This document shows, in pieces, positions 1 to 64,000 of a DNA stretch of 64,000 nucleotides; positions within the stretch are counted from its first letter, which is position 1, and the number at the start of each line of letters is the position of its first letter. Under the pieces are notes generated by a model, which saw only the letters and a list, made by a program, of their open reading frames with translations, made no database searches and had not been told where the DNA came from. Source of the DNA: an uncultured bacterium (GTDB lineage Bacteria; Armatimonadota; Abditibacteriia; Abditibacteriales; Abditibacteriaceae). The position numbers were made by a program, and so were the translations under genes. The DNA is taken from positions 1,488,001 through 1,552,000 of the forward strand of contig CAWJLW010000006.1 in assembly GCA_963843795.1 (NCBI GenBank), written 5' to 3'.

Positions 1-353
1 CGATTGGGCTAATTTTGGGCAGTTCGTTTGGTAACGTGGTCAATTCGTTAGTTACTGACTTGATTGTGCCAAGAATCAAGGGTTTAACCTCGGGCGATGT
101 TAATGCGGCATTGGCGCCACTCGATTACGGCGCGGTTTTTGGCAGTTTGCTAAGTTTCGTGATGTTGAGTGCCGTAACATTTGTTGTGGTGAAAATTATC
201 AATAAATTGAAGCGTGGCGAGGAGCCAGCGCCGGTCGAAAAAGAATGTCCGCACTGTTATTTTTCGGTTCCAGTCAAAGCCACGCGCTGCGGCCATTGCA
301 CTTCTATGTTGGGCAACGATTCGATGCCTGAAACTGCAACCGTCACGCTTTGA
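1..353 (+). CDS. mscL: Large-conductance mechanosensitive channel MscL with C-terminal Cys4 zinc-ribbon; 5' end outside window
   Basis: Frame is open from window start: IGLILGSSFGNVVNSLVTDLI matches MscL TM1, DYGAVFGSLLSF..VVKIINKLKR matches TM2; tail ECPHC..RCGHC. Confidence 0.85.
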   Translation, partial: IGLILGSSFGNVVNSLVTDLIVPRIKGLTSGDVNAALAPLDYGAVFGSLLSFVMLSAVTFVVVKIINKLKRGEEPAPVEKECPHCYFSVPVKATRCGHCTSMLGNDSMPETATVTL

Positions 354-438
354 ATGCGCTGCAAGTACTTGCACTGCAGAAATGCAGCGCGGAACACGCC
401 TGTAAAGCTGCTGGTCACAGTTAAAGGAGGTTGCGATA

Positions 439-726
439 ATGAACACTTTCATTCCGCTCGAAGATGTGCGCGTGGCAACACCGTGCCGCGCTGACTGGAA
501 CAAAATGGAGGGCGACGGCAACGCGCGTTTTTGCGGCTCGTGCGCCAAAAATGTTTACAACCTGTCCGAGATGACGCGCGCCGATGCCGAACACTTGATT
601 CTGGAGCACGAAGGCCATTTATGTGTGCGCTATTATCAGCGCGCCGATGGCACCGTGCTCACCAAAGATTGTCCGGTTGGTATCACCGAACGTCGCCGTC
701 CGTTCCGCGATCACCAACAATGTTAG
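439..726 (+). CDS. Small Cys-rich hypothetical protein (PCxxxWxxM..RFCxSCxKxVYNLS..LCVR..DCPVG domain)
   Basis: AAGGAGG RBS at about 424-430; conserved-looking Cys pattern usually found N-terminal in longer proteins. Confidence 0.7.
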   Translation: MNTFIPLEDVRVATPCRADWNKMEGDGNARFCGSCAKNVYNLSEMTRADAEHLILEHEGHLCVRYYQRADGTVLTKDCPVGITERRRPFRDHQQC

Positions 727-756
727 GACAAATTGAAGCACCAAAGGAAAACCACG

Positions 757-1896
757 ATGAACAGCCCCGCAAGTACTTGCAGCCCCAATGAAACTCAAAA
801 CATAGATGACATCGCGTCCAAAGTTTGGAATGGCGAACGTTTATCTTATGAAGATGGCGTGCGTTTGATGCATCATCCAAATTTGAACGAACTGGCGATT
901 TTGGCCGATCACGTTCGCCAGCGCGTCAATCCGGGCCGCGTCGTGACGTATATCGCGGGGCGCAATATCAATTATTCCAACGTGTGCTGGGTGCAATGTA
1001 AGTTCTGCGCATTTTACGATTTGCCGTCCTCGCAAAAAGGCTACACGCTTTCGCACGATCAGATTTTTGGCAAAATCCAAGAAATGGTCGATTTGGGCGG
1101 TATCGAAATTCTGCTGCAAGGCGGCCTCAATCCGCGCTTGAAAATCGACTATTACGAAGATTTATTCAGCGCCATCAAAGCCAAATTCCCGCAAGTGTGG
1201 ATTCACGGACTCAGCGTCGCCGAAATTCTCTACATCGCCAAAATCTCACGCTTGAGTTTGGAAGACACCCTGAAACGTTTGCGCGCTGCCGGTTTGGGCA
1301 CGATTCCTGGCGCGGGTGCAGAAATGCTGGTCGATCGCGTGCGCAAAGTCATCGCGCCCTACAAAGATACGACTGCTGAATGGCTCGACACGATGAGTTT
1401 GTGGCACCGTTTGGGTGGCCATTCCAGCGTGACGATGATGTATGGAACGGTCGATACGCCCGAAGATCGAGTCGAGCACATGATTCGCACGCGCGATGTG
1501 CAAGATAAATCGCTGGCCGAAACCATGGGCAGTTTCACCGCGTTTATCGCGTGGAATTTTCAGCCTGATGGCACGCCATTAGGCAATCAATTGAAAAGTG
1601 AAACTCTCGATTGGCGCAAAGCCAGTGGCTTCGCTTATCTGCGCACCGTCGCCGTCGGACGTTTGCTGCTCGATAATATTCCACACCATCAAGCGAGTTG
1701 GGTCACGCAAGGCCCTAAAATCGCGCAAATCGCGCTAGATTATGGCTTAGACGATTTTGGCTCGACGATGATGGAAGAAAACGTGGTTTCCGCAGCCGGC
1801 ACCGATTTCGTGATGCCCATCAGCGAAATTGAACGCTTAATCAGCGAAGCGGGCTACGAACCCAAACGCCGCACTACACTTTACGAAGTGTTGTGA
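757..1896 (+). CDS. mqnC: Cyclic dehypoxanthine futalosine synthase (radical SAM, futalosine menaquinone pathway)
   Basis: RNINYSNVCWVQCKFCAF CxxxCxxC motif; LLQGG, PGAGAE, DFGSTMMEENVVSAAG. Confidence 0.85.
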   Translation: MNSPASTCSPNETQNIDDIASKVWNGERLSYEDGVRLMHHPNLNELAILADHVRQRVNPGRVVTYIAGRNINYSNVCWVQCKFCAFYDLPSSQKGYTLSHDQIFGKIQEMVDLGGIEILLQGGLNPRLKIDYYEDLFSAIKAKFPQVWIHGLSVAEILYIAKISRLSLEDTLKRLRAAGLGTIPGAGAEMLVDRVRKVIAPYKDTTAEWLDTMSLWHRLGGHSSVTMMYGTVDTPEDRVEHMIRTRDVQDKSLAETMGSFTAFIAWNFQPDGTPLGNQLKSETLDWRKASGFAYLRTVAVGRLLLDNIPHHQASWVTQGPKIAQIALDYGLDDFGSTMMEENVVSAAGTDFVMPISEIERLISEAGYEPKRRTTLYEVL

Positions 1897-1908
1897 ACTT
1901 GAAATTCA

Positions 1909-1942
1909 AAACGCGCCCTGCAAGTATTTGCAGGGCGCGTTT
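1909..1942. terminator. Hairpin downstream of mqnC centred on variant core GCAAGTATTTGC
   Basis: aaacgcgccctgcaagt|atttgcagggcgcgttt followed by a T-rich tail. Confidence 0.7.
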
Positions 1943-2134
1943 GTCGTTGTTTGAACTTGAAAATCAGTTCTATTAAACACTGCCTTTTGTTTGTTATGGG
2001 TTGAAATGAAACTAAAGCGGCTTCAAGCTGAGAGCATTGTGCAAATTTTTACTTTTGAATTGAAAGTCCGTTTCCTATTCTAAGTCACACAAAACAAAAA
2101 ATTTCTGTATAACGATGCCGTGCCTATAAATGCG

Positions 2135-2177
2135 AAACTCGTCGCGCATTGCAGATACTGCAATGCGCGACGAGTTT
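2135..2177. terminator. Hairpin terminator downstream of mreB
   Basis: 20-bp arms aaactcgtcgcgcattgcag / ctgcaatgcgcgacgagttt with a 3-nt loop. Confidence 0.7.
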
Positions 2178-2200
2178 TCGATCGAGTTCTGCCGAGCTAA

Positions 2201-3229
2201 TTAGCGTTGGGCAACGCCCGCGTAGGCGAAGTGAGTTTCGGACAGAAGTTCGATTTGGTCGAGTGCCATGCCCGCGCCCATAGCGACGCAGCACAGCGGG
2301 TCTTCGGCGATGTATGTTGGAATGCCGGTTTGGTGATGTAAAAGTTGGTCTAAACCGCGCAACAGCGCGCCGCCGCCGGTGAGATAGATACCGCGTTGGA
2401 CGATATCGGCGCTGAGTTCGGGTGGCGTTTGCTCCAAGACCGAGCGCGTGCGCGCCACGATTTGATTAACGACTTCGCTGATGGCATCACGAATTTCGCC
2501 GGAAGTGATAATCTGACTTTTGGGCAGTCCATCGACCATGTCGCGACCGGAAATTTCCAGCGTCAGTTCTTCTTTGAGCGGATAAGCCGACCCAATTTCC
2601 AATTTAATTTCTTCGGCTGTGCGTTCGCCGATAATCAGGTTATATTCGCGCTTAATATAGCGATGAATCGCTTCGTCCAACTTGTTACCGCCGATACGCA
2701 CCGATTCCGAGCGTACAATGCCACCTAGGGAAATCACCGCGACATCGCTCGTGCCTCCGCCAATGTCGACCACCATCGAACCGGCGGCTTCGGTAATTGG
2801 CAAACCGGCACCAATGGCTGCTGCCATCGGTTCTTCGATTGGATAGGCTTCACGAGCACCAGCAGCGCGCGCAGCGTCCAGAACTGCGCGGCGCTCAACG
2901 CTGGTAACGCCCGAAGGCACACAAATAATGACGCGCGGTTTGAACAGTGAGCGCTTGCCGACGACTTTGCCGATAAACTCGCGCAGCATTTGTTCTGTCA
3001 CGGTGTAATCGGCGATCACTCCGTCGCGAATCGGTTGTAAGGCGATGATGGAACCCGGCGTGCGGCCCAGCATCTGGCGCGCTTCTTCGCCCGCCGCTTT
3101 TAATTCTTTGGTGTGTTTGTTGATGGCGACGACCGATGGCTCGCGTAGGACGATGCCGCGCCCACGCTCGTAAATCAAAACGTTGGCAGTTCCCAAATCA
3201 ATGCCGATATCGCGGCTCATTCCGAACAT
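2201..3229 (-). CDS. mreB: Rod shape-determining protein MreB
   Basis: DIGIDLGTAN, EEPMAAAIGAGL, VDIGGGTS, LEQTPPELSADI, LTGGGALL. Confidence 0.97.
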   Translation of the reverse strand: MFGMSRDIGIDLGTANVLIYERGRGIVLREPSVVAINKHTKELKAAGEEARQMLGRTPGSIIALQPIRDGVIADYTVTEQMLREFIGKVVGKRSLFKPRVIICVPSGVTSVERRAVLDAARAAGAREAYPIEEPMAAAIGAGLPITEAAGSMVVDIGGGTSDVAVISLGGIVRSESVRIGGNKLDEAIHRYIKREYNLIIGERTAEEIKLEIGSAYPLKEELTLEISGRDMVDGLPKSQIITSGEIRDAISEVVNQIVARTRSVLEQTPPELSADIVQRGIYLTGGGALLRGLDQLLHHQTGIPTYIAEDPLCCVAMGAGMALDQIELLSETHFAYAGVAQR

Positions 3230-3370
3230 TTATTCTCCGTTTCCCTGCTGCTTCCAAACCAAATAGCCCGCAAGTACTTGCAAGTACTTGCGGGCTATTA
3301 TTTTACAACGATAGCAAATTATTGGTTCTGCAAGTACTTGCAGAACCGACATCAAACTGATTTCAAATAT

Positions 3371-4768
3371 TTAACCTGTGCGCGCCACCAGTTCAGGTTC
3401 ATCGAACGAAGTGTCTTCGACTGGAATCGCGAACGTTTGTCGTGCGATTTGTGCGCCGATAGCGTGAAATTTTTCTACGATACCGACGTAGCCGCGATCA
3501 ATATATTCGACCTTCGCCACTTCGGTGCGCCCTTCCGCTCCCAGACCAGCCAGCACCAAAGCTGCGCCCGCGCGCAGATCAGAAGCTTCGACAATCGCGC
3601 CCGAAAGTTTCTCGACGCCAGTCGCGATGGCAACGTTTTCTTTGCGCGTGATGTCGGCGCCCATACGCACCAATTCAGAAACGAAATTGAAACGTCCGTC
3701 GTAGAGATTTTCTTCGATCACCGAGCGGCCTTGAGCGCGGCACATCATCGCCAGAAAGAACGGTTGTAAATCGGTCGCAAAGCCCGGAAACGGTGCGGTG
3801 GTAATATCCACGGCTTGCAGCGCTTGGGTTGCGCGAGCGCGAATCCACTGATTGCCTTCTTCGGCGCTGCTGGTAATTTCCAGACCAGCGCGCTCGAGCT
3901 TTTCCAGATAAACCGGTAAATGCGAGGGCTTCAAGCCGCGCACGGTGATGTCGCCGCCAGTCAAACCGGCAGCCGACAAGTAAGTTCCCGCTTCAATGCG
4001 ATCGTTGAAAATACTAATTTCCGCGCCGTGCAAAGCCTCGACGCCATCGATCACGATGGTCGAAGTGCCCGCGCCGGCAACGCGCCCGCCCATTTTGCAC
4101 AGAAAATCGGCCAAGTTCACGACTTCGGGTTCGCGTGCCGCGTTTTCAATCGTCGTCTGGCCTTTGGCCAAACACGCTGCCATCATGATGTTGACTGTCG
4201 CGCCGACCGAAGTGTTTTTCGGTTCAAGATATATTTCGGCACCGTGCCAATTGGGCGCGGTCGCATTCATCGCGCCATGTTCAACGGTGATTTCCGCGCC
4301 CATTTTGCGAAACGCGTCGATGTGATAATTGACTGGACGGTCGCCCAGAACGCAACCGCCGGGCAGAGGCACTTCGGCTTGATGTAAACGCGCGAGCAGA
4401 GGAGCGGCCACATAAAAACTGGCGCGCATTTTTCGCACTAAATGATCGGGCGCGCTGTGCGAGGACAGCGTTCCCGCATTGATAATAACGGTTGTTCCTT
4501 CGCGTTTCACCTGCGCGCCCAGCGAACTGAGCATGGCGCACATGGTTTCCACGTCGGAGATGCGCGGCACATTGTGCAAAACGCACTCGCCAGACGAGGC
4601 CAAAAGCGAGGCGGCGAGAATGGGGAGTGAGGAATTTTTGGAGCCAGAGATCGGCACTTCACCACACAGCGGAGCACCGCCCATGATAACAATGCGTTCT
4701 TCGGAGATTGAGGTAGAAGGGGAGATTGGAAAGTTTTTGGGGGACATAACGGAAATGTGCTGGGTCAT
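3371..4768 (-). CDS. murA: UDP-N-acetylglucosamine 1-carboxyvinyltransferase
   Basis: SGSKN, RKMRAS, LPGGC..GDRP, NAAREPE, DRIEAGT, PGFATD, DLRAGA; AGGAGG RBS before ATG 4768. Confidence 0.96.
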   Translation of the reverse strand: MTQHISVMSPKNFPISPSTSISEERIVIMGGAPLCGEVPISGSKNSSLPILAASLLASSGECVLHNVPRISDVETMCAMLSSLGAQVKREGTTVIINAGTLSSHSAPDHLVRKMRASFYVAAPLLARLHQAEVPLPGGCVLGDRPVNYHIDAFRKMGAEITVEHGAMNATAPNWHGAEIYLEPKNTSVGATVNIMMAACLAKGQTTIENAAREPEVVNLADFLCKMGGRVAGAGTSTIVIDGVEALHGAEISIFNDRIEAGTYLSAAGLTGGDITVRGLKPSHLPVYLEKLERAGLEITSSAEEGNQWIRARATQALQAVDITTAPFPGFATDLQPFFLAMMCRAQGRSVIEENLYDGRFNFVSELVRMGADITRKENVAIATGVEKLSGAIVEASDLRAGAALVLAGLGAEGRTEVAKVEYIDRGYVGIVEKFHAIGAQIARQTFAIPVEDTSFDEPELVARTG

Positions 4769-5023
4769 TGTCAGCTGCCTCCTATGGAATGATGTTGCTG
4801 TAAAGAAAAGTGCGATTATGGTGCGATTTGAGGCGACTTTTGGTCGGTCAAGTTGTCTGCAAGTACTTGCACCCGTATTTGCAGGGAATGTTAGTGCGAG
4901 GGTCGGGGCACAGTGTAGTGAGCGCTGAGAAAAATTGCGACCCCGAATGCGCAATTTCAGTAAAAAATCTCAAAACTGCAGTAGCTCGCTGTTCATTGTT
5001 CCACAAAACACGTATATCACACA

Positions 5024-5061
5024 AAAAAGCAGTCGGACAATTAATTGTCCGGCTGCTTTTT
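5024..5061 (-). terminator. Terminator of atp operon (loopless palindrome centred on ggacaattaattgtcc)
   Basis: aaaaagcagtcggacaatt|aattgtccggctgcttttt just after atpC stop. Confidence 0.75.
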
Positions 5062-5068
5062 ATAGGGG

Positions 5069-5491
5069 CTATTTCGCTCGATCACCAGCAACGCGCATTC
5101 GCGCGCGAGCGCGTTTGAGCGCTGTTTCGGCACGTTCGCGTTCCATTACCTGTTCCGGTTCCAACTGACCCGCCAGACGTGACTTCGCGCGTTCTTCAGC
5201 TTCGCGTGCCCGTGCCACGTCGATATTTTCAACGCTCTCAGCAGAATCGGCCAAGACAATCGCTTGATTGTCCATCATCTGAAAAAAGCCGCCGCCGATA
5301 TACAAATTCATCTCGCCATTTTCGGCATCGCGAATATCCAATGCGCCCGGCTCCAGAGCCGCTACGATCGGTGCGTGGTTGCGCATCACTCCGAAAGAAC
5401 CCGCTAAGCCGGGCAGCGAAACTTGCTGCACCGCAGCATTGAGAATTTCGCGTTCTGGTGTCACGATTTGAAGGTTAAATGTTACAGCCAT
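5069..5491 (-). CDS. atpC: ATP synthase F1 epsilon subunit
   Basis: LQIVTPER, GSFGVMRNHAP, GGFFQM, ALKRARARM; operon position. Confidence 0.95.
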   Translation of the reverse strand: MAVTFNLQIVTPEREILNAAVQQVSLPGLAGSFGVMRNHAPIVAALEPGALDIRDAENGEMNLYIGGGFFQMMDNQAIVLADSAESVENIDVARAREAEERAKSRLAGQLEPEQVMERERAETALKRARARMRVAGDRAK

Positions 5492-5618
5492 AGTGAAAGA
5501 GGGAGGAAGAGAACAATGAGAGGGCGAAGACAAAAGTGTGGCGCACGTACTTGCTCTGCGGCAATTGAACGCTATATAAACCGTCTTGTCTTTACCCGCT
5601 CACTTCTCTCTTTTCAAT

Positions 5619-7178
<1,560 letters not shown>

Positions 7179-7258
7179 TTATCACGCCTCACTATTCAGT
7201 TATTCTTTGTTGGGACCCTGCGAACCCAGAGCTAAGCTACAAGTACTTGCTGCTCATT

Positions 7259-8149
7259 TTAACCATTCAATGCTTCTGCACCGCCGACAATGTCCAGCAG
7301 TTCTTTGGTGATATTCGCCTGTCGCGTGCGGTTGTAAATCAGCGTCAAATTTTCGGCCTGCTCGTCGGCGTTTTTGGTAGCATTCGTCATCGCCGTCATT
7401 TTAGCGCCAAATTCAGATGCCACCGATTCCAGCAACAACTGATAAACGCGCGTTTCGACAAAGCGCGGCAGCAAAGTCGCCAGCAATTGCGGCGCTTCCG
7501 GCTCGAAAATAATGTCTTTAGAGCTACCACCCACGGCGCTTTGCTCGTCGCTGTCGCCAGTCGGTGGTTCGATGGGCAGGAATTTTACTGTTTGCGGTTT
7601 CTGGCTAATCACTGAACGAAATTCTGTGTAAGCAACATGAACTTCGTCGACTTGACCGGTGAGAAACATTCCTGTCACCGCATTGGAAATTGCGCGCACT
7701 TCATCATAGGCTGCCTTGTCACCAATTGAAGCGAAACGTTGTGTAACATTATATTCGCGGCGTGTAAAATAATCGCCCGCTTTGCGGCCGACGGCGATAA
7801 TGCGCACATTGTCGGCACCAAGTTGCGCGATCTGTCGGTCGATGAAATTGTGTGCCACGCGCAGGATATTGGTATTGTAGGAACCGCACAGGCCTTTGTC
7901 GGCAGCGATGACAACGACGCCGATGGAATGCACTTCGCGCGAGTCGAGCAGTGGATGCGCAAAGTCGCGCACGTTAGGCGCCAGCATTCCGACCAGTTGC
8001 GTCATGGTCTGAGAATACGGTTTGCCACGTTCGACGCGCTCTTGCACGCGGCGCAGTTTGGCGGCCGCCACCATTTTCATCGCCTGAGTAATTTTGCTCA
8101 GGTTGGTGACGACGCGGATTTTTTGCTTGATGTCGCGTAATGATGCCAT
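7259..8149 (-). CDS. atpG: ATP synthase F1 gamma subunit
   Basis: KITQAMKMVAAAKL, DKGLCG, YNRTRQANITKEL. Confidence 0.97.
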   Translation of the reverse strand: MASLRDIKQKIRVVTNLSKITQAMKMVAAAKLRRVQERVERGKPYSQTMTQLVGMLAPNVRDFAHPLLDSREVHSIGVVVIAADKGLCGSYNTNILRVAHNFIDRQIAQLGADNVRIIAVGRKAGDYFTRREYNVTQRFASIGDKAAYDEVRAISNAVTGMFLTGQVDEVHVAYTEFRSVISQKPQTVKFLPIEPPTGDSDEQSAVGGSSKDIIFEPEAPQLLATLLPRFVETRVYQLLLESVASEFGAKMTAMTNATKNADEQAENLTLIYNRTRQANITKELLDIVGGAEALNG

Positions 8150-8253
8150 GATTGTATGTGAAATTACGCTGCAAGTACTTGCAGTGTATAAGCGTTGATT
8201 AGTGAATTCGTAGAGACCAGCATTGTCTCATCCCTACAAATGTTGGTGGAAAA

Positions 8254-9810
8254 TTACGCGCCTGGAACTAATCCGCTATCTTCGCTTTGGTTGAATTGAC
8301 CATTGAATTCTTCCAATGCGCCTTTCAATCGCTCTTCGATTTCCGGCTTAATCTGCTTGTCGTTTTCAATTGCTGCAATCACATCTGGGTAGCGCTCGCG
8401 CATATAAGGCATCACTTCGCGTTCATAACGCAAAACATCAGCGACCGGAATCGGATCAAGATAACCGTTGGTGCCCGCGTAAATGATGACCACTTCTTCG
8501 ACCAGATCGAGTGGTTTGTAGTTGACCTGTTTTAATAATTCGGTCAAGCGTTGGCCGCGGTTCAATTGCGCCTGCGTTGCCTTGTCCAAGTCAGATGCGA
8601 ATTGTGCGAAAGCCGCCAGGTCACGATAGCGCGCCAAATCTAATTTCAAACGACCGGCGACCTGTTTCATCGCTTTGGTTTGTGCCGCACTTCCCACGCG
8701 CGAAACGCTCAAACCGGCGTTAATGGCGGGGCGAACACCGGCGTTGAACAAGTCTGGCTCCAAGAAGATTTGACCATCAGTGATTGAAATCACGTTGGTC
8801 GGAATATAGGCCGAAATGTCGTTCAATTGAGTTTCGATAATCGGCAGCGCTGTCAAAGAGCCTCCGCCCAAATCGCGGTGCATTTTCGCGGCGCGTTCCA
8901 ACAAACGCGAGTGCAAGTTGAACACGTCGCCCGGATAAGCTTCGCGGCCCGGCGGACGGCGCAACAACAACGACATAGAACGGTATGCGACAGCATGTTT
9001 GCTCAAATCGTCATAAACGATGAGCGCGTGTTCGCCCAAATCGCGGAAATATTCGCCCATTGCGCAACCGGCATACGGCGAAATATATTGCAACGGCGCC
9101 GAATCATTCGCTGTAGCAGCGACGACAATGGTGTATTCCATCGCGCCGGCTTTTTCCAATTGATCGACCAAAGCGGCGACCGTGCCTTGTTTCTGACCGA
9201 TGGCGACGTAAATGCAGTAAACGCCCAGACCTTTCTGGTTGATAATGGCGTCGATAGCGACTGAAGTTTTTCCGGTTTGGCGGTCGCCGATAATCAGTTC
9301 ACGCTGGCCGCGCCCGATGGGAATAATCGCGTCCACAGCTTTGATGCCAGTTTGCAGCGGTTCTTTGACGCCTTCGCGTTCCATCACGCCGGGCGCTTTC
9401 ACTTCGATCAAACGGCGCTCGTCGGTAACAATTGGGCCTTTGCCGTCAATCGGCTCGCCCAAGGCGTTCACCACGCGACCAATGAGTGCGCGGCCCACCG
9501 GCACGTCGGCGATGCGACCGGTGGTTTTTACCGTATCGCCCTCAGCGATGTGGGTATAAGCTCCGGCGATCACAGCACCAACGTTGTCTTCTTCGAGGTT
9601 GAGCGCGATGCCCATGGTGGGCAAGTTGGTGTTGGGATCGACAGGAAATTCCAGCAACTCGCCGGATTTGGCGCCCTGCAAGCCGTAAACGCGCGCGATG
9701 CCGTCGCCAATTTCCAACACTTCACCCACGTCCACCATCTTCAATTCCTGCTCGAACCCTTCGAGTTCGCGCTGAATCACACTGGTAATTTCTTCCGGTC
9801 GTAACGCCAT
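8254..9810 (-). CDS. atpA: ATP synthase F1 alpha subunit
   Basis: [32 protein letters not shown]. Confidence 0.98.
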
Positions 9811-9924
9811 AGTTGTTTGATTTCCTTCACACCAGGCGCACTGCAATTCCTTGCGCCGTTCGTGTCGTGTTTATTTGATTATTTTAATTCGGTCTTCACC
9901 CTGCGATTATTCTCAGGACACTTT

Positions 9925-10518
9925 TTATTCAACCGGCACTTCAACGTTTGCCGCTGTCGCTTGGTCGCCGCCGATGCGAACACGCTTCAATTGTTCGCGC
10001 AGCATTTGCAGTTGTGTGGTAATGCTCCCATCAATCAAATGATCGCCCACGCGAACCGTCATTCCACCCAAGATGCTGGGATCTACATGAGTCAATAAGC
10101 GAATTTTCTTGTAACCGGTTGTCGCTTCCAATCTCTTCACCAAAGCGTCTTTTTGCGTTTCAGACAGTTCGACCGCCGTGGTCGCCTCGGCGTCGGCTTC
10201 GCCTTTCCATTCATCGACCAATTTCTCGAAATGCACGCCAATCGCGGGTAATAATCCCACGCGATCGCGCGTAATCAGCAAGCGCAAAAAGGCCTGTAGG
10301 GTGGGGCGCAAATCGCCAAAAATCTGGCCGGTCAATTCGTTTTTGCGCTTTTCTGTAATGCGTGGATGAGTCAGCACTTGCATTAATTGCGGCTCGTTGC
10401 GCGCTGTGGCTAGTACTTGCGACAAGTCTTGTGATACGGCATCGACATCGCTTTTGCGTGCCATTCCGAAAAGAGCCGAAGCGTAGCGGCGCGCGGCACG
10501 GGTATCGCCTGCTGCCAT
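9925..10518 (-). CDS. atpH: ATP synthase F1 delta subunit
   Basis: AARRYASALF, VDPSILGG..RVGDHLIDGS. Confidence 0.95.
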   Translation of the reverse strand: MAAGDTRAARRYASALFGMARKSDVDAVSQDLSQVLATARNEPQLMQVLTHPRITEKRKNELTGQIFGDLRPTLQAFLRLLITRDRVGLLPAIGVHFEKLVDEWKGEADAEATTAVELSETQKDALVKRLEATTGYKKIRLLTHVDPSILGGMTVRVGDHLIDGSITTQLQMLREQLKRVRIGGDQATAANVEVPVE

Positions 10519-11062
10519 TAAAGCACGCTCCCATTGTTGGGCGCGCCCTTGCTGTGACCATTGCTGCCACCGATATCGGCGATTACGTCGTCGATCAAAC
10601 CGCTGTGGCTATTGGCGTCGAGGTTTTTCTGCAAGATGCGCGAAGCACCGGTGACGGCCATGTTGGCGATCTGGTCGCGGAGCTGTGACAGCGTTTTGTC
10701 GCGTTCGCGGGCGATATCTTCTTCGGTGCGCTTGAGTAAAGCATCGCGGTCGGCTTGAGCACGAGTAATAATGTCGTCACGCGCGGCCTGTGCTTCTTTA
10801 CGGCGGCCTGAATTTTGTCGCGCGCTTCGTCTTCGATTTGTGCTAAACGCGTTTCGTATTCGTTTTGCAAACGCACCATTTCGGCGCGACGCGCCTCGGC
10901 CTCATCCAGATTATTTTTAATGTTGTCCTGGCGCGCCTGCAACATATTGAAAATCGGGCCGAAAGTAAACTTTTTCAACAACAAAAATAACAGAACAAAG
11001 CCCACTGTCGCTACCAGAAGGAAGCGCAGGTCGATGCCCAGTGTCGCAAGAATATCACTCAT
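10518..11062 (-). CDS. atpF: ATP synthase F0 subunit b, with apparent 1-nt frameshift near 10797-10799
   Basis: TM helix then LKKFTFGPI..RQDNIKNNLDEAE; adding one A (GTA AAA GAA GCA) continues EAQAARDDIITRAQADRDALL..LIDDVI to a TAA that overlaps the atpH ATG. Confidence 0.9.
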
Positions 11063-11239
11063 AGGAAAACGCCAGAAGAAATTTAAACAATGGTTACAAC
11101 ATTTACTGAACAATAGTTACTAACAACAATGACTGAATGTGGCGAGTCAATCGGCGCTGCAAGTACTTGCAGCGCCGGTGTCGGGCACTGCAAGTACTTG
11201 CAGATGAAAATTAACCGATTTAAAGGCTAAAATTAAAAT

Positions 11240-11524
11240 TTAGCGAGCGACCGAAGCGTTCACAGCGGCGGTGACCTGTTCGGGTGTCAGAGTCGGCAGT
11301 TTGCCCTGCAAAATGAAGAACATCAACAGCGCATAGATAACCAGCGATTCGATCAAAGCCAGACCAATAATCATCGCGGTCTGAATCGTGCCCGAAGCTT
11401 CGGGCTGACGCGCCATACCCTGCAATGCGCCATTAACCGCGATACCCTGACCGATGCCGGCACCAATGACCGCAATCGGCAAACCCAAACCTGTGGCTAA
11501 AGCCAAAGAACCCAAATATTCCAT
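11240..11524 (-). CDS. atpE: ATP synthase F0 subunit c
   Basis: GAGIGQG, ARQPEA, GLALIESLVIYAL; GGAG RBS. Confidence 0.97.
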   Translation of the reverse strand: MEYLGSLALATGLGLPIAVIGAGIGQGIAVNGALQGMARQPEASGTIQTAMIIGLALIESLVIYALLMFFILQGKLPTLTPEQVTAAVNASVAR

Positions 11525-11666
11525 CTTAACTAACTCCCTTTCCGGCCAAGAAAATTTAAAGTGTGTGCCGGATGCGACAAATGAACAGCTATTGAAAACT
11601 AAAGGCGCGCACCAGTATAAACCAATTCTTTCGGGCCTATAACCTATGCGTGCTGCGAAACAGTAA

Positions 11667-12758
11667 TTAAGCCACGGTGGTTTGAGTGCCGTGAGCGATG
11701 ATCTGCTCTCTGCCGTGAATCGTAGTGTGCTCGACGTGGCCAGGATTGCCGTGCTCGTCGTGGTCATCGTGATGCGTGCTCAAAATCGAAATGTAAATCG
11801 CCAACAGCGTGGCAAACACCAGCGCTTGCAAAGCGCCGAAGAACACACCCAGCACCATCATCGGGAATTGAAACGGAATCGGCAAAAACCAGGGCAACAG
11901 CGCGACGGAAAGCGTTGTTAACTGCAAGATCACCATTTCTTCCCCAAATACATTACACAGCAAGCGAATAGCCAAGCTAAGAGGCTTGATGATTTCGCCG
12001 ATGATATGCAATGGAAAGTTCAAAAATGCCAGCCATTTTGGTTCACCCACAAAGTGCATAAACCACGATTTCACTCCGACTTCCTTGATGGCAATGATAT
12101 GCGTGGCGAAAAAAGCCACAATCGCCATGGCAATTGGAATATTGGCATTTGCTGTCGGTGCCGCTAATCCGGGCACTAGGCCCAGCCAGTTAAAAACTAG
12201 AATTGTGAAGAAAAAGGTGGCGATGAGCGGCGTGTATTTATTGGCCAAATTACGGCCCATGATGCCAACCAAATAATCATAAAAGCCTTCGATGCCCGCT
12301 TCAAACAGGTTGGGCAACGATGTCGGTTTGCCTTCGGGCCGCAGTTGCGCTTTCTTGCCAGCGACGCGCCCCGCCAGGGCTAGTCCGATCACGACCAAAA
12401 CAGCAACCACAAATACATCGTACTTAATGCTGCCTTCATTGGTGATGTGCGCCACGCCGTCTTCGCCGCGATGAATATTTGGCGCTTTTTCACCGCTAAT
12501 CATGCGTGCTAACCAGTTCAACGTGGTGCCATAATGCGGATCGAACGGGCTTTTGGGGCCGCTCGCTTCACCATGTTCGCCATCAGTGCCATGCTCACCG
12601 GCTGTTGCGGCAGCGCCGTGGGTTTCGACCTGACTGGTTTCAAGAGCGCTGTCGGCGGCGTGATCTTGTGCGAAAGCAAATTGCGGTGCGCCGAAAGAGA
12701 CGAACAGCGCGCACAGAATGGCAATTAAAACTGCTTGGGGAGATTTCATGAATTTCAT
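11667..12758 (-). CDS. atpB: ATP synthase F0 subunit a with N-terminal extension and His-rich tail (start 12758 or 12749)
   Basis: NWLGLVPG..PTAN, KPLSLAIRLLCNVFGEE, GALQALVFATL..YI. Confidence 0.95.
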   Translation of the reverse strand: MKFMKSPQAVLIAILCALFVSFGAPQFAFAQDHAADSALETSQVETHGAAATAGEHGTDGEHGEASGPKSPFDPHYGTTLNWLARMISGEKAPNIHRGEDGVAHITNEGSIKYDVFVVAVLVVIGLALAGRVAGKKAQLRPEGKPTSLPNLFEAGIEGFYDYLVGIMGRNLANKYTPLIATFFFTILVFNWLGLVPGLAAPTANANIPIAMAIVAFFATHIIAIKEVGVKSWFMHFVGEPKWLAFLNFPLHIIGEIIKPLSLAIRLLCNVFGEEMVILQLTTLSVALLPWFLPIPFQFPMMVLGVFFGALQALVFATLLAIYISILSTHHDDHDEHGNPGHVEHTTIHGREQIIAHGTQTTVA

Positions 12759-13297
12759 TCTTCAATATAAACTTCGCGCACCGAACGCACGCGCTTGGAC
12801 AAGACCAATCCGATAATTTTCGCCGTGATAATCAATTGCACCGTGAAAAAGCCCAGGGCCACACCGAACACATTGAGCCAGCCACTTTTAATCGTTACTG
12901 CCAGCACAATCGTCACCAGCAAATACTTCAAGGGCACCAGCAACCACACCAGTTTTGATGCCGATTTGCCAATACTGTTGGCCTGTTGCATTAAATGTAA
13001 CGCGCTCGTTACCACGACTTCCTGCGATTTTAATAACAGGCCGCCAATTAATGCACCGCAAACAAACGAAACTGTCCATTTTGCCGCGATTGTCGCGCCG
13101 TGAGACGAAAACGATAGATAAACCAGCACTGCACCAAAAACTACGCACCATGCTACGGTTTTGTATAAACGTCCCAAAAAAGCAGCGTCCAAAGGTTGCG
13201 CATTGGGCGCTGTCGATGCGGTTAAAAGCGTTTTTTCTTGACCAGATTTTTCATCCCACGAAGCCGTCGGCGGCGCGGGTAGGGAAACATTTTTCAT
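12755..13297 (-). CDS. atpI: ATP synthase protein I-like membrane protein
   Basis: Four hydrophobic segments (PLKYLLV, NVFGVALG) directly upstream of atpB. Confidence 0.7.
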   Translation of the reverse strand: MKNVSLPAPPTASWDEKSGQEKTLLTASTAPNAQPLDAAFLGRLYKTVAWCVVFGAVLVYLSFSSHGATIAAKWTVSFVCGALIGGLLLKSQEVVVTSALHLMQQANSIGKSASKLVWLLVPLKYLLVTIVLAVTIKSGWLNVFGVALGFFTVQLIITAKIIGLVLSKRVRSVREVYIEE

Positions 13298-13893
13298 TGT
13301 GGCTTCACATCTTGTGCTGGGTCGTCATCTTCATTCATCAAAGCGCGCAACACAGCTTCGGTATCCATTTCTTCACGTTCGTCTTTATGCTCATCGGCTG
13401 GGACTGGCGACACTGGCTTTCGGGTGCCTGATTGAGAATCGAACGATGCGGTCGGCGGCGCGGGCACGGCGAACAAACGCTCGCGCTTTCGCTCCACTGG
13501 CTGGGTCGGAGTTCCATTCGAATCAATTGAAAGCGTCGACTTTGGAACCTTGTGTACCGGTGTCGATGAGTTCGATTTCGATGGGCCGGGCTTTTTAGAA
13601 ACTTGTCCTAAAGTCACGAACATTTCTCGAAAACCGGCAACTACGCCCAGCAATACTAAAATTGGCGTCCAAAACTGAGTTTTGAAATGGTTATCCAACC
13701 ACGAACCTGCGAAGAATCCCAAAAAAACGCAGCCTGCCAAAACCCAACCAATGGTCGCCGCTTGCAGGCCGCTGCTACCCATTGAACGAGTGCGTCCCAT
13801 CAAAAAATACGACAAAGTTTTGGGCGGGCGCGCGCTATCCTGCGACGCGCCTTCGTCACTGGAATCGGGCGCGCCGGAAGGTTTTTGTGACAT
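13294..13893 (-). CDS. AtpZ/AtpI-family protein with long hydrophilic C-tail
   Basis: IGWVLAGCVFLGFFAGSWLD..T.FW..LLGVVAGF signature; first gene of the operon. Confidence 0.75.
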   Translation of the reverse strand: MSQKPSGAPDSSDEGASQDSARPPKTLSYFLMGRTRSMGSSGLQAATIGWVLAGCVFLGFFAGSWLDNHFKTQFWTPILVLLGVVAGFREMFVTLGQVSKKPGPSKSNSSTPVHKVPKSTLSIDSNGTPTQPVERKRERLFAVPAPPTASFDSQSGTRKPVSPVPADEHKDEREEMDTEAVLRALMNEDDDPAQDVKPQ

Positions 13894-14109
13894 GATTTTG
13901 TCTCTGGATTCACAGCAATTCTAACAAGCCACTTTTCTACACGCAAGGCAAAACAGCGCTTTTGCACGCTTCAACTGCTAATCATAACCATTAATGCGCA
14001 CTTGCGGGGCGAAATTTATCTTTTCGATACCTGCTGCAAGTACTTGCGCCAATACTCGCTGTGCGCTGAAAACGTTATTGCGTTGGCAATTGCGCTAAAA
14101 TGCCCTGCG

Positions 14110-15000
14110 ATGACTTCTGCAACCGAATCTTCACACGCCAAGCTTCAGCGCTCCTACGCGCACGCGCGCGCGCTCCATCGTCAGCATGGCAAAAGCTATT
14201 ATTTCGCCACTCAACTGCTGCCACGCGACCTGCGCCAATCTACTTACGCGCTCTATGCATTTTTTCGCGTGCCCGATGAAATTGTTGACAATTCACCCGC
14301 AGATACCCCCGAACAACGCGCCGCAATTGAAACGCGCTTGAACTCTTGGCTCGACGCTTGGCGCGAAGCTCATCAAAGCGGTAGTTCCGACGATCCGGTT
14401 TTGCACGTTGCCGCACATACTTTTGGGCGTCATAACATTCCTTTTGAACTCAGCGAAGATTTTTTGCGAGCTATGATTCAAGACCTCACCCAAACGCGCT
14501 ATCAGAATTATGCGGAATTAAAAGATTATATGTGGGGTTCGGCTTCGGTCGTTGGCCTGATGATGTCCTATGTCATTGGTTTTCACAATGCGCGCGCTTT
14601 GGAATTTGCGCCACAATTGGGCTATGCGATGCAATTGACCAATTTTTTGCGCGATATAGACGAGGATTATCAACAACGCGGGCGCATTTATCTTCCGCTC
14701 GATGAAATGGCGCGCTTCAATCTGAGTGAAGATGACATCGCCACGCGTCGATTTTCGCCCGATTTCGCCGACTTCATGCAATTTCAGGCGCAGCGCGCTC
14801 ACGATTTGTACGAAGAGGCTGCCATCGGAATTCCCATGCTTAACCGGCGCGGTCGCGCCGGTGTCGCCACAGCTTCTTCCTTATATCGCGCCATTCTCGA
14901 CAAGCTGCGCGACCAGAACTGGAACCCATTTGTGGGCCGCGCCTCCACCTCGACCACTGAAAAAATTCGACTCACATTGCGCACACTTACACCGCTTTAA
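14110..15000 (+). CDS. crtB: Phytoene synthase
   Basis: HGKSYYFAT, ALYAFFRVPDEIVD, LGYAMQLTNFLRDIDED, GRIYLP. Confidence 0.92.
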   Translation: MTSATESSHAKLQRSYAHARALHRQHGKSYYFATQLLPRDLRQSTYALYAFFRVPDEIVDNSPADTPEQRAAIETRLNSWLDAWREAHQSGSSDDPVLHVAAHTFGRHNIPFELSEDFLRAMIQDLTQTRYQNYAELKDYMWGSASVVGLMMSYVIGFHNARALEFAPQLGYAMQLTNFLRDIDEDYQQRGRIYLPLDEMARFNLSEDDIATRRFSPDFADFMQFQAQRAHDLYEEAAIGIPMLNRRGRAGVATASSLYRAILDKLRDQNWNPFVGRASTSTTEKIRLTLRTLTPL

Positions 15001-15252
15001 GTGCACACAAAACATTGTTGTCTTGAAATAGCTTGCTCTATTGGCAGCTAGCGAGTAGGGAAACTTTTGTTCCTTGGTTAGCTTGTTCTTTTAAGACAGC
15101 AACTATTTTTGTCAGATTTACTGGCTAGTTTAGGAAGTGACTTTTCAAAACCTAAAGCTAAAGGCCCGCTGCAAGTACTTGCAGCGGGCTGCTTGATTTT
15201 GATTGAAACTACTGATTAAGAATTTGTAGGAAATTGGTGTATTGACGAATTT

Positions 15253-16611
15253 ATGAATGAAAATCCAGATATCCAAAACTTTGATATCGTTGTCTGCGGC
15301 GGTGGCCCGTCCGGTACGATGGCTGCCATTTCTGCCGCGCGTAACGGCGCGCGTGTCTTATGCATTGAGCGCCATCCGTTCGCGGGCGGCTCATCAACTG
15401 CTGCGGTAGTTTATCCGTGGCTTTCTTTCCACAACAAAAGCGGCCAGCAAGTACTTGCTGGGCTGGGACAAGAGCTTGTCGAGCGGTTGCAAAAAGTCGG
15501 CGGTTCGCCCGGGCATTTGCGTGATAGTATCGGTTTCGTATATTCGCTGACGCCGTTCGATCCCGACTTGACCAAGCAAGTACTCCTGCAAATGTCGCTT
15601 GAAGCGGGCGTGACGTGGCTGTTCGGCACGCAGATTATCGGCGTCGAAACTCAAAATCAAGCCATTCAAAGCGTGCGCGTCGCTAATAAAAATGGCCTGA
15701 GTCGAGTGAAAGCCCCTTTATGGATTGATTGTTCGGGCGATGCCGATATCGCTTTTATGGCGGGCGCAGCGATGCAATCGAGCCGCAAAGACGGGCAGTT
15801 GCAAACGCAGCCGATGACGATGAATTTTCGCTTATCTGGCGTCGACTGGAAGCCGATTCGCGCTTATATTCTGGATAATCCGCAGGAATTTCATCACGAA
15901 ACTTTGTTCGATGATTTGCGCAGGGGCGAGCCTTTGACGGGCGTCAGCGGCTATTTTTCGCTGTGGCGTGAAGACGCTGAAAAGTTGAGTGTGCCGCGCG
16001 ACCGTTTGTTGTTTTTTAGCGGCATTCGCACTGACGAATGTTACGTCAATACGAGCCGCGTTACGCAACTGGATGGAACAGAAGCGTGGGATTTGACTCA
16101 AGCCGAAATCGAAGGGCGACGTCAGGTAGGGGTGATCGCCGATTGGATGAAAGCGCGTGTGGGCGGTTTTGAAAACTCGTTTATTTCCTGTATTCCCACA
16201 CAAATCGGCGTGCGCGAAACCAGGCGTATCATCGGAGATTATCTGCTGTCGCAAGACGATGTAGTCAGTGGTGCGCGCTTCGAGGATGCCATTGCGCGTT
16301 CGGCGTATCCGGTCGATATTCACGCCCCAACCGGCGCAGGTCTGGTGACCAGCGAAGCGCCCGACGATTGGTATGAAATTCCCAGTCGATGCTTGCTGCC
16401 GCAGAATGTGGAAAATCTGTGGGTGGCGGGCCGTTGCATTTCGGCCACGCACGAAGGTCATGCCTCAACACGTTTGACGCCGACGTGCTTTGCAATGGGA
16501 CAGGCGGCGGGAGTGGCAGCAGCATTGTGCTCGAAAAAAAACTTGCGCCCGCGCGAATTAGAATTTGCTACCTTACGCGCGAAATTGCGCGAGCAGGACG
16601 CTTTAGTCTAA
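15253..16611 (+). CDS. FAD-dependent oxidoreductase (FAD_oxidored family)
   Basis: DIVVCGGGPSG, IDCSGDAD, GVRETRRI, AGRCISATH..R. Confidence 0.85.
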   Translation: MNENPDIQNFDIVVCGGGPSGTMAAISAARNGARVLCIERHPFAGGSSTAAVVYPWLSFHNKSGQQVLAGLGQELVERLQKVGGSPGHLRDSIGFVYSLTPFDPDLTKQVLLQMSLEAGVTWLFGTQIIGVETQNQAIQSVRVANKNGLSRVKAPLWIDCSGDADIAFMAGAAMQSSRKDGQLQTQPMTMNFRLSGVDWKPIRAYILDNPQEFHHETLFDDLRRGEPLTGVSGYFSLWREDAEKLSVPRDRLLFFSGIRTDECYVNTSRVTQLDGTEAWDLTQAEIEGRRQVGVIADWMKARVGGFENSFISCIPTQIGVRETRRIIGDYLLSQDDVVSGARFEDAIARSAYPVDIHAPTGAGLVTSEAPDDWYEIPSRCLLPQNVENLWVAGRCISATHEGHASTRLTPTCFAMGQAAGVAAALCSKKNLRPRELEFATLRAKLREQDALV

Positions 16612-16722
16612 AAATTACATTTCCTGAGCCACTTGATAAAATTAACGCTCAAATTTTATTTCTATTTGGTCAAGCTGCCTACGCCTGTCGCCAGAGTCAG
16701 AACTTCCTTACAAGCAATGAAA

Positions 16723-16768
16723 AGCAAAAACATCGCCTTGCAAGTACTTGCAAGGCGATGTTTTTGCT
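16723..16768. repeat. 46-bp perfect palindrome centred on GCAAGTACTTGC; probable bidirectional terminator
   Basis: agcaaaaacatcgccttgcaagt|acttgcaaggcgatgtttttgct. Confidence 0.85.
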
Positions 16769-16783
16769 ATACGCTCGTCTATT

Positions 16784-17578
16784 ATGCTCGCAACTCTCGA
16801 CGACAATTTAGAAATTGATTATTTTGATGAAGGCAACGGTCCGATTTTAGTTCTGCTGCACGCTTTTCCGCAGACCCACGCGATGTGGCGCGCTTTGAGC
16901 GAAAATTGGCAGCGTGATTTTCGCATTATTGCACCCAATGCACGCGGTTGTGGCCAAACGACTTACACCGAAAATTGGAGCGTTGATAGTAGCGCCGATG
17001 ATGTGGCGCGTTTGCTTCAATACTTAAAAATTGACGCGCCGATTGCTTTGTGCGGTTTGTCGATGGGTGGCTATGTCGCGCTGGCGTTCGCGCGTCGCCA
17101 TGCCGAAATGTTGGGCGCTTTGATTTTGGCCGACACGCGCGCTGAAGCTGATGACGAAGCGGGCAAACAAAAGCGCGATCAGATGATCGAATTCGCTCAG
17201 CAACACGATGCAGCGCAGATTTTCGACCAGATGGCGCCACGCTTGTTCAGCCAACACACCCTTTCGGCGCGTCCCGATATGGTGCAGTTCAGTCGCCATA
17301 TCGCAGCGACATTAGCGCCTGAAACGGTGATTGCTGCTTTGAAAGCTTTGCGTGATCGGCCTGATGCTACACTCGAATTGGTGAAAATCGCGATACCGAC
17401 TTTGGTTTTGCGCGGCGGTGCCGATGAACTGTCGCCGCCCCAGAGCGCGCAAACTTTTTTGGATAAAATTCCCCATGCGCGCCTGCAAACTCTGGAAGGC
17501 GCTGGACATTACGCTCATCTTGAGCGTGCTAGTGATTTTGAAATTGCCGTGCGCGATTTCGTGCGTAGCGCTTTGTAA
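16784..17578 (+). CDS. Alpha/beta hydrolase
   Basis: LLHAFP, GLSMGG nucleophile elbow, GGADEL, GAGH. Confidence 0.88.
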   Translation: MLATLDDNLEIDYFDEGNGPILVLLHAFPQTHAMWRALSENWQRDFRIIAPNARGCGQTTYTENWSVDSSADDVARLLQYLKIDAPIALCGLSMGGYVALAFARRHAEMLGALILADTRAEADDEAGKQKRDQMIEFAQQHDAAQIFDQMAPRLFSQHTLSARPDMVQFSRHIAATLAPETVIAALKALRDRPDATLELVKIAIPTLVLRGGADELSPPQSAQTFLDKIPHARLQTLEGAGHYAHLERASDFEIAVRDFVRSAL

Positions 17579-17663
17579 AGCTGTTGAAAGCAGCCTGCAA
17601 GTACTTGCAGCTATCCGCAAGTACTTGCAAGACAATTTTGTGGGCTTGGCTACACTGAAAGCC

Positions 17664-18506
17664 ATGAGTTCTTCGGCCAATAGTTTCTCTCTTTTTCCCC
17701 TGCGCGCTTTACAATTGAAGAAAGAGCGCGACGAGCGTATCGCCATGATTTCGCTGTATGACGCGCCAACTGCAGCTTTATGTTGCGATGTGGGCGTCGA
17801 TATTATTCTGGTTGGCGATTCGCTGGGCAATGCGGTTTTGGGCTACGACAGCACGCTGCAAGTTACGCTCGACGACATGATTCGTCATACCGCAGCCGTC
17901 GCGCGCGGTGTCGCCAAATCAACACGTCCAAACGTGCCTGTCGTCGCCGATTTGCCTTTTGCGACTTACCACGGTGCGCTGCAAACTACCATCGACAATG
18001 CCGCGGCTTTGATGCGCGCCGGTGCTCAGTCAGTGAAGCTTGAAGGCGCTTCGCCAGATATTTTGCGCGCGATTGAAACACTGGTTGCAATGGGTGCGCC
18101 AGTCGTGGGACACATCGGTTTTACGCCACAGTCGTCGCTGACTTTTGCCCGCGTTGTGCAAGGTCGCGATGAAAGTAGCGCTGACGTCCTTCAACAACAA
18201 GCGCGCGATTTGCAAAACGCTGGTTGCGCGATGATCGTTCTCGAAGCTGTGACTCGCGAAGTCGCAGCAGATATTACCAGTGAATTGAAAATTCCTACCA
18301 TTGGCATCGGCGCTGGCAGCGATTGCGATGGACAAGTTCTGGTCTGGCACGATCTGGTTGGTCTCTCGCCACAAACCCCCCGCTTCGTGCGTCAGTTCGC
18401 GAATGCACACGAAATCTTGAAAAGCGCCGCGCGTGATTACGTACAAGCCGTGCAAAGCCAAGAGTTTCCCACCGATGAACACGGCTGGAACCAAAATGGA
18501 AAATAA
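17664..18506 (+). CDS. panB: 3-methyl-2-oxobutanoate hydroxymethyltransferase
   Basis: ILVGDSLG, VADLPF, VKLEG, GHIGFTPQ, PTIGIGAG..DGQVLV.HD. Confidence 0.95.
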   Translation: MSSSANSFSLFPLRALQLKKERDERIAMISLYDAPTAALCCDVGVDIILVGDSLGNAVLGYDSTLQVTLDDMIRHTAAVARGVAKSTRPNVPVVADLPFATYHGALQTTIDNAAALMRAGAQSVKLEGASPDILRAIETLVAMGAPVVGHIGFTPQSSLTFARVVQGRDESSADVLQQQARDLQNAGCAMIVLEAVTREVAADITSELKIPTIGIGAGSDCDGQVLVWHDLVGLSPQTPRFVRQFANAHEILKSAARDYVQAVQSQEFPTDEHGWNQNGK

Positions 18507-18679
18507 ACCGCATTTGAAATACACACAAATCAAAAATTTTGCGGTCTTTGGCTGTAAATTTCACTTTTGAAATCGAGAGAATTTTTGGGGTGAATTCATG
18601 CTGGATATGTCGTTGGATTTGATGGGCGTAATAATTGCGTGGCGAGATATGCGCGTGCAAGATTTCGAGGAAATGATTC

Positions 18680-20209
18680 ATGAGTGAACAAGTAGTTGTC
18701 ATTGGCGGCGGCATCGGTGGTTTGGCGAGTGCGGCTTTGTTGGGCAAGAAGGGTTATGATGTCACTTTGGTTGAGAAGAATGGGCGTCTGGGCGGCGTGG
18801 CTAATCGCTTTGAGGCCGAAGGTTTTACATTTGATATGGGGCCATCCTGGTATCTGATGCCAGATGTGTTTCGTAATTTTTTCAGTTTGCTGAACGAGCG
18901 TGTTGAAGATCATTTGGATTTAGTGCGTCTCGACCCGAGCTACCGCATCTTTTTCTGGGGCGACCATTATTACGATTTCACTTCTGATTTAGAACGCGAT
19001 TTGCCAATTTACGAAGAGCTCGAAGTTGGTGCGGGCGCATCGCTGCGCGAGTATTTGCGCAAATCGAAGTTAAGCTATGAAATCGCGTTGGACGGTTTCA
19101 TGTATAAAAATTACGATAGTCCGCTGGATTTTCTCAACAAGCGCGCCGCGACGCAGGGCAGAGAACTGGAAGTCTTCTCCAAAATGAGCGATTATGTCGC
19201 TCGCTACTTTCATTCTGACAAAGTGCAAAAATTGATGGAGTATCAGTTGGTGTTTTTGGGTTCGTCGCCTTATAACACGCCTGCTTTATACAATATCATG
19301 ACGCACATCGATTACAGCATGGGCGTCTGGTATCCTCAAGGCGGCATCCACGAAATTCCTCTGGCTTTGCAGCGCATTGGCGAAAAATATGGTGTGAAGT
19401 ATCGAACAAATGCACCGGTCGAGCGCATTCTTACCGGACGCAAAACACAGAAATCCAGGCGCGGCGCGCGCAGTCGGGTGCGGGGCGTGCGTTTGCAAAA
19501 CGGTGAAGAGTTACCTGCAGATATCGTCCTGTCGAACGCCAGCATTCACCACACCGATTCGCGGTTGCTGCCGCCTGCGCTGCGCACTTTTTCGCCACGC
19601 TACTGGAAAACGCGCACTTTAGCGCCTTCAGCTTTGATCATTTATCTGGGTGTGCGCGGTCGCGTGCCGCAGTTGTCACATCATAATCTGTTGTTCGCGC
19701 GCGACTGGAAGCGCAATTTTGCTGAAATTTTTGACGACCCGCAATGGCCGGAAGAGCCCTCACTTTATGTGTGCGCGCCTTCAGTCACCGACCCCAGCGT
19801 CGCGCCGCCCGATCACGAGAACCTGTTCATCCTAGTGCCGATTGGCGCTGGATTAAAGTACACGCAAGCCGAACTGGAAGCGCGCGCTGATGAAGCTTTA
19901 CAAATCATCGAGCGCGAAATGAAGATTCCCGATTTGCGTGAGCGTATCGTGTATCAGCGTTTGTGGAGCGTAAAGGATTTTCAAAGCCAATACAATACGC
20001 AAAACGGGACGGCTCTGGGCTTGGCTCACACGATGCGCCAAACGGCTTTGTTACGTCCCAATAATCGCTCGAAAAAAGTTGAGAACTTGTTTTACGCTGG
20101 CGCTAACACCAATCCTGGTATTGGAATGCCGATCCAACTGATTTCCGCTGAATTAGCTTATAAACGTATCACTGGCGACCGCTCGGCCCAACATCTCGAA
20201 CAATTGTGA
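18680..20209 (+). CDS. crtI: Phytoene desaturase family protein
   Basis: VIGGGIGGL, GFTFDMGPSWYLMP, ALGLAHT..Q, RP.N, GANTNPGIGMP. Confidence 0.88.
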   Translation: MSEQVVVIGGGIGGLASAALLGKKGYDVTLVEKNGRLGGVANRFEAEGFTFDMGPSWYLMPDVFRNFFSLLNERVEDHLDLVRLDPSYRIFFWGDHYYDFTSDLERDLPIYEELEVGAGASLREYLRKSKLSYEIALDGFMYKNYDSPLDFLNKRAATQGRELEVFSKMSDYVARYFHSDKVQKLMEYQLVFLGSSPYNTPALYNIMTHIDYSMGVWYPQGGIHEIPLALQRIGEKYGVKYRTNAPVERILTGRKTQKSRRGARSRVRGVRLQNGEELPADIVLSNASIHHTDSRLLPPALRTFSPRYWKTRTLAPSALIIYLGVRGRVPQLSHHNLLFARDWKRNFAEIFDDPQWPEEPSLYVCAPSVTDPSVAPPDHENLFILVPIGAGLKYTQAELEARADEALQIIEREMKIPDLRERIVYQRLWSVKDFQSQYNTQNGTALGLAHTMRQTALLRPNNRSKKVENLFYAGANTNPGIGMPIQLISAELAYKRITGDRSAQHLEQL

Positions 20210-20423
20210 AAGGCGCGGCTTTCCTTAACTTAAGGATAATATTTTAAAATGCACACAAAACTAAAGTTTAGGAAGCAGAGAGTAACATGGCCTAGCAGTT
20301 CGCTGTGCTTGTGGGCCAGTTGGATGCTGCAAGTACTTGCAGCGTGTTTGGTGCGGTAAAATTGAGTGAGCAAATGCTTGCTGGCAACTGGGAAATAAAG
20401 GGTGCAATGGGGACAATGGATTG

Positions 20424-23306
20424 ATGTCGAGTTTGCAAGCGTTGTCGTTGCGCCACGATATTGGCGAGGTCATCAAGGAGCGTTATACCGTGCGCTCGGT
20501 TTTGGGTGCGGGCGCTTTTGGCACGGTTTATCGTGTTGAAGAAACTCTGGGCACGCGCACCGTTTCTCTGGCGTGCAAAGAAATGCACGTTTTGGACGAT
20601 CAGCACACCGCACAAAACGAGCGTGCTGATGCGTTGAGAATGTTTCAGGAAGAAGCATATCTGCTTCAAACCTTGCGCGATCCTCATATTCCTGCTGCCC
20701 ATTTTGAGTCGGCGCGTGGCGTGTGGTTGGCGTGTCCGGTTTGCGGTCGCACTTTTCGCGGCGTGCGCCAATGTCCCGATCACGGTGCGTCCTTGCAGGT
20801 CATCAACGAGCGCTACTACTTGCTGATGGACTTCATCGAAGGGCCGGATTTGGAAGAGAAACTTCTGTCTCAAAACGGTCGCCCGCTTGAAGAAGCCCGT
20901 GTTTTGGATTGGATGCTGCAAGTGTGCGGCGCGCTGGAAACCGTACACGCCATGGGTTTCAGTCATCGCGACATCAAGCCCGCCAACATCAAAATCCGCG
21001 AACGCACGCCTGATGCACCCGATTCGCAGGCGATGCTAATCGATTTCGGTCTCGTTAAACCTTCGATGATTGAAGGGCGCTATGGCACTCTGGTGCAGCG
21101 CAAAAGTACTGCACTGGGCACATTGGGTTATGCGCCGGTTTCATTGGAGGAGCAGCAAACACCCGATGCGCGCACCGACATACTGGCGCTGGGAATGACG
21201 ATGTATCGTTTGCTGAGCGCGCTTGATCCGACCGAACCCCAACAGTTGGCGCAAATGCGCGCTCATAATCCGCGCCATTTCAATAGTCAGATTTCAGAAC
21301 CTCTGGAAATTGTGATTCAGCGCGCAATTCAAATCGACCGCGACGCGCGCTATCGCGATGTGGCCGCCTTGCGCGCCGATTTACAGGCAGCGCGTTATCC
21401 GATTCAAACCACTTGCCCGCACTGTGGTCATGTCCAATATTCGCTGCACGCTCCGGATTCCCAATCGCGTTGCTCGCGCTGTGGTCGTCCTTTACTCAAC
21501 GTTTCACAATCCCAATCCGCGCCGAAGCCTGTGGTGTCGAATGGGACATCGACATCCAATTCGGGGTCGAAGCGCGCACCCGTAGCGCCTTCAGCGCCCT
21601 CGATTACGGTTCCCGATCCTTATATTTCGCGTATCGAAGAAATCGAGCGCCAGTTGCAGGTCTTGGAAAGTGTTGCGCCGATGCCACAGGATACGCGCTT
21701 GGATGCAATTGCCAGCATCTTTAAAAACGCGGCGCGCTTCACGGTGGGCGCGATAAACGAATGTCCGGCGTGCCGCGAAGCCACCCTGCAAGTACTTGCA
21801 GGACAGCCAAGTGGCGATTGTCCAATCTGCTGGCAGGCCCAACTGCGTCGGCGCGACACGCATTTAGCGAACTGCCCGATCTGCCGGAGTGGGACGCTGC
21901 AAGAGTTTGCTTTGCGCCCACATGAACTGTTTTGCCCGCTGTGCCGCGAGGTGCCGCTTTCGCACCGCGAGCAGCGAACTTTTTTGGGTCTGGCGGTTGA
22001 TGAGCGCTGGCATTGCACCTTTTGTGATGGCGATTGGGATGTCGAGCGTGGCGGTGTGCGTTTGGAAGCCATAGGTCGCGATCCCTACGGGATTGGGGCG
22101 TTGCATCGTGGAGAAATTTGGCCTTCCACGCAGTGGCGCCAGATGAGTGGGCGGTTGGATCAATGGTTCGAGTGCGATAATTGTCAAAGCCAGTTCGAGC
22201 CGCGCGAGCGGGACGCGTTGTGTCTGATGCACGTTGGTGATGATCCGTTTGGTGTGGGTCTGCAATGGAACAAACAATGCTTGACGCGCGCGCAGTGGGC
22301 GCAGGTCGAGCAGGGCAGCGCGCCCACTGCGCGGCCCGTCACGCACGATTGTCCCTATTGCCGGGCCACTTTTTTCCACGACCGCGAGTCGGCGACGCTG
22401 ACTTTGGAAGAAAGCGGCAGCGTGGTGCCAGCGCCCAATTTGCCGCCCACCGGGCGCGCTCGTCCGCTGCGCGAATGGTATCTACTGGCGCGTGGTAAGC
22501 GCAGCCCGCATCCGGGGCGCTTGTGTCCCAACCCGCAGTGCGCTTCGGAATGGAACGATGAAAATACAGTGTGGCGCTTGATGTTCACGCAAATCGCCGC
22601 TTTACGACCTTTGATCGGACAGGCGCGCAGTGGTGAAGATTGGCGTCGTGTCGCGCTGAACCTGCCTTCGAGCGAAGAATTAACGCGTCTTCAAAATGAG
22701 CAGAAAGAGCTTCAGGCCCAGCGCGACCGCGAACGCGCGCGCTGGAAGCAAGGCCAAAAATCGCAAATTGAAGCTCTTAACAAAGAATTACAAGCACTTT
22801 ATCAAAAGTCAGCGCTGGGCGGTTTTGTGCCGTTACGTCGTATGACGCCCGCCAAAAGTGCCGATGATTGGCGTCATCAGAATGGCACTTTCGTCATCCT
22901 TCCACTGAGCGTTTCGCGCTCGGCCCTAGCTCCCGGTGAAGTATTGCGCTGGGAATCGCCTGCGCTGCGCTGTGGCGTCGCGCACGATGTCGAACGCAAT
23001 CTTTATCAATTGCACCCCGAAAATAATGGCATGCTCGTCGTCACCCAAACGCGTCTTCAATTCGTCAACTCTCTGGATGATCGGCCCAATCAAATCTGGC
23101 AGATGGAGCTGCGCGACCTGCAAAAAGTCGAATTAGTACAAGCCGAAAAACGTCAGGTCATCATTCTCAATGCTGCACCATCCAATCAACTTATCGGCTT
23201 TGAAATTACTCCGACGCCCTGGACCTTGAAGAAAAACAGCACGCTGCATCCCTTTGTGGTCGATGCCAGCGATCTCATCGAATTGATTCATACACTCACT
23301 TCCTAA
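20424..23306 (+). CDS. Hanks-type Ser/Thr protein kinase with many CxxC zinc-ribbon motifs, coiled coil and possible C-terminal PH-like domain
   Basis: LGAGAFGTVY, ACKE, HRDIKPAN, IDFG, GTLGYAP; about 12 Cys pairs. Confidence 0.88.
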   Translation: MSSLQALSLRHDIGEVIKERYTVRSVLGAGAFGTVYRVEETLGTRTVSLACKEMHVLDDQHTAQNERADALRMFQEEAYLLQTLRDPHIPAAHFESARGVWLACPVCGRTFRGVRQCPDHGASLQVINERYYLLMDFIEGPDLEEKLLSQNGRPLEEARVLDWMLQVCGALETVHAMGFSHRDIKPANIKIRERTPDAPDSQAMLIDFGLVKPSMIEGRYGTLVQRKSTALGTLGYAPVSLEEQQTPDARTDILALGMTMYRLLSALDPTEPQQLAQMRAHNPRHFNSQISEPLEIVIQRAIQIDRDARYRDVAALRADLQAARYPIQTTCPHCGHVQYSLHAPDSQSRCSRCGRPLLNVSQSQSAPKPVVSNGTSTSNSGSKRAPVAPSAPSITVPDPYISRIEEIERQLQVLESVAPMPQDTRLDAIASIFKNAARFTVGAINECPACREATLQVLAGQPSGDCPICWQAQLRRRDTHLANCPICRSGTLQEFALRPHELFCPLCREVPLSHREQRTFLGLAVDERWHCTFCDGDWDVERGGVRLEAIGRDPYGIGALHRGEIWPSTQWRQMSGRLDQWFECDNCQSQFEPRERDALCLMHVGDDPFGVGLQWNKQCLTRAQWAQVEQGSAPTARPVTHDCPYCRATFFHDRESATLTLEESGSVVPAPNLPPTGRARPLREWYLLARGKRSPHPGRLCPNPQCASEWNDENTVWRLMFTQIAALRPLIGQARSGEDWRRVALNLPSSEELTRLQNEQKELQAQRDRERARWKQGQKSQIEALNKELQALYQKSALGGFVPLRRMTPAKSADDWRHQNGTFVILPLSVSRSALAPGEVLRWESPALRCGVAHDVERNLYQLHPENNGMLVVTQTRLQFVNSLDDRPNQIWQMELRDLQKVELVQAEKRQVIILNAAPSNQLIGFEITPTPWTLKKNSTLHPFVVDASDLIELIHTLTS

Positions 23307-23386
23307 ATCAGACATTTTTTAAATGCACACAAAACTCAATTTGAGTTCTTTAGGCACAGCTGACGCGCTTAACTTAAAATGCATTA

Positions 23387-23438
23387 AGAATGCTTAAACG
23401 CGTGCCGCAAGTACTTGCGGCACGCGTTTAAGCATTCT
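23387..23438. repeat. 52-bp perfect palindrome centred on GCAAGTACTTGC, overlapping the 3' end of the methyltransferase gene
   Basis: agaatgcttaaacgcgtgccgcaagt|acttgcggcacgcgtttaagcattct. Confidence 0.9.
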
Positions 23439-24225
23439 GCACCATGAAATACCAGCGTTCCGAGCGCGCGTGAGGACGGTTGAGCGTGTAGGCATCGTAG
23501 GCTCCAAGTGGCTTCCATCCGGACGTTTGCACTATTTCCAGCACTTCTTCCAATAAATAAGCGCGTTCGCGATGAGTTTCGAGGAAAGTTTCGGTTTTTC
23601 CATCGCCGTTGCGCTTTTCGAATTTCATATCGACACGACAAATGCGCTCCTGCCTATCAAAATTGGCATTCCATTGATATTGTAATGGCTTTCGTGGGTC
23701 GCGTTGTGTTTGGGTGAAAAGATTGGCGCGAAAAGCCCAATCGGAATTCATATCGAACACCCAGATTCCACCCGGTCGCAGACACGCTCTTATTCTTGCA
23801 AATGCCAGTGCCAGGTCGTGCGGGTCGAGAATGTAGTTCAGCGAATCGTACAGGCAAGTTGCGCCATCAAATAAGCGCTCTGTGCGCAATTGTGTGAGAT
23901 CGCCCACGCGAAATTCTGCCGAGCCATCGGCTTGTTCAAGTTCGATTTGTAATTTCGGATTAGAAATTTTAGCCTGGGCAATAGCGATCATCTCGGGGCT
24001 GAGATCGACCCCTTCTACTTGATAACCACGACGCGCCAGTTCAAACGAAACGTTACCGGTTCCACAGGCGGCATCGAGCACGGTACGCGGCACGAAATCG
24101 TGTAGCGACCACAAAAGTTGCACATATTCAACCCACTGCGCATAGGGCACAACTTTCATCAGTTCATCGTAATAAGGAGCTAAAGGGCCAAATTGCCCGG
24201 CATCATCGTGGTTTTTGGGTTCCAT
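23428..24225 (-). CDS. Class I SAM-dependent methyltransferase
   Basis: VLDAACGTG, GVDLSPEM, CLYDSLNY, LRPGG..FD. Confidence 0.9.
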   Translation of the reverse strand: MEPKNHDDAGQFGPLAPYYDELMKVVPYAQWVEYVQLLWSLHDFVPRTVLDAACGTGNVSFELARRGYQVEGVDLSPEMIAIAQAKISNPKLQIELEQADGSAEFRVGDLTQLRTERLFDGATCLYDSLNYILDPHDLALAFARIRACLRPGGIWVFDMNSDWAFRANLFTQTQRDPRKPLQYQWNANFDRQERICRVDMKFEKRNGDGKTETFLETHRERAYLLEEVLEIVQTSGWKPLGAYDAYTLNRPHARSERWYFMVQNA

Positions 24226-24348
24226 GCTAAAAAGTGCTCAATGCGAGTTTGCGTGCTGTGCCAAGTTGCAAAATATTGTTGTCAAGGCAATATTATCAGG
24301 TTTATCAGACGCCAGAAGGTGAAGTGCGCGGTTATACTGTGGGCTATT

Positions 24349-25218
24349 ATGGCATATGTAGCAACCTGTGTTTTCCGCGAACCGGCCAAATCGTATTATC
24401 TTGATCCGGGCGAATTAGATATTTTGACTGGCGATCGCGTAGTCGGAGAAACTTCGCGAGGCATTGAAATTGGCACTGTTAAATTTCGGGCACGCGAAAT
24501 GGAAGATGATAAGATCGCCGGACCGCTGCGCCGCATCCTACGTTTGGCGACCAAGGACGATTTGCGTTGTGAGGGCGAAAACGCCGGTTACGAAGCGGAG
24601 TCTTTGCAATTGATTCGCGATTGCATCGAGCGTCACGGGCTGCAAATGAAGCCGGTCAAAGTGGAGATTACACTTGACCGATCCAAGCTTTTTTTCTTTT
24701 ATGAAAGCGAAACGCGCGTCGATTTTCGCGAACTGTTACGCGAATTATCTTCCGAGCTCAGCATTCGCTTGCAATTTCAGCAAGTCAACGCGCGCGAGGC
24801 AGCCAAAGTTCTGGGTGGTTGCGGGCCGTGCGGCCAAACCTTGTGCTGTTCGACGTGGCTCGACGCGATGCCGCCGGTCACTTTGAAAATGGCTAAAGAG
24901 CAAAACTTGGCATTAACGCCCCACAAAATTAGCGGTGCGTGCGGGCGTTTGATGTGTTGTTTGCGCTACGAAATTGATTTTTATCGCGATCAAAAGCAGC
25001 GCCTCCCACGCAACGGCACGCCCGTAGATACGCCTGAAGGGCCAGGCCATGTGCGCGATGTAAATTATCTCAGCGAAGATTGTGTTGTTGAACTTGGCGA
25101 CGGTCGCCGTATAACATTGCCCGGCGAAACTTTGCGCCAAACGCGCAAAGAGCGCGGTCCGGTACGCGCCTGCTCCAACCACGTCGATCACGGTGGATCG
25201 TGTGAGGGAGGAAAGTAA
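24349..25218 (+). CDS. ricT: RicT/YaaT (PSP1 C-terminal domain) Fe-S protein
   Basis: RVDFRELL, GGCGPCGQTLCC, KMAKEQNL, KISGACGRLMCCLRYE. Confidence 0.9.
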   Translation: MAYVATCVFREPAKSYYLDPGELDILTGDRVVGETSRGIEIGTVKFRAREMEDDKIAGPLRRILRLATKDDLRCEGENAGYEAESLQLIRDCIERHGLQMKPVKVEITLDRSKLFFFYESETRVDFRELLRELSSELSIRLQFQQVNAREAAKVLGGCGPCGQTLCCSTWLDAMPPVTLKMAKEQNLALTPHKISGACGRLMCCLRYEIDFYRDQKQRLPRNGTPVDTPEGPGHVRDVNYLSEDCVVELGDGRRITLPGETLRQTRKERGPVRACSNHVDHGGSCEGGK

Positions 25219-25341
25219 AAATGAGAAAAGGCGCGAGAGAAATATAAAAGTATTGGAACGAGCTGAGAAGCTCATGCAAGTACTTGCTGTATGTTAAAGC
25301 CTGGTTTCTTTTCACAAGCTACCCTTTCTCACTGACTCACT

Positions 25342-27495
25342 ATGTCCGATTCGATTTTCAACATTACAACACCGATTTACTATATCAATGCGACACCGCA
25401 TATTGGTCATGCTTATACCCAGATTGCCGCTGATGCGCGCGCGCGATTCGAGCGACTGCGTGGACGGCGTGTTTATTTTCTCACGGGCACCGATGAGAAC
25501 GCGATCAAGGTCGCACGCGTGGCGCAAGAAATGGGGCGCGATCCTCAAGAATACGTGGATGAAATGGCGGCTTCGTTTCAACGCATCTGGGATGATCTGT
25601 TCATCTCGTACGATGATTATGTGCGCACAACCGAGCCGCGTCACCGCCTGACAGTGCAGCGCGTTGTGCAGCGTTTATGGGACGACGGACATCTTTACCT
25701 CGACGCCTATCGCGGTTGGTATTCGGTGCCTGATGAAACGTTTTTCAACTCTGAGGACACTGTCGAGCGCGACGGACAACGCTATATCGCGCAACCCACG
25801 CCTGATCAGAGCCGCGAACCCTTGGAATGGGTGGAAGAGCAGGGGCATTTCTTTCGCTTGTCGGAGTTCGCCATGCCTTTGTTAGATTGGTATGCCGAGC
25901 ATCCCGACACCTTGCAGCCCAGTAGTCGCCGCAACGAAACGCTTTCGTTTTTACGCGGTGGTCTGCGCGACACTTCAATTTCTCGGATTCAGGAGTGGGG
26001 AATTCCGCTTCCAGATGGTGTACCCGAACATGAAGGGCGCATGGTTTATGTATGGTTTCCGGACGCTTTGCTGAACTATGCATCGGCTCCGGGCTATCTC
26101 AGCAATGACCCACAAAGGCGCGCTTTCTTTCAAGAAGTATGGCCACCCGATGTTCATTTAATGAGCAAGGATATTTTTACGCGCTTTCACGCCACTCTGT
26201 GGCCCTCCTTATTAAAGGCCCTGAATTTAGAGCTGCCGCGCCTCTGTTTCGCGCACGGTTTTTGGACAGTCGATGGGCGTAAAATGTCGAAGCGCGATGC
26301 CGCAACGGTTGTTGAACCGGTGGCTTTCGCACAACGTTTGGCGCAAATCGCCGGGTGTGAATATGAAATCGCAGTCGATGCTTTGCGCTATTATTGCTTG
26401 CGCGAAGTCACCTTCGGGATGGACGGAGATTTTTCGCGTGCGGGCGTCGCCGCACGCTACAACGGTGAGCTCGCCAATGGTCTGGGCAACTTGATCAACC
26501 GCGCCCTCTCGATGCTCCAACAGTATTGCGAGGGCGTCGTTCCAGCGACGCAAAATACTCAAGGTGAACTGAGCCAACTGTGTCGTGCAAAATTGCCTGC
26601 AGTGGAAGCCGCTTATAGTCAAATGGCCTTTCACGAAGTGTTGCAAATCGTATGGGAAGTCATAGGCGCCGGTAATCGTGCCATTGAAGACGAAAAGCCC
26701 TGGGCCTTAATGAAAGCGGGCGAGCAGCAGCGCGTCAATCAACTTTTGCGCGATTTATTGGCGGTTTGTCAGTGGAGTATGATCGTCCTGGCCCCAATTA
26801 TGCCCAATTTCAGCGCTCGATTGGCTGATTTGCTGCAGATTGATCCAGCTCAATCGCAGTCGCAGGGTCTAAAAGAGGGAACAATTGCTGCTTCGCAGGG
26901 CGGTTGGCAACGCGCAGTTGGTAACGAAGAACTGCCAGCGGGTCATCGATGTTTAGAGCCTCAGCCACTGTTCCCACGTATCAAAAATCCCGAGGAGATC
27001 GAAGAAAAGCTCGAAAACGCAATCACGAAAGAGAATCAAGAAACCAAAACAAATATGGATAACATCAGCGAAAACACCAGCGAAATTTCAACATCCGTTG
27101 TTCCGGCTTCAATACCTACAGCCGATACAACAGCGGCAGTTCAGCCTGAAGCTCCAATTTCAACGCCGACAATCACTTATGATGATTTCGTCAAAGTTGA
27201 ATTGAAAGTTGGTCGCGTTCTGAGCGCTGAGCGCATTCCCAAAGCCGATAAGCTGCTCAAACTGCAAGTGGACATTGGCACCGAGCAACGCCAGATTCTG
27301 GCTGGACTGGCCGAGCACTTTGATCCCGAAGCCCTGGTTGGTCAGTCAGTTGTTGTGGTTACGAACCTGGCGCCACGCAAAATGCGCGGACTCGAATCAC
27401 AAGGCATGATCTTAGCAGCCTCAACACCCGACGGCCCACCATTGGCGTTGATCGGTCCGCAAAACGATGTTGAAGCAGGTTCAATTGTAAAATAA
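25342..27495 (+). CDS. metG: Methionine--tRNA ligase with C-terminal tRNA-binding domain
   Basis: TTPIYY..PHIGH, LTGTDE, KMSKR, NLAPRKMRGLESQGM. Confidence 0.96.
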   Translation: MSDSIFNITTPIYYINATPHIGHAYTQIAADARARFERLRGRRVYFLTGTDENAIKVARVAQEMGRDPQEYVDEMAASFQRIWDDLFISYDDYVRTTEPRHRLTVQRVVQRLWDDGHLYLDAYRGWYSVPDETFFNSEDTVERDGQRYIAQPTPDQSREPLEWVEEQGHFFRLSEFAMPLLDWYAEHPDTLQPSSRRNETLSFLRGGLRDTSISRIQEWGIPLPDGVPEHEGRMVYVWFPDALLNYASAPGYLSNDPQRRAFFQEVWPPDVHLMSKDIFTRFHATLWPSLLKALNLELPRLCFAHGFWTVDGRKMSKRDAATVVEPVAFAQRLAQIAGCEYEIAVDALRYYCLREVTFGMDGDFSRAGVAARYNGELANGLGNLINRALSMLQQYCEGVVPATQNTQGELSQLCRAKLPAVEAAYSQMAFHEVLQIVWEVIGAGNRAIEDEKPWALMKAGEQQRVNQLLRDLLAVCQWSMIVLAPIMPNFSARLADLLQIDPAQSQSQGLKEGTIAASQGGWQRAVGNEELPAGHRCLEPQPLFPRIKNPEEIEEKLENAITKENQETKTNMDNISENTSEISTSVVPASIPTADTTAAVQPEAPISTPTITYDDFVKVELKVGRVLSAERIPKADKLLKLQVDIGTEQRQILAGLAEHFDPEALVGQSVVVVTNLAPRKMRGLESQGMILAASTPDGPPLALIGPQNDVEAGSIVK

Positions 27496-27500
27496 AATAA

Positions 27501-27546
27501 TGGTCCGTTTGTTTTGGTGCAAGCTTGCACCAAAACAAACGGACCA
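27501..27546. terminator. 46-bp perfect palindrome after metG centred on GCAAGCTTGC (core lacking the central TA)
   Basis: tggtccgtttgttttggtgcaag|cttgcaccaaaacaaacggacca. Confidence 0.8.
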
Positions 27547-27723
27547 AACCGAAAATAAGGGGCGCATGACACAAGGTACGATAATATATATTATGAAAAA
27601 AATGAGCAATGGATTTGGAGGCAAGTACTTGTCTGCGGTTTTTGGCGCAGATTTTTGTCACGTAAAAATGGCAGGGAGATTTTTTCAATGAGGGCTTTTG
27701 ATTTCGGTGATACTTAACTATCG

Positions 27724-29451
27724 ATGTCTGTGGAATTATTGATTGATGTGGAGGCGGGCGAAACCCGTGTGGCCGAACTGCACGAGGGGCGCCTATTTGA
27801 TTTAAAAGTGGATCGTGGTGGCCGATTGCTGGGCGATATTTTTCGTGGCCGCATCGAAAATGTTTTGCCTGGTATGGATGCGGCGTTCATCGACATCGGT
27901 TTGGATCGCAACGCGCTGATTTACGCTGGCGACATCGGGCCAGCCCAGTTGCCCGGAGAGCGTCCAGCACACGCCATCGAGCAACTGGTGCGTAAAGGGC
28001 AAGAACTTACTGTTCAAATCGCGCGACCCCCGGTAGGCAGTAAAGGAGCTCGCGTCACCACACATCTGTCGTTGCCGGGCCGCTATGTGGTTTTGTCCAC
28101 TGCATCCGATACAGTTGGCGTGTCGCGACGATTGGAGGATGAAAACGAGCGCTCGCGCCTGCGTCGTATTGCGGACAAATTGCGGCCCTTGGATCATGGA
28201 TTGATTGTCCGCACCGAGGCCGAAGGCGCGAGCGAAGCCGAAATCGCCGCCGATATTCAACATTTGCAGCAAAGCTTTTATCACATCAACTCGCAGGCCC
28301 AGAAAAATCACCACACACCGAGACGACTGCATCGCGACATGGGCCTGATGGGCCGTTTGGTGCGCGACCGGGTGGACGAGAAAATTGAAAAAATCGTCGT
28401 GCAAGGCGAGGACAATTATCTGACTTTGCGGTCACTGTTACAAGAAATTGCGCCCGCGATGCTTGACCGGCTGCATTTACATAGCGAAGTGCAACCTTTG
28501 TTTGCGGCTTACCATATAGAACGCGATATCGCTCTGGCCCTGGAGCGCGTAGTGCCGATGAAGCGCGGAGGCTCGCTCAGCATCGACGAAACCGAAGCGC
28601 TGACTGCTATCGACATTAATACCGGCAAATTTACTGGTCGCAATCGATTATCCCAAACCGTACTGGAAACTAATCTGGATGCTGTTGAGGAAGCGGCGCG
28701 CCAGATTCGACTGCGCGACCTGGCTGGCATTATTGTGATCGATTTCATCGACATGGAGCGCACGCGCGACCGCATTAAAGTACTGAACGCATTGGAAAAC
28801 GCGCTATCGCTCGACCGGGCCAAAACGCGTATTGTCCAATTATCACCTTCAGGACTGGTCGAACTAACGCGCCAACGCGAAGGTCAAACCCTGCGCCAGT
28901 TGTGGCATCGGCCCTGCCCGTACTGCGGCGGCGATGGCATGGTACAATCACCGCAAAGCGTCGCTCTCAGCGTACGCCGTCAAATTCGCGCACTCAGAGC
29001 CAAAAAACCGACAACATCAGTCTCGGAAAAAGATTCGATTCAACCGGTTCAAATTGTGATGCATCCCGAAAGCGCCTGCGCGCTGCTGGGCGAGGGCGAA
29101 GCCGCTATCGCAGATTTAGAAGAAACGACTGCGACACGATTATTTGTGCAAGTCGAATTTTCGCTGCATCTCGAAGATCGGCGTTTGCTATTGGGCGAAC
29201 CGGGACAATTCGAAGGCTTCGGCGGCATGTTCAAAGTTGGCGAGCGCTTTTATATCGAAGCGCCAGTTTCACTTTATCCACGCGATGAACCGCAATTCAT
29301 CGTCCTCCAAAACGCCTTGATTAAAATCGATGAAATCGCGCCTGGCCTGCTGGGACGCGATAAAATTAGCCTCGCCAAAGATGTGACGCTACAAATCGAC
29401 GCGATCACGCGTTGGAACCTGGAAGCACATATCGTCAAGGAAACAGAGTAA
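27724..29451 (+). CDS. rng: Ribonuclease E/G family
   Basis: S1 domain (PGMDAAFIDIG), TEALTAIDINTG, GIIVIDFIDM, CPYCGG. Confidence 0.92.
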   Translation: MSVELLIDVEAGETRVAELHEGRLFDLKVDRGGRLLGDIFRGRIENVLPGMDAAFIDIGLDRNALIYAGDIGPAQLPGERPAHAIEQLVRKGQELTVQIARPPVGSKGARVTTHLSLPGRYVVLSTASDTVGVSRRLEDENERSRLRRIADKLRPLDHGLIVRTEAEGASEAEIAADIQHLQQSFYHINSQAQKNHHTPRRLHRDMGLMGRLVRDRVDEKIEKIVVQGEDNYLTLRSLLQEIAPAMLDRLHLHSEVQPLFAAYHIERDIALALERVVPMKRGGSLSIDETEALTAIDINTGKFTGRNRLSQTVLETNLDAVEEAARQIRLRDLAGIIVIDFIDMERTRDRIKVLNALENALSLDRAKTRIVQLSPSGLVELTRQREGQTLRQLWHRPCPYCGGDGMVQSPQSVALSVRRQIRALRAKKPTTSVSEKDSIQPVQIVMHPESACALLGEGEAAIADLEETTATRLFVQVEFSLHLEDRRLLLGEPGQFEGFGGMFKVGERFYIEAPVSLYPRDEPQFIVLQNALIKIDEIAPGLLGRDKISLAKDVTLQIDAITRWNLEAHIVKETE

Positions 29452-29580
29452 ACATGTGAACATTTTAAAGCGAAGATTCTGAAGTTCACTGTTAAAATCA
29501 CATCGCAAGTACTTGGCAAGTATACCTGCACCCGCTTTGCGCCTCCGTTTTTCATTTTGTCTTTTTTCAAATCTCTAATT

Positions 29581-30300
29581 ATGAATAGTTTTCGTGTTGC
29601 TTTGCTGGGTGATTCCATGTTTGCGCGTTGGGGAGCACGCTGTCCGCAATTGCAGGTAGCACTCAAACGACAATATCAACGTAGTGAGTTTGAAATTTTC
29701 AATCATGGACTCGCCGGTTCGCGTGCGGGAAATGGCCTGTGGCGCATCTCCCACCGCTATAACCCCGACCTAGAAACTCATAGCGCCTTCGAGTCGCAAG
29801 CTACTGCAGAAAGGAGAGATAGCTTGCATTGGTGTAACCCGTATCTGGTGATTATCGAATCTTTTGCCTACACCAACCGCATCGACGGCGCTGAAGGACT
29901 GAGCGAATATCGCGATTTGCTGCGGCGCATGGTTGAAACTATTCAACACACTACAGAAGCAAAAATTTTGTTTTGCGTGACAATGGCACCTTTGCGCGAT
30001 TCCTTTTTGGAAACCGCGCCCACCTACGTCAATACCTCGCGCGCCACGCGCCAGCGTTTCGCGGATGATGTGGCTTTATATTTAGATGAAGCGCGTCGCA
30101 TTGCTCAAGACGAGCGGTGGCCCTTGGCCGATGTCGCGGCGGAAATTCAAAAGCGTGTTGATGCCGGGGAAAATCCGCAACGCTTTGTCGACCACGACGA
30201 TTTCCAGCATTTGTCACCCTATGGATTGGAAATTCAGGCTCGTGTCATAGTGCGCGCCATCGACAATGGTCGCATGGTGGAAGAAACTTCAACTCATTGA
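29581..30300 (+). CDS. SGNH/GDSL hydrolase family protein
   Basis: ALLGDS, NHGLAG, DFQHLSPYG. Confidence 0.75.
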   Translation: MNSFRVALLGDSMFARWGARCPQLQVALKRQYQRSEFEIFNHGLAGSRAGNGLWRISHRYNPDLETHSAFESQATAERRDSLHWCNPYLVIIESFAYTNRIDGAEGLSEYRDLLRRMVETIQHTTEAKILFCVTMAPLRDSFLETAPTYVNTSRATRQRFADDVALYLDEARRIAQDERWPLADVAAEIQKRVDAGENPQRFVDHDDFQHLSPYGLEIQARVIVRAIDNGRMVEETSTH

Positions 30301-30362
30301 AATTTAATTCATAGATTCTAGTAAGTAAGATGGTAATAGCAAATTTTCACAGGAGTTAACTT

Positions 30363-31670
30363 ATGCGTGTAGAGATGAGATTTGGACGTGGAGCACTGGA
30401 TCTCTGGCTCGATGACAGCTTAGATGTGCAGGTTTTACATCTTAATCCTTTGCCGCCTCTGAAAAATGCACCAGACGCCATCGCTGCCGCGTTACGCGCA
30501 CCTATTGGATGCGCGCCCTTGAGTGAGATGGCGCGCGGGCGCAATTCGGCGTGCCTTGTGATCTGCGATATCACGCGTCCCGTCCCCAATGCTCTGCTCC
30601 TGACCCCGATGTTGCAATGCCTGCTCGATGCCGGCATCGAGCGCGATGCCATTACAATTCTGGTGGCGACCGGTCTGCATCGCCCCAATTGGGGCGATGA
30701 GTTGGAGGAAATGATTGGCAGCGAAATCAAGGAGCATTATCGCGTTCTCAATCACGATGCGCGCGACAGCAGCCAACAGCAGGATTTGGGCAATATAAGC
30801 TTTGATTACGAAGGCGAAACGCAAAGCGCGCGCGTAGCGCTCAATCGCGCTTATTGCCAGAGCGATTTAAAAATTACCACCGGTCTCATTGAACCTCACT
30901 TGATGGCGGGTTACTCTGGTGGCCGCAAACTGGTGTGTCCTGGAATCGCCTCGGCACCAACCATTATGCAGTTTCATGCTCCACCAATGATCGGACACTC
31001 CAAAGCTCACGCGGGCAATCTGCGCGACAATCCGGTGAACGCGATGAGCCGCGCCGTCGCTGGTCACATCGGTGTTGATTTCATAGCCAATGTTACTCTC
31101 AGTGAAGACCGGCAGGTGACCGGTGTGTTTTGCGGCGATCTGGACGCAGCACACCAAGAGGGCGTGGCTCATGTTGAGCGCAGCAGCAAGGTTGAGTGTC
31201 GTCTTGCTGATATTGTGGTCACTTCAGGCGCAGGTTATCCGCTCGATACGACGCTGTATCAAATCGTCAAGGGCATGGTCGGTGCGCTGCCCGCTGTACG
31301 CGAAGGTGGTACCATTATTATTTCAGCCGCGATGAGCGAGGGCATTGGTGGTCCGGAATTTACCCAGATGTGTCGTGAAGTCGATGGCGTTGAAAATTTC
31401 CTCCAGCGCCTTTATCACAGCGAAGTCGTTATAGACCAATGGCAACTCCAAGAAATGATGCAGGTCTTGCAGAAATGTCGCGTCATTATCGTTACCCAGA
31501 ATTCAGCCAACGACGAATTTTTGCGCGGCTGTCTTTTAGAACCAATGCGCAATTTACAAGATGCGTTCGAAGCCGCGCTCGAACAACATGGTAACAATGC
31601 CAAGATTACCGTAATTCCTGAAGGGCCATACGTCACTCCAGCCCCTCAACATGGTCTTGTTGCAGCGTAA
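30363..31670 (+). CDS. LarA-family nickel-pincer racemase/epimerase homologue
   Basis: DITRPVP, ATGLHR, NHDA, PHLMAGYSGGRK, GYPLD..YQ.VKG; substrate not assignable. Confidence 0.85.
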   Translation: MRVEMRFGRGALDLWLDDSLDVQVLHLNPLPPLKNAPDAIAAALRAPIGCAPLSEMARGRNSACLVICDITRPVPNALLLTPMLQCLLDAGIERDAITILVATGLHRPNWGDELEEMIGSEIKEHYRVLNHDARDSSQQQDLGNISFDYEGETQSARVALNRAYCQSDLKITTGLIEPHLMAGYSGGRKLVCPGIASAPTIMQFHAPPMIGHSKAHAGNLRDNPVNAMSRAVAGHIGVDFIANVTLSEDRQVTGVFCGDLDAAHQEGVAHVERSSKVECRLADIVVTSGAGYPLDTTLYQIVKGMVGALPAVREGGTIIISAAMSEGIGGPEFTQMCREVDGVENFLQRLYHSEVVIDQWQLQEMMQVLQKCRVIIVTQNSANDEFLRGCLLEPMRNLQDAFEAALEQHGNNAKITVIPEGPYVTPAPQHGLVAA

Positions 31671-31678
31671 AGAAGTTG

Positions 31679-31721
31679 TGTTAGTGTTTTGCTTTAAAGT
31701 CCTTGAAGCAAAACACTAACA
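31679..31721. terminator. Bidirectional hairpin between the convergent larA-like gene and panC
   Basis: tgttagtgttttgctt ... aagcaaaacactaaca, 16-bp arms. Confidence 0.7.
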
Positions 31722-31772
31722 TCTCTAGATTACTAAATTGAATGTTTTGTGTGCATTTAAAATGGCTGCTTT

Positions 31773-32636
31773 TCATTCAATTGAAAGCGAAACATTATCA
31801 ATGAGCCGCGTGTGTCCTAAATGAGCAGCAACTAGAATACGCAAAGGAAGATGTGTGATCTCGAGCACAGGTTGTAAGGTCTGGTCATCAACAATCGTCA
31901 GGTACTGAATTTTGACCTGCGGTTCGGCATCGATTGCGGTTTGCATTTTTTCGCCCAAACGCACAACATTACGTTCACCGGCTTGTGCGTGTTCGACCCC
32001 AAGTTTCAGAGCGCGATATAAGACCGGTGCAGCCGCGCGTTCAGCATCCGATAGGTAAGCGTTACGACTGGACAAAGCAAGGCCATCGGCCTCGCGCACT
32101 GTTGGGACCGGCACGATTTCAAGAGGAAAATTAAGATCATGCACCATCGCTTGAATGGCACGTAGCTGCTGAAAATCTTTTTCTCCGAAATAAGCACGCG
32201 TTGGCATGATCAGATGAAACAGCTTGCAAACAACAGTAGTAACGCCACTCAGATGACCGGGACGAACCGCGCCTTCCCACATTTCGCCCAGCGTCAAAAC
32301 TTCAACAACCGTCTGACTCGCCAAGCGGCCTGCCACACTGCTCTTTCCATACATTTCCTCCGCAGCCGGCGCAAAGATGATGTCGCAACCCGCCGCTTCA
32401 AGCAAATCGCAATCGCGCTCAAAGGGCCGAGGATAACGCTGCAAATCTTCACTGGGGCCAAATTGCAATGGATTGACAAAAATCGACGCCACCAGCACCT
32501 GATTTTCAGCACGCGCACGCTTAACTAACTTCAAATGTCCCGCGTGCAAGGCACCCATAGTAGGCACTAAACCAATGGTGCCCGCGGTCTGCAACGCCAA
32601 CTGTTGCATTTCTTTAACAGATCGAATAATTCGCAT
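31773..32636 (-). CDS. panC: Pantoate--beta-alanine ligase
   Basis: VPTMGALHAGH, SIFVNPLQF, FGEKDFQQ, DGLALSSRN, TRLIDN. Confidence 0.97.
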   Translation of the reverse strand: MRIIRSVKEMQQLALQTAGTIGLVPTMGALHAGHLKLVKRARAENQVLVASIFVNPLQFGPSEDLQRYPRPFERDCDLLEAAGCDIIFAPAAEEMYGKSSVAGRLASQTVVEVLTLGEMWEGAVRPGHLSGVTTVVCKLFHLIMPTRAYFGEKDFQQLRAIQAMVHDLNFPLEIVPVPTVREADGLALSSRNAYLSDAERAAAPVLYRALKLGVEHAQAGERNVVRLGEKMQTAIDAEPQVKIQYLTIVDDQTLQPVLEITHLPLRILVAAHLGHTRLIDNVSLSIE

Positions 32637-32858
32637 AGTCAAATCTTCGCAGCGCCCCTTGTATCACTGCAAGTACTTGCATCTGGCCTCTTAACGAAAT
32701 ACACGGGCGATAAAAAACGCAAGCCACTTACTTGTTACCCGCCTTTCCCGATTCCAATATCCATGACATCAAAATGACTATATCAACAAAATTTCGTTTT
32801 GTGTGTATTTAAAATGATATTTGTCTATTAAAAATCGTGGCCGTTGCTCCTTGTGCAA

Positions 32859-33419
32859 TCAGGCATTATCTTTCCATTTGATATTGCAGCCGATGCTCGG
32901 TTTTTGCACGCCTTCGACCGCACGGTTTTCAAGTGCGGCGTCGAGTGCAGCGCGCAAATCTCGGCCTGTGACAGGGATTTCGGTGTGGCGACGCGAATCG
33001 TCCATCTGGCCCCGATAAATCAGTTTATGTTCGCGGTCGAACACGAAAAAATCGGGCGTGCAAGCGGCTTTGTAGGCACGCGCGATTTGCTGCGTTTCGT
33101 CGTAAAGATACGGAAAATGGTAATCGGCATCAAGTGCTTCTTGGGTCATTAATTCTGGTGAATCGTCAGGATAAGCATCGGCATCATTAGCCGAAATCGC
33201 AACGATTGCAACGCCCTTAGCGACATATTCATTGGCCAATTTAGCCCAGCCGTCACGTATATGCTTGACATAGGGGCAATGATTGCAGATGAAAGCGACC
33301 AAAAGCGGCTGGCCGACAAATTGAGTTTTCGCAATGATGCGGCCCGAAACAGTATCGGGCAGAGAAAATTCGGGCGCGGGCGTGCCAAGCGGCACCATCA
33401 TGGATTCGGTGCGAGACAT
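32859..33419 (-). CDS. Thioredoxin-fold (AhpC/TSA-like) protein
   Basis: FICNHCPYV, AACTPDFF, YRGQMDD, SIGCNIKW. Confidence 0.9.
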   Translation of the reverse strand: MSRTESMMVPLGTPAPEFSLPDTVSGRIIAKTQFVGQPLLVAFICNHCPYVKHIRDGWAKLANEYVAKGVAIVAISANDADAYPDDSPELMTQEALDADYHFPYLYDETQQIARAYKAACTPDFFVFDREHKLIYRGQMDDSRRHTEIPVTGRDLRAALDAALENRAVEGVQKPSIGCNIKWKDNA

Positions 33420-33469
33420 AAATTCTCCTGTGAATTACTGGATTAATGGGAAAGATTTTAGCACGAAAG

Positions 33470-33507
33470 CAAAAACGCTCCTGCAACTACTTGCAGGAGC
33501 GTTTTTG
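33470..33507 (-). terminator. tmRNA terminator hairpin centred on variant core GCAACTACTTGC
   Basis: caaaaacgctcctgcaact|acttgcaggagcgtttttg, 3 nt past the tmRNA 3' end. Confidence 0.8.
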
Positions 33508-33510
33508 AAA

Positions 33511-33867
33511 TGGAGGCGGCGAGAATTGAACTCGCGTCCGCAAAGTGAACTACAGTGGCGTCTACAGGCATAGTCGCGCTTTAATTTAAACGTACAGCAT
33601 CCGCGCGACTTGGAAACTGTGCATCGAGTTCACGTTTATGCCAGCCACATGGTTTGGAGCGAACAATCCGTTCATGTGACATCCGTCTAAATGATGCGAA
33701 GAGGAACCGACGGACAAATCATCTCAACGCAAGGCTGCGCTTAGGCAGCCAGAGCCAGCTGAGGCTGGGTGTTATTGGCAGTTAAAGTTATTTCCCCGTT
33801 TAACGAGTCTGAGAAACTCGGCCCGCAACCACGGCTTTCAGGCTCCACGTCGAAACCTGTCGCCCCC
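33511..33867 (-). ncRNA. ssrA: tmRNA; tag peptide ANNTQPQLALAA* (33779-33741)
   Basis: 5' GGGGGCG..GGTTTCGAC pairs with 3' CGCCTCCA (G3.U wobble); T-arm GCGAGTTCAATTCTCGC; internal ORF ends ALAA; CCA tail not encoded. Confidence 0.96.
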
Positions 33868-33971
33868 AAGAAGTAGCTCTGTCATAACGTTTCAAAGCTG
33901 GCTTTCGTTCCCCAATTTTACGATAAAAAACGCGCTGCCGCAAGTACTTGCAGCAGCATAAAGCAAGAGAA

Positions 33972-34904
33972 TCACCATTTTCTGGCCCAATCGGGCGCTT
34001 TGGTTCTTCTGGGTTTGGCCGCGTTGAAATCGGCCACTTCTATGAAGCGCAATTCGCCGGAGTATAAACTATCAAGAGTGAAAATTTTGCCGGCTTTTGC
34101 ACAAACCAGTCGCTCGCGCTTGTCCCAATCCGCCCAATCCACGCTTTCAATTGTAACCGCCGTTTTTTGGTGGTTGTCCCTTATCTGAAAAGTCCGCGTG
34201 TTTTCCTGATAGTGAGCATAAATCGAAGTCATAATGAGCGAGCAAGAACCGTTGGCATTGGTTTTTTCATGAACGGTGCGAATATAAGCCGGAGTGTGAA
34301 GCGGGCAACTGGGGTCGGTAGGTTCTACTGAAACTGTGTTGTCTGGCTGTCGACGCAACAACGGAATCGAACCCCACGGATAGGCTTGAACAGCATTCCA
34401 ACCGCTACTTTCCCAGCGAGATAATTCGTGCCATTTATGATCCTGCGTCGGATGTTCGCAATCGACTTCAAAATCCTGTGGTAAAGTCGAGCTAACAGTG
34501 ACTTCTCCTTGATACCAAAAATTCTGGTTAATCCATAATTGAGTATCGGTTTCAAACCGCCCGCCGCCGTAGTACGTGTTTCCATTGGGCCAGACAGATA
34601 AAGCTGTCAGCCACGGAATTTTGCTGATTGCTGTCCATGGATTGGGAAAATCATGGTTTATGCTACCGGCGGAATAATCGGCAGCGAAATAGATCAACTT
34701 CGTGCCGTCGGGCGAGAGATCACTGCGCTCAGGATAGATTTGGCCGTGAAACCAGGCACCCGCTTCAAAAGTATCTGCATTGGTGTTCCATTTGATGATC
34801 TGCGTCCACTTGCTGGGGCCGCGACGAAAAATCACGCCAATCGGCGCTTGTCGGGCCAAAATAATCGAGAGCCGACACGGAACAGGAAAAGTTGAAGGCA
34901 TCAT
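33972..34904 (-). CDS. Hypothetical protein (Trp-rich, possibly beta-propeller-like)
   Basis: 310-aa ORF; VIFRRGPSKW, DLSPDG, WTAISK; no family assigned. Confidence 0.7.
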   Translation of the reverse strand: MMPSTFPVPCRLSIILARQAPIGVIFRRGPSKWTQIIKWNTNADTFEAGAWFHGQIYPERSDLSPDGTKLIYFAADYSAGSINHDFPNPWTAISKIPWLTALSVWPNGNTYYGGGRFETDTQLWINQNFWYQGEVTVSSTLPQDFEVDCEHPTQDHKWHELSRWESSGWNAVQAYPWGSIPLLRRQPDNTVSVEPTDPSCPLHTPAYIRTVHEKTNANGSCSLIMTSIYAHYQENTRTFQIRDNHQKTAVTIESVDWADWDKRERLVCAKAGKIFTLDSLYSGELRFIEVADFNAAKPRRTKAPDWARKW

Positions 34905-35013
34905 TAACTCTGTAAATTTTACCTATTGACAACTTTATTCTACCGAACGCCGCTCAGACGACGGTGCCAGTACTTGCGGGACAAGCCGTGATGTCGTGTT
35001 AAAATGCGCTGTA

Positions 35014-35751
35014 ATGGAAAAACATTCACCAGCGATTCGCGCACGCAATCTCGCGCGTCATTATGGCGTTGCGCAGCAACAAGTGCGCGCTTTGGATGGC
35101 GTCGATTTGGAAATCGCGCAGGGCGAATTTGTCGCGCTCGTCGGGCCTTCGGGTTCGGGGAAATCAACGCTTTTAAACTTAATTGGTGGTTTGGATCGAC
35201 CCAGTGCGGGCGAAATCTGGGTCGGCGATTTGGAACTTGGTCAAGCTAACGACAAAGCATTAGTGCGTTATCGGCGCGAGCGCATCGGTTTCATCTTTCA
35301 AAGTTTCAATTTGCTGACCATGCGCACCGCGCTGGAAAACGTCGAAATGCCGCTGATTTTAAGCGAAGTCGCGCCCAAGAAACGGCGCGAACGGGCGCGC
35401 GAATTATTGACGGCGGTGGGTTTGGCGGCGCGCGAGGCACATCGGCCCAATCAGATGTCGGGTGGCGAAATGCAGCGCGTGGCAGTCGCTCGTGCGCTGG
35501 CCAATCGGCCTCAAGTACTTTTGGCGGATGAGCCGACCGGCAATCTCGATTCACGCACTGGAACGGACGTCATGAATTTGCTGCGCGACGCGGTGCGCGG
35601 CGAAAAAGTGACGCTGGTTTTGGTGACGCACGATAGCGATGTGGCGGCGTTTGCCGACCGCGTGGTGCATTTGCGCGATGGACAAATTCAGCGCATTGAA
35701 ATTAATGCGCGCGAAAACGCGGTGCAAGTACTTGCAGGGGAGAATTCGTGA
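35014..35751 (+). CDS. ABC transporter ATP-binding protein (LolD/MacB type)
   Basis: GPSGSGKST, MSGGEMQR, LADEPTGNLD, VTHD. Confidence 0.93.
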   Translation: MEKHSPAIRARNLARHYGVAQQQVRALDGVDLEIAQGEFVALVGPSGSGKSTLLNLIGGLDRPSAGEIWVGDLELGQANDKALVRYRRERIGFIFQSFNLLTMRTALENVEMPLILSEVAPKKRRERARELLTAVGLAAREAHRPNQMSGGEMQRVAVARALANRPQVLLADEPTGNLDSRTGTDVMNLLRDAVRGEKVTLVLVTHDSDVAAFADRVVHLRDGQIQRIEINARENAVQVLAGENS

Positions 35752-37025
35752 AATTGCGCGATAAAACGAGTCTGGCGTGGTCGAATTTGGGACGACGCAA
35801 GGCGCGCACGCTCTTAACAGCGACCGGCGTTGTGGTCGGTATAGTGACGGTCGTGACGATGGTTTCGCTGATTAACGGCGTGCAAAATCAGGTGCGGCAG
35901 CAGTTTGAAAAATTGGGCTTGGATCGCGTTGTCGTTTCTCCACCGAGCGAAGGCGGCGGTGGTGGATTTCCGGGTTTCAATCCGTTTGGTGGCGGCGACC
36001 GCAGCAAAATTATCACCAATAAAGACATCGCGCGCTGGAAAACCTGGCCACAAGTGACTGAAGCCTTACCGAATATTGATTTGCCCTTTGGCGTGCAGGC
36101 GCGCTGGAAATTAAAGTCAAGCGAGAAAAAAGATGTCGGCGTACGTTTGGGCGGCGATGCCGACCGGCGCGGCTTGATGAATGAAAATGCCGAAGCAGTC
36201 GCGGGCAATGTTGAGCGCAAGTTGCAAGCGGGCGAAATCGTGGTCAGCCAAGGCGCAGTCAAAAACTTAAAAACGGCGCTTTCCCCCCAACAAATCATTG
36301 GTCAGATAGCGAAAGTCAAGCTGATTGCACCACGGAATCAAAGTCAAAGCTACACCTTTAAGATTATCGGCGTATCCAATCAGCGCGTGCCAGTTTTGCA
36401 AATCGCAACGCCGGATCGTTTAAAAATGAAAATCTGGTGGAACGATGACCCAAATGCGTTGAAAATTGATGGCTATGATAGCGTGACTTTGCGCTCGCAG
36501 GACGTGAGCAGCGCGCGCGCTTTGGTTGCGCGACTAAAAAAAGAGAAGTGGCAAGTTCTGTCGATTGATGCACTGCTCGAAGCAGCAGATCGCATTTTCA
36601 CGCTTGTCGGCGTGGCGCTGACGCTGGTAGGTGGAATTGCACTTTTCGTGGCGGCGATTGGCATCGTAAACACGATGATCATGGCGATCTACGAGCGCAC
36701 GCGCGAAATTGGCACGCTCAAAGCGATGGGCGCTTCACGCGCGGATATCCGCACGCTGTTTATGATGGAAGCCGGAATGATCGGTTTGCTGGGTGGCGTT
36801 TTGGGCTTAGGTTTCAGTTGGCTTTTGGGTCGCGGCTTGAACGCCGCAGCGGGCATTTATGCTCGCACGCGCGATGTTCCTCTACCCGACAATCTGTTCC
36901 TCATCACGCCGATTTTGGCGCTCGAAGCGATAGCATTTGCAATTTTTATCGGTGTGGTTGCTGGCTTGTATCCGGCCAATCGCGCTTCAAAACTTGATCC
37001 GCTCAATGCGCTGCGCCACGAATAA
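35748..37025 (+). CDS. ABC transporter permease (MacB/FtsX type)
   Basis: GIVNTM...ERTREIG.LKAMGA, YPANRASKLDP..ALRHE; overlaps the ATPase stop. Confidence 0.92.
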   Translation: MKLRDKTSLAWSNLGRRKARTLLTATGVVVGIVTVVTMVSLINGVQNQVRQQFEKLGLDRVVVSPPSEGGGGGFPGFNPFGGGDRSKIITNKDIARWKTWPQVTEALPNIDLPFGVQARWKLKSSEKKDVGVRLGGDADRRGLMNENAEAVAGNVERKLQAGEIVVSQGAVKNLKTALSPQQIIGQIAKVKLIAPRNQSQSYTFKIIGVSNQRVPVLQIATPDRLKMKIWWNDDPNALKIDGYDSVTLRSQDVSSARALVARLKKEKWQVLSIDALLEAADRIFTLVGVALTLVGGIALFVAAIGIVNTMIMAIYERTREIGTLKAMGASRADIRTLFMMEAGMIGLLGGVLGLGFSWLLGRGLNAAAGIYARTRDVPLPDNLFLITPILALEAIAFAIFIGVVAGLYPANRASKLDPLNALRHE

Positions 37026-37102
37026 ACATGAATAAAAAGAAAAACGCCGTGACTCCATCCAAAGTCACGGCGTTTTCTGGTCTGCAAGTACTTGCGGGGC
37101 AT

Positions 37103-38011
37103 TTAAATGCGGCGCAGCGAAGTGGCAGCGATGCGACCGTTGCGAACGACGCCCTCAACGCGCACATTTTGACCGACGCGGAAATCTTCACTGCTGCGAT
37201 AATACACCGTGTAGCTGCGACCATTTTCGGCGTTTACCAGCAAGGTATCGCTGCGAGTATCGATGCGAGCGATGCGGGCGTTGAAACTGACCGTGCGACC
37301 TTCAGCGTAATCACCGCTGTCGTTGTTGTTGCGAACCAGGATTACGCGCGCATTAGTGATGCGATCGTTACGCAAATCGCCGCTTACGCGAACGCGGTCT
37401 CCACGGTCGATATTGCGCAAATCGCTGTTGGTATCAACGACGTAAGTGCGACCATTAGACGCGCGAACGCGCAAGCGAGTCGCGCTATCGACGTTGACCA
37501 CGACGCCTTCCGAATTGATACGGCGGTCATCGTTGTTGCCACCGCGATTATCCAGAATGCGTACGGTGTCGGCAATAAAAATCCCGTTGCGATTGACTCC
37601 AGTCACCCGAACGCGGTCACCACGACTCAAACGATTCGGTTCCGCACCCTCAACGCGCACCGTCACCGAACGCCCATTATCAGTGCGCAACTCGAATGAG
37701 CGGCCTGCATAATCACGCGTCACCACACCTTCCAAAGTGCGCTCGTTGCGATAATCGCCGCGGTCACGGTCATCGCGGTCACGGTCATCACGGTCATGAT
37801 CGTCGCCATCACGGTCATCGCGGTCACGGTCATCGCGGCCATATTTGTCCTTCTTGTCTTTTTTATCCTTTTTATCCTTATCGCGGTATCCATAGGCCGG
37901 AGCGTGCTTGGGTGGCTTGGCCTGTGCGTTCACAAGAGGAAAACCCATCACGCCAACGGTGGTCACAACAGTGGCAATGCGATTTAAATTCCAACGATAT
38001 GTCGTTTTCAT
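37103..38011 (-). CDS. Secreted protein with charged DDRDR tract and three ~65-aa OB-fold-like (DUF5666-like) repeats
   Basis: Signal peptide ending AQA; repeats xGVV..NGR(S/T)Y.V...GDRVRV.G...NG.I.A. Confidence 0.75.
   Translation of the reverse strand: MKTTYRWNLNRIATVVTTVGVMGFPLVNAQAKPPKHAPAYGYRDKDKKDKKDKKDKYGRDDRDRDDRDGDDHDRDDRDRDDRDRGDYRNERTLEGVVTRDYAGRSFELRTDNGRSVTVRVEGAEPNRLSRGDRVRVTGVNRNGIFIADTVRILDNRGGNNDDRRINSEGVVVNVDSATRLRVRASNGRTYVVDTNSDLRNIDRGDRVRVSGDLRNDRITNARVILVRNNNDSGDYAEGRTVSFNARIARIDTRSDTLLVNAENGRSYTVYYRSSEDFRVGQNVRVEGVVRNGRIAATSLRRI
37760..37838. repeat. Imperfect 15-bp tandem repeat encoding DDRDR
   Basis: gcggtcacggtcatc-like units. Confidence 0.75.
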
Positions 38012-38103
38012 CAACTTTCACTTCCTTAAAGTTTTGCTCTCTCTCAACTGAGCCTAACGACGGCAACTTTTGAAAAATCGTTCATATTTTTATGACAATT
38101 GCC

Positions 38104-38139
38104 AAAATAGCCGCTGCAAGTATTTGCAGCGGCTATTTT
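38104..38139. terminator. Hairpin after murQ centred on GCAAGTATTTGC
   Basis: aaaatagccgctgcaagt|atttgcagcggctatttt. Confidence 0.75.
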
Positions 38140-38153
38140 TCTCTTCCAAACAT

Positions 38154-38987
38154 TCAACGCGCCTGGCGATGCAGCCATTCCAGCGCACAGCGAATGTCGC
38201 CTTCGCAGTGCTCCAGGGCTTCGCGCGCAGTTTTTTCATCGACTTTGGCCAGCCACATCACGTTGCGACAGGCGCGCGCGACGAGCTTTTCGCACCACGG
38301 CTGCATATCGGACATCGTGTTGCCCTCGACGCGGCCCAAGCGCACCATGACACCGGTTGAAATCATATTCAAAACCAGTTTCTGCGCCGTGCCTGCTTTC
38401 AAGCGGGTCGAACCGGTCAAAGCTTCAGGACCGACGACCGGCGCCATATAAACATCGCAATGTTCGCGCAGCGCGCCGCCTTCATTAACCGAAATTCCGC
38501 CCGTCCACGCGCCAATTTTGCGCGCCCATTTTAGAGCACCAATCACATACGGTGTGCGCCCCGAAGCCGCCAATCCGACGACCGCATCTCGCTCCGTCAC
38601 TTCATGTTCGCGCAGCGCTTGGGCACCGGCTTCACTATCATCTTCCGCGCCTTCGACCGAGCGGAAAACCGCGTTCGGGCCGCCTGCGATAATGCCTTGC
38701 ACCAGTTCCGGCGGCGTACCGAAAGTCGGCGGACATTCGCTGGCATCGACAACGCCCAGACGGCCTGAAGTGCCCGCGCCGATATAAAACAAGCGCCCAC
38801 CATTTTCCAGACGCGCCGCAATCGCTTCGACGGCGCGCGCAATTTCATCCACGACAAGTCGCACGGCAGGTGCGACGCGCTGATCTTCATCATTGATAAG
38901 CAAAAGCGCCTCGCGCGTCGAAACTTTGGACAATTCGCGCGTTTTTGGGTTGGCAGCTTCAGTAGGTAATTGATCGAATTCGTTCAT
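38154..38987 (-). CDS. murQ: N-acetylmuramic acid 6-phosphate etherase
   Basis: TEAANP, GAGTSGRLG..DASECPPTFG, GSTRLKAGTAQK. Confidence 0.96.
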   Translation of the reverse strand: MNEFDQLPTEAANPKTRELSKVSTREALLLINDEDQRVAPAVRLVVDEIARAVEAIAARLENGGRLFYIGAGTSGRLGVVDASECPPTFGTPPELVQGIIAGGPNAVFRSVEGAEDDSEAGAQALREHEVTERDAVVGLAASGRTPYVIGALKWARKIGAWTGGISVNEGGALREHCDVYMAPVVGPEALTGSTRLKAGTAQKLVLNMISTGVMVRLGRVEGNTMSDMQPWCEKLVARACRNVMWLAKVDEKTAREALEHCEGDIRCALEWLHRQAR

Positions 38988-39002
38988 ATTTACTCCAACT
39001 AA

Positions 39003-39048
39003 AATCAGCAAAGCGCTCTGCAAGTACTTGCAGAGCGCTTTGCTGATT
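39003..39048. repeat. 46-bp perfect palindrome between argS and murQ centred on GCAAGTACTTGC
   Basis: aatcagcaaagcgctctgcaagt|acttgcagagcgctttgctgatt. Confidence 0.88.
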
Positions 39049-39052
39049 CAAA

Positions 39053-40807
39053 TTACATCTGTTCAATTGTTTCAATGCCCAGCAGGTTCAAACCTTGTTT
39101 GAGCACGCGCGCGGTTTGCGCGCACAGCATCAAGCGCGTGGTTTTGTGCGGTTCGGGCGCGTCTAAAACGCGACAGTTTTCGATGAAGGCAGAGAATTCC
39201 TGCGCTAAAGCAAATAGATAATCGGAAATCGCGTTGGGCCGATAATCTTGCAGCGCGGTTTCGACGGCTTCGTGGAAGCGCAGCAAGTACTTGCACAACG
39301 CCAATTCGTTGGCGTGTTCGAGCTGGCAAGTACTTGCATCAGCCAACCGCGCGACTTCGGCATCGCTGAGGCCAGCGCGCCGAAAAATTGAGCGCACGCG
39401 CACATACGCGAACAGCAAATACGGCGCGCTGTTGCCTTGCATCGCCAGCAATTTGTCCCACGAAAACGTGTAATCGCTGCTGCGATTTTGCGACAAATCG
39501 GCGTATTTCAGCGCACCAATTCCGACCACACGCGCGACTTCATTTTGCTGTTCTGCACTCAAATCAGGATTCTTCTCGCGCACGATTTCTAATGCGCGCC
39601 GTTGCGCTTCATCCAACAGCGCATCCAAGCGCGGCGGTTCGCCGTCGCGGGTTTTGATCGGCGTGCCGTCTTCGCCCAGAATTTTGCCGAATTCGACGTG
39701 CTCCAGCTTCACTTCATCGCGTCCCCACAAACGGACTGCGGCGAACAACTGCCGAAAATGCAAGCTCTGGCGCGCATCGACAACATAAATAATCTCGTCC
39801 GGTTGCCAGGTTTCCAAACGATAATCAATCGTCGCCAAATCGGTCGTCGCGTATAAAAACGAGCCGTCCGATTTGCGAATCAACATCGCGCGGTCTTGCA
39901 AACCGGCTTCGTCAAACGCAATCACAATCGCGCTTTCGCTGGTTTTGGCGATGCCGCGTTTGGTCAAACCATTGACCAAAGCGGCCAAGCGCTCGTGATA
40001 AAAACTTTCGCCGAGCGTCACATCAACGTGAATATCCAAACGCTCGTACATCGCTTCCAATTGAGGTTCGGACGCTGCGCGCAATTCTTTCCAAATCGCG
40101 AGATTTTCCTCATCACCTTCGTGCAAAGCCGCGATTTCCTGACGCGCGCGTTCCAAAATCTGCGGATTTTCTTTGCCCTGCGCATCGACGTTTTTATACA
40201 AACGTCCCATTTCTTCCAGCGGCGATTTTTCAAAATTGTCGCGGTCGAGTTCGGTTTTCCAGCCCACGATGACTTTGCCAATCGGCGTGCCCCAATCGCC
40301 GACGTGATTGTCCGCGATGACTTTGTGCCCCGCGAAACGCAAAATGCGCGCGATGGCGTCGCCGATAAACATGGTGCGGATGTGGCCGACGTGCAGCGGC
40401 TTGGCGACATTCGGCGAAGGGTAATCAATTACAACCGTGCGCGTTTCTGCGCTTTGGGGCACGCCGCAACGCGCATCGGACAACAATTCGCGCAAGGCGT
40501 TTTCGAGAAAATCGTGTTCTAAGCGAAAATTGACGAAGCCCGGCCCGGCGATTTCGGGCGTTTGGCTGATGCCGCTCACATCAAGATGATTGATTAAGGT
40601 TTGGGCCAAAGCGCGCGGATTGGTTTTCCACTGCTTGGCCAACCCCAACGCGCCGTTCCACTGATAATCGCCGAATTGCGCGTTGGCGGTCGGCACGACG
40701 CGCGACAACGCGGGCGTCAAAAGCGCGCTATCGGCCTTGAGTTCATCAGCGGTTTTTTCCAATGCTTGCGCGACGCGGTTTTGAAGTTGTTGAGAAACTG
40801 TTTGCAT
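39053..40807 (-). CDS. argS: Arginine--tRNA ligase
   Basis: FGDYQ, IAGPGFVN, SPNVAKPLHVGH, KSDG..YATTD, GNSAPYL, C-terminal EQM. Confidence 0.96.
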   Translation of the reverse strand: MQTVSQQLQNRVAQALEKTADELKADSALLTPALSRVVPTANAQFGDYQWNGALGLAKQWKTNPRALAQTLINHLDVSGISQTPEIAGPGFVNFRLEHDFLENALRELLSDARCGVPQSAETRTVVIDYPSPNVAKPLHVGHIRTMFIGDAIARILRFAGHKVIADNHVGDWGTPIGKVIVGWKTELDRDNFEKSPLEEMGRLYKNVDAQGKENPQILERARQEIAALHEGDEENLAIWKELRAASEPQLEAMYERLDIHVDVTLGESFYHERLAALVNGLTKRGIAKTSESAIVIAFDEAGLQDRAMLIRKSDGSFLYATTDLATIDYRLETWQPDEIIYVVDARQSLHFRQLFAAVRLWGRDEVKLEHVEFGKILGEDGTPIKTRDGEPPRLDALLDEAQRRALEIVREKNPDLSAEQQNEVARVVGIGALKYADLSQNRSSDYTFSWDKLLAMQGNSAPYLLFAYVRVRSIFRRAGLSDAEVARLADASTCQLEHANELALCKYLLRFHEAVETALQDYRPNAISDYLFALAQEFSAFIENCRVLDAPEPHKTTRLMLCAQTARVLKQGLNLLGIETIEQM

Positions 40808-40858
40808 AAATGGAGATGATGAAACGTGCTGCAAGTACTTGCAGCACGTTTTTGATTT

Positions 40859-42271
40859 TTAAACCGATTGCGCGACCGATTCGATTTCATCGCGCATCGC
40901 TTTTTGGATGCGTTGAGCTTGCTCGGGCGAGCGCGCTTCGCAAATAATACGCACGAACGGTTCGGTTCCCGAAGGCCGGATGTGGGCCCAACATTCGGGG
41001 CCAACCATGCCATCTTTGCCGGGCCACAGCAGTTTAATGCCGTCGCGCTCGTCGGCTTCGGCGCCTTTTTCTTTGCTCTTGAGCCATTTTTTCAACAGCT
41101 CGAAGTTTTCGCGCGGAAAATCAACCGTGCTTTTGGCAATATGAAAACGCGGCAGTTCGGCGTTGTATTCGGCTGCGGTCTGGCCGCTTTTGGCGAGCGA
41201 TTCCAGCACCAGAGCCAGAGCCGCGATGCCATCGCGCCCGTATTGAAAATCGGGCATAATTACGCCGCCATTACCTTCGCCGCCGATAACCGCTTGTTTG
41301 TCGTGCATCATGCCCGAAACGTTCACGTCGCCAACCGGCGCGCGAAACACTTCGCAATCGTATTTGGCAGCAACGGCTTCAACCGCCATCGTGGTCGAAA
41401 GATTGGTCACGACCGGCCCTTGTCGGCGATTTTTCAAAACGTGTTCGACCGCCCAAACGAGGGAATAATCTTCGCCAATCGGTTCGCCGGTATTTGTCAC
41501 CATCGCCACGCGGTCGGCATCAGCGTCGTGCGCGAAACCGATGTCGGCATCGTGTTCTTTCACGGCATCGCACAACTGCGTCAGGTTAACGTTGAGCGGT
41601 TCGGGCGGATGCGGAAAAATGCCCGATAAATCGGCGTTGATATGAATCAATTCGCAGCCCAATTCGCGAATCAGTTGCGGCGAAATCTGGTTGCCAGCGC
41701 CGCAACAGCCGTCCAAAACAACGCGGTATTTCTTTTCGCGAATCGCATCGGCATCGACGTACTCCAGCACCGCGTTAAGATGGCGTTGGGATGCGCCATC
41801 GTCGCTGTCGAGATGGCCCATTCCCTGCCAATCGGCGAAAGTAAAATTCTGACTTTCGTAGGCGGCAAGTACTTGCGTTCCCATTTCTTTATCGAGATAC
41901 ATGCCGCTGGGCTGGAAGAATTTGAGCGCATTCCATTCAACCGGATTGTGCGACGCGGTAATGCAAATCGCGCCATCGGCCTTGTGATACGGAATCGCCA
42001 GTTGCAAAGTCGGGGTAGTGACAATGCCCAGATCAATGACGCGACAGCCACCGGCAAGCAAGCCGGCCAAAACCGCGTGGCGCATCATGTCGCCAGTCGG
42101 GCGTGTGTCGCGGGCTAATAAAACGGTTGGAGTTTCAGAATTTTGACTGCGCAGCCACGTAACGTAGGCCGAAACGAAATCGAGTGCAACTTTAGGTGGC
42201 ATGGCACGGCCAACAACACCGCGCACGCCCGAAACGCCGATCATCAGGGCGTCGGAATGTGAAGAACTCAC
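40859..42271 (-). CDS. Alpha-D-phosphohexomutase (GlmM/PMM-PGM family)
   Basis: SGVRG, ITASHNP, DADADR, GGEGNGG, RPSGTEP. Confidence 0.92.
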   Translation of the reverse strand: MSSSHSDALMIGVSGVRGVVGRAMPPKVALDFVSAYVTWLRSQNSETPTVLLARDTRPTGDMMRHAVLAGLLAGGCRVIDLGIVTTPTLQLAIPYHKADGAICITASHNPVEWNALKFFQPSGMYLDKEMGTQVLAAYESQNFTFADWQGMGHLDSDDGASQRHLNAVLEYVDADAIREKKYRVVLDGCCGAGNQISPQLIRELGCELIHINADLSGIFPHPPEPLNVNLTQLCDAVKEHDADIGFAHDADADRVAMVTNTGEPIGEDYSLVWAVEHVLKNRRQGPVVTNLSTTMAVEAVAAKYDCEVFRAPVGDVNVSGMMHDKQAVIGGEGNGGVIMPDFQYGRDGIAALALVLESLAKSGQTAAEYNAELPRFHIAKSTVDFPRENFELLKKWLKSKEKGAEADERDGIKLLWPGKDGMVGPECWAHIRPSGTEPFVRIICEARSPEQAQRIQKAMRDEIESVAQSV

Positions 42272-42425
42272 GAATTATCTCCTCTTGAAAAGCGCTCACA
42301 GTGTAACGACTTTCCAGAAAGAGAAAAGAAAAATGCGAAAGAAGCAAAAAAATCGCGCTGCAAGTACTTGCAGCGCGACCGCCGGAGTGCGACGTCACCT
42401 TTTGACCTTTGCACTTTTCTCTTCC

Positions 42426-44546
42426 TCATACTTCAGTGCGCACGATTTCAGAAAAGGTGCTAACGATTTCGGGATCGAACTGGGTTCCGCTGCTAATTTC
42501 GATCTGGCGCAGCGCGTCGGCTTTGGACAAGGCCCGTCGATATGGACGTTCGATGGTCATGGCGACAAAGGCATCGGGCACGGCCAGAAGTCGCGCCACG
42601 AAGGGAATGTCGCTGCCGCTAAGCGCGCTGGGATAACCACTGCCATCGAAGTTTTCGTGGTGATGACGGATGCCATCGAGAACGCCTTCGATTTGCGGCA
42701 CATCTTTAACCAGTTGCTCGCCATAAATCACATGGCGCTGCATGATGCGGATTTCTTCCTCACTTAAGCGGCCCGGTTTGCGCAGAATGGCATCGGGTAC
42801 GACAATTTTGCCAATATCATGCAACAATGCCGCGCCCTTCACTTCTTCCATCTGTGCGGGCGCCAGATTCAACGTTCGCGCTATGCGCTGCGCATAGCCG
42901 AAAACGGCGCGCGTATGACGATTGGTGTAGCGGTCTTTTTTATCGATGGCATCGACCAGAGCTTTGTAAACCGGAAATTCGCGCCAGATGTCCACTTCTT
43001 CGACGATCGATTCGGTTCCAAGCGAAACTTTGTTGTCGACAATCAGGCGGCCTTGAGCTTTGGCTTCATATAATCGCTCATCGGCTTTGGCTAACAGCGT
43101 CGAAGCATCCGTTCCGTCTTGAGGAAACACGGAAACGCCGCACGAAACGCGCACCGAAACCTGCGAGCCGTCGGGCGCTTCAAAGGGCTGCGCCAGAATG
43201 GCTTCCTGAGCGCGCCGACACACTTTCTGCGCAGCGGCCAAATCGGTTTCAGGCAAGACGACGACGAATTCGTCGCCACCGTAGCGCGCCACGACATCGC
43301 CGATGCGGAAAGTTTGGCGCAAACAGTTGGCGATGAATTTCAGCACATTATCGCCAGTGTGGTGGCCGTAGGTATCGTTGAACAATTTGAAATCGGTGAC
43401 ATCCATCACCGCAACCGATAAGCGCACCGCGGGGCGCAGGTCGAAAGAACGCGCACTGCGCGCCACTTCCTGCGTCAGCCTTTCCTGCAAAATGCGGTGG
43501 TTGTGTAAGCCAGTCAACGCATCGATTTGTGCCTGCGAGTTCGCCGCGCCATAGCGCAGCGAGTTTTGCAGCGACGGCCCCGCCATTAAAGCGATGTCGC
43601 GCAGCATCAGAACATCGCTTTCAAGCAATGTATTCCCGGACTTACTGCCGCGCACGGATGAGGAATCGGCTTTGGCAGATTTTCCAGCCCACGAAGCGCT
43701 GAGCAAAGCGCCTACGACTTCACTTTTCCACAAAATCGGCACGACAGCGGCGCTCTCACCGGGGCCAAAAATCTGACCGAGTCCGTTGGTTGTGGTAGCA
43801 ATTAGTGGAGCCGCGCTTTCATCTTGCAGGTTTTGCCGCACGTCAGGCGACAGTTCACCGACTTCATAGCGACCGAGTTTTCCCGTCGTTTTGGACAGCA
43901 GGCCATGCGCCAAAATTTCACCCGACCAGTTTTCGCCATCAAGATATTTATCCCAATCGATCAGATTTTCAGTGTGATTTTCAAAGCCCTGCGCAGCTAC
44001 ACAACACCATTTCTGCATCTTGGCGTTGGATTCTTCATCCAGAGCATCCAGCATCGCGCTTCTCGTCGCAGTGTCCTCGAAAGCGGAATCCGCAGGCTGC
44101 ACCTGATCGTTTTCATTCAAAAAAACGCGGGAAGCGGAGGCGTGCCTTTGCACATCGCGCGGCAATAGATCAACGCGCAACCACAGCGCACCGCCTTCGG
44201 CGTCCAGCGCACCACGCGCACATTTCAAGACGGCCTCGGCGACGGAATCGAGTTCCAGACTTTTATTGAGTTCAACCGTCAATTGGTGCAGCGTATCAAG
44301 TCGCGAATTGGCGTTTTGCAACTGCCCATTGAGCTTCCAGTTGGTGGTCAGCATATGGCGTTGATGTAGCATTGCCGCCGTTACTAAAAGCGCACCCAGA
44401 AAGAACATCGGTGGCAAATACTCGACCCACCTCGCGTCACGCGCTACCGAGACCGCCATAGTGCCAGCCACCGATGTCGCCAGCGGAATCAGAAGAATCC
44501 ACTGCCTTATAATTTCTTGCCATTGTGTCGGACGAATTGGTTTCAT
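42426..44546 (-). CDS. Membrane-anchored GAF-like + GGDEF + HD-GYP protein
   Basis: Two TM segments; RIGD I-site and RYGGDEF; LHDIGK, HHENFDGSGYP. Confidence 0.9.
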   Translation of the reverse strand: MKPIRPTQWQEIIRQWILLIPLATSVAGTMAVSVARDARWVEYLPPMFFLGALLVTAAMLHQRHMLTTNWKLNGQLQNANSRLDTLHQLTVELNKSLELDSVAEAVLKCARGALDAEGGALWLRVDLLPRDVQRHASASRVFLNENDQVQPADSAFEDTATRSAMLDALDEESNAKMQKWCCVAAQGFENHTENLIDWDKYLDGENWSGEILAHGLLSKTTGKLGRYEVGELSPDVRQNLQDESAAPLIATTTNGLGQIFGPGESAAVVPILWKSEVVGALLSASWAGKSAKADSSSVRGSKSGNTLLESDVLMLRDIALMAGPSLQNSLRYGAANSQAQIDALTGLHNHRILQERLTQEVARSARSFDLRPAVRLSVAVMDVTDFKLFNDTYGHHTGDNVLKFIANCLRQTFRIGDVVARYGGDEFVVVLPETDLAAAQKVCRRAQEAILAQPFEAPDGSQVSVRVSCGVSVFPQDGTDASTLLAKADERLYEAKAQGRLIVDNKVSLGTESIVEEVDIWREFPVYKALVDAIDKKDRYTNRHTRAVFGYAQRIARTLNLAPAQMEEVKGAALLHDIGKIVVPDAILRKPGRLSEEEIRIMQRHVIYGEQLVKDVPQIEGVLDGIRHHHENFDGSGYPSALSGSDIPFVARLLAVPDAFVAMTIERPYRRALSKADALRQIEISSGTQFDPEIVSTFSEIVRTEV

Positions 44547-44553
44547 ATTTCGA

Positions 44554-45414
44554 TTAACGCCGGATTCGACTGGCCAACCAGCGCACGCGCGCAGTGAGGC
44601 GAATCAAAAGCACTGTGGCGTGAAATGTGAAAGAACGCAACCGTTCGCGAAAATGTTTGTAATAAAACAATTCCAAACAACGATGCGATTCGATTATCAT
44701 CGCCGCGCGTCGCTGTACAGTTCCGGCTCCACCCCAATGCAACACGCGAGAAGTGTGTATGAAAGCAATTGGCCATTTATGCTGCCACAAACGCCAGCAC
44801 AAATCGACATCGTTGAAAAAAATCGGAAACTGCTCATCGAACAAGCCTCCGCAGTCATCAATTGCGGCGCGGCGCACCATTAAACTCGACGCCATCGGCT
44901 GCTCGACCAAACGTGTGTCGCGATACTTCCACCAGCCCATGCGGTAAAAGCCATATTGCTTTGAGCGCGGAAATCGGCTTGCCAAACCCAGCGCTTCGCA
45001 CCATAGCGCGCGCGGCGTGGGAAAAGTGCGACACGAATGCTGAATGTGTCCATCGCGCGCATCAATTAATGCCGAAGCCGCCGCGCCCGTGCGCGGGTTG
45101 CGTTGCAACCAACTTAACAGTTCGCTGTGTGCCCCTGCAAGTACTTGCGTATCGGGATTGAGCAGCCAGATCCACTCGCCACGCGCGCGCTCATACGCCT
45201 GATTATTGCCGCGCGCGAAACCTGCATTATCCGAATTGGCGATTAAAATCACATCGGGAAATTCGCGCCTCACCATTTCAGCCGAGTTGTCGGAGGACGC
45301 GTTATCGACCACGATGGTTTCGTGCGGCCAATCGTGTAGCTGTTCGCGCAGCGATTGCAAACAGGCGCGCAACAAGTCGCGTGTGTTCCAATTCACAATC
45401 AGAATTGAAATCAT
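44554..45414 (-). CDS. GT2 glycosyltransferase (rhamnosyltransferase-like)
   Basis: IVNWNT, VVDNASSD, GFARGNN, LLNPD, FDEQF..DVDLC. Confidence 0.9.
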   Translation of the reverse strand: MISILIVNWNTRDLLRACLQSLREQLHDWPHETIVVDNASSDNSAEMVRREFPDVILIANSDNAGFARGNNQAYERARGEWIWLLNPDTQVLAGAHSELLSWLQRNPRTGAAASALIDARDGHIQHSCRTFPTPRALWCEALGLASRFPRSKQYGFYRMGWWKYRDTRLVEQPMASSLMVRRAAIDDCGGLFDEQFPIFFNDVDLCWRLWQHKWPIAFIHTSRVLHWGGAGTVQRRAAMIIESHRCLELFYYKHFRERLRSFTFHATVLLIRLTARVRWLASRIRR

Positions 45415-45481
45415 TTCGGGCGCAACATTGGTTGCAAGTACTTGCAACGGCTGCGCAGCTTTTAGGGGAATACTTAAAGCC

Positions 45482-47623
45482 ATGAAAACCAGAGAGAAAT
45501 GCTTAATTTTGCTTTGCAGTTTGACTGGTGCGTTGCTCGGCGGCGCAGCCCACGCTCAAGACATGATGCTTTTCAATTTCGATACGCCAGAACAAATTGC
45601 GGCCTTTGAAGCCAATGGCACGCAGCTTTCGCAGTTTGTGAACCCCAACATCAAAGCGTTAAAGATCGAATTTTTGGCCGATAAAGAATGGCCCAACGCT
45701 TATTACGGCGCGCCCGAACCGATGAATTGGAATCAACGCGCCCTCGCCTTCGATGTTTTTAATCCGGAAACTGTGCCTGTCGCGTTTTCCGTCCGCGTCG
45801 ATGACGATCCAAGCGCCGATGGCAACGTGCACTGCCGGACGGGAAACGGTTCGATTGCTTCCAATGCGCGCCGCACATTCGTGATGCAATTCGGCCCTGA
45901 TGCGATGAGTCTGGGCATGCGTGGTTTGCCTACATCGGTGAACGCTCAATTCAGCGGTTTGAACGCGGGCGGACAGGGCGAATTTCATCCAGAGCATATC
46001 GTCGGCTGGCAAATTTTTCTCCACGCGCCCAAAACCACGCAAACGCTTATCGTCGATAATGTGCGACTTTTGCCTTTGGCGACTTCCAATCTGAAAAATA
46101 TCGTCAATCGTTTTGGTCAATACGCGCCCACGAACTGGCCCGGCAAACTGACTTCCGAAGCCGAATTGCAAACGCGCCGCAGGGCCGAAGAAACGCGCTT
46201 GAATGGGCCAACGCAACTGCCCAATCGCGACCGTTTCGGCGGCTGGACGAACGGACCGCAATTGAAAGCGACCGGCTGGTTTCGCACCGAAAAAGTCGAT
46301 GGCAAATGGTGGCTGGTCGATCCCGAAGGCCGCGTGTTTTTTTCCAACGGCGTCGATACTATGAATCTGGGCAATGGCACGATGATAACCGGGCGCGAAC
46401 AAATGTTCGCTGATTTGCCCGCTGCCAACGACCCGCTGCACAAGTTTTTCAGCCAGACCGATGGCATTCTGTATGGCCCGACCAAAAGTGGCCAGCAATT
46501 CGATTTCTATGGAGCCAATTTGCAGCGCAAATACGGCGCGGATTATCCAGCGCAATGGACGCGCACCGCTCTACAACGCTTGCGCGCGTGGGGATTTAAT
46601 ACCGTCGGCAACTGGTCGGACGAAACGCTGAAAAGCGAAAGTTCTAAGATCGATGCCGGAAATTTGCGCATTCCTTATGTCGCGACCGCGAGCATTGATG
46701 GCAATCATGCGCGCGTGGCGAGCGGCGACGATTACTGGGGCAAAATGCACGACCCGTTCGATCCACAATTCGCAGTTGATGCCGCCAATTCGTTGAAGTG
46801 GGCGACCCAGCAATCACGCAACGATCCTTTTTGCATCGGCTATTTCGTCGATAACGAACTGTCGTGGGGCGGCGGCGATTCGCCACAAGGACGTTACGCG
46901 CTGGCTTTAGGCGCCCTCAAACTGCCGATGAGTTCACCCTCTAAAGCCGCATTTGTCGCGCAACTCAAACGCGATTATTCAAGCGTTGCCGCTCTTAACA
47001 CTTCGTGGAACGTAAAATTAAAATCGCTGCAAGAATTGGAAACTCCGTTTAAAACCGAAACGATTAACGAAGCAATGCAGAAAGATTTACAAAAATTTTC
47101 GCGTGCGTTTGCTTTGAAATATTTCACCGTAGTGCGCGACGCCTTACACAAATTGGATGCGAACCATTTGTATCTCGGCTGCCGTTTCGCGTGGCGCTCG
47201 CCCGAAGCTGTCGAAGCCGCCGCGCAAGTGTGCGATGTCGTCAGCTTCAATGTATATAAACGCACGCTGGACAAAACCGAATGGTCTTTCGCCAACGCTG
47301 TGAGCAAACCCTGCATCATCGGCGAATTTCATTTCGGCGCTTTAGATCGCGGAATGTTCCACACCGGCTTGGTGCCGACCGAAAACCAGAACGACCGCGC
47401 GCGAGCTTACATCGATTACGTGCAAAGCGTCGCCGACCATCCCGCTTTCGTTGGCTGTCATTGGTTCCAGTACATCGACGAACCGCTGACGGGCCGCGTG
47501 TGGGACGGCGAAAATTACAACATCGGCATGGTCGATGTTACCGACACGCCGTATCCCGAATTGACCGTTGCCGCGCGCCAAGTTCACGCGACGGTTTACC
47601 AGCGTCACGCGGCGGCGAAATAA
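45482..47623 (+). CDS. Secreted GH50 (beta-agarase-like) glycoside hydrolase
   Basis: Signal peptide ending AHA; ATGWFRTEK..WWLVDPEG, WGFNTVGNWS, GYFVDNELSW, IIGEFHFGA.DRG, GCHWFQY.D, DGENYNIG. Confidence 0.85.
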   Translation: MKTREKCLILLCSLTGALLGGAAHAQDMMLFNFDTPEQIAAFEANGTQLSQFVNPNIKALKIEFLADKEWPNAYYGAPEPMNWNQRALAFDVFNPETVPVAFSVRVDDDPSADGNVHCRTGNGSIASNARRTFVMQFGPDAMSLGMRGLPTSVNAQFSGLNAGGQGEFHPEHIVGWQIFLHAPKTTQTLIVDNVRLLPLATSNLKNIVNRFGQYAPTNWPGKLTSEAELQTRRRAEETRLNGPTQLPNRDRFGGWTNGPQLKATGWFRTEKVDGKWWLVDPEGRVFFSNGVDTMNLGNGTMITGREQMFADLPAANDPLHKFFSQTDGILYGPTKSGQQFDFYGANLQRKYGADYPAQWTRTALQRLRAWGFNTVGNWSDETLKSESSKIDAGNLRIPYVATASIDGNHARVASGDDYWGKMHDPFDPQFAVDAANSLKWATQQSRNDPFCIGYFVDNELSWGGGDSPQGRYALALGALKLPMSSPSKAAFVAQLKRDYSSVAALNTSWNVKLKSLQELETPFKTETINEAMQKDLQKFSRAFALKYFTVVRDALHKLDANHLYLGCRFAWRSPEAVEAAAQVCDVVSFNVYKRTLDKTEWSFANAVSKPCIIGEFHFGALDRGMFHTGLVPTENQNDRARAYIDYVQSVADHPAFVGCHWFQYIDEPLTGRVWDGENYNIGMVDVTDTPYPELTVAARQVHATVYQRHAAAK

Positions 47624-47844
47624 TGCGCAAGTACTTGCACCGCTGCTTGCAAGTACTTGTGCATTATTTGAGAATTTTCTCACAGAGTTCTCAAACATCT
47701 CTTGTACAGCGCCCACATACTATTCTGCAATGGTCGGTGTGAGAATGTAGCGTATAAAAACAGGACACGAAATTTGAATTCCTGGCGCGCATTTCACATT
47801 TGAATCAACCACAATTGTGTTGGTATTTTGCAGGTAGGTGAATC

Positions 47845-48498
47845 ATGGAGAATCAGCGAGCGCAATTGCGTGTCGGGCGCTGTCAATATTGGGCGACGCA
47901 CGATGGGCAGCGAAGATTTTTGCTGTGCATGGGTGGCTTGTTGGTCTTGCGGCTGCTTTTTTTGACCGATGGTGTCACGCATCTCTGGGCATTGAGTGCG
48001 CACAATCTGGCTTTCGACCTGATTTTTCGCATCGCCAAACTTTTTGGGCGTGCCCCCTTCGCTTTCGCACTCGGCATCATTCTCTACGCAGTGGGAAAAT
48101 TTCGTGGGCGCGAAAAGTTACGACGCGCAGGCCGATTAATCATATGCAGCGTGCTACTTTCGGGTTTGATCGTGCTCATTGCCAAGCCGCTGTTTGGGCG
48201 CCACGAAAATCTGCACGCGATAACGCAAAACACGCACGCAGCGCGGACGGTATCGACAGTGATCGACGAGCGCTGGGGCCGCTTTCCTTCGGGCGATAGT
48301 ACAGTCGCGTTTGCTACGGCGGCCGCACTGGCGGTAGAATTTTCGGCGGCCACTGGAGCCGTAATGTTTTTAGCGGCCCTGACCGCGATAGGTCGCGTAT
48401 ACGGTAATATTCATCTGGCTTCCGATGTGTTTGCTGGTGGCTGCCTGGGTTGGGGCGTGACGCAATGGCTGAGCCAGCGCAGCTATTGCGCTCATTAG
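47845..48498 (+). CDS. PAP2-family membrane phosphatase (start uncertain)
   Basis: KPLFGR, FPSGDS, RVYGNIHLASDV. Confidence 0.75.
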   Translation: MENQRAQLRVGRCQYWATHDGQRRFLLCMGGLLVLRLLFLTDGVTHLWALSAHNLAFDLIFRIAKLFGRAPFAFALGIILYAVGKFRGREKLRRAGRLIICSVLLSGLIVLIAKPLFGRHENLHAITQNTHAARTVSTVIDERWGRFPSGDSTVAFATAAALAVEFSAATGAVMFLAALTAIGRVYGNIHLASDVFAGGCLGWGVTQWLSQRSYCAH

Positions 48499-48514
48499 AT
48501 ACAACCTTTCCACA

Positions 48515-50434
48515 ATGACAACGATACCGAGCGCCCTCGCTCCCCGGCCATTGCACCACCAAAGCACTGAAACCGTTCCACAACCAACTCCTTGGCAGCG
48601 CGATTTGCTGTGGATTTTTTTGTTGGCGTTGCCATTATTCTTCTGGGGAGTTGGCGCGTGGGGGTTTTTCGATCCCGACGAAGGACGCTACGCAGAAATT
48701 CCTCGCGAAATGCTCGTGCGACACGATTTCATCACACCGACACTCAATTTCCTCAAATACTTTGAAAAACCGCCGCTGCTGTACTGGAGCGTCGCTGCTT
48801 TCTATAAAATCTTTGGCTTCCACGAATGGGCCGCACGCTTAGTCTCGGCGCTCGCGGCGCTGCTGGGAGTGTTCACCGCCTACGCTCTGGGCCGCCGTAT
48901 GTTCGGACGGCGCGCCGGTTTGCTGAGCGCGATTATTCTGGCGACGTCGGTTTTTTGGGCCTTCATGGCGCGCTTCATTATTATCGATACGCTGCTTTCG
49001 GCGATGATTTTTCTGTCACTGGCTCTGTGGTGGCTCGGACACACGCAAGACACCGCTGGCAATGGACATGATGCTCATGAAGATAACTCGCGCACGCAAC
49101 TTTATTTTCTGGGGTTTTGGGTGGCATTAGCACTGGGCGTGTTGTCCAAGGGGCCGGTTGTCGTCGTTTTAATCGGCGGCACAATTTTCCTTTATACGGC
49201 GATTTGCCAACAGTGGCGGGCGTGGACGAGAATGCAATGGATTTTGGGCGTGCCGTTGTTTCTGCTGGTGACGGCACCGTGGTTCGTTTTGGTGGCGCAG
49301 CGCAATCCCGAATTCAATCATTTCTTCTGGTATGACCAACACATCGGACGTTTCCTGGGCAGAGGCAAAGTCGAGCATCAGCAGCGGGTGTATTGGTTTT
49401 TGGAATTCCTGCCGCTGCTGTTTTTCCCGTGGTCATTTTTTGTGCCCGCTGCTTTAATCGAAGGTTGGCGCAAATTAAGGCGCGCGCCCCGTAACGCCGA
49501 ACTTTATACGCCACGCCAACGCGCCGTGATTTTCCTGCTGTGCGGTGCCGGTTTTATCACTGCTTTCTTTTCATTGTCCAGTTCGAAATTATTGACTTAT
49601 GTTTTGCCGGTTTTGCCTCTGCTTGCTGTCTTGATGGCGGCTTATTTCAACTTTCTGCTCGAACGCATAGAACGAAATGAAATGCATTCGTGGCATCGTG
49701 CACTCAGCGGTGGCGCGCTAGCATTAACGCTGGTTTTAGTACTGACAGTTATTGGCGGCGCCACAGTCGGCGTGAAAAAGCTGTATTCTATCGAGGCCTT
49801 GTCCGCGCTTTATGTGGTGCCTGTATGCATCGCGTGCGCGCTTTGGGCATCGAGTCTGATGTGGGCGACGCGGCGGCGGCGGTTGGGCTGGCTGATAGTG
49901 GCGATTTCGGGCGGTTTTTCGGCGTTTTTACTGGGCGCGTTGTTCATCGTGCAAGCCGCCGCGCCCAATCATTTGCCGCAAGCCTTAATTGCTTACATTC
50001 AGCCCGGTTTGCGAGCCGGTGGCAAAGTTGCCACTTGGAATAGCTACACGCAAAGCGTCGGCTTTTATTCGGGGCAACGGTTGCGCACTTTCGTCAATCA
50101 CGAAGATACCGATGCCGGTGAACTGGTGGAAATTCCGCTCAGCCAGCAGAATATGAGCGAAGCAGAACAGAAGTTTTGGTTTCCGGTTGGCATTGAAGAT
50201 TTGCGACAGTTTTTGGCGCAGGACAAACCGGCCTACTGCTTGATGAAAGATCATCAAATGGCGCAGCAAGTACTTGCACAGCTCAATGATAACTCGCAGG
50301 AAATCATTTGGAACAAGCGGCGCGCTCTGATCGGTAATCGCGCTGCCGTTGCTCTCACGCCGCCCAAGCCCGGCGGTTTGCTGGGCGTCGAGACCGCAGA
50401 TATTAAAAACAGCGTTCTCGAGCGCTCTAATTAA
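48515..50434 (+). CDS. arnT: ArnT-like GT-C lipid-carrier-dependent glycosyltransferase
   Basis: DPDEGRYAEIPREM, YFEKPPLLYW, LSKGP, SKLLTY; adjacent to arnBCAD. Confidence 0.88.
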   Translation: MTTIPSALAPRPLHHQSTETVPQPTPWQRDLLWIFLLALPLFFWGVGAWGFFDPDEGRYAEIPREMLVRHDFITPTLNFLKYFEKPPLLYWSVAAFYKIFGFHEWAARLVSALAALLGVFTAYALGRRMFGRRAGLLSAIILATSVFWAFMARFIIIDTLLSAMIFLSLALWWLGHTQDTAGNGHDAHEDNSRTQLYFLGFWVALALGVLSKGPVVVVLIGGTIFLYTAICQQWRAWTRMQWILGVPLFLLVTAPWFVLVAQRNPEFNHFFWYDQHIGRFLGRGKVEHQQRVYWFLEFLPLLFFPWSFFVPAALIEGWRKLRRAPRNAELYTPRQRAVIFLLCGAGFITAFFSLSSSKLLTYVLPVLPLLAVLMAAYFNFLLERIERNEMHSWHRALSGGALALTLVLVLTVIGGATVGVKKLYSIEALSALYVVPVCIACALWASSLMWATRRRRLGWLIVAISGGFSAFLLGALFIVQAAAPNHLPQALIAYIQPGLRAGGKVATWNSYTQSVGFYSGQRLRTFVNHEDTDAGELVEIPLSQQNMSEAEQKFWFPVGIEDLRQFLAQDKPAYCLMKDHQMAQQVLAQLNDNSQEIIWNKRRALIGNRAAVALTPPKPGGLLGVETADIKNSVLERSN

Positions 50435-50495
50435 GGCGTTGGCAAACCAAGAGGCGGCAAGTCGATAACACTCTGGCGCGCTCCAAGGATCATTG

Positions 50496-51668
50496 ATGTA
50501 TTTCCGAGAAGATTTTTTACCGTTTTCGCGACCCTCGATTTCCGAAGCCGAAATCGCCCAGGTCGCCGAGGTTTTGCGCTCCGGCTGGATCACCACTGGT
50601 CCGCGCAACGCCCAGTTTGAAGCCGACTTTTGCGCTTATACCGGCAGCCGACACGCCGTCGCCATCGCTTCGGCCACGGCGGGAATGCACCTGCTTTTAG
50701 AAGCCATGAACATCGGTCCTGGCGACGAAATCATCACACCTTCAATGACGTGGGTTTCCACGCCGAACCTCATTACGCTTAGCGGTGCGCGTCCGGTCTG
50801 GGTCGATGTTGACCGTGACACGTTGCAAATGCAGCCCGCCGCCTTGCGCGCTGCCATCACGCCGCGCACGCGCCTCATCGTGCCCGTTCATTTCGCCGGG
50901 GCGCCCGCCGACCTGGACGCGCTGCGCGCCATCGCCGAAGAACACGATATTGCCTTGGTTGAAGATGCCGCGCACGCCATCGGAACCGAATATCGCGGCG
51001 AGAAAATTGGTGCGCGCGGCTCGTCGATTTTCTCGTTTCATCCCATCAAAAATCTCACTACCGGCGAAGGCGGAATGTTTTGTTCGGACGACGATGCGCT
51101 GATTGAACAGGTGCGGCGTTTGAAGTTTCACGGATTGGGCGTAGATGCTTTCGACCGTCAGATGCAAGGCCGCTCGCCGCAGGCCGAAGTACTGGAGCCG
51201 GGCTTCAAATATAATCTCACCGACATCGCCGCCACGCTTGGCATCAGTCAGCTGGCACAATTGGACGAATTCATCGCGCGCCGCACGCAGTTGGCCGCGC
51301 GTTACTACGAACTGCTGGCCGATATTCCCGAAATTTCGCCCTTGCAAGTGCCGCCGTATCCGCATCGTCATGCGTGGCATTTGTTCATCGTGCGCGTGGA
51401 CATCGAACGCGCCGGTTTGACGCGTGACGAATTTATGGCCGCGCTCAAAGCGCGCAATATTGGCAGTGGGTTACATTTTCGCGCCGTGCATTCGCAGAAG
51501 TATTTCCGCGAAAACAGTTTCCATGAAGTCGATTTGCCTAACACCAATTGGAATTCCGCGCGCATTTGTTCGCTGCCGTTGTTTCCCGCCATGCGCGACG
51601 ACGATGTAGACGCGACCGTCTCAGCGATTCGGGACGCGTTGGGCGCGGCGAAAAGAGGAAGCCTATGA
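50496..51668 (+). CDS. arnB: UDP-4-amino-4-deoxy-L-arabinose aminotransferase
   Basis: [48 protein letters not shown]. Confidence 0.93.
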
Positions 51669-52729
51669 AAGCGATGTCGCCCATCGAAACGGTTTCGGTC
51701 GTAATTCCGGTTTACAACGAAGAAGGCAACTTGCCCGAACTCTTGCGCCGCACTCTGGAATCGTGCCGCGCCATGCAGCGCCCGTTCGAACTGATTCTGA
51801 TTGATGATGGTAGCCGCGATAGCTCGGTGAATCTCATGGAAGCTGCGGCAGCGCAAAATGCGGAAGTGGTGTGCGTGCTGCTCAATCGCAATTATGGTCA
51901 ACATGCGGCAATCATGGCCGGTTTCGCGCAGGCGCGTGGCGATCTGGTAATTACGCTCGATGCCGATTTACAAAACCCGCCGGAAGAAATTCCCCGTTTG
52001 GTCGAAAAAGCCGGCGAAGGATTCGATGTCGTGGGCACAGTGCGACTCAACCGCGCCGACAGCGGTTTTCGCAAATTCGCCAGTTCTCTGGTCAACAAAG
52101 TGACGGCTAAAGCCACTGGTGTGATGATGCACGATTACGGTTGTATGCTGCGCGCTTATCGTCGTCACGTCGTCCAAGCGATGCTGCAATGCCACGAGCG
52201 CAGCACTTTCATTCCCGCGCTGGCCAATTCGTTCGCGCGCCACGCAACCGAAATCGAGGTTTCGCACGCCGCGCGCGCGACCGGCGAATCGAAATACAGC
52301 GTGTGGAAGCTAATCAATTTGCAGTTCGATTTGCTCACTGGCATCAGCACGTTTCCATTGCGTTTGCTGAGCTTGATCGGTACTTTCGTTTCAGTCTTAG
52401 GTATTGGCTTTGGTGTTTTGCTTTTGGCGTTGCGTATATTTTTTGGTCGCATATGGGCAGCCGAAGGCGTTTTCACTTTGTTCGCCATCTTGTTTATTTT
52501 CGTCGGTTTGCAGTTCATCGGCATGGGACTTCTGGGCGAATACATCGGGCGCATTTATCAGGATGTGCGCGCTCGTCCGCGCTTTTTTGTGCAAGAAGTG
52601 AGCGGAACTGGGTTGCGGAAAATGGACGCGAACACCAATGATTTGGACAGCGCACCGATGCCGATTGGCGCGGGCACGCCACATTTGCGCGAAACGGAAG
52701 CCGTGCAAGTACTTGCAGCGCGTTCATAA
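51665..52729 (+). CDS. arnC: Undecaprenyl-phosphate Ara4FN transferase
   Basis: [62 protein letters not shown]. Confidence 0.93.
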
Positions 52730-52840
52730 GCAGAAGTTCATTTAAAAGCAGAAACTGATTGAATCTTCGTGCTTTGAACGTGGTGCAAGTACTTGCAGCG
52801 CAACAGTATCAACATCCATCCCTCAAGGATTAAAATTTCT

Positions 52841-54841
52841 ATGAAAGCAGTTGTCCTGGCATATCACAATGTTGGTTGCGTTGGTCTCGAAGCTTTGCTG
52901 CGTCACGGCGTCGAAGTCGTGGCCGTATTCACACACCGCGACGATCCACACGAAAACGTCTGGTTCGATTCGGTGGCGGCTCTGGCCGCCGCGCACAACA
53001 TTCCGGTTTACGCGCCCGACGACATCAATCATCCAATTTGGACGCGGCGCATTGCGGAAATGCAGCCGGATATTTTGTTTTCGTTTTATTATCGCAACCT
53101 GATTCGCCCCACTCTACTCGATATTCCGCCGCAAGGCTGTCTCAATTTGCATGGTTCGCTGCTGCCCAAATATCGCGGGCGCGTGCCGGTTAACTGGGCT
53201 TTGATTCACGGAGAAACGGAAACCGGAGTTACGCTGCACTACATGACGCCGCGCCCCGACGATGGCGACATCGTCGCCCAACAAAGCATGCCAATTACGC
53301 CCAACGACACCGCGCGCACGCTTTTCGACAAAATCGTCGGCGCATCCACGCAACTTTTGGACGGTATTCTGCCCGCCATCATCGCTGGCAACGCGCCGCG
53401 CACGCCACAAAACGCTGCCGAAGCGACTTATTTCGGCGGGCGCAAAGCCGATGACGGCGAAATTGACTGGACACAAAGCGCCACGCAAATCCGCAACTTA
53501 ATTCGCGCCGTTTCGCAGCCTTATCCGGGCGCATTCACGCAACATCTCGACGATAAACTCATCGTGTGGCAAGCGACGGTCGCGGAAGCGAAAAAGGCCG
53601 AGGCGGGCACAATTCTTTCGCTCGAACCGCTGCTTATCGCGTGTGGCGAAGGCGCTTTGCGCATCGATTTCGCGCAGGCCGAGAACGGCATTTACACTAC
53701 GGGCGCGCAGGCCGCCGCAGAATTGCGTTTGGTGGCTGGCACGAAATTGGGCGTTCGCCCGCCGCAGCGAGTGAAGAAAAAAACCAGCATTTTGATTCTG
53801 GGCGCCAACGGTTTCATTGGCAACGCGCTCAGCGAGCGTTTACTGGCCGACGGCAATTATGAAATTCACGGTCTAGATTTGCACTGCGACAAAATCGAGC
53901 GTTTGCTGGGCCGTCCCAATTTTCATTTCGAAGAAGGCGATATTTCAATTCATCGCGAATGGATCGAATATCATGTGCGCAAATGCGATGTCGTAATTCC
54001 TCTGGTGGCCATCGCCACGCCGATTGAATATGTGCGCAACCCGCTGCGCGTTTTCAACCTGGATTTCGAGGAAAACCTGCGCGTGGTGCGCTACTGCGCC
54101 AAGTATCGCAAGCGCGTCGTTTTCCCTTCAACTTCCGAAGTTTATGGAATGTGCGACGAGGACGAATTTGATGAAGACAATTCACAATTGGTGCTGGGAC
54201 CAATTCGGATGCAGCGCTGGATCTATTCCTGCTCCAAGCAATTGTTGGATCGCGTGATCTGGGCTTACGGTCAGCAAGAAGGTTTGCAGTTCACGCTTTT
54301 CCGACCGTTCAACTGGATCGGCCCGCGTCTGGACACTTTGCAATCGGCACGCATCGGAAGCTCGCGCGCGATTACGCAACTGATTTTGAATCTGGTCGAA
54401 GGTAGCCCCATTTCTCTCGTCGATGGCGGCCTGCAAAAGCGCTGTTTCACTGCCACAGATGACGCCATCGAGTGTTTGTTCCGCATCATTGAAAACCCGG
54501 ACGGCGTTTGCGATGGCCAGATTTTCAACATCGGCAATCCCGACAACGAAGCCAGCATCAAAGAACTCGCGCAAATGGTCGTCGATGAATTTGAAACGCA
54601 CCCGCTGCGTTCGCATTTTCCGGCTTTCGCCGGTTTTCAGGAAGTCGAAAGCGCCAATTATTATGGCAGCGGCGGCTATCAGGACGTGGAACATCGTCGT
54701 CCCAGCATTCACAAAGCTGATAAATTGCTCGGCTGGACGCCCACAATCGGGATGCAGGAAGCGGTTGCGATCACGGTCGATTTCTTCTTGCGCGAAGCCA
54801 TTGAAAGCGGCGATTTCGCGCTTAATTCCGTCGAGGTTTAA
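52841..54841 (+). CDS. arnA: Bifunctional UDP-GlcA decarboxylase / UDP-Ara4N formyltransferase
   Basis: [51 protein letters not shown]. Confidence 0.95.
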
Positions 54842-54847
54842 ATCATT

Positions 54848-55750
54848 TTGGGCATAAATTCCCGCCAAATTGGCTTGCGCATCGATGTCGATACTTTGCG
54901 CGGCACGCAGCGCGGTGTACCCGCGCTGTGCCGCATTCTGGCGCAGCGACAAATCAAGGGCACGTTCTTTTTCTCGGTCGGCCCCGACAATATGGGCCGC
55001 CATTTGTGGCGCTTATTGAAGCCGCAATTTCTGCTCAAGATGCTGCGTTCCAACGCCCCTTCGCTCTATGGCTGGGACATCATTTTGCGCGGCACGCTGT
55101 GGCCCGGCCCACTTATTGGCGCGGCCAATGTCACGGCGATTCGAGCCGTCGCCCAGGGCGGCCACGAAATCGGCATTCACGCTTGGGATCATTACGCCTG
55201 GCAAACCCACGTCGAACGTGCTGGTTTGGCGGGCGTGCGCGAATGGATGCAGCGCGCCGCGCAAGTTCTCACCGACATCACCGGACGCGCGCCGACGTGC
55301 GCTGCCACGCCGGGCTGGCGTTGTACAGATGAAGTTTTGATTAATCGCGAAGAATTTGACTTCGCTTTCAACAGCGATTGTCGCGGCCAAAGCGTATTTC
55401 GCCCGCAGGTCAAGGGGCAAGCTCTTTCGCAACCACAAGTTCCCAGCACATTGCCAACGTATGACGAACTCATTGGTCAAGATGGCATCACCAACGAAAA
55501 CTACAATCGCCATTTGATGAGTTTATTGCGCCCGAATCAATTGAACGTTTTGACAATTCACGCCGAAGCCGAAGGCATCGTGTGCGCCGATTTGTTCGCG
55601 CAATTTTTAGATGAAGTGCTATCGCAAGGCTGGCAGGTTGTGCCGTTGGGCAGAATTGTGCAGCAGGCCCAGTCGCAGACATTGCCGCAATGCGAGGTTT
55701 TGAAGCAAGTGATTGCGGGCCGCGAAGGTTGGGTAGCGGCGCAAAGCTAA
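54848..55750 (+). CDS. arnD: Ara4FN deformylase (TTG start uncertain)
   Basis: GLRIDVDT.RGT, FFFSVGPDNMGRHLWRL, HAWDH, TIHAEAEG. Confidence 0.93.
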   Translation: MGINSRQIGLRIDVDTLRGTQRGVPALCRILAQRQIKGTFFFSVGPDNMGRHLWRLLKPQFLLKMLRSNAPSLYGWDIILRGTLWPGPLIGAANVTAIRAVAQGGHEIGIHAWDHYAWQTHVERAGLAGVREWMQRAAQVLTDITGRAPTCAATPGWRCTDEVLINREEFDFAFNSDCRGQSVFRPQVKGQALSQPQVPSTLPTYDELIGQDGITNENYNRHLMSLLRPNQLNVLTIHAEAEGIVCADLFAQFLDEVLSQGWQVVPLGRIVQQAQSQTLPQCEVLKQVIAGREGWVAAQS

Positions 55751-55786
55751 AAATATGTTGCAAGTATTTGCAACATATTTTTAGCT
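55745..55786. terminator. 42-bp palindrome (one mismatch) spanning the convergent stops of arnD and the feo cluster
   Basis: agctaaaaatatgttgcaagt|atttgcaacatatttttagct. Confidence 0.8.
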
Positions 55787-55976
55787 ATTTCGATTGTGGC
55801 GGTTTCAAATTCATCTGAATTTGCACCAGTTCTGGCTGCTTCGGCGCGGTGTTCGATGGGCATTTGCCGCAACCGCCGTTGCCGCACGAGCCGCCGCCCA
55901 TCGAATCGCGCAGGGTGCGCCACACGTTCCATGCGGCGACCCCGACGATAGCAAAAACTGCAATTTCTTGTATCAT
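55785..55976 (-). CDS. FeoB-associated small Cys-rich membrane protein
   Basis: One TM helix then GSCGNGGCGKCP; directly downstream of feoB. Confidence 0.8.
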   Translation of the reverse strand: MIQEIAVFAIVGVAAWNVWRTLRDSMGGGSCGNGGCGKCPSNTAPKQPELVQIQMNLKPPQSK

Positions 55977-56037
55977 TTTCTGTTCTCTAACTTGTTTCAA
56001 TCAAACTTTCGTCCTGCAAGTACTTGCAGGGCAATTT

Positions 56038-58245
56038 TTAGCCCCAGCCGAGCCAGCGCCCGCCTTGATAGACAATCAAACTGGCGAAATAGGCCAGAGC
56101 CGTGAGATAAACCTGCATCACAATTGGCCATTTCCAGCCGTTAGTTTCGCGACGCACAATCGCCAAAGTCGAAATGCACTGCATCGCCAAGACGAAATAA
56201 ACCAAGAGCGAAACTGCGGTTAAGGTCGTCCAGACCGGACGGCCATCAGGCCAGCGGTCGGCGCGCAAGCTGTCTTGCAATGGTCGCGAGGTTTCATCCG
56301 CATCGGCGACCGAATACACGGTGCCCAGCGTCGAAACGAACACTTCGCGAGCCGACATCGCGCCGATTAAGCCGATGCCAATTTTCCAGTTGAAGCCCAG
56401 CGGCGCAATCAATGGTTCGATGACGTGGCCCAAACGACCCGCGAACGAATGACTAATTTGATCTGCTGCTTCGTGCTCTGCCTCCATTTTTTCCGCCCTT
56501 TGATCTGCGGTCACGGACGAAGTTTGCGCGGTAGGCATGGGCTGCGCGGGAGCAAGAATCGGCGTTTTGGGATAGCTAAGCAGGAACCAGAGCAGAATCG
56601 AAAGCGATAAAATTACGGTGCCAGCGCGTTTCAAAAACTGGCTGGCGCGATCCCACATCGTCACTAATATGTTGCGCCAACTCGGTGTTTTATACGCGGG
56701 CAACTCCAAAATCAACGAAGGCGGCGGCCCTTTCAAAACCGTGCTTTTCAAGAACCACGCCACCAATAGCGCAGCAATCACGCCGCCGGCATACAGCGAA
56801 AAAAGCGTCACGGCGCGCAACGATAGGACGCCCCAGTGACGGTTAGGGATAAACGCGCCGATCATCAGCGCATAAACTGGCAGGCGCGCCGAACACGCCA
56901 TTAACGGCGCAATTAAAATTGTCGTCAAGCGGTCGCGAGGGTCGGCGATGGTGCGCGTGGACATGATTCCCGGAATCGCACAGGCGAAGCTGGAAACGAG
57001 GGGAATAAAAGCGCGCCCATGCAAGCCGACCCGCGCCATCAATCTGTCCATCAAAAACGTGGCGCGCGCCATGTAACCGGTGTCTTCCAGCAAGCCGGTG
57101 AAGAAAAATAAGACCAAAATTTGTGGCAGGAAAATCACGACCGCGCCCACGCCCGCGATCACACCATCGACAACCAAATCGCGCAACGGGCCTTCCGGCA
57201 TTGACTGCGTCACCAGATTACCGGTTTGCGCCACCATCCCATCAATCCAATCCATCGGCACGGTGGCCCAGGTATAAATCGCTTGAAAAACCAGCAGAAT
57301 AATCAGCGCAAAAACTGCTAATCCGCCAATCGGATGCAGCAAAACGCTATCGACTCGGTCAGAAAACGAGCGCGGCGTTTGACTTTTAATTTGTTTGGTC
57401 ACGCGACGCGCGATTTGGGCGCTTTGCGTATGGCGCGCGCGCGCTTCTTCGGCGCCGATATCGCGCCCGACTTCTTTGGCGTGCAAATCGACGCAGGCTT
57501 CGATTTCCGGCCCCAACTGCGCGCGCCAACTCGCATCGGGAGAAGGGTCAGCCAGAATGCGCAGCGCGTTGGCTTCGCGGGCGCGCACGGTTTTCGGTAA
57601 GCGCTCGGCGATAATATTGCGCGCTACGCTCACATCTTCAGGCAGCGAAAGTTCCAAAGAACGCGGCGCGCCTTCTTCCACGACCAGCGCCAATTGTTCG
57701 CGCAGTTCATCCAAACCCTCGCCACGAATCGCAACACATGGCACGACCGGAGCGCCTAATTCGCGCGCCAATTCTTCGCTGTCGATTTCTTTGCCCTGCG
57801 CAAGGGCTACATCGCTCATGTTCAGCGCGATGACCGTCGGATAACCCAACTCAAGCACTTGCGTTGCCAGATATAAATTACCGCCCATATTGGAAGCATC
57901 GACGACGAGAATAATCGCATCGGGCAAATCGAGTTCGCTGCGCCAGTGCAGCAAAACGTCGCGCGTGATAGTTTCATCGGGTGAAGTTGGAACCAGAGAA
58001 TAAGTGCCCGGCAAATCTAATAAAGTCGCTTCGCCCCGCTCGGGCAGCCACAAGCGGCCTTCTTTTTTCTCGACTGTGACGCCAGGATAATTACCCACTT
58101 TCTGGCGCAGGCCGGTGAGAGCGTTGAACAGCGTAGTTTTGCCCGCATTGGGATTGCCGACCAGAGCCACACGCCGCGCCACTGCGGGCGCGCGCTTGTG
58201 CATGTCAGAAGCGCCAATTAAAACGGGAGAAGATACAGTTTTCAC
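56038..58245 (-). CDS. feoB: Ferrous iron transporter FeoB
   Basis: GNPNAGKT, VGNYPGVTVEKK, DLPGTYSL, LEDTGYMAR, CSARLPVY. Confidence 0.97.
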   Translation of the reverse strand: MKTVSSPVLIGASDMHKRAPAVARRVALVGNPNAGKTTLFNALTGLRQKVGNYPGVTVEKKEGRLWLPERGEATLLDLPGTYSLVPTSPDETITRDVLLHWRSELDLPDAIILVVDASNMGGNLYLATQVLELGYPTVIALNMSDVALAQGKEIDSEELARELGAPVVPCVAIRGEGLDELREQLALVVEEGAPRSLELSLPEDVSVARNIIAERLPKTVRAREANALRILADPSPDASWRAQLGPEIEACVDLHAKEVGRDIGAEEARARHTQSAQIARRVTKQIKSQTPRSFSDRVDSVLLHPIGGLAVFALIILLVFQAIYTWATVPMDWIDGMVAQTGNLVTQSMPEGPLRDLVVDGVIAGVGAVVIFLPQILVLFFFTGLLEDTGYMARATFLMDRLMARVGLHGRAFIPLVSSFACAIPGIMSTRTIADPRDRLTTILIAPLMACSARLPVYALMIGAFIPNRHWGVLSLRAVTLFSLYAGGVIAALLVAWFLKSTVLKGPPPSLILELPAYKTPSWRNILVTMWDRASQFLKRAGTVILSLSILLWFLLSYPKTPILAPAQPMPTAQTSSVTADQRAEKMEAEHEAADQISHSFAGRLGHVIEPLIAPLGFNWKIGIGLIGAMSAREVFVSTLGTVYSVADADETSRPLQDSLRADRWPDGRPVWTTLTAVSLLVYFVLAMQCISTLAIVRRETNGWKWPIVMQVYLTALAYFASLIVYQGGRWLGWG

Positions 58246-58365
58246 GGAAATTGAAGAAACACAAAAGGGAGAAAAAGGAAGTTTAAACGCAAAAAGCCCG
58301 TTGCAAGTACTTGCAACGGCGCTTTAGCAGGTCGGGCGCAGCACATTTACTAATTCATTTTCGTT

Positions 58366-58689
58366 TCAATCCTCAACATCGCGGCACAACACTTTTTCAG
58401 CGACCGCGTGGGCCAAACCAAAACGGGCATCGCACACACGCACCACAATCGGATGACCGTGTCGTAAAATTGTCACCCGAGCGCCTTCACACAAGCCCAA
58501 ATCGCGTAATCGCGCCGCCTCGCCCGCATCGTTGCACAACTGCTCGATGCGCACGCACTGTCCAGCACGCGCACAGCACAACGCCGTACATTGAGCCGCG
58601 TGCTCGTGAAGCGCCTGCGAGCGGGATGCCTCGTGGTGATTTTTCAACGGCGTGGCTTTTTTCCGACGGGCGAGAAATGTTGGTTTCAT
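58366..58689 (-). CDS. feoA: FeoA family protein
   Basis: RLRDLGLCEG..V.ILR..PIVVRV..RFGL; upstream of feoB. Confidence 0.85.
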   Translation of the reverse strand: MKPTFLARRKKATPLKNHHEASRSQALHEHAAQCTALCCARAGQCVRIEQLCNDAGEAARLRDLGLCEGARVTILRHGHPIVVRVCDARFGLAHAVAEKVLCRDVED

Positions 58690-58881
58690 AACAATGAATA
58701 AACAGTGCAATTCTAAATCCGACTCTTTCGCTCGGATTTGATTTCTAAATGCCAATTTAACCCAAAGACGCGCACAATGCAATACCGAATGGGAAAATTC
58801 ACCTACTTTCTATCGGGCATTTTCTGGCGGCAAAAGTTGCGCTCGGCATTTAAAAACCCTGTTTCGCTAAACTGCATAGCG

Positions 58882-60030
58882 ATGCAAGCGAGCAAAAGGA
58901 CGAAAAACGGAAAAAGTTGTGATGTCGCGGTGATTGGCGGCGGAATTATCGGTTTGAGTTGTGCGTGGCGATTGGCACAGCGCGGATTGCAGGTATCGCT
59001 TTTCGAGCGCGGCGCCTTGGCTGGGGAAGCCACCCGCGCGGCGGGCGGAATGCTTGCCGCGCAGTGTGAAACCGCTCATCACGCGCCAGACACCCAAGAG
59101 ACTGCCGCACGCAATGCGATGTTCGCTGCCGGCTTATCATCGCGCGCTTTGTATAGCGAATTCGCGCGCGAATTGAAAAATCTCACCGGCATCGACCCGC
59201 AACTTTCGCTGCGCGGCTCTACTGACGATTGGCGTACGCCGGGCATTTTGTATATCGCCAGCAATCGCGACGACGGCGCTGCGCAGGCTTTTGCTATTCA
59301 GAAAAATTGCGGTCATGCCGTCGAACCCACGCATTTCGGCCCGTTTGATGCGTGGTGGCTGCCCGATGAAGGCCAAATCGACAACCGTTTGCTGGCGCAA
59401 TCCTTGACCGCGGCGTGCGAAAATTCGGGCGTGGAACTGCGAGCGTACACATCTTTAGAAAACGTCGATTTGTACGACGAAAGCGTTGATTTGATTTGCG
59501 GCAGCGAAAATGTGCGCTGCAAGTACTTGCTGATGTGCGCGGGCGCGTGGAGTGATGGCCTGCTGCCATTTTCTCTGCCCACACGACCGCTGCACGGCCA
59601 AATTGTGCTGCTGCAAACGCAACGACAAATCGACCGCGTTTTGTATGCCTCAGAGGTTTACTTAGTGCCGCGCCGCGACGGGCGATTGCTCATCGGCGCA
59701 ACCATGCAAGAGCGCTCTTTCGACCAAACCTCTACCGCGCGCGGCGTGCATTTTCTGCTGAATCGTGCCTTGGAATTGGCACCCGAGCTGGGCGATTGCG
59801 CCCTGCTCGATCACTGGGCCGGTTTGCGACCGATAACGCCCGATGGTTTGCCGTTTATCGGGCGCACACAGCACCCGCAAGTACTTGCCGCGACCGGGCA
59901 CGGACGCAACGGCATTCTGCTGGCACCTCAAACGGCTCAGTGGATTGCCGAAGAAATCGTCGAAAATCAAAGCGCGCCACGCGAATTTTCGCCGCAGCGT
60001 GTGGTAGTCAAAAGCAGCGCTTCGTTATGA
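58882..60030 (+). CDS. thiO: Glycine oxidase ThiO
   Basis: VIGGGIIG, AAGGML, YLVPR.DGR, WAGLRP.TPDG.P, ATGHGRNGILLAP; overlaps thiS. Confidence 0.9.
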   Translation: MQASKRTKNGKSCDVAVIGGGIIGLSCAWRLAQRGLQVSLFERGALAGEATRAAGGMLAAQCETAHHAPDTQETAARNAMFAAGLSSRALYSEFARELKNLTGIDPQLSLRGSTDDWRTPGILYIASNRDDGAAQAFAIQKNCGHAVEPTHFGPFDAWWLPDEGQIDNRLLAQSLTAACENSGVELRAYTSLENVDLYDESVDLICGSENVRCKYLLMCAGAWSDGLLPFSLPTRPLHGQIVLLQTQRQIDRVLYASEVYLVPRRDGRLLIGATMQERSFDQTSTARGVHFLLNRALELAPELGDCALLDHWAGLRPITPDGLPFIGRTQHPQVLAATGHGRNGILLAPQTAQWIAEEIVENQSAPREFSPQRVVVKSSASL

Positions 60031-60224
60031 AAATTATGCTCAACGGTGCAACTCACCAAACTCAGGCGGGTAACATTGGCGAACTGTTGCGCGAACTGGA
60101 AATGCCCGAACGGGGCATTGCAGTCGCGCGCAACCACCAGGTGGTACGTCGTGCGGAACATAACACGACTGCGCTACAGGAAAACGATATTATCGAAATC
60201 ATCCGCGCCGTTCAGGGCGGATAA
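60027..60224 (+). CDS. thiS: Sulfur carrier protein ThiS
   Basis: MKIMLNG...IAVARN...IEIIRAVQGG ending in diglycine. Confidence 0.95.
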   Translation: MKIMLNGATHQTQAGNIGELLRELEMPERGIAVARNHQVVRRAEHNTTALQENDIIEIIRAVQGG

Positions 60225-60351
60225 CGAAGAATTTAAAAGCAAGATGTGAGAGAAGAGAACTATGAGATGCTCATTTGCTCTGCGCGCAAATACCTGCAGA
60301 GCGTTTTTCAGTTCTGTTCTCTAACTTCTCCCTCTCGAATAAAGGAATTTT

Positions 60352-61122
60352 ATGCAGGATACATTTGAATTAGCGGGCCGCACATTTCAATCGCGCCTGA
60401 TGTTTGGCAGCGGTAAAAATGTCGATTACAAATTGATGCGCGAATGCATCGACGCTACCGAAGCCGAAATCGTCACCGTCGCCATCCGTCGCATTCCCAC
60501 CGACGACGCGCCCGGCGCGGGTCTGATCGACCATCTCAAAGGACTCACGCTTTTGCCCAATACGGCGATGTGTTACTCGGTGAAAGATGCGGTTCTCACC
60601 GCTCAACTGGCGCGCGAAGCACTGGAAACCAACTGGGTGAAATTGGAAGTTATCGGCGATCCCGACACGTTGTTTCCCGATAATGAAGGCACACTCGAAG
60701 CCGCCAAAATTCTGATCAAAGATGGCTTCACCGTTTTGCCTTATTGTAATGACGACCCAATCATTTGCCGTAAATTGCAAGATATGGGCTGCCCTGCGGT
60801 GATGCCTTTGGCCGCGCCGATTGGCTCAGGACTGGGCATTCGCAACGAAACCAATTTGCAGATTATCCTGGAAAAAGCTACCGTCCCGATTATCGTCGAT
60901 GCCGGTGTTGGAACTGCGAGCGATGCCAGTCGCGCGATGGAATTGGGCGCATCTGCAGTGCTTTTGCAGACCGCAGTGTACGGCGCTAAACATCCGTTAC
61001 AAATGGCACACGCAATGAAACACGCCATCATCGCCGGACGTTTGGCGCATCTGGCGGGCCGCATTCCGCGCAAGTTATATGCAACCGCTTCCAGCCCTAG
61101 TGAGGGCGTTGTAAATTCTTAA
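60352..61122 (+). CDS. thiG: Thiazole synthase
   Basis: [40 protein letters not shown]. Confidence 0.97.
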
Positions 61123-61147
61123 ATTTTGTATTTCAAGGAAATAATTT

Positions 61148-61468
61148 ATGCAACGCATCGGTTTTTTGATTCGCGTCAAACCCGATAAATTGGACGAATA
61201 CAAGCGCTTACACGCGCAAGTGTGGCCGGAATTGCTGGAAGAATTGTCAAAAGCCGGAATGCGCAATTATTCACTGTGGCTCAAACCCGACGGAACGGAA
61301 TTCGGTTATTTAGAATGTGAAGATTGGCAAGCGGCATGCGCTTACCTTGACAAAAGCGAAGTTCACACACGCTGGCAAGAATTTATGCGAGATTTTCTTG
61401 ACACAGCAGCGACTGGTGAGGGCGGGCAACCGATAGAAATGTTGGAAGAAGTATTCTATCTGGCCTGA
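61148..61468 (+). CDS. rhaM: L-rhamnose mutarotase family
   Basis: EYKRLH..VWPE, G.RNYS.W, WQEFM, EEVFYL. Confidence 0.85.
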   Translation: MQRIGFLIRVKPDKLDEYKRLHAQVWPELLEELSKAGMRNYSLWLKPDGTEFGYLECEDWQAACAYLDKSEVHTRWQEFMRDFLDTAATGEGGQPIEMLEEVFYLA

Positions 61469-61591
61469 GTAAATTGGCAAGTATTCGCGCCAATGCTGAT
61501 GCAAGTACTTGCCATCCCTTGTCATAAGATGACTGCATTGCTCAAAAGCCGTAAACTATCAAACTCCGCTTTGGTTTGAAGTGTAATCCGT

Positions 61592-63761
61592 ATGGCTTCC
61601 CTGATTCGCTCTGGAACTGCATCGCTGCGCTTTTTGGTCGCGTCGTGCCTGCTGGCAATTGCTGGCTGTGGTTCATCGCCCGAAGACACGCCTGCATTGC
61701 CAGCGCCAATCTCAGCCAAAGCAACGCCGACCACGAAACCTCTACCCGCCGATCTGGCCGCGCAAGCCATTCAGTTCACCGATATCACGCGCAGCGCGGG
61801 CATAAATTTTCGCCATAATACTGGTGCCTTTGGCTTGAAACTTTTTCCAGAAAGTATGGGCGGTGGCGCAGCGTTTTTCGATTACGACGGGGATGGGTGG
61901 CCGGACTTGCTTTTGGTCAATGGGCGCGACTGGACGCCAGAGGAAGTCGCTGCTTACCGGCAAGGCAGCGGACGCGAGCACAAAAAGCAGCACGGATTCG
62001 ATCCGCCCGCCCAACCGCCACGCCGCCACACTTTCTGCGCGCTTTATCGCAACAATCGCGACGGCACCTTTTCCGATGTCACCAAAGGCAGCGGACTGGA
62101 AATCGAAATCTTCGGCTTGGGTGTGTGCGTGGGCGATTACGACAACGACGGACGCGACGATCTGTATCTCACAGGCTACGGACGCAACTTCCTCTTCCAC
62201 AACCAAACCACTCAAGTCCACAGCTCACAAGCTCACAGCTCACAAGCTCACAGCTCACAAGCTCACACCGCACAAACACAACCCAAAGACACACAAAGCG
62301 CAACCCAAAGACTACATCAAAGCGCAACCCAAGTTCGTGGAAGTGGCACAGGCGGCGGGTGTGGTCGATGGTGGGTTGAGCACGAGTGCAGCGTGGCTGG
62401 ATTACGACCGCGATGGAAAGCTCGACCTCTTTGTCGGTCACTACACCGATTGGAATCCACAATCTGACTTGTATTATTCAGTGTTTCAGGACAATCGCAG
62501 CAAAAGTTATTCGGGGCCAATTCCCTATCGCGGTCAGGCCAATCGCTTGTATCACAATAAAGGCGCAGGACAGTTTGTTGATGTTTCGGTCAAAGCAGGT
62601 ATTCTGGTTCATTCATTGAAAGAAAAAGCAGGGGCAAAGAAAATCGCCACCGGTGAAGTACCCGCACTAGATGCAAATCAGGGCAAAACTTTGGGTTTAG
62701 CGATTTGCGACTATGATAACGATGGCTGGCCCGATATCGCCGTCGCCAACGATGAAGTTCCCAACTACTTGTTTCACAATCGGCGCAATGGCACTTTTGA
62801 GGAAGTTGGAAAGCGCATCGGTATAGCCTATAGTGCAACAGGTAAAGCGCGCGGCGGAATGGGAATCGACACTGCCGATATCGATCATTCAGGACAGGAA
62901 AGCGTGCTTATTGGAAACTACTCTGACGAAATGATGGCGCTTTTTCAACAAAAAAACGGCTTGTTTTCCGATACTGCGGCTTACGCAGAAATCGCTGGCC
63001 CCAGTGAAAAGTTCGTCGTCTTTGGAGCCGTTTTCATCGATGTCAACAACGATAGCTGGCCCGACATTATGACCGCCAACGGTCACGTTCTCGACGATGT
63101 CAAAAACATGCGCCGCGACCTCAGCTATGCTCAGCGTCCGCTTCTCTTCCTGAACCTGCAGAGTCGTCAGGTAACCAAATTTGCAGAAATTGGCAAGACG
63201 AGCGGACTTGATAAAGCCGTAGTAGGACGTGGATTAGCTTGTGGTGATATCGATTTGGATGGGGATGTGGATGTCGTGGTGTGCAACAATGGCGGTGCTC
63301 CTCTGCTGTTGCGCAACGACAGCCGCAACCCAAGCCACGCCATTCGACTCACTCTTCAAGGCACAACCAGCAATCGTAGCGCCCTCGATGCTCAAGTGCA
63401 AATCATCCTCGATACGAACTCGCAAAACCCGCAGAGCCCGCAAAACCAGCAGAGCCCGCAAAACCAGCAGAGCCCGCAAACCAAACCAACGGCAATCGGT
63501 TCAGCTCAGGCAGGCTCCAGCCCAACCAACTCACAGGAACTCTTGTATCGACGGGTGCGCAGCGGCTCGAGCTATCTCTCGCAAAGCGAACGCGCGCTCA
63601 CCGTGGGTGTGGGACAGGCCAAAAGCGTGCGCCAACTCAGCGTGCACTGGCCTTCAGGAAAGCTCACCATACTCAAAAATCTCCCCGCCGATCACTCCTT
63701 CATCGTAAAAGAAAATAACGGAATTGTTAACACAGAACCGCTTGCTAAAAGAACACAATAA
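61592..63761 (+). CDS. CRTAC1 / FG-GAP + ASPIC-UnbV lipoprotein, split by a frameshift near 62291-62300
   Basis: Lipobox IAGC; FTDIT..AGI.F.H; repeated DYDxDG motifs; SGSSYLSQS; the two ORFs join across the repeat region. Confidence 0.82.
62219..62333 (+). repeat. In-gene tandem repeats: 15-bp x3 (HSSQA), then a 22/24-bp pair (QPKDYIKA)
   Basis: cacagctcacaagct x3; caacccaaagacacacaaagcg + caacccaaagactacatcaaagcg. Confidence 0.85.
63421..63480 (+). repeat. In-gene 18-bp tandem repeat x3 (QNQQSP)
   Basis: cgcaaaacc(c/a)gcagagcc units. Confidence 0.85.
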
Positions 63762-63793
63762 TTCAGAAAACTTCAGTTTCACCTTTCTTTGTC

Positions 63794-64000
63794 ATGCAAT
63801 CCTCCGCCATTCGCACTTTTTTCCAACTGACTGGCTTAGCTGCTATGGTGGCAGCTGTCATCGGCATTGCTCTGACGTGGCAGGATTCTGCACGCAAAGA
63901 AAAACCTTTCGATTATCAACCATCGAAACCTAGGGCAACTACAGTAGGGCCAGTTCAATTCACCGATATCACGCGCAGCGCGGGCATAGATTTTCGCTAT
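63794..64000 (+). CDS. Second CRTAC1-family paralogue, 3' end outside window
   Basis: MQSSAIRTFFQLTGLAAMVAAVIGIALTW...VQFTDITRSAGIDFRY; 30 nt identical to 61775-61804. Confidence 0.8.
   Translation, partial: MQSSAIRTFFQLTGLAAMVAAVIGIALTWQDSARKEKPFDYQPSKPRATTVGPVQFTDITRSAGIDFRY

Follow-up and report, generated by a model that had tools for sequence, protein, structure and literature searches.

The genome studied here (G000, 4.3 Mb, a member of the Abditibacteriaceae) carries 2,567 exact copies of the 12-bp palindrome GCAAGTACTTGC, found on all 11 contigs, against 1.9 expected under an order-5 Markov model of the masked genome. This corresponds to about one copy per 1.7 kb (0.60/kb), evenly spread, and confirms the original prediction of a genome-wide iterated word, which had been made from a single window (the whole stretch of 64,000 nucleotides analysed). 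We suggest, at somewhat short of an even chance (about 0.45), that GCAAGTACTTGC is a species-specific mark of self DNA, similar to uptake sequences or HIP1, that is driven by transformation.

The word in the window and in the genome

The window, for which about 40 exact copies had first been reported, contains exactly 40, from 361 to 61512 (0.00 expected in 100 shuffles), 27 of them in spacers and 13 genic by our own gene calls. The 11 copies with one mismatch also lie where they had been placed, at 1920, 5543, 7239, 10409, 27621, 29505, 33483, 34966, 38116, 47649 and 55760, giving 51 matches at one mismatch or fewer. The frequent extension to TGCAAGTACTTGCA is seen in 1,290 of the 2,567 genomic copies. 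An assembly artefact is ruled out by independent data: a contig assembled from short reads of run X1, which may be the source sample, covers the copy at 8171 with 1 of 259 letters differing, and at 28 loci of other organisms, from independent metagenome assemblies, the same 12-mer is the commonest AGTACT context. An 18-mer scan of GTDB gave at least 7 matches, those listed being single and chance-like. In agreement with the earlier statement that the word matches none known, it was not found in print, and searches for Abditibacterium together with palindromes, or for AGTACT contexts, returned nothing relevant from a literature that lay outside most subscription papers and supplements. Nor did the 47 window proteins scanned (3 of them without a Pfam match) include a candidate DNA-binding or DNA-modifying protein, as had been noted.

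Spacing, symmetry and flanks

The copies are evenly spaced (spacing CV 0.82 versus 1.19 +/- 0.02 in 300 class-preserving permutations), which favours the uptake reading. Within 500 bp of a spacer, coding copies occur at 0.133/kb if the spacer has a copy and at 0.250/kb if it has not (p=2.7e-7); the copies fill gaps, or repel each other, over 0.5-1 kb. Uptake through the USS is reported to be down to baseline about 600 bp from the site (PMC7811141).

Both halves of the palindrome are needed: the half-site GCAAGTACT occurs 5,134 times with a perfect other half versus 130 times with at least two mismatches there. The flanks had been described as differing between copies, so that the word would be no MITE or REP unit. 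The latter holds, but the flanks are not featureless, having a degenerate and symmetric consensus (A-rich, GC-rich, core, GC-rich, T-rich). Their AT-rich tracts are phased to about 60 bp on both sides with a period of 10.2-10.4 bp (about 10.3), also at four-fold degenerate codon positions, and the genome background has a period of 11.2 bp. This phasing is again in favour of uptake, and helically phased T-tracts are described for the USS (PMC3458573). Copies next to each other share one face of the helix (period 10.5 bp, 286 pairs, Rayleigh nR2=30.6).

All of these spacing features also fit a protein acting inside the cell, and to that extent they count against the uptake reading. The main rival, possible although doubtful, is that the copies are bound inside the cell by an abundant dimeric protein that bends DNA, either a nucleoid organiser or a self-marking defence or repair factor. 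About one site per kb would be kept by selection, the dialects of relatives would follow the protein, and resident phages and plasmids would take the host word for its benefit inside the cell. The strict dyad symmetry, the symmetric phasing, the common helical face and the presence of about one copy per spacer at any spacer length are all consistent with it. Against it, the mapping relative to origin and terminus that had been proposed gave no bias: the number of copies per 100 kb is 55-73 where the GC skew switches (near 1.45-1.5 Mb) and 51-73 around dnaA (3.42 Mb). No long-range periodicity in G000 was convincing (top peak 9.6 times the mean among about 3,450 frequencies), and there was neither a peak of -10-like hexamers nor a fixed position of the word relative to promoter-like hexamers.

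Competence genes and candidate readers

The genes comEA, comEC and dprA and a comM-like gene are each present in all five genomes tested, including G000, which also has pilB and pilT. This is consistent with uptake. However, competence and pilus genes are alike in word-positive and word-negative genomes, which argues against it, and no extra or altered pilus genes of word-positive genomes were seen in the operons of 20 relatives. In the pilus operon of G000, pilC, pilD and two pilin-like genes are split across frames or shortened (background 20 of 258 loci), which may reflect decay or an assembly error; their broken appearance would suit an intracellular binder and tell against uptake. Also against uptake, no ComP-like pilin was found among the G000 pilins, none of which is strongly basic (net charge at most +4).

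The gene for a reader was not found, which weighs on the intracellular protein too. A SlmA-type TetR reader was rejected on 0 TetR_N matches in G000 (92% complete); together with the lack of ori/ter bias, this leaves a chromosome-domain role of the matS/SlmA/Noc kind unsupported. NucS was found in neither G000 nor G009, HU is a single ordinary copy in five of five genomes, word-positive and word-negative, and codon bias, too weak in G000 for ranking, gave no stand-out highly expressed DNA-binding gene. Autoregulatory clusters were considered as well, and none of the 8 triple clusters in G000 adjoins an obvious DNA-binding gene.

Dialects in relatives, phages and mobile DNA

A check of related genomes, as had been advised, found such words in 10 of 27 members of the family: at 0.60/kb in G000 and 0.6-1.2/kb in nine relatives, compared with 0.80-0.89/kb reported for USS and DUS (PMC2817400). 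These densities support uptake. Six of the ten genomes have AGTACT-centred palindromic dialects, one has GTACGGTCGA and three have CAGCCACG. Non-palindromic words, which include inverted pairs, occur only in G006, G007, G016 and G018. Dialects around a conserved core are known for the DUS (PMC3630211), and those of this family, including the non-palindromic words in inverted pairs, likewise favour uptake. Most close relatives sampled (at least 10) live without any such word, and the non-palindromic words of four relatives need no symmetric dimer; both observations tell against the intracellular binder.

The phages point the other way. The phage-like contig C4 of G000 has 24 G000 words and no G006 words, whereas a 58-kb phage that shares 8 of 100 C4 proteins lacks the G000 word and has the G006 word 27 times in 43.7 kb. 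This favours an intracellular binder. In phage and phage-plasmid DNA the word reaches 0.3-0.6/kb, near host density, and it occurs even inside primase/helicase genes, and coding copies are not depleted in codon-atypical genes of G000; both count against uptake, the DUS being reported as absent from recently acquired genes (PMC2397512). On the other hand, IS-rich islands and plasmid-like contigs are depleted (two 26-kb IS-rich gaps; 7-24 copies per 100 kb on C3, C4 and C11 versus 63), which we count for uptake. Searching viral sequences for patterns of the G000 and G009 types yielded single matches for the most part.

The orphan methyltransferase and GTAC

An orphan methyltransferase, a kind of gene with which correlation had been suggested, exists outside the window. 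It is a beta-class adenine methyltransferase of G000 (C6:2517365-2518135), which is present in 22 of 27 family genomes, including all 7 with a GTAC word. It is treated as an orphan because an Mrr-like gene, the restriction partner considered and rejected, adjoins it in just 3 of 22 loci (G005, G014, G041) and its neighbours otherwise vary. The GTAC ratio, from samples of 15-113 kb per genome, is 0.00-0.44 with the enzyme (10 genomes) versus 0.12-0.82 where it was not found (5). The stronger avoidance with the enzyme has p=0.008 for genomes that, as kin, are not independent, five with less than 15 kb having been dropped. Judging from this avoidance, the family-wide enzyme probably N6-methylates the shared core, GTAC. 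Methylated HIP1 is reported to raise transformation (10.1101/2024.09.10.611283), which we count for uptake.

Elhai reportedly proposed for HIP1 a local origin by methylation-directed repair or gene conversion. For such a process at GTAC one may cite the enzyme in every GTAC-word genome and the avoidance. We nevertheless consider it quite unlikely. It leaves the repulsion over 0.5-1 kb and the 60-bp phased flanks unexplained; 15 genomes have the gene (two of them broken) but no GTAC word, the CAGCCACG words contain no GTAC, and G016 has no methyltransferase gene by this query. Moreover, one-off coding copies do not spare the centre (39, 14, 18, 52, 20 and 19 at folded positions 1-6). One-off copies of HIP1, in contrast, are described as sparing its methylated central AT (PMC4390886 section 2.6).

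Spacers, terminators and genes

About 70% of the G000 copies are intergenic, at 0.20/kb in genes versus 1.9-4.3/kb in spacers, with roughly one copy per spacer irrespective of its length. The word stands at the tip of 532 of the 782 terminator-like hairpins in G000 (68%), as counted by a crude definition made for this analysis; about 55% of terminators in Neisseria are reported to hold a DUS (PMC1852404). Both the depletion in genes and the place in terminators speak for uptake. Perfect inverted repeats with arms of at least 9 bp enclose 475 of 2,560 classified copies, versus 4 of 2,560 with left and right flanks shuffled. By class of site, the share with such arms is 62% (convergent), about 21% (codirectional), 8% (divergent) and 0.8% (coding). 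Window hairpins were also folded. The terminator-like hairpin 3' of an mqnC-like gene (1909..1942, plus strand; -28.3 kcal/mol) is tipped by a one-off copy, with a GUAU loop. A hairpin between a murA-like gene and mreB (3262..3299, minus strand) has a doubled core, its two copies starting 10 bp from each other at 3270 and 3280, and a third copy follows at 3330, 50 bp on. Perfect inverted repeats surround the word with 17-bp arms at 16723..16768 (terminator-like), with 20-bp arms between convergent genes at 23387..23438 (bidirectional terminator-like) and with 17-bp arms 3' of argS at 39003..39048 (minus strand); a repeat with 9-bp arms lies 3' of a phosphoglucomutase-like gene (40822..40851, minus strand). 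Copies are paired in a spacer within the ATP synthase operon (11159..11201; 31 bp apart, or three helical turns), at 17597..17628 (20 bp apart) and at 47627..47660, where an exact copy directly 3' of a stop codon is followed 22 bp on by a one-off copy. The other single spacer copies, with arms of 0-7 bp, are at 361, 4859, 8171, 14036, 15171, 20329, 25276, 32669, 33940, 37084, 42360, 52785, 56016, 58303 and 61501.

Coding copies in G000 show a frame bias (492/147/115) and inflate the encoded peptides: QVLA occurs 563 times (500 word-coded) versus 38 expected, a 15-fold excess, and ASTC 133 times versus 4. All three observations favour uptake. In the window, nine copies are in the QVLA frame (15447, 21788, 35724, 41865, 45137, 45434, 50266, 52705 and 59877, thus within 15447..59888). 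Two copies 43 bp apart in argS are in the KYL and ASTC frames (39283..39337, minus strand), one in the ASTC frame is close to the start of the mqnC-like gene (769..780, plus strand), and one more is in the KYL frame (59519). Coding copies arose mostly by substitution: when 29 of them were aligned with orthologues from relatives, 24 showed no gap within 9 bp.

The hairpin tips, and the concentration of long arms at convergent sites, would suit a signal read as RNA, a short GUAC-loop hairpin bound by a termination or 3'-end-protecting factor. This is very unlikely: the 754 coding and 267 divergent-spacer copies are mostly stemless, and the G006 and CAGCCACG words lie within stems or singly, not in loops. 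The duplex-type 10.3-bp phasing at synonymous positions, together with the kilobase gap filling, points to DNA. Finally, the idea that a RAYT-type transposase has spread the word as a REP/REPIN or MITE family is largely refuted, despite the mostly intergenic, palindromic, often hairpin-borne word and the REP-like pairs of G006 and G016, because coding copies align without indels (24 of 29), arm sequences vary from copy to copy, and Y1_Tnp does not follow the word, having one weak match in G000 and none in G006 but many in genomes without the word.

Proposed mechanism and its meaning

Under the transformation-driven reading, the duplex word would be recognised by a protein specific for its sequence, most likely dimeric and symmetric, which would bend the DNA for five or more helical turns to either side. 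Binding would favour word-bearing fragments at some step of natural transformation (uptake, processing or recombination), and molecular drive would spread point mutations creating words up to the density, about one copy per kb, at which the benefit is saturated. Intrinsic terminators may then have adopted the palindrome, which offers them a hairpin tip ready for use, and the dialects of relatives could stem from changed reader specificity.

To our knowledge, sequence-specific self-DNA words are established for only the Neisseriaceae and Pasteurellaceae, plus cyanobacterial HIP1, whose function is debated. Tentatively, and with the odds against any such detailed scheme, the Abditibacteriaceae may possess an undescribed self-DNA marking system with a dimeric DNA-bending reader, possibly sensing methylated GTAC, that has rewritten entire genomes at about one word per kb, and with repeated switches of dialect, among them switches between palindromic and non-palindromic words, that phages track. 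If so, it would be the third uptake-sequence system to have arisen independently, its receptor being of a novel type, or else a code without known counterpart that is read inside the cell, for self/non-self or as chromatin. The family is a natural experiment, with ten word genomes in three core classes, at least 10 negative relatives and phages with host-type dialects; therefore, uptake drive and selection for chromosome binding can be tested against each other. The words could also serve as species tags in contig binning and phage-host assignment.

Comparison with known systems

The SlmA binding site is GTGAGTACTCAC. It is likewise a 12-bp palindrome with an identical AGTACT centre, but GCAAGTACTTGC occurs in thousands and is not excluded from the terminus, and no TetR-family gene was found in G000.

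HIP1 and its alternates are also highly iterated palindromes with alternate forms in relatives (PMC4390886, PMC5861425, PMC13756078, 10.1101/2024.09.10.611283), with a 4-bp core that fits a likely orphan adenine methyltransferase and a proposed link to transformation. GCAAGTACTTGC differs in being 12 bp long, AT-centred, 70% intergenic and terminator-capping, with no special protection of its centre and no clear periodicity of tens of kb. The original description as HIP1-like is partly supported: the word is iterated across the genome, and an orphan adenine methyltransferase exists outside the window. HIP1 is a weaker analogue than uptake sequences: most copies of GCAAGTACTTGC are intergenic, terminators contain it, its AT flanks are phased, some related words are not palindromic, and its one-off copies do not spare the central GTAC.

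With DUS and USS the word shares copy number and evenness, substitution origin, frame bias, peptide enrichment and terminator co-option. However, known uptake sequences are described as not palindromic (PMC2817400), and the perfect palindrome of GCAAGTACTTGC counts against uptake. The DUS of Neisseriaceae, read by ComP, also has species dialects around a short conserved core, is held by most terminators and gains new copies without insertion (PMC3630211, PMC1852404, PMC2397512). The present case differs in that one palindromic copy, not an inverted pair, forms the hairpin tip; three unrelated core classes occur within a single family, many of whose members have no word; a pilin like ComP was not found in G000; and phages carry the word. 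The USS of Pasteurellaceae is likewise present about once per kb, evenly spread and under-represented in genes, with frame bias, peptide inflation, helically phased AT tracts and terminator co-option (PMC3458573, PMC7811141, PMC2817400). It is asymmetric, with its tracts on one side, whereas GCAAGTACTTGC is strictly palindromic and has tracts on either side, reaching out to about 60 bp.

Abundance of the word

The original prediction counted about 40 exact and 11 one-mismatch copies of a 12-bp palindrome in the window, far above chance, and both figures hold. The word GCAAGTACTTGC, centred on AGTACT, has 40 exact copies there with 0.00 expected from shuffles, and all 11 listed one-mismatch copies were recovered. 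The genome-wide count proposed as a check gives 2,567 exact copies in the source genome (G000; 4.30 Mb, 11 contigs; the window is G000:C6:1488001-1552000) against 1.9 expected when the masked genome is modelled as an order-5 Markov chain. The word is by far the commonest 12-mer (the runner-up 12-bp palindrome has 33 copies), and its one-mismatch copies number 506, compared with 1-5 for four control palindromes. One of them, at 33483 of the window, lies just past the 3' end of a tmRNA gene (33508-33867, minus strand). The word had been said to match none known; literature searches likewise found no paper with the exact word or with this lineage's repeats. It represents a genuine system at the level of the lineage, undescribed as such and of a broadly known kind. 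We tentatively read it as a self mark linked to transformation, with a probability of roughly 0.45.

Origin by substitution

Genes were called in the source genome by our own dicodon method (3,468 genes, uncurated), which places 754 copies in coding sequence and 1,806 in classified spacers; the other 7 sit at contig edges. Spacers carry 1.9-4.3/kb, the maximum falling between convergent genes, and genes 0.20/kb. Coding copies favor the frame read as QVLA (492, with 147 and 115 in the others). The QVLA peptide occurs 563 times, 500 of them coded by the word, against 38 expected, and ASTC, read in another frame, 133 times against 4. Among 29 perfect copies alignable to relatives' orthologues, 24 are ungapped within 9 bp (background gap rate 9%), and the aligned sites differ from the word at about 6 of 12 letters. 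Five of 12 AGTACT cores of the source genome coincide in position with a core of the relative G001, there in its own dialect, a share inflated by protein constraint. No coincident perfect copy was found among 10 copies of the source genome and 3 of relatives when compared with more distant organisms of the same dialect. Copies thus originate and are replaced by substitution, amino-acid changes included.

Words of relatives and mobile elements

A search of related genomes, also proposed earlier, was productive: the exact word has only 0-3 copies in each of 26 other family genomes, and nine relatives have AGTACT dialects or other words of their own. In a phylum sample of 250 other genomes, G001 not among them, AAGTACTT reaches at most 97 copies. 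AGTACT counts are 2,813-4,733 in G000, G001, G009, G012, G015 and G019, and 1-285 in 21 other family genomes. In sampled DNA the dialect is CAAAGTACTTTG in G001, TCGAGTACTCGA in G009, G015 and G019, and YGAGTACTCR in G012. The word of G006 is the non-palindromic GTACGGTCGA (1,473 + 1,508 copies), often in fixed inverted pairs within T-tailed hairpins, while G007, G016 and G018 carry CAGCCACG (2,676-3,503 copies versus about 300 for the control; the other 24 family genomes are at background). No dispersed word was found in samples of 24-88 kb from each of ten further family genomes (G002, G003, G005, G008, G010, G013, G014, G017, G021 and G023); the seven remaining were checked for already known words only. 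An AtpD tree neither supports nor excludes a single clade of AGTACT genomes.

GTAC is nearly missing from samples of several word-free relatives (G005, G008, G011 and G013), where AGTACT has 1-13 copies in 5-6 Mb. Spacers of G005 hold tandem 7-bp AATCGTCAATC-type repeats in inverted clusters (L046:17750-17900 and L014:290-390). In G017 (L045, G017:C44:100001-120000), at least 12 attC-like repeats starting AACAAGGCGCTGCACCCG lie between short genes and resemble a chromosomal integron cassette array.

Of 33 metagenome loci, 28 belong to other organisms, which show 61-69% GC, 34-75% amino-acid identity and a looser dialect, CAAGTACTTG. The five without a chromosomal match include three with clear phage matches (tape measure, primase, helicase, replication initiator) and two with weak ones; together they hold 7 additional perfect copies in 21.8 kb outside the seed. 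A 58-kb phage (terminase, portal, ParAB) has 27 G006-type words in 43.7 kb. It shares 8 of the 100 proteins of the source genome's contig C4, whose 24 words are of the G000 type where the phage has the G006 type. C4 (100 kb), with ParA genes, a resolvase and these shared proteins, looks like a phage-plasmid. L334 and L354 are small elements related to each other (73% identity over 2.2 kb), each with one G000-type hairpin and, judged by eye, a replication-initiator-like gene. Four AT-rich IMG/VR phages unrelated to the source genome (L193, L213, L220, L226) carry several operator-like GTGCAAGTACTTGCAC-type palindromes between genes.

Spacing and DNA shape

The suggested comparison with chromosome-organising sites is not supported: density is flat along contig C6 and stays so both at the GC-skew switch (near 1.45-1.5 Mb) and at dnaA (3.42 Mb). 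Two 26-kb gaps between copies are IS-rich islands, and contigs C3, C4 and C11 are poor in the word. An IS-rich island also holds a 289-base A/T homopolymer run (G000:C6:529517), probably an assembly artefact. A gene cluster almost without the word (G000:C3:2600-27300) looks, from visual inspection of its protein starts, like an extracellular contractile injection system with sheath, tube and baseplate-like components.

Copies are evenly spaced (CV 0.82 versus 1.19 +/- 0.02 in permutations), with 0.6-0.8 per spacer regardless of spacer length; the variance is smaller than the mean. The relative frequency of coding copies is 0.38-fold within 200 bp of a spacer copy and reaches about twofold past 1.5 kb; with gene position controlled, their rate within 500 bp is 0.133/kb beside occupied and 0.250/kb beside empty spacers (p=2.7e-7). 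Close pairs, 286 in number, fall on the same face of the helix with a period of 10.5 bp. Measured from the dyad, flanking AT content peaks at about 15, 25, 36, 46 and 56 bp, a period of 10.4; at four-fold degenerate positions the period is 10.2, versus a genome background of 11.2. Half-words are scarce. From this even spacing, helical phasing, flank symmetry and scarcity of half-words, we infer that a two-fold symmetric protein may bind and bend the duplex word, one site perhaps serving roughly a kilobase. Such a protein might act inside the cell, the word being the binding site of its dimer; this is the main alternative to a self mark and somewhat less likely. As readers of the word, TetR and NucS do not fit.

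Candidate proteins

As first supposed, no marking-system gene is evident in the window, where the genes are housekeeping. The source genome has one beta-class adenine methyltransferase, whose orthologues, two of them broken, occur in 22 of 27 family genomes beside no constant neighbour gene. It shares 77% identity with an enzyme named from Abditibacterium utsteinense and 69% with that of an Abditibacteriaceae MAG, which places the genome in that family. Its best solved relatives, M.RsrI and M.MboIIA-type enzymes, leave its target undefined. Among genomes without a GTAC word, GTAC is avoided more where this enzyme occurs: the GTAC ratio is 0.00-0.44 with the enzyme and 0.12-0.82 without (p=0.008, kin not being independent), and other 4-mers differ in no visible way. 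GTAC is thus likely its target, as judged from this avoidance. That the word is a product of methyl-directed repair is quite unlikely.

The genes comEA, comEC and dprA, a comM-like gene and HU occur in every genome tested, word-positive or word-negative, and the pilus operon has an identical gene set in both. Two comEA paralogues are present in G009 (L104, L106) and G012 (L100, L105), and one in G000, G006 and G002. Four pilus genes of the source genome are split or shortened (background 20/258 loci): pilC, pilD and two pilin-like genes in the type IV pilus operon (G000:C6:385800-402500) are split across frames, through decay or assembly error.

Predicted terminators

Arms of at least 9 bp flank 181/291 convergent, 266/1,248 codirectional and 22/267 divergent spacer copies and 6/754 coding ones. 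Downstream of 3,077 genes, 532 of 782 hairpin-plus-T-tract structures include the word in exact form; allowing up to two mismatches brings the number to 600. Six window hairpins have folding energies of -20 to -44 kcal/mol (z scores of -7 to -12), the four central bases of the word forming the loop. Predicted intrinsic terminators are therefore usually tipped by the word. An RNA signal, which would account for this placement, is quite improbable; the phased AT flanks are present at non-hairpin and coding copies too. A REP or MITE origin is very improbable, because the occurrence of RAYT, rejected as source or reader, does not fit the word.

Comparison with known systems

The HIP1-like reading of the original prediction survives in part. 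Palindromy and an orphan methylase are common to both, and methylated HIP1 is reported to promote transformation (10.1101/2024.09.10.611283; PMC13756078). One-mismatch copies of HIP1 spare the methylated centre (PMC4390886), unlike those of the present word.

Uptake sequences are evenly spread at 0.8-0.9/kb, originate by substitution, are under-represented in genes and inflate the peptides they encode (PMC2817400), are co-opted as terminators (PMC1852404), have phased AT tracts (PMC3458573, PMC7811141) and form dialects around a core (PMC3630211). The word matches all of these features; unlike the known uptake sequences, which are not palindromic (PMC2817400), it is a palindrome. In its genome statistics, by this analogy, the word appears to behave like an uptake sequence.

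Follow-up and report, generated by a model that had tools for sequence, protein, structure and literature searches.

We tentatively interpret the 12-bp palindrome GCAAGTACTTGC, found in 2,567 copies in a genome likely belonging to the Abditibacteriaceae, as a genome-wide tag resembling HIP1 and uptake sequences. A solitary methyltransferase likely methylates its GTAC, and a putative protein, which would favour tagged fragments in uptake or homologous recombination, likely reads it in duplex DNA; we consider this reading a good candidate, somewhat short of probable. New here are the phased flanks, the methyltransferase/nuclease pattern, and the even spread with absence from islands and co-option in terminators. 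Tags this strong have been described for few lineages (Pasteurellaceae, Neisseriaceae and cyanobacteria), and the role of HIP1 and the origin of such tags are a long-standing question.

Abundance of the palindrome within and between genes

The window, that is, the whole stretch of 64,000 nucleotides analysed, contains 40 exact copies of GCAAGTACTTGC, and the genome one per 1.7 kb, against order-3 Markov expectations of 0.002 and 0.12 copies, respectively. Coding copies are a minority in the window, because 13 lie in called genes and 27 between genes; genome-wide, 70% of the copies are intergenic and 754 occur in frame within genes. The intergenic copies in the window span 361..61512 and start at 361, 3270, 3280, 3330, 4859, 8171, 11159, 11190, 14036, 15171, 16740, 17597, 17617, 20329, 23407, 25276, 32669, 33940, 37084, 39020, 40831, 42360, 47627, 52785, 56016, 58303 and 61501.

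The initial annotation had reported 12 exact copies inside coding sequences, and all of them were recovered at their coordinates and in the frames claimed (QVLA at eight sites, ASTC at two and CKYL at two), in genes whose identities agree with NCBIfam. QVLA is encoded in genes for an FAD oxidoreductase (15447..15458), a Ser/Thr kinase (21788..21799), an ABC ATPase (35724..35735), a phosphohexomutase (41865..41876) and a GT2 glycosyltransferase (45137..45148), and in arnT (50266..50277), arnC (52705..52716) and thiO (59877..59888). ASTC is encoded in the N-terminal extension of mqnC (769..780) and in argS (39326..39337), and CKYL in argS (39283..39294) and thiO (59519..59530). The variant described in atpH (10409..10420) is a one-mismatch copy, GCTAGTACTTGC, likewise read as QVLA. 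One more exact copy, absent from that annotation, lies either within the GT2 gene or immediately ahead of its start (45434..45445); gene calls came from a self-trained model with uncertain starts, and the coding status of this copy hangs on a doubtful one.

Exact-motif encoding clearly exceeds the expectation from synonymous-codon shuffling, with 13 copies observed and 0.054 expected in the window (maximum 1 in 500 shuffles) and 754 observed and 7.5 expected in the genome (maximum 17 in 20 shuffles). Genome-wide, the coding copies are distributed over the three reading frames as 495/143/116. Motif codons are used by 420 of 474 internal QVLA peptides, against 0.4% expected, and by 90 of 106 ASTC peptides, against 0.2% expected. 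Orthologues keep the codon GTA at 43 of 63 motif sites, compared with 16 of 515 positions elsewhere, and the codon CTT at 45 of 66, compared with 103 of 985. The use of three frames, the excess of motif codons and the retention of synonymous codons in orthologues all support the constraint at the DNA level that had been proposed.

The exact 12-mer was present in 0-3 copies in each of 60 relatives, and viral contigs searched for a 16-mer gave six single matches and no enrichment. An Rfam scan of the window yielded only a tmRNA. The 12-mer was not found in the openly accessible articles and preprint main texts searched; among the papers listed on palindromes or repeats in Abditibacter or Abditibacteri, titles and the opening lines of abstracts held nothing on this motif, and the accessible parts of articles on orphan methyltransferases or GTAC, and those of PMC8919816 and PMC7253447, held nothing relevant.

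Origin of the coding copies

After orthologue pairs with less than 45% identity or shorter than 100 aa were dropped, 66 of 99 aligned coding sites showed no net indel and 4 showed a gain of 12 nt. In the window, no gap was seen at the phosphohexomutase site against three orthologues, nor against same-genus orthologues at the GT2 site (EILP) and the ASTC site of argS (ASAL), whose core is common to a metagenome relative; the QVLA site of thiO aligned with no gap or a one-residue gap. The core of the CKYL site of argS is in register in a metagenome relative, and the same-genus orthologue of mqnC carries AGTACT in register, in its own dialect. Two orthologues of the FAD oxidoreductase keep the peptide, but not the motif codons. 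Coding sites favour variable protein segments, and those of the ABC ATPase and arnC fall in C-terminal tails beyond the family profile. In relatives with around 65% protein identity, AGTACT was in register at 53 of the 99 sites, against 0.05% of random windows; roughly every second coding site is thus of ancient origin and has been maintained. The proposed conversion of near-matches by substitution agrees with the mostly ungapped alignments, but as ongoing fresh conversion it is incomplete, about half of the sites being old. Substitution rather than insertion fits the 66 sites without net indel, although motif-bearing segments, seen from the relatives, tend to be longer than shorter (60 versus 27 of 313, and 34 versus 15 of 136).

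This last tendency would be expected of a REP- or MITE-like element that a transposase spreads and that enters genes without shifting the frame, its 12 bp being four codons and thus a multiple of three. REP/BIME and Ssn-associated repeats are also abundant palindromes with many intergenic hairpins, according to the accessible text of PMC11893778, and the genome does contain many intergenic hairpins and a fragment of a Y1 transposase (one partial match of 140 aa, E 4e-7), with a single copy 124 bp downstream of it, as in half of all spacers. However, there are no arrays and no clustering around the transposase; the flanks differ between copies; and the sites, including the 754 in-frame copies, are even and conserved. 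A small Ssn-type GIY-YIG gene was not found in the host genome (G000, 92% complete), where PF01541 matches only frames of 672 and 450 aa. With most sites lacking a net indel, spread by insertion as in REP/RAYT or MITE elements is largely refuted, and we consider it extremely unlikely.

The motif had also been suggested to introduce Cys residues. This applies to the CKYL site of argS, where the Cys is new (present in 0 of 26 other ArgS rows), and overall, since only 8 of 28 motif Cys columns are matched by an orthologue Cys, compared with 1,712 of 2,543 for other Cys; it does not apply to the CKYL site of thiO, where Cys occurs in four of five orthologues and is ancestral. A DNA-level signal thus changes residues in a tRNA synthetase, and proteins may tolerate the motif in variable segments, sometimes with the gain of a Cys.

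Spacing and co-option in terminators

Copies are evenly distributed along the chromosome (spacing CV 0.89), and the two largest gaps, of 26 kb each, fall in islands that hold IS elements together with a type I R-M system. Close pairs are depleted in the relative G009, with g(r) of 0.05-0.4 below 400 bp. Coding copies occur at 0.4x near intergenic copies and at about 2x beyond 2 kb, and coding-coding pairs in G000 showed no repulsion.

Copies are enriched between convergent genes, and 71% of those in convergent spacers (n = 283) have long arms and A/T tracts, the long-armed ones folding with z of -4 to -12. In the window, the copy at 23407 is extended into a perfect 52-bp hairpin between convergent genes (23387..23438), suggestive of terminator-like co-option, and that at 39020 into a perfect 46-bp hairpin downstream of argS (39003..39048). 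These arms and tracts could mean that the motif is merely the standard stem-loop of the intrinsic terminators of this organism, or an RNA signal, but a copy is also present in 54% of the divergent spacers, where long arms are seen in just 10%, and coding copies are conserved and keep their phased flanks (see below), yet fold no better than shuffles. We find this explanation hardly credible, and use in terminators would be secondary.

Helically phased flanks and the proteins that might read them

A/T and GC oscillate symmetrically about the centre of each copy, with a period of about 10.6 bp (10.4-10.75) and a reach of about 60 bp. GC peaks at 0, 10 and 21 and A/T at 5, 15 and 26, a phase that we take to be that of nucleosomes. 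Around coding copies, the relative AA/TT amplitude is 0.23 (null maximum 0.067) and the oscillation at third codon positions 0.068 (null maximum 0.013), with one phase common to the copies in all three frames. An artefact of amphipathic helices was rejected as the source of phasing, and genome-wide A-tract periodicity was rejected from its amplitude of 0.01-0.03, against 0.14-0.16; phased flanks were absent around QVLA-like peptides without the motif. The dialects of G009, G012 and the metagenome contigs oscillate in the same phase. Neighbouring copies tend to lie a whole number of turns apart (146 pairs, Rayleigh p 7e-9 at 10.5 bp), a spacing of which metagenome relatives gave no sign (79 pairs, p 0.6). 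We propose that the flanks are phased because the reader protein bends or wraps DNA, and they provide a physical handle on this reader that is missing for HIP1.

Two-sided phasing to about 60 bp, together with the spacing by whole turns, goes beyond the two tracts seen in the USS, and an intracellular protein that wraps DNA would suit it no less well. A dimeric nucleoid protein could bind the palindrome around once per kb and wrap about 120 bp, with selection on spacing keeping sites even in genes. Besides that spacing, such an architectural role is favoured by the symmetric oscillation in three frames and at third codon positions, by its shared phase across the dialects, and by a phase that is presumably nucleosomal. 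The histone folds PF00808 and PF09123 were not matched in the 92% complete G000, although divergent bacterial histones could escape such a search, and integral-turn spacing is absent from the metagenome relatives. In addition, the fast turnover of dialects, one of them asymmetric, and the many motif-free relatives would be unusual for a core nucleoid protein, and the link to a GTAC nuclease (see below) is left unexplained. A chromosomal role has been proposed for HIP1, as far as the accessible text of PMC5861425 goes; overall, we regard intracellular architecture as unlikely, if still a serious possibility.

Strong sites for DNA gyrase or Topo IV might also look like this: the staggered cut would fall on the 4-bp centre, and the arms, in helical phase, would wrap the GyrA C-terminal domains. 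The E. coli gyrase motif is described in the available part of PMC6379681 as symmetric, of about 130 bp, and with GC periodic at 10.75 bp, so that its span and period match ours; moreover, copies are enriched between convergent genes and a GyrA with a GyrA-box-like stretch is encoded. However, the palindrome does not have the phase of that motif about its centre, since with the centres superimposed the two GC profiles run counter to each other (r -0.52 at zero shift) and agree best when displaced by -4 or +7 bp, although cleavage away from the centre may still occur. The E. coli motif is degenerate and without a fixed core, the enzyme reading shape rather than a strict 12-mer with dialects, and we consider this explanation very improbable.

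Dialects in relatives

Related genomes carry their own versions of the motif: CAAAGTACTTTG in G001, TCGAGTACTCGA in G009 and G015, the variant CGAGTACTCG in G012, and CAAGTACTTG on metagenome contigs. In G006, the motif is the non-palindromic AGTACGGTCGA, with 2,412 copies; 84 of 140 sampled copies form inverted pairs and the remainder are single, a layout typical of uptake sequences. G007, G016 and G018 contain an abundant motif without GTAC, CAGCCACG, and G018 also has the nuclease. An asymmetric reading of the palindrome itself was without support, its arms varying roughly independently in relatives. With palindromic, asymmetric and unrelated dialects, tag-free relatives and core-purging relatives, sorting with a candidate nuclease, the family constitutes a natural experiment.

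A solitary methyltransferase and a restriction-fold partner

All seven genomes with the GTAC motif encode a solitary PF01555 methyltransferase of the beta class (N6/N4), located at G000:C6:2517365-2518135 in the host genome. It is insufficient for the motif, because 15 of the 20 family genomes without a motif have it as well. Conversely, a restriction-fold partner occurs in none of the seven motif genomes and in 13 of the 20 motif-free ones (Fisher p 0.006, uncorrected for kinship), a contrast for which the tree of one gene gives about two independent pairs of lineages. A search of the motif genomes for a diverged copy of the partner, run in part without a positive control, found none. The methyltransferase adjoins the partner in 6 of 80 loci, plus G020, and most motif-free relatives with the partner purge GTAC. 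Since the hosts of this restriction-fold protein avoid GTAC, and since the methyltransferase is its neighbour in some genomes, we infer GTAC to be the target of the methyltransferase.

The partner had no sequence match in Pfam or the PDB, but its predicted structure matches PD-(D/E)XK nucleases, with MutH as the best (Z 7.1, rmsd 4.0, 147 aligned), followed by NhoI and PvuII, and its start is often signal-peptide-like; this restriction-fold family is probably exported. Of 22 viral loci with homologues of the partner, several of them near-duplicates, 21 have GTAC as their rarest or second-rarest palindrome of 4 bp, and no methyltransferase homologue adjoined the viral partner genes. The O/E of GTAC was 0.58 in 74 loci without the partner, compared with 0.72 in relatives without the methyltransferase. 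The R.PabI family had no match in 46 genomes, but as the controls gave none either, this negative carries no weight.

A solitary methyltransferase in all seven motif genomes would also suit a ratchet of methyl-directed mismatch repair at methylated GTAC, as modelled for HIP1, in which the sites are a functionless by-product. The model predicts saturation near one site per kb and short-range repulsion (PMC4390886, accessible part), but it adds one base per side, whereas four bases per side, plus flanks to 60 bp, are constrained here. Furthermore, sites are kept over long times and not turned over, the MutH-like fold sits in the partner, absent from motif genomes, and no C5 methyltransferase was found in G000. 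We deem the ratchet quite improbable.

With the palindrome as a tag, loss of the nuclease could have freed GTAC from avoidance, leaving a methyl mark usable by a reader. With considerable doubt, this can be extended to an inside-out GTAC R-M system in one family: lineages with the exported nuclease would have cleared GTAC from their genomes, which lets the DNA of kin through a filter outside the cytoplasm, and lineages without it would keep the methyltransferase and would have written a methylated GTAC palindrome, with about 120 bp of nucleosome-like phased flanks, once per kilobase. The result would be a species-specific code for wrapping and self-recognition, strong enough to rewrite protein sequence and read by a putative protein.

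A proposed tag for uptake or recombination

In favour of a tag we count the dense, even spread with its gaps in islands, the conserved coding sites and codons, the dialects, the methyltransferase and partner pattern, and the scarcity of close pairs; the lack of repulsion between coding copies in G000 and the abundant motif without GTAC in three relatives speak against it. Biased uptake or recombination of tagged DNA would fix near-matches by substitution and keep old sites, with diminishing returns for new sites once another lies within about 0.5-1 kb, and the reader would bend or wrap DNA. In G000, comEC, comEA and dprA are open and the pil operon is present; breaks in this type IV pilus operon are single extra bases missing from short-read contigs, and decay of the operon was rejected as a likely assembly error. 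Competence genes do not discriminate, because comEC was found in all 26 family genomes, whether or not they have a motif. USS and DUS have a dedicated pilin receptor, ComP-like, and pilin-like genes are present in G000. The uptake sequences described so far are not palindromes and lie mostly within genes, so the palindromic form and the 70% of intergenic copies weigh against uptake.

Comparison with known systems

The analogy with HIP1 and uptake sequences drawn in the initial annotation is apt, although membership in either is not demonstrated. In cyanobacteria, HIP1 is GCGATCGC, accompanied by GATC and CGATCG methyltransferases. The palindrome shows HIP1-like over-representation (2,567 copies versus 0.12 expected, about 1 per kb), but it is not HIP1 proper, having another sequence and lineage, and CGATCG is under-represented in G000 (O/E 0.2). 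HIP1 and alternate cyanobacterial palindromes likewise occur about once per kb, in all frames, conserved beyond codon use and with lineage variants (PMC4390886, PMC5861425, PMC13756078 and 10.1101/2024.09.10.611283, each in its accessible part); in the same sources, HIP1 is tied to orphan methyltransferases (PMC4390886), is conserved in all frames (PMC5861425) and, when methylated, raises transformation (10.1101/2024.09.10.611283). A further likeness may be the solitary methyltransferase, likely acting on the core. Nevertheless, HIP1 is 8 bp and our palindrome 12 bp, with a GTAC core, a beta-class N6/N4 enzyme and no C5 enzyme found, 70% intergenic copies with terminator co-option, phased flanks to about 60 bp, and an Armatimonadota host lineage in which the motif goes together with the loss of a partner of restriction fold.

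Uptake in C. jejuni requires a methylated motif, a short palindrome on which CtsM methylation makes a self mark, in the accessible text of PMC8468864; that motif is a short degenerate 6-mer, whereas here it is a strict 12-mer, presumably methylated.

The USS of Pasteurellaceae and DUS of Neisseriaceae resemble the palindrome in density, tolerance in genes by substitution and dialects around a core, as well as in phased T/A tracts, terminator co-option, absence from islands and competence genes; helically phased T-tracts, tolerance in coding sequence and terminator co-option are described for the H. influenzae USS in the accessible part of PMC3458573. The competence machinery expected of uptake sequences is present here (comEC, comEA, dprA and the pil operon), and the phased A/T tracts are longer than in the USS and two-sided, extending over five turns. 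Unlike USS and DUS, the motif is palindromic and likely methylated; a non-palindromic core with inverted-pair terminators does not occur in G000, and only the asymmetric and paired dialect of G006 is DUS-like in this respect.

A duplex-DNA signal that overrides codon choice

The GTAC-centred palindrome GCAAGTACTTGC is a strict, old signal in duplex DNA, evenly spaced and phased in its flanks, and in tolerant segments it takes precedence over the choice of codon and residue. We found 40 exact copies in the window and 2,567 in the 4.30-Mb genome (G000), against 0.12 expected. Of the genomic copies, 754 lie in genes and 1,793 entirely between them (0.21 vs 3.0 per kb), by the gene calls made in this analysis (3,086 confident genes). 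The initial annotation had listed 12 in-frame copies in the window, all of which were recovered exactly at their positions and in their frames, and its atpH variant at 10409 is a one-mismatch copy. Genome-wide, coding copies read as QVLA (495), xKYL (143) or ASTC (116) and are distributed evenly over gene length; CKYL, ASTC, KYLQ, STCS and QVLA are the top five over-represented tetrapeptides. Synonymous-codon shuffling left 7.5 coding copies expected of the 754 observed. Together with the use of all three frames and the rare codons GTA and CTT kept at motif sites, this excess bears out the earlier proposal of a constraint at the DNA level.

It had also been proposed that the motif introduces Cys residues, which holds overall and in ArgS but not in ThiO. 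Motif codons encode 152 of the 10,618 genomic Cys, and the orthologue column is also Cys for 8 of 28 of these vs 1,712 of 2,543 other Cys. The Cys of the ArgS CKYL occurs in 0 of 26 other alignment rows, whereas that of ThiO is found in four of five orthologues.

Placement and hairpins

Copies are even along the chromosome (spacing CV 0.89), with none in two 26-kb islands. A copy is present in 69% of 391 convergent spacers, against 54% of 414 divergent and 53% of 2,044 tandem ones. Of the copies between convergent genes, 71% have long hairpin arms and A/T tracts, against 27% between tandem genes and 10% between divergent ones. With such arms commonest at convergent copies, and with examples in the window folding strongly but coding copies not, terminator use looks real, although secondary; that the motif is a terminator and nothing else is most improbable. 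Close pairs are rare (g(r) 0.05-0.4 below 400 bp in relative G009), and coding-copy density is 0.4x near an intergenic copy and about 2x beyond 2 kb; repulsion between coding copies was not seen in G000. At 3270-3291 of the window two copies overlap at 10-bp spacing, and genome-wide 20 pairs lie 12-13 bp apart within larger hairpins.

The window also contains a tmRNA gene (33508-33867, minus strand; Rfam RF00023) and a complete aminoarabinose modification cluster, arnT-arnB-arnC-arnA-arnD-like (48620-55750; arnT and arnC by NCBIfam, others by inspection). Genes for a repeat-rich protein (61592-63761) and the ORF before arnT (47838-48498) are split over frames, probably through assembly errors, and short-read contigs lack one base at 47957; frame breaks affect about 10% of compared genes genome-wide.

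Helical phasing of the flanks

The flanks of intergenic and coding copies alike favour CT..AG plus an A-run 8-11 bp beyond each end. Farther out, a symmetric A/T oscillation with a period of 10.4-10.75 bp fades near 65 bp from the centre, with GC minima at about 15, 26, 36, 47 and 57 bp. Its amplitude is 0.14-0.16, vs 0.03 at ordinary AAA runs, and it survives in copies without the nearest A/T run. Isolated coding copies reach 0.23 (null maximum 0.067), and third codon positions 0.068 vs 0.013, in a single phase for all three frames; QVLA-like peptides without the motif showed no phasing. G009, G012 and motif-bearing metagenome contigs oscillate in the same phase, more weakly. Neighbouring copies in G000 are spaced by whole turns (146 pairs, p 7e-9), which was not seen in the metagenome relatives (79 pairs).

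We take the flank phase to be nucleosome-like; no match to a histone fold was found in G000. A role as a nucleoid-wrapping site ranks second among the readings, though we consider it rather unlikely. Span and period also resemble those of the E. coli gyrase motif (PMC6379681), but with centres aligned the profiles are anticorrelated (r -0.52), and a gyrase site is highly improbable.

Age and origin of coding sites

Metagenome contigs recovered by the motif (71 loci used of 130 returned) share about 65% protein identity with G000 and carry the CAAGTACTTG core about once per kb. In codon alignments, AGTACT was in register at 53 of 99 G000 sites, vs 0.05% of random windows. Orthologues retained GTA at 43 of 63 motif sites vs 16 of 515 elsewhere, and CTT at 45 of 66 vs 103 of 985, and site flanks are less conserved than host genes (52% vs 62%). 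Between dialects (lineage-specific variants), sites in register were fewer: 3 of 11 for G001, 2 of 42 for G009 and 0 of 12 for G006.

The claim that sites arose by substitution, not insertion, stood for the most part. There was no net indel at 66 of the 99 sites (background without indel, 87%); G000 had the longer segment at 16 sites and the shorter one at 17, with +12 nt at only 4, and an insertion element is accordingly a very poor candidate. However, motif-bearing segments of relatives were more often longer than shorter (60 vs 27 of 313; 34 vs 15 of 136), which counts against pure substitution. A repair ratchet that generates the motif is an improbable origin.

Dialects across the family

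In 60 relatives the exact G000 12-mer is no commoner than chance predicts. AGTACT counts are bimodal, with 2,800-4,700 in G000, G001, G009, G012, G015 and G019 and 1-50 in 14 of the 21 remaining family genomes. Relatives use the palindromic dialects CAAAGTACTTTG, TCGAGTACTCGA and CAAGTACTTG, and G006 the asymmetric AGTACGGTCGA (2,412 copies, of which 84 in a sample of 140 form inverted pairs), by analogy the dialect most like an uptake sequence. In G006 (L218-L221, L421-L425), singletons lie in genes and inverted pairs carry A/T tails. In a tree of one gene, ArgS, G000 groups with G001 and a metagenome relative, and their sister clade is motif-free and nearly devoid of GTAC; the remaining dialects fall elsewhere.

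A second tag within the family, unrelated to the GTAC motif, is the non-palindromic CAGCCACG of G007, G016 and G018 (L039, L222-L224, L359; about 2,700-3,500 per genome, strands equal), whose flanks hint at phasing (122 sites). G017 (L034), which lacks the GTAC motif and retains methyltransferase and nuclease next to each other, has clustered, longer REP-like repeats; G004 (L042) has four copies of TGTTTCACGTGAAACA, the parS consensus. Foreign-dialect copies cluster where the own motif is sparser (four on G000:C2, four near C6:2.96 Mb, C6:2,955,000-2,965,300), and in G024, where AGTACT is scarce elsewhere, the single contig G024:C98 carries at least 9 copies. In such stretches the dialect may be a sign of DNA acquired from relatives, or else of misbinned contigs.

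A methyltransferase and its restriction-fold partner

G000 encodes a single PF01555 methyltransferase (C6:2517365-2518135), and one of its islands carries the M subunit of a type I system; no C5 methyltransferase was found in G000. Homologues of the PF01555 enzyme bear the names Abditibacterium utsteinense and Abditibacteriaceae, which makes G000 a likely member of that family. Of 26 family relatives, 21 encode the enzyme, two of them in a broken or partial form, and so do all 7 GTAC-motif genomes. In some genomes it adjoins a 215-260-aa protein without a Pfam match, whose structural model (pLDDT 90.6) has its best matches in MutH and restriction endonucleases; with Z no higher than 7.1, these fall short of proving kinship. 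Atlas leads were PvuII- and ScaI-like. Thirteen of the 26 relatives have this partner, and AGTACT numbers 21 or fewer in 11 of these; none of the 7 motif genomes has it (Fisher p 0.006, from about two independent contrasts). In 21 of 22 viral loci that encode partner homologues, at most one other 4-bp palindrome is rarer than GTAC. We infer a putative GTAC restriction-modification pair, its nuclease predicted to be often exported, of which motif lineages would have retained the methyltransferase and lost the nuclease.

A hydrophobic, signal-peptide-like N-terminus was seen by a crude test in 92 of 116 homologues, and the partner persists in G013 and G022, where the methyltransferase looks broken; together these features suggest an exported restriction enzyme. 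The family (L239:800-1444 in G020; L445-L452; P0121-P0240) is restriction-fold, tied to GTAC avoidance and without a name.

Competence genes and comparison with known systems

The comEC, comEA and dprA frames are open in G000. The type IV pilus operon has about six frame breaks, vs 33 per 130,000 aa elsewhere; because short-read contigs from a nearly identical organism are one base shorter at each of five positions, which coincide with four of the breaks (depth 2-4), these are likely assembly errors. comEC is present in 26 of 26 family relatives and does not discriminate motif-bearing from motif-free genomes.

Our literature search found neither the motif sequence nor such repeats in Abditibacteriaceae. 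The likeliest reading, which we hold tentatively, is a methylated self tag, by which tagged DNA would be favoured during uptake or recombination. It is drawn by analogy with USS (PMC3458573), HIP1 (PMC4390886, PMC5861425, PMC13756078, 10.1101/2024.09.10.611283) and the C. jejuni uptake motif (PMC8468864). The G000 motif may work like HIP1 or USS, but it is not HIP1.

Follow-up and report, generated by a model that had tools for sequence, protein, structure and literature searches.

A palindromic 12-mer centres long terminator-like hairpins and may be a lineage-specific DNA signal in Abditibacteriaceae

Core-centred palindromes in the window

The stretch analysed here (the window; 64,000 nucleotides from an uncultured bacterium of the Abditibacteriaceae) contains 40 exact copies of GCAAGTACTTGC, a 12-bp perfect palindrome that we call the core, spread over positions 361..61512, with 14 inside called genes and 26 between them. 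Five long perfect palindromes reported in a first-pass annotation are present at the positions and lengths given: 52 bp in a convergent gap (23387..23438), 46 bp in a tandem gap (16723..16768), 46 bp directly after the minus-strand gene argS and terminator-like on that strand (39003..39048), 38 bp between murA and mreB (3262..3299) and 30 bp between glmM and argS (40822..40851). All had been described as centred on the core, which holds for most of them, but the 38-bp palindrome is centred between two overlapping cores (3270-3281 and 3280-3291). Downstream of metG, another perfect palindrome of 46 bp (27501..27546) had been missed; at its centre is a core without the central TA. The four near-perfect palindromes are also there, each with one substitution inside the core: after mqnC (1909..1942), abutting the 3′ end of tmRNA (33470..33507; tmRNA at 33508-33867, minus strand), after minus-strand murQ (38104..38139) and at the end of arnD (55745..55786). 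Shorter core-centred palindromes measure 26 bp (11152..11177 in the atp operon, with a second core at 11190-11201; 15164..15189; and 42353..42378, terminator-like on the minus strand), 24 bp (3324..3347) and 22 bp (58298..58319). Two short-armed cores inside argS (39283-39294 and 39326-39337) arose by substitution and are missing from orthologues.

Some arms run into genes. The left arm of the 52-bp palindrome mirrors the last 11 nt, TAA included, of a minus-strand gene for a SAM-dependent methyltransferase (23428..24225; Pfam Methyltransf_25), whose stop lies inside the palindrome. The left arm at 55745 includes the last 6 nt (AGC TAA) of plus-strand arnD (54875..55750; NCBIfam score 380 bits, cut-off 382), and these are mirrored on the right; in both cases the mirroring is as the first-pass annotation described it. 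The mirroring proposed at 47618..47669 was confirmed for 6 nt, but the structure there is a hairpin of two cores, one of them imperfect, with an 8-nt loop. It overlaps the stop of a plus-strand ORF of 686 aa (45563..47623), which had been labelled GH50 and has no Pfam or NCBIfam match. Across the genome such mirroring is seldom seen. A long arm reaches into 48 gene ends, covering at least 3 nt in 24 of them and at least 6 nt in 9. The Methyltransf_25 gene at 23428..24225 is distinct from the family-wide orphan DNA methyltransferase described below.

Distribution, origin and dialects of the core

The genome holds 2,567 exact copies of the core (about 0.6 copies per kb) against 506 single-mismatch variants, and the central GTAC is conserved to the same degree as the stem. 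Coding sequence contains 765 copies (30%) and the remaining 1,802 (70%) are intergenic, a 14-fold enrichment between genes; copies cluster 5-15 nt past stop codons, and about one-fifth lie in long mirror-image hairpins after genes. Coding cores originated by substitution rather than insertion, because orthologous sites mostly align without a nearby gap (105 of 119 sites against the congener G001 and 46 of 54 against other relatives). The core has changed the encoded peptides: QVLA is found 580 times and its permutations 43 times, the core encodes 515 of 577 QVLA occurrences where 0.4% would be expected, and the peptide ASTC reaches 132 against 3.8.

Spacing and flanks are also ordered. The farther coding sequence lies from an intergenic core, the denser its own cores become (15 rising to 45 per 100 kb), whereas control peptides stay at 20-27 per 100 kb, and gene ends adjoining core-less gaps carry 25 cores per 100 kb against 13 (p=2e-4). 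This gap filling indicates a requirement, or a drive, for roughly one site every 1-2 kb. Nearest-neighbour spacing is more even than random (CV 0.675 versus 0.757±0.014), and the core is absent from mobile islands, the two 26-kb core-free stretches being IS/restriction islands. A/T peaks flank the core at about 9, 19-20, 29-30 and 40 bp and persist at third codon positions (against the peptide control) and in divergent gaps; the flanks are symmetric whatever the direction of transcription, divergent gaps included. Distances between neighbouring cores show a period of 10.3-10.5 bp (Rayleigh p about 1e-9 for n=134), which follows from the shared flank preference alone.

Rather than a primer, as it was first treated, the core is a genome-wide signal with dialects. 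Seven of 27 Abditibacteriaceae genomes carry one of five sequence types, all containing AGTAC: besides GCAAGTACTTGC these are CAAAGTACTTTG, TCGAGTACTCGA, YGAGTACTCR and a 24-bp AGTACGGTCGA pair. The other 20 genomes are without the motif, and other genera deplete AGTACT. The 12-mer of the present genome (G000) has no copy in its congener G001, only 8 of 46 coding sites are shared, and the half-sites of G006 are mostly paired (69 of 97 have a partner matching at least 10 of 11). Seven genomes with thousands of sites against 20 with almost none offer a natural contrast for gene-content profiling of a reader protein, and the dialects mark DNA that has moved horizontally within the family. A literature search found no published description of it.

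Long arms and their copying

Of the perfect palindromes of at least 24 bp in the genome, 565 of 620 (91%) are centred on the core. Shuffling arms between loci gives an expectation of 21.5 cores with perfect extension by at least 6 bp per side and 3.3 by at least 10 bp; the observed numbers among the 2,567 cores are 565 and 437. Past the A/T tract the match continues at about 0.6-0.9 per base, versus about 0.25 by chance, and drops to background directly after the first mismatch, a combination that fits template-switch copying. Together with symmetric double mutants of the core (3 versus 0.32 expected), these features make the arms look locally copied, as had been suggested. The arms had also been called mutually unrelated. 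This is true of the outer arms, unique in 34 of 34 cases, but the inner arms share a loose consensus (A-tract, GCGCG, CT): their first 8-mers fall into 305 kinds among 565 sites, the commonest seen 56 times, and one 34-mer is present in 14 identical copies.

The positions of the long arms fit the proposed use as terminators. Of 387 convergent gaps, 193 contain a long arm; the figures for tandem and divergent gaps are 331 of 2,001 and 25 of 439. In tandem gaps the arms lie at a median of 28 bp past the stop, and the long-armed hairpins have the features of putative intrinsic terminators (GC-rich stem, short loop, U-tract shortly after the stop). The palindromes are loopless as DNA, as first described, but not as RNA, in which the core-centred folds tested have a loop of 4 nt (GUAC where the core is exact). 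The core centres 421 of the 553 perfect terminator-like hairpins found (about three-quarters).

Arm synthesis had been thought to be primed by a nick at the core, and the first-pass annotation had itself named equal arm lengths with and without the core as evidence against this view. The lengths are about equal: core-less terminator hairpins of the same genome extend a mean 2.7 bp past the tract against 3.4 bp with the core (n=65, a small set, versus 260; Mann-Whitney p=0.14), and motif-free relatives carry arms of up to 29 bp, so that core-nick priming is unsupported. SbcD and a 1,057-aa SbcC-like gene are intact, and the only Y1/HUH match is a RAYT-like gene flanked by its own, unrelated family of GTAG repeats (25 copies). 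Among the listed pieces of run X1, none bridged a long palindrome with both flanks, and 80 metagenome loci yielded no close relative for arm comparison. The arms resemble quasi-palindrome template switching, as described in extracts of PMC5941160 (see also PMC7202029 and PMC8794818), in their perfect, sharp-edged form, mirrored mutations and extension beyond any RNA function. Mechanistically nothing here is new. Loopless products are dense (144 per Mb, versus 4 in 749 kb of DNA from motif-free relatives) because the core provides a ready-made centre. Ordinary as the mechanism is, it leaves about 560 loci for measuring template switching.

A candidate uptake or recombination signal

With about even confidence, we read the hairpins as probable terminators, probably lengthened by ordinary template switching, and the 12-mer as a probable lineage-specific uptake or recombination signal. 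A predicted protein would bind the duplex core site and bend about 30-40 bp on each side; DNA with the core would be favoured in uptake or recombination, so that the core would spread, biased uptake and homologous recombination fixing new sites where none lie near. Cores just after stops may have been co-opted as terminators because their preferred flanks (GC-rich, then an A/T tract) resemble a two-way terminator. The self-complementary core would then seed a hairpin at the fork, one arm being copied onto the other and a stop codon sometimes being included. A further possible part is methylation of the GTAC at the centre. An orphan beta-class adenine (N6/N4) methyltransferase confined to the family is present in 7 of 7 motif-bearing genomes, but also, against our reading, in 14 of 20 motif-free ones. 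Its target may be GTAC, judging by observed/expected ratios of 0.00-0.51 in six sample groups that carry the gene and 0.80-0.96 in three of four that do not; the exception, G002, is depleted (0.27) without the gene, and CTAG partly tracks the gene too. Other points also count against an uptake signal. The core is palindromic whereas known DUS and USS are not (PMC2817400, in the part available), and the G006 half-sites are mostly paired too, which suits a dimeric intracellular binder. The intergenic share of copies exceeds that of USS, no uptake receptor for the core was found, and although G000 has ComEC, ComEA, DprA and PilT, its motif-free relatives are no poorer in competence genes.

Two proteobacterial families are known to take up DNA with a sequence bias. 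The same is suspected for HIP1, a motif whose role has been in question for three decades. The core behaves like DUS/USS or HIP1 yet is neither. DUS (Neisseriaceae) and USS (Pasteurellaceae) reach 0.8-0.9 copies per kb according to excerpts of PMC3630211, PMC3458573 and PMC2817400. As far as those excerpts describe them, the core shares with them a density of this order, a copy number in the hundreds to thousands with few one-off variants, substitution origin, encoded-peptide enrichment, spacing more even than random, scarcity in recently acquired DNA, terminator co-option and dialects that differ by lineage while a central part stays fixed. T-tracts in helical phase recall those reported for USS, but flank the core on both sides. 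The core differs in its unrelated sequence and phylum (Armatimonadota), in being mostly intergenic, and in that one palindromic copy forms the terminator centre where an inverted DUS/USS pair forms the stem; DUS and USS bias uptake through a pilus-associated receptor, which for the core is a prediction. HIP1 (GCGATCGC) raises transformation (10.1101/2024.09.10.611283 and PMC13756078, available in part), and Elhai's HIP model, in the portion of PMC4390886 consulted, invokes methylation-directed accumulation. Like HIP1 and the alternate cyanobacterial palindromes, in the sections available of PMC4390886, PMC5861425 and PMC13756078, the core is hyper-abundant in genes and spacers, non-randomly spaced and built on a short internal palindrome that an orphan methyltransferase possibly targets. 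Unlike HIP1, an 8-bp cyanobacterial motif, the Abditibacteriaceae sequences span 10-24 bp around a different core, differ between congeners, have extended phased flanks and are depleted in sister genera; in the present genome, whose closest named homologues come from Abditibacteriaceae, the core seeds about three-quarters of the perfect terminator-like hairpins found. The family thus joins HIP1 traits (palindrome and orphan methyltransferase) with DUS/USS traits (dialects, phased T-tracts, terminator use). More tentatively, the Abditibacteriaceae could hold a third family of DNA self-recognition tags, independent of these two: a methylated GTAC-centred palindrome with a DNA-wrapping receptor and genus- or species-level dialects of 10-24 bp. 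This tag would have altered hundreds of proteins and come to occupy most terminators, and while some genera amplified it, their sister genera would have purged it.

We consider it rather unlikely that the core, with arms formed as above, is instead bound by an abundant dimeric protein of the chromosome (for nucleoid organisation, replication or repair) that wraps DNA and requires one site per 1-2 kb, the sites being kept by direct selection. Strict dyad symmetry, flanks phased over 3-4 helical turns and gap filling speak for such a protein, an architectural role has been proposed for HIP1 (PMC5861425, in part), and even spacing and phasing fit a role in chromosome structure equally well; the phasing of neighbouring cores, however, needs only their flank preference. 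Thousands of sites switched sequence between congeners, most family genomes do without the motif, and SeqA was found in none of five motif-bearing genomes and MutH in none of the three tested. An improbable alternative, along the lines of Elhai's HIP model, is that methylated GTAC is the focus of a ratchet of methylation-directed repair or mutation, leaving the core functionless except for later terminator use. The distribution of the orphan methyltransferase and the GTAC ratios favour it, but it predicts neither gap filling nor phased flanks nor 12-24-bp dialects, most carriers deplete GTAC instead of amplifying it, and G002 and CTAG fit it poorly.

REP/BIME elements with RAYT form hundreds of extragenic palindromes near gene ends, with conserved arms and a GTAG foot. 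Their abundance and placement recall the palindromes described here, which differ in their conserved centre, variable arms (305 types among 565) and missing GTAG foot, with 30% of cores in genes by substitution and a true GTAG REP family as the separate 25-copy set. We regard as quite improbable that a nuclease nicks the core and that fold-back synthesis, or transposase-driven REP/MITE-like insertion, makes each palindrome: core-centring, sharp-edged arms and the 14 identical 34-mers would suit this, but arms extend about equally without the core, coding cores are substitutions, long arms are scarce in divergent gaps and genes though cores are common there, the RAYT-like gene has its own repeats, and no telomere resolvase was found in five of five motif-bearing genomes. 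Very improbable, too, is that the core acts as RNA, forming a hairpin (GCAA-GUAC-UUGC) that a nuclease or RNA-binding protein recognises. It would account for the enrichment between genes, the clustering past stops and the excess of the terminal G.U variant over its A-C mirror (25 versus 12), but G.U and A-C variants on the transcript number 71 versus 59 overall, with no clear G.U preference, the would-be loop is as conserved as the stem, and flank symmetry irrespective of transcription and the 10.4-bp phasing speak against it. An assembly fold-back artefact, for which we found no supporting point, is hardly credible: the palindromes are internal to a contig of 3.6 Mb, where intact genes surround them and their flanks are unique, and the separately assembled genomes G001, G006, G009 and G012 repeat the same design with other sequences.

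Perfect palindromes around a repeated 12-bp core

The most frequent 12-mer of the 4.30-Mb source genome (G000), whose 3.62-Mb contig C6 contains the window, is the palindrome GCAAGTACTTGC, hereafter the core, present in 2,567 exact copies and 506 one-mismatch variants. The closest named homologues of the MreB protein of this genome (79–84% identity) are labelled Abditibacteriota or Abditibacteriaceae. Among 620 perfect palindromes of at least 24 bp in the genome, 565 are centred on the core, with lengths peaking at 32–36 bp and reaching 78 bp at most, against 21.5 expected when arms are shuffled between loci; 749 kb sampled from relatives lacking the motif contains 4 perfect palindromes of this size. 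Within the window, we confirmed the positions of all five perfect palindromes reported in a first-pass annotation (52 bp at 23387–23438, 46 bp at 16723–16768 and 39003–39048, 38 bp at 3262–3299 and 30 bp at 40822–40851) and of four near-perfect ones (1909–1942, 33470–33507, 38104–38139 and 55745–55786), each off by one base, inside the core. A further 46-bp palindrome that it had missed lies at 27501–27546, centred on a core without its TA. The same annotation described these elements as loopless, all centred on the core and unrelated in their arms, which holds in part. Most are core-centred, but 3262–3299 has its centre between two overlapping cores and 47618–47669 consists of two cores with an 8-nt loop. 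Each of 34 outer arms is unique, whereas inner arms follow a loose common consensus (305 different 8-mers among the 565 sites, and one 34-mer in 14 identical copies). 'Loopless' is true of the DNA only, because the exact core as RNA closes a GUAC loop.

Terminator anatomy and arm extension

By gene calls from a custom script (3,410 genes, 85.6% coding, with some genes missed), 765 cores out of 2,567 are genic and 6 sit at contig edges; the others fall in gaps between tandem (1,244), convergent (291) or divergent (261) genes. Long arms, defined as perfect palindromes reaching at least 6 bp per side beyond the core, are present in 193 convergent gaps (of 387), 331 tandem gaps (of 2,001) and 25 divergent gaps (of 439) in G000, and at 14 coding cores out of 765. 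In tandem gaps their median position is 28 bp downstream of the stop, and RNA folding of six palindromes yields long hairpins (z of −6 to −10). Long-armed copies have the anatomy of terminators, and we infer that they terminate transcription. An Rfam search returned a tmRNA as its only match (33508–33867, on the minus strand, with tag ANNTQPQLALAA); the hairpin at 33470 abuts its 3′ end.

Pairing in these arms continues beyond the terminator itself. Of 222 long sites with fully paired A and T tracts, 169 stay perfectly paired for one or more additional base pairs and 63 for 5 or more, with a per-base continuation past the tract of about 0.6–0.9 and a match rate of ~0.25 beyond the first mismatch. 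Terminated RNA excludes sequence past the U-tract, so selection by RNA pairing cannot act on these outer arms. The 10-bp stems of tandem sites are perfect in 232 cases and carry one mismatch in 25 (12 G.U, 11 C.A and 2 other), core variants comprise 71 G.U and 59 A-C pairs overall (25 versus 12 at the terminal pair alone), and mirrored double core mutations occur at 3 long-armed sites versus 0.32 expected, although these numbers are small. Perfect run-on with a sharp edge, no clear G.U excess and mirrored doubles are marks of template switching, which one study proposes as the maker and keeper of perfect inverted repeats in bacteria (PMC5941160). We consider it highly probable that the arms are terminators perfected by ordinary template switching, a conclusion that is common to the readings of the core as an uptake or recombination signal, a protein-bound site or a product of methylation, and firmer than any of them.

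Mirroring of adjacent stop codons, noted in the first-pass annotation, is real at all three loci it named (the methyltransferase gene beside 23387–23438, the ORF at 47618–47669, labelled GH50 there but with no Pfam or NCBIfam match, and arnD at 55745–55786), and is uncommon genome-wide: 48 gene ends run into a long arm, 9 of them by at least 6 nt. Because extension rates per base are similar with one coding arm (0.69) and with neither arm coding (0.76), stop mirroring is a plain outcome of copying once an arm reaches a gene end. The accompanying proposal that arm growth is primed at the core was rejected. Of the terminator-like hairpins recovered by a core-independent search of G000, 421 are core-like and 132 core-less, and the core-less ones extend about equally: mean extension past the tract is 3.4 bp for core-like (n = 260) versus 2.7 bp for core-less hairpins (n = 65; P = 0.14), reaching at least 5 bp in 75 of 260 and 17 of 65. 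Motif-free relatives also have extended arms, with 17 terminator-like hairpins in about 670 kb (arms reaching 29 bp, of which 14 lie past the tract). No close strain suited to following concerted arm change was present among 80 metagenome loci, the best of which reached 60% identity, and among the matches listed no short contig of run X1 bridged a long palindrome.

A probable DNA-level signal with lineage dialects

We compared G000 with its congener G001 over 360 kb of G001 (143 aligned pieces, 48,104 codons, 66% identity). These pieces contain 46 AAGTACTT sites in G000 and 85 in G001, of which 8 coincide; 105 of 119 scored sites have no nearby gap, and the encoded amino acids are often altered. 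Other aligned relatives have no AAGTACTT site versus 55 in G000. The core-encoded peptides QVLA and ASTC occur 580 and 132 times in G000, against 43 and 3.8 for permutations, and 515 of 577 QVLA are encoded by the core. On C6:0.6–3.6 Mb the observed spacing is more regular than that obtained by randomly re-placing the coding cores (coefficient of variation 0.675 versus 0.757 ± 0.014; 63 versus 104 gaps above 4 kb). The density of coding cores climbs from 15 to 45 per 100 kb as the nearest intergenic core becomes more distant (control peptides, 20–27), and gene ends beside core-less gaps carry 25 cores per 100 kb versus 13 in the comparison set (68 and 73 sites, P = 2 × 10−4). Two 26-kb core-free gaps contain, by eye, transposases and restriction genes, and six viral contigs hold one core each. 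Cores are even along C6, ruling out a replichore bias.

Flanks in all core classes share a GC-rich stretch of 6 bp followed by A/T peaks ~9, 19–20, 29–30 and 40 bp out, symmetric relative to transcription and found in divergent gaps too. In the QVLA frame, A fills the third position of the codon 9 bp upstream at a frequency of 0.40 versus 0.16 in 688 control peptides, and a peptide-matched control ruled out amphipathic-helix codon periodicity as the source of phasing. The strongest flank period is 10–11 bp in G000 and G001 and 9.5–10.5 bp in G009; among four control palindromes unrelated to the core, AAGCGCTT alone peaks similarly, at 10.5–11.5 bp, with a much flatter profile. Neighbouring cores are themselves phased at 10.3–10.5 bp (n = 134), for which the flank preference common to all cores suffices.

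Each motif-bearing lineage uses its own version of the core. The 12-mer of G000 occurs in 0–3 copies in each of 40 relatives and is absent from G001, which has 2,725 AAGTACTT, most commonly in the 12-mer form CAAAGTACTTTG, and its own palindromes of 26–60 bp. TCGAGTACTCGA reaches 2,770 copies in G009, 2,510 in G015 and 2,261 in G019 and none in G000; G012 uses a looser YGAGTACTCR, and G006 has 2,412 copies of AGTACGGTCGA, mostly as a 24-bp inverted pair (of 97 halves sampled, 69 are well paired and 15 have at most 5 partner matches). A strand skew of this half-site was ruled out (8 forward and 9 reverse in the fetched region). Across 301 phylum genomes, AGTACT exceeds 2,800 copies in six, all Abditibacteriaceae, with at most 1,197 elsewhere, and genera g2 and g5 deplete it (1–126 copies, where the reversed control has 305–1,419). 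In the depleted genera, the few AAGTACTT sites give no sign of a regulon, with no common context seen among 20 sites. A MetG tree of 27 rows, with G001, G025 and G026 lacking a match and G014 left out for internal stops, unites G006, G012, G015, G009 and G019 in one clade (99/98) and places G000 apart with weak support (81/70). On these sequences the motif may have arisen once, with losses, or twice.

Some copies lie outside their own dialect. An 8-kb patch of G012 (L146:8527–16289, contig C48) carries 11 AAGTACTT sites, mostly G001-like, and similar clusters occur in G017, G024:C98, G020:C179 and G016:C2; such patches are probably either transfers from relatives that bear the motif or contamination introduced by binning. 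The sole GCAAGTACTTGC of the motif-free G003 sits within a 40-bp perfect terminator-like palindrome (L121:13616–13655, contig C26) and was possibly acquired from a G000-like donor. Non-palindromic 11-mers containing AGCCACG, possibly a Chi-like word, are widespread in motif-free genomes (L247–L249 of G007, with 16 in 66 kb, and L127–L131 of G005).

Candidate machinery and competing explanations

G000 encodes a single N6/N4 methyltransferase match, with no nuclease evident by eye among its neighbours; no C5 methyltransferase was found in G000 or G001. The N6/N4 enzyme has strong orthologues in each of the 7 motif-bearing genomes and in 21 of the 27 family genomes overall, with none of equal strength in 274 other phylum genomes. 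Homologues are plasmid-record proteins at 33–36% identity and, as best PDB match, M.RsrI, from which the target is not readable. The GTAC observed/expected ratio is 0.00–0.51 across six sample groups that carry the gene, whereas three groups lacking it give 0.80, 0.96 and 0.81; in this comparison one group spans only 15 kb and related genomes are not independent. GTAC as the target is a lead only, because G002 lacks the gene yet has a ratio of 0.27, CTAG partly follows the same gene-linked pattern, and families f11 and f34 have AGTACT depleted or nearly absent without the family methyltransferase. Both GTAC and CTAG are near-totally absent from the G005, G014 and G007 samples (about 70 kb of G005 contains neither word). 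In G009 the orphan methyltransferase gene shares its strand with mutL at a distance of 3 kb (L236, G009:C1:2992039–2997547), an arrangement absent from G000 and G006.

Known repeats offer two precedents. The DNA uptake sequences of Neisseriaceae and Pasteurellaceae (DUS/USS) spread by mutation and recombination, are spaced more evenly than random, enrich their encoded peptides and are non-palindromic (PMC2817400), show helically phased T-tracts and terminator co-option (PMC3458573) and form dialects around a core (PMC3630211); cyanobacterial HIP1 is palindromic and linked to orphan methyltransferases (PMC4390886) and to chromosome architecture (PMC5861425), and in methylated form raises transformation (10.1101/2024.09.10.611283, PMC13756078). 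The core works like both, but membership of each fails on sequence and symmetry. A literature search for GCAAGTACTTGC, AAGTACTT and an AGTACT motif in Abditibacteriaceae or Armatimonadota, with most subscription papers outside it, found no paper on the motif among the matches listed. That uptake or recombination drove the spread of the core is the leading reading, held at even confidence; ComEC, DprA, PilT and MutL (each in 5 of 5 genomes) and ComEA (25 of 27) do not distinguish motif-bearing from motif-free genomes by their presence. Binding by an intracellular DNA-wrapping protein, with which phased flanks and even spacing are also consistent, is rather unlikely. A screen for highly expressed small basic proteins gave 55 candidates, many of them ribosomal or with signal-peptide-like N termini by eye, and pointed to no reader.

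Accumulation by a methylation ratchet, to which the methyltransferase of all motif-bearing genomes would lend itself, is improbable. SeqA was found in none of 5 genomes, and MutH gave one weak match in 5, in a motif-free genome. Less probable again is core-primed nicking or a REP-like element, which would account for mirrored arms but is contradicted by core-less hairpins and motif-free relatives. The sole Y1 match in a search for HUH or nicking nucleases is a 140-aa RAYT-like gene, rejected as the cause of the palindromes since its GTAG repeat family (25 copies in G000) is unrelated to the core, and no telomere resolvase was found in five motif-bearing genomes. Loss of SbcCD, raised in the first-pass annotation, was likewise rejected, as SbcD scores above its cut-off and the next gene, SbcC-like and 1,057 aa long, is intact; SbcCD targets mainly much longer palindromes. 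An RNA signal, suggested by the hairpins and at odds with transcription-symmetric flanks, is very improbable, and an assembly artefact is scarcely credible. A 22-nt pattern scan of genome contigs gave at least one match, isolated.

Several further elements were observed. The RAYT-like gene (L159, G000:C6:750558–753788) is flanked by six GTAG-type REP hairpins, and a nurA-herA-sbcD-sbcC-like operon lies at G000:C6:2199186–2206812 (SbcD assigned by NCBIfam, the other three from motifs judged by eye). Outside the window, G000:C4:10127–10330 holds four perfect palindromes of 28–58 bp centred on GTATATATAC with differing arms, upstream of serine recombinase-like and ParA-like genes (by eye) and possibly serving as recombination or partition sites of a mobile element. 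The palindrome TGTTTCACGTGAAACA at G000:C6:3512716–3512751, which we take to be parS-like, has perfectly mirrored extended arms, and G004 has a similar one. A second repeated intergenic motif with CACACAAAA, unrelated to the core, occurs just past gene ends in the window (2076–2105, 18512–18541, 20242–20271 and 23316–23345; also 14996–15031 and 32778–32813). The window also encodes arnA and arnD (52841–55750), which belong to the pathway for Ara4N modification of lipid A and are preceded by a PMT-family glycosyltransferase gene (48605–50434), and it has tandem repeats of 15, 15 and 9 bp (37736–37855, 62204–62263 and 63416–63480) within or beside called genes. Segments at 61766–62468 and 63222–63742 are repeated about 2.2 kb downstream at 96–99.8% identity, a recent tandem duplication around an FG-GAP/ASPIC-UnbV gene.
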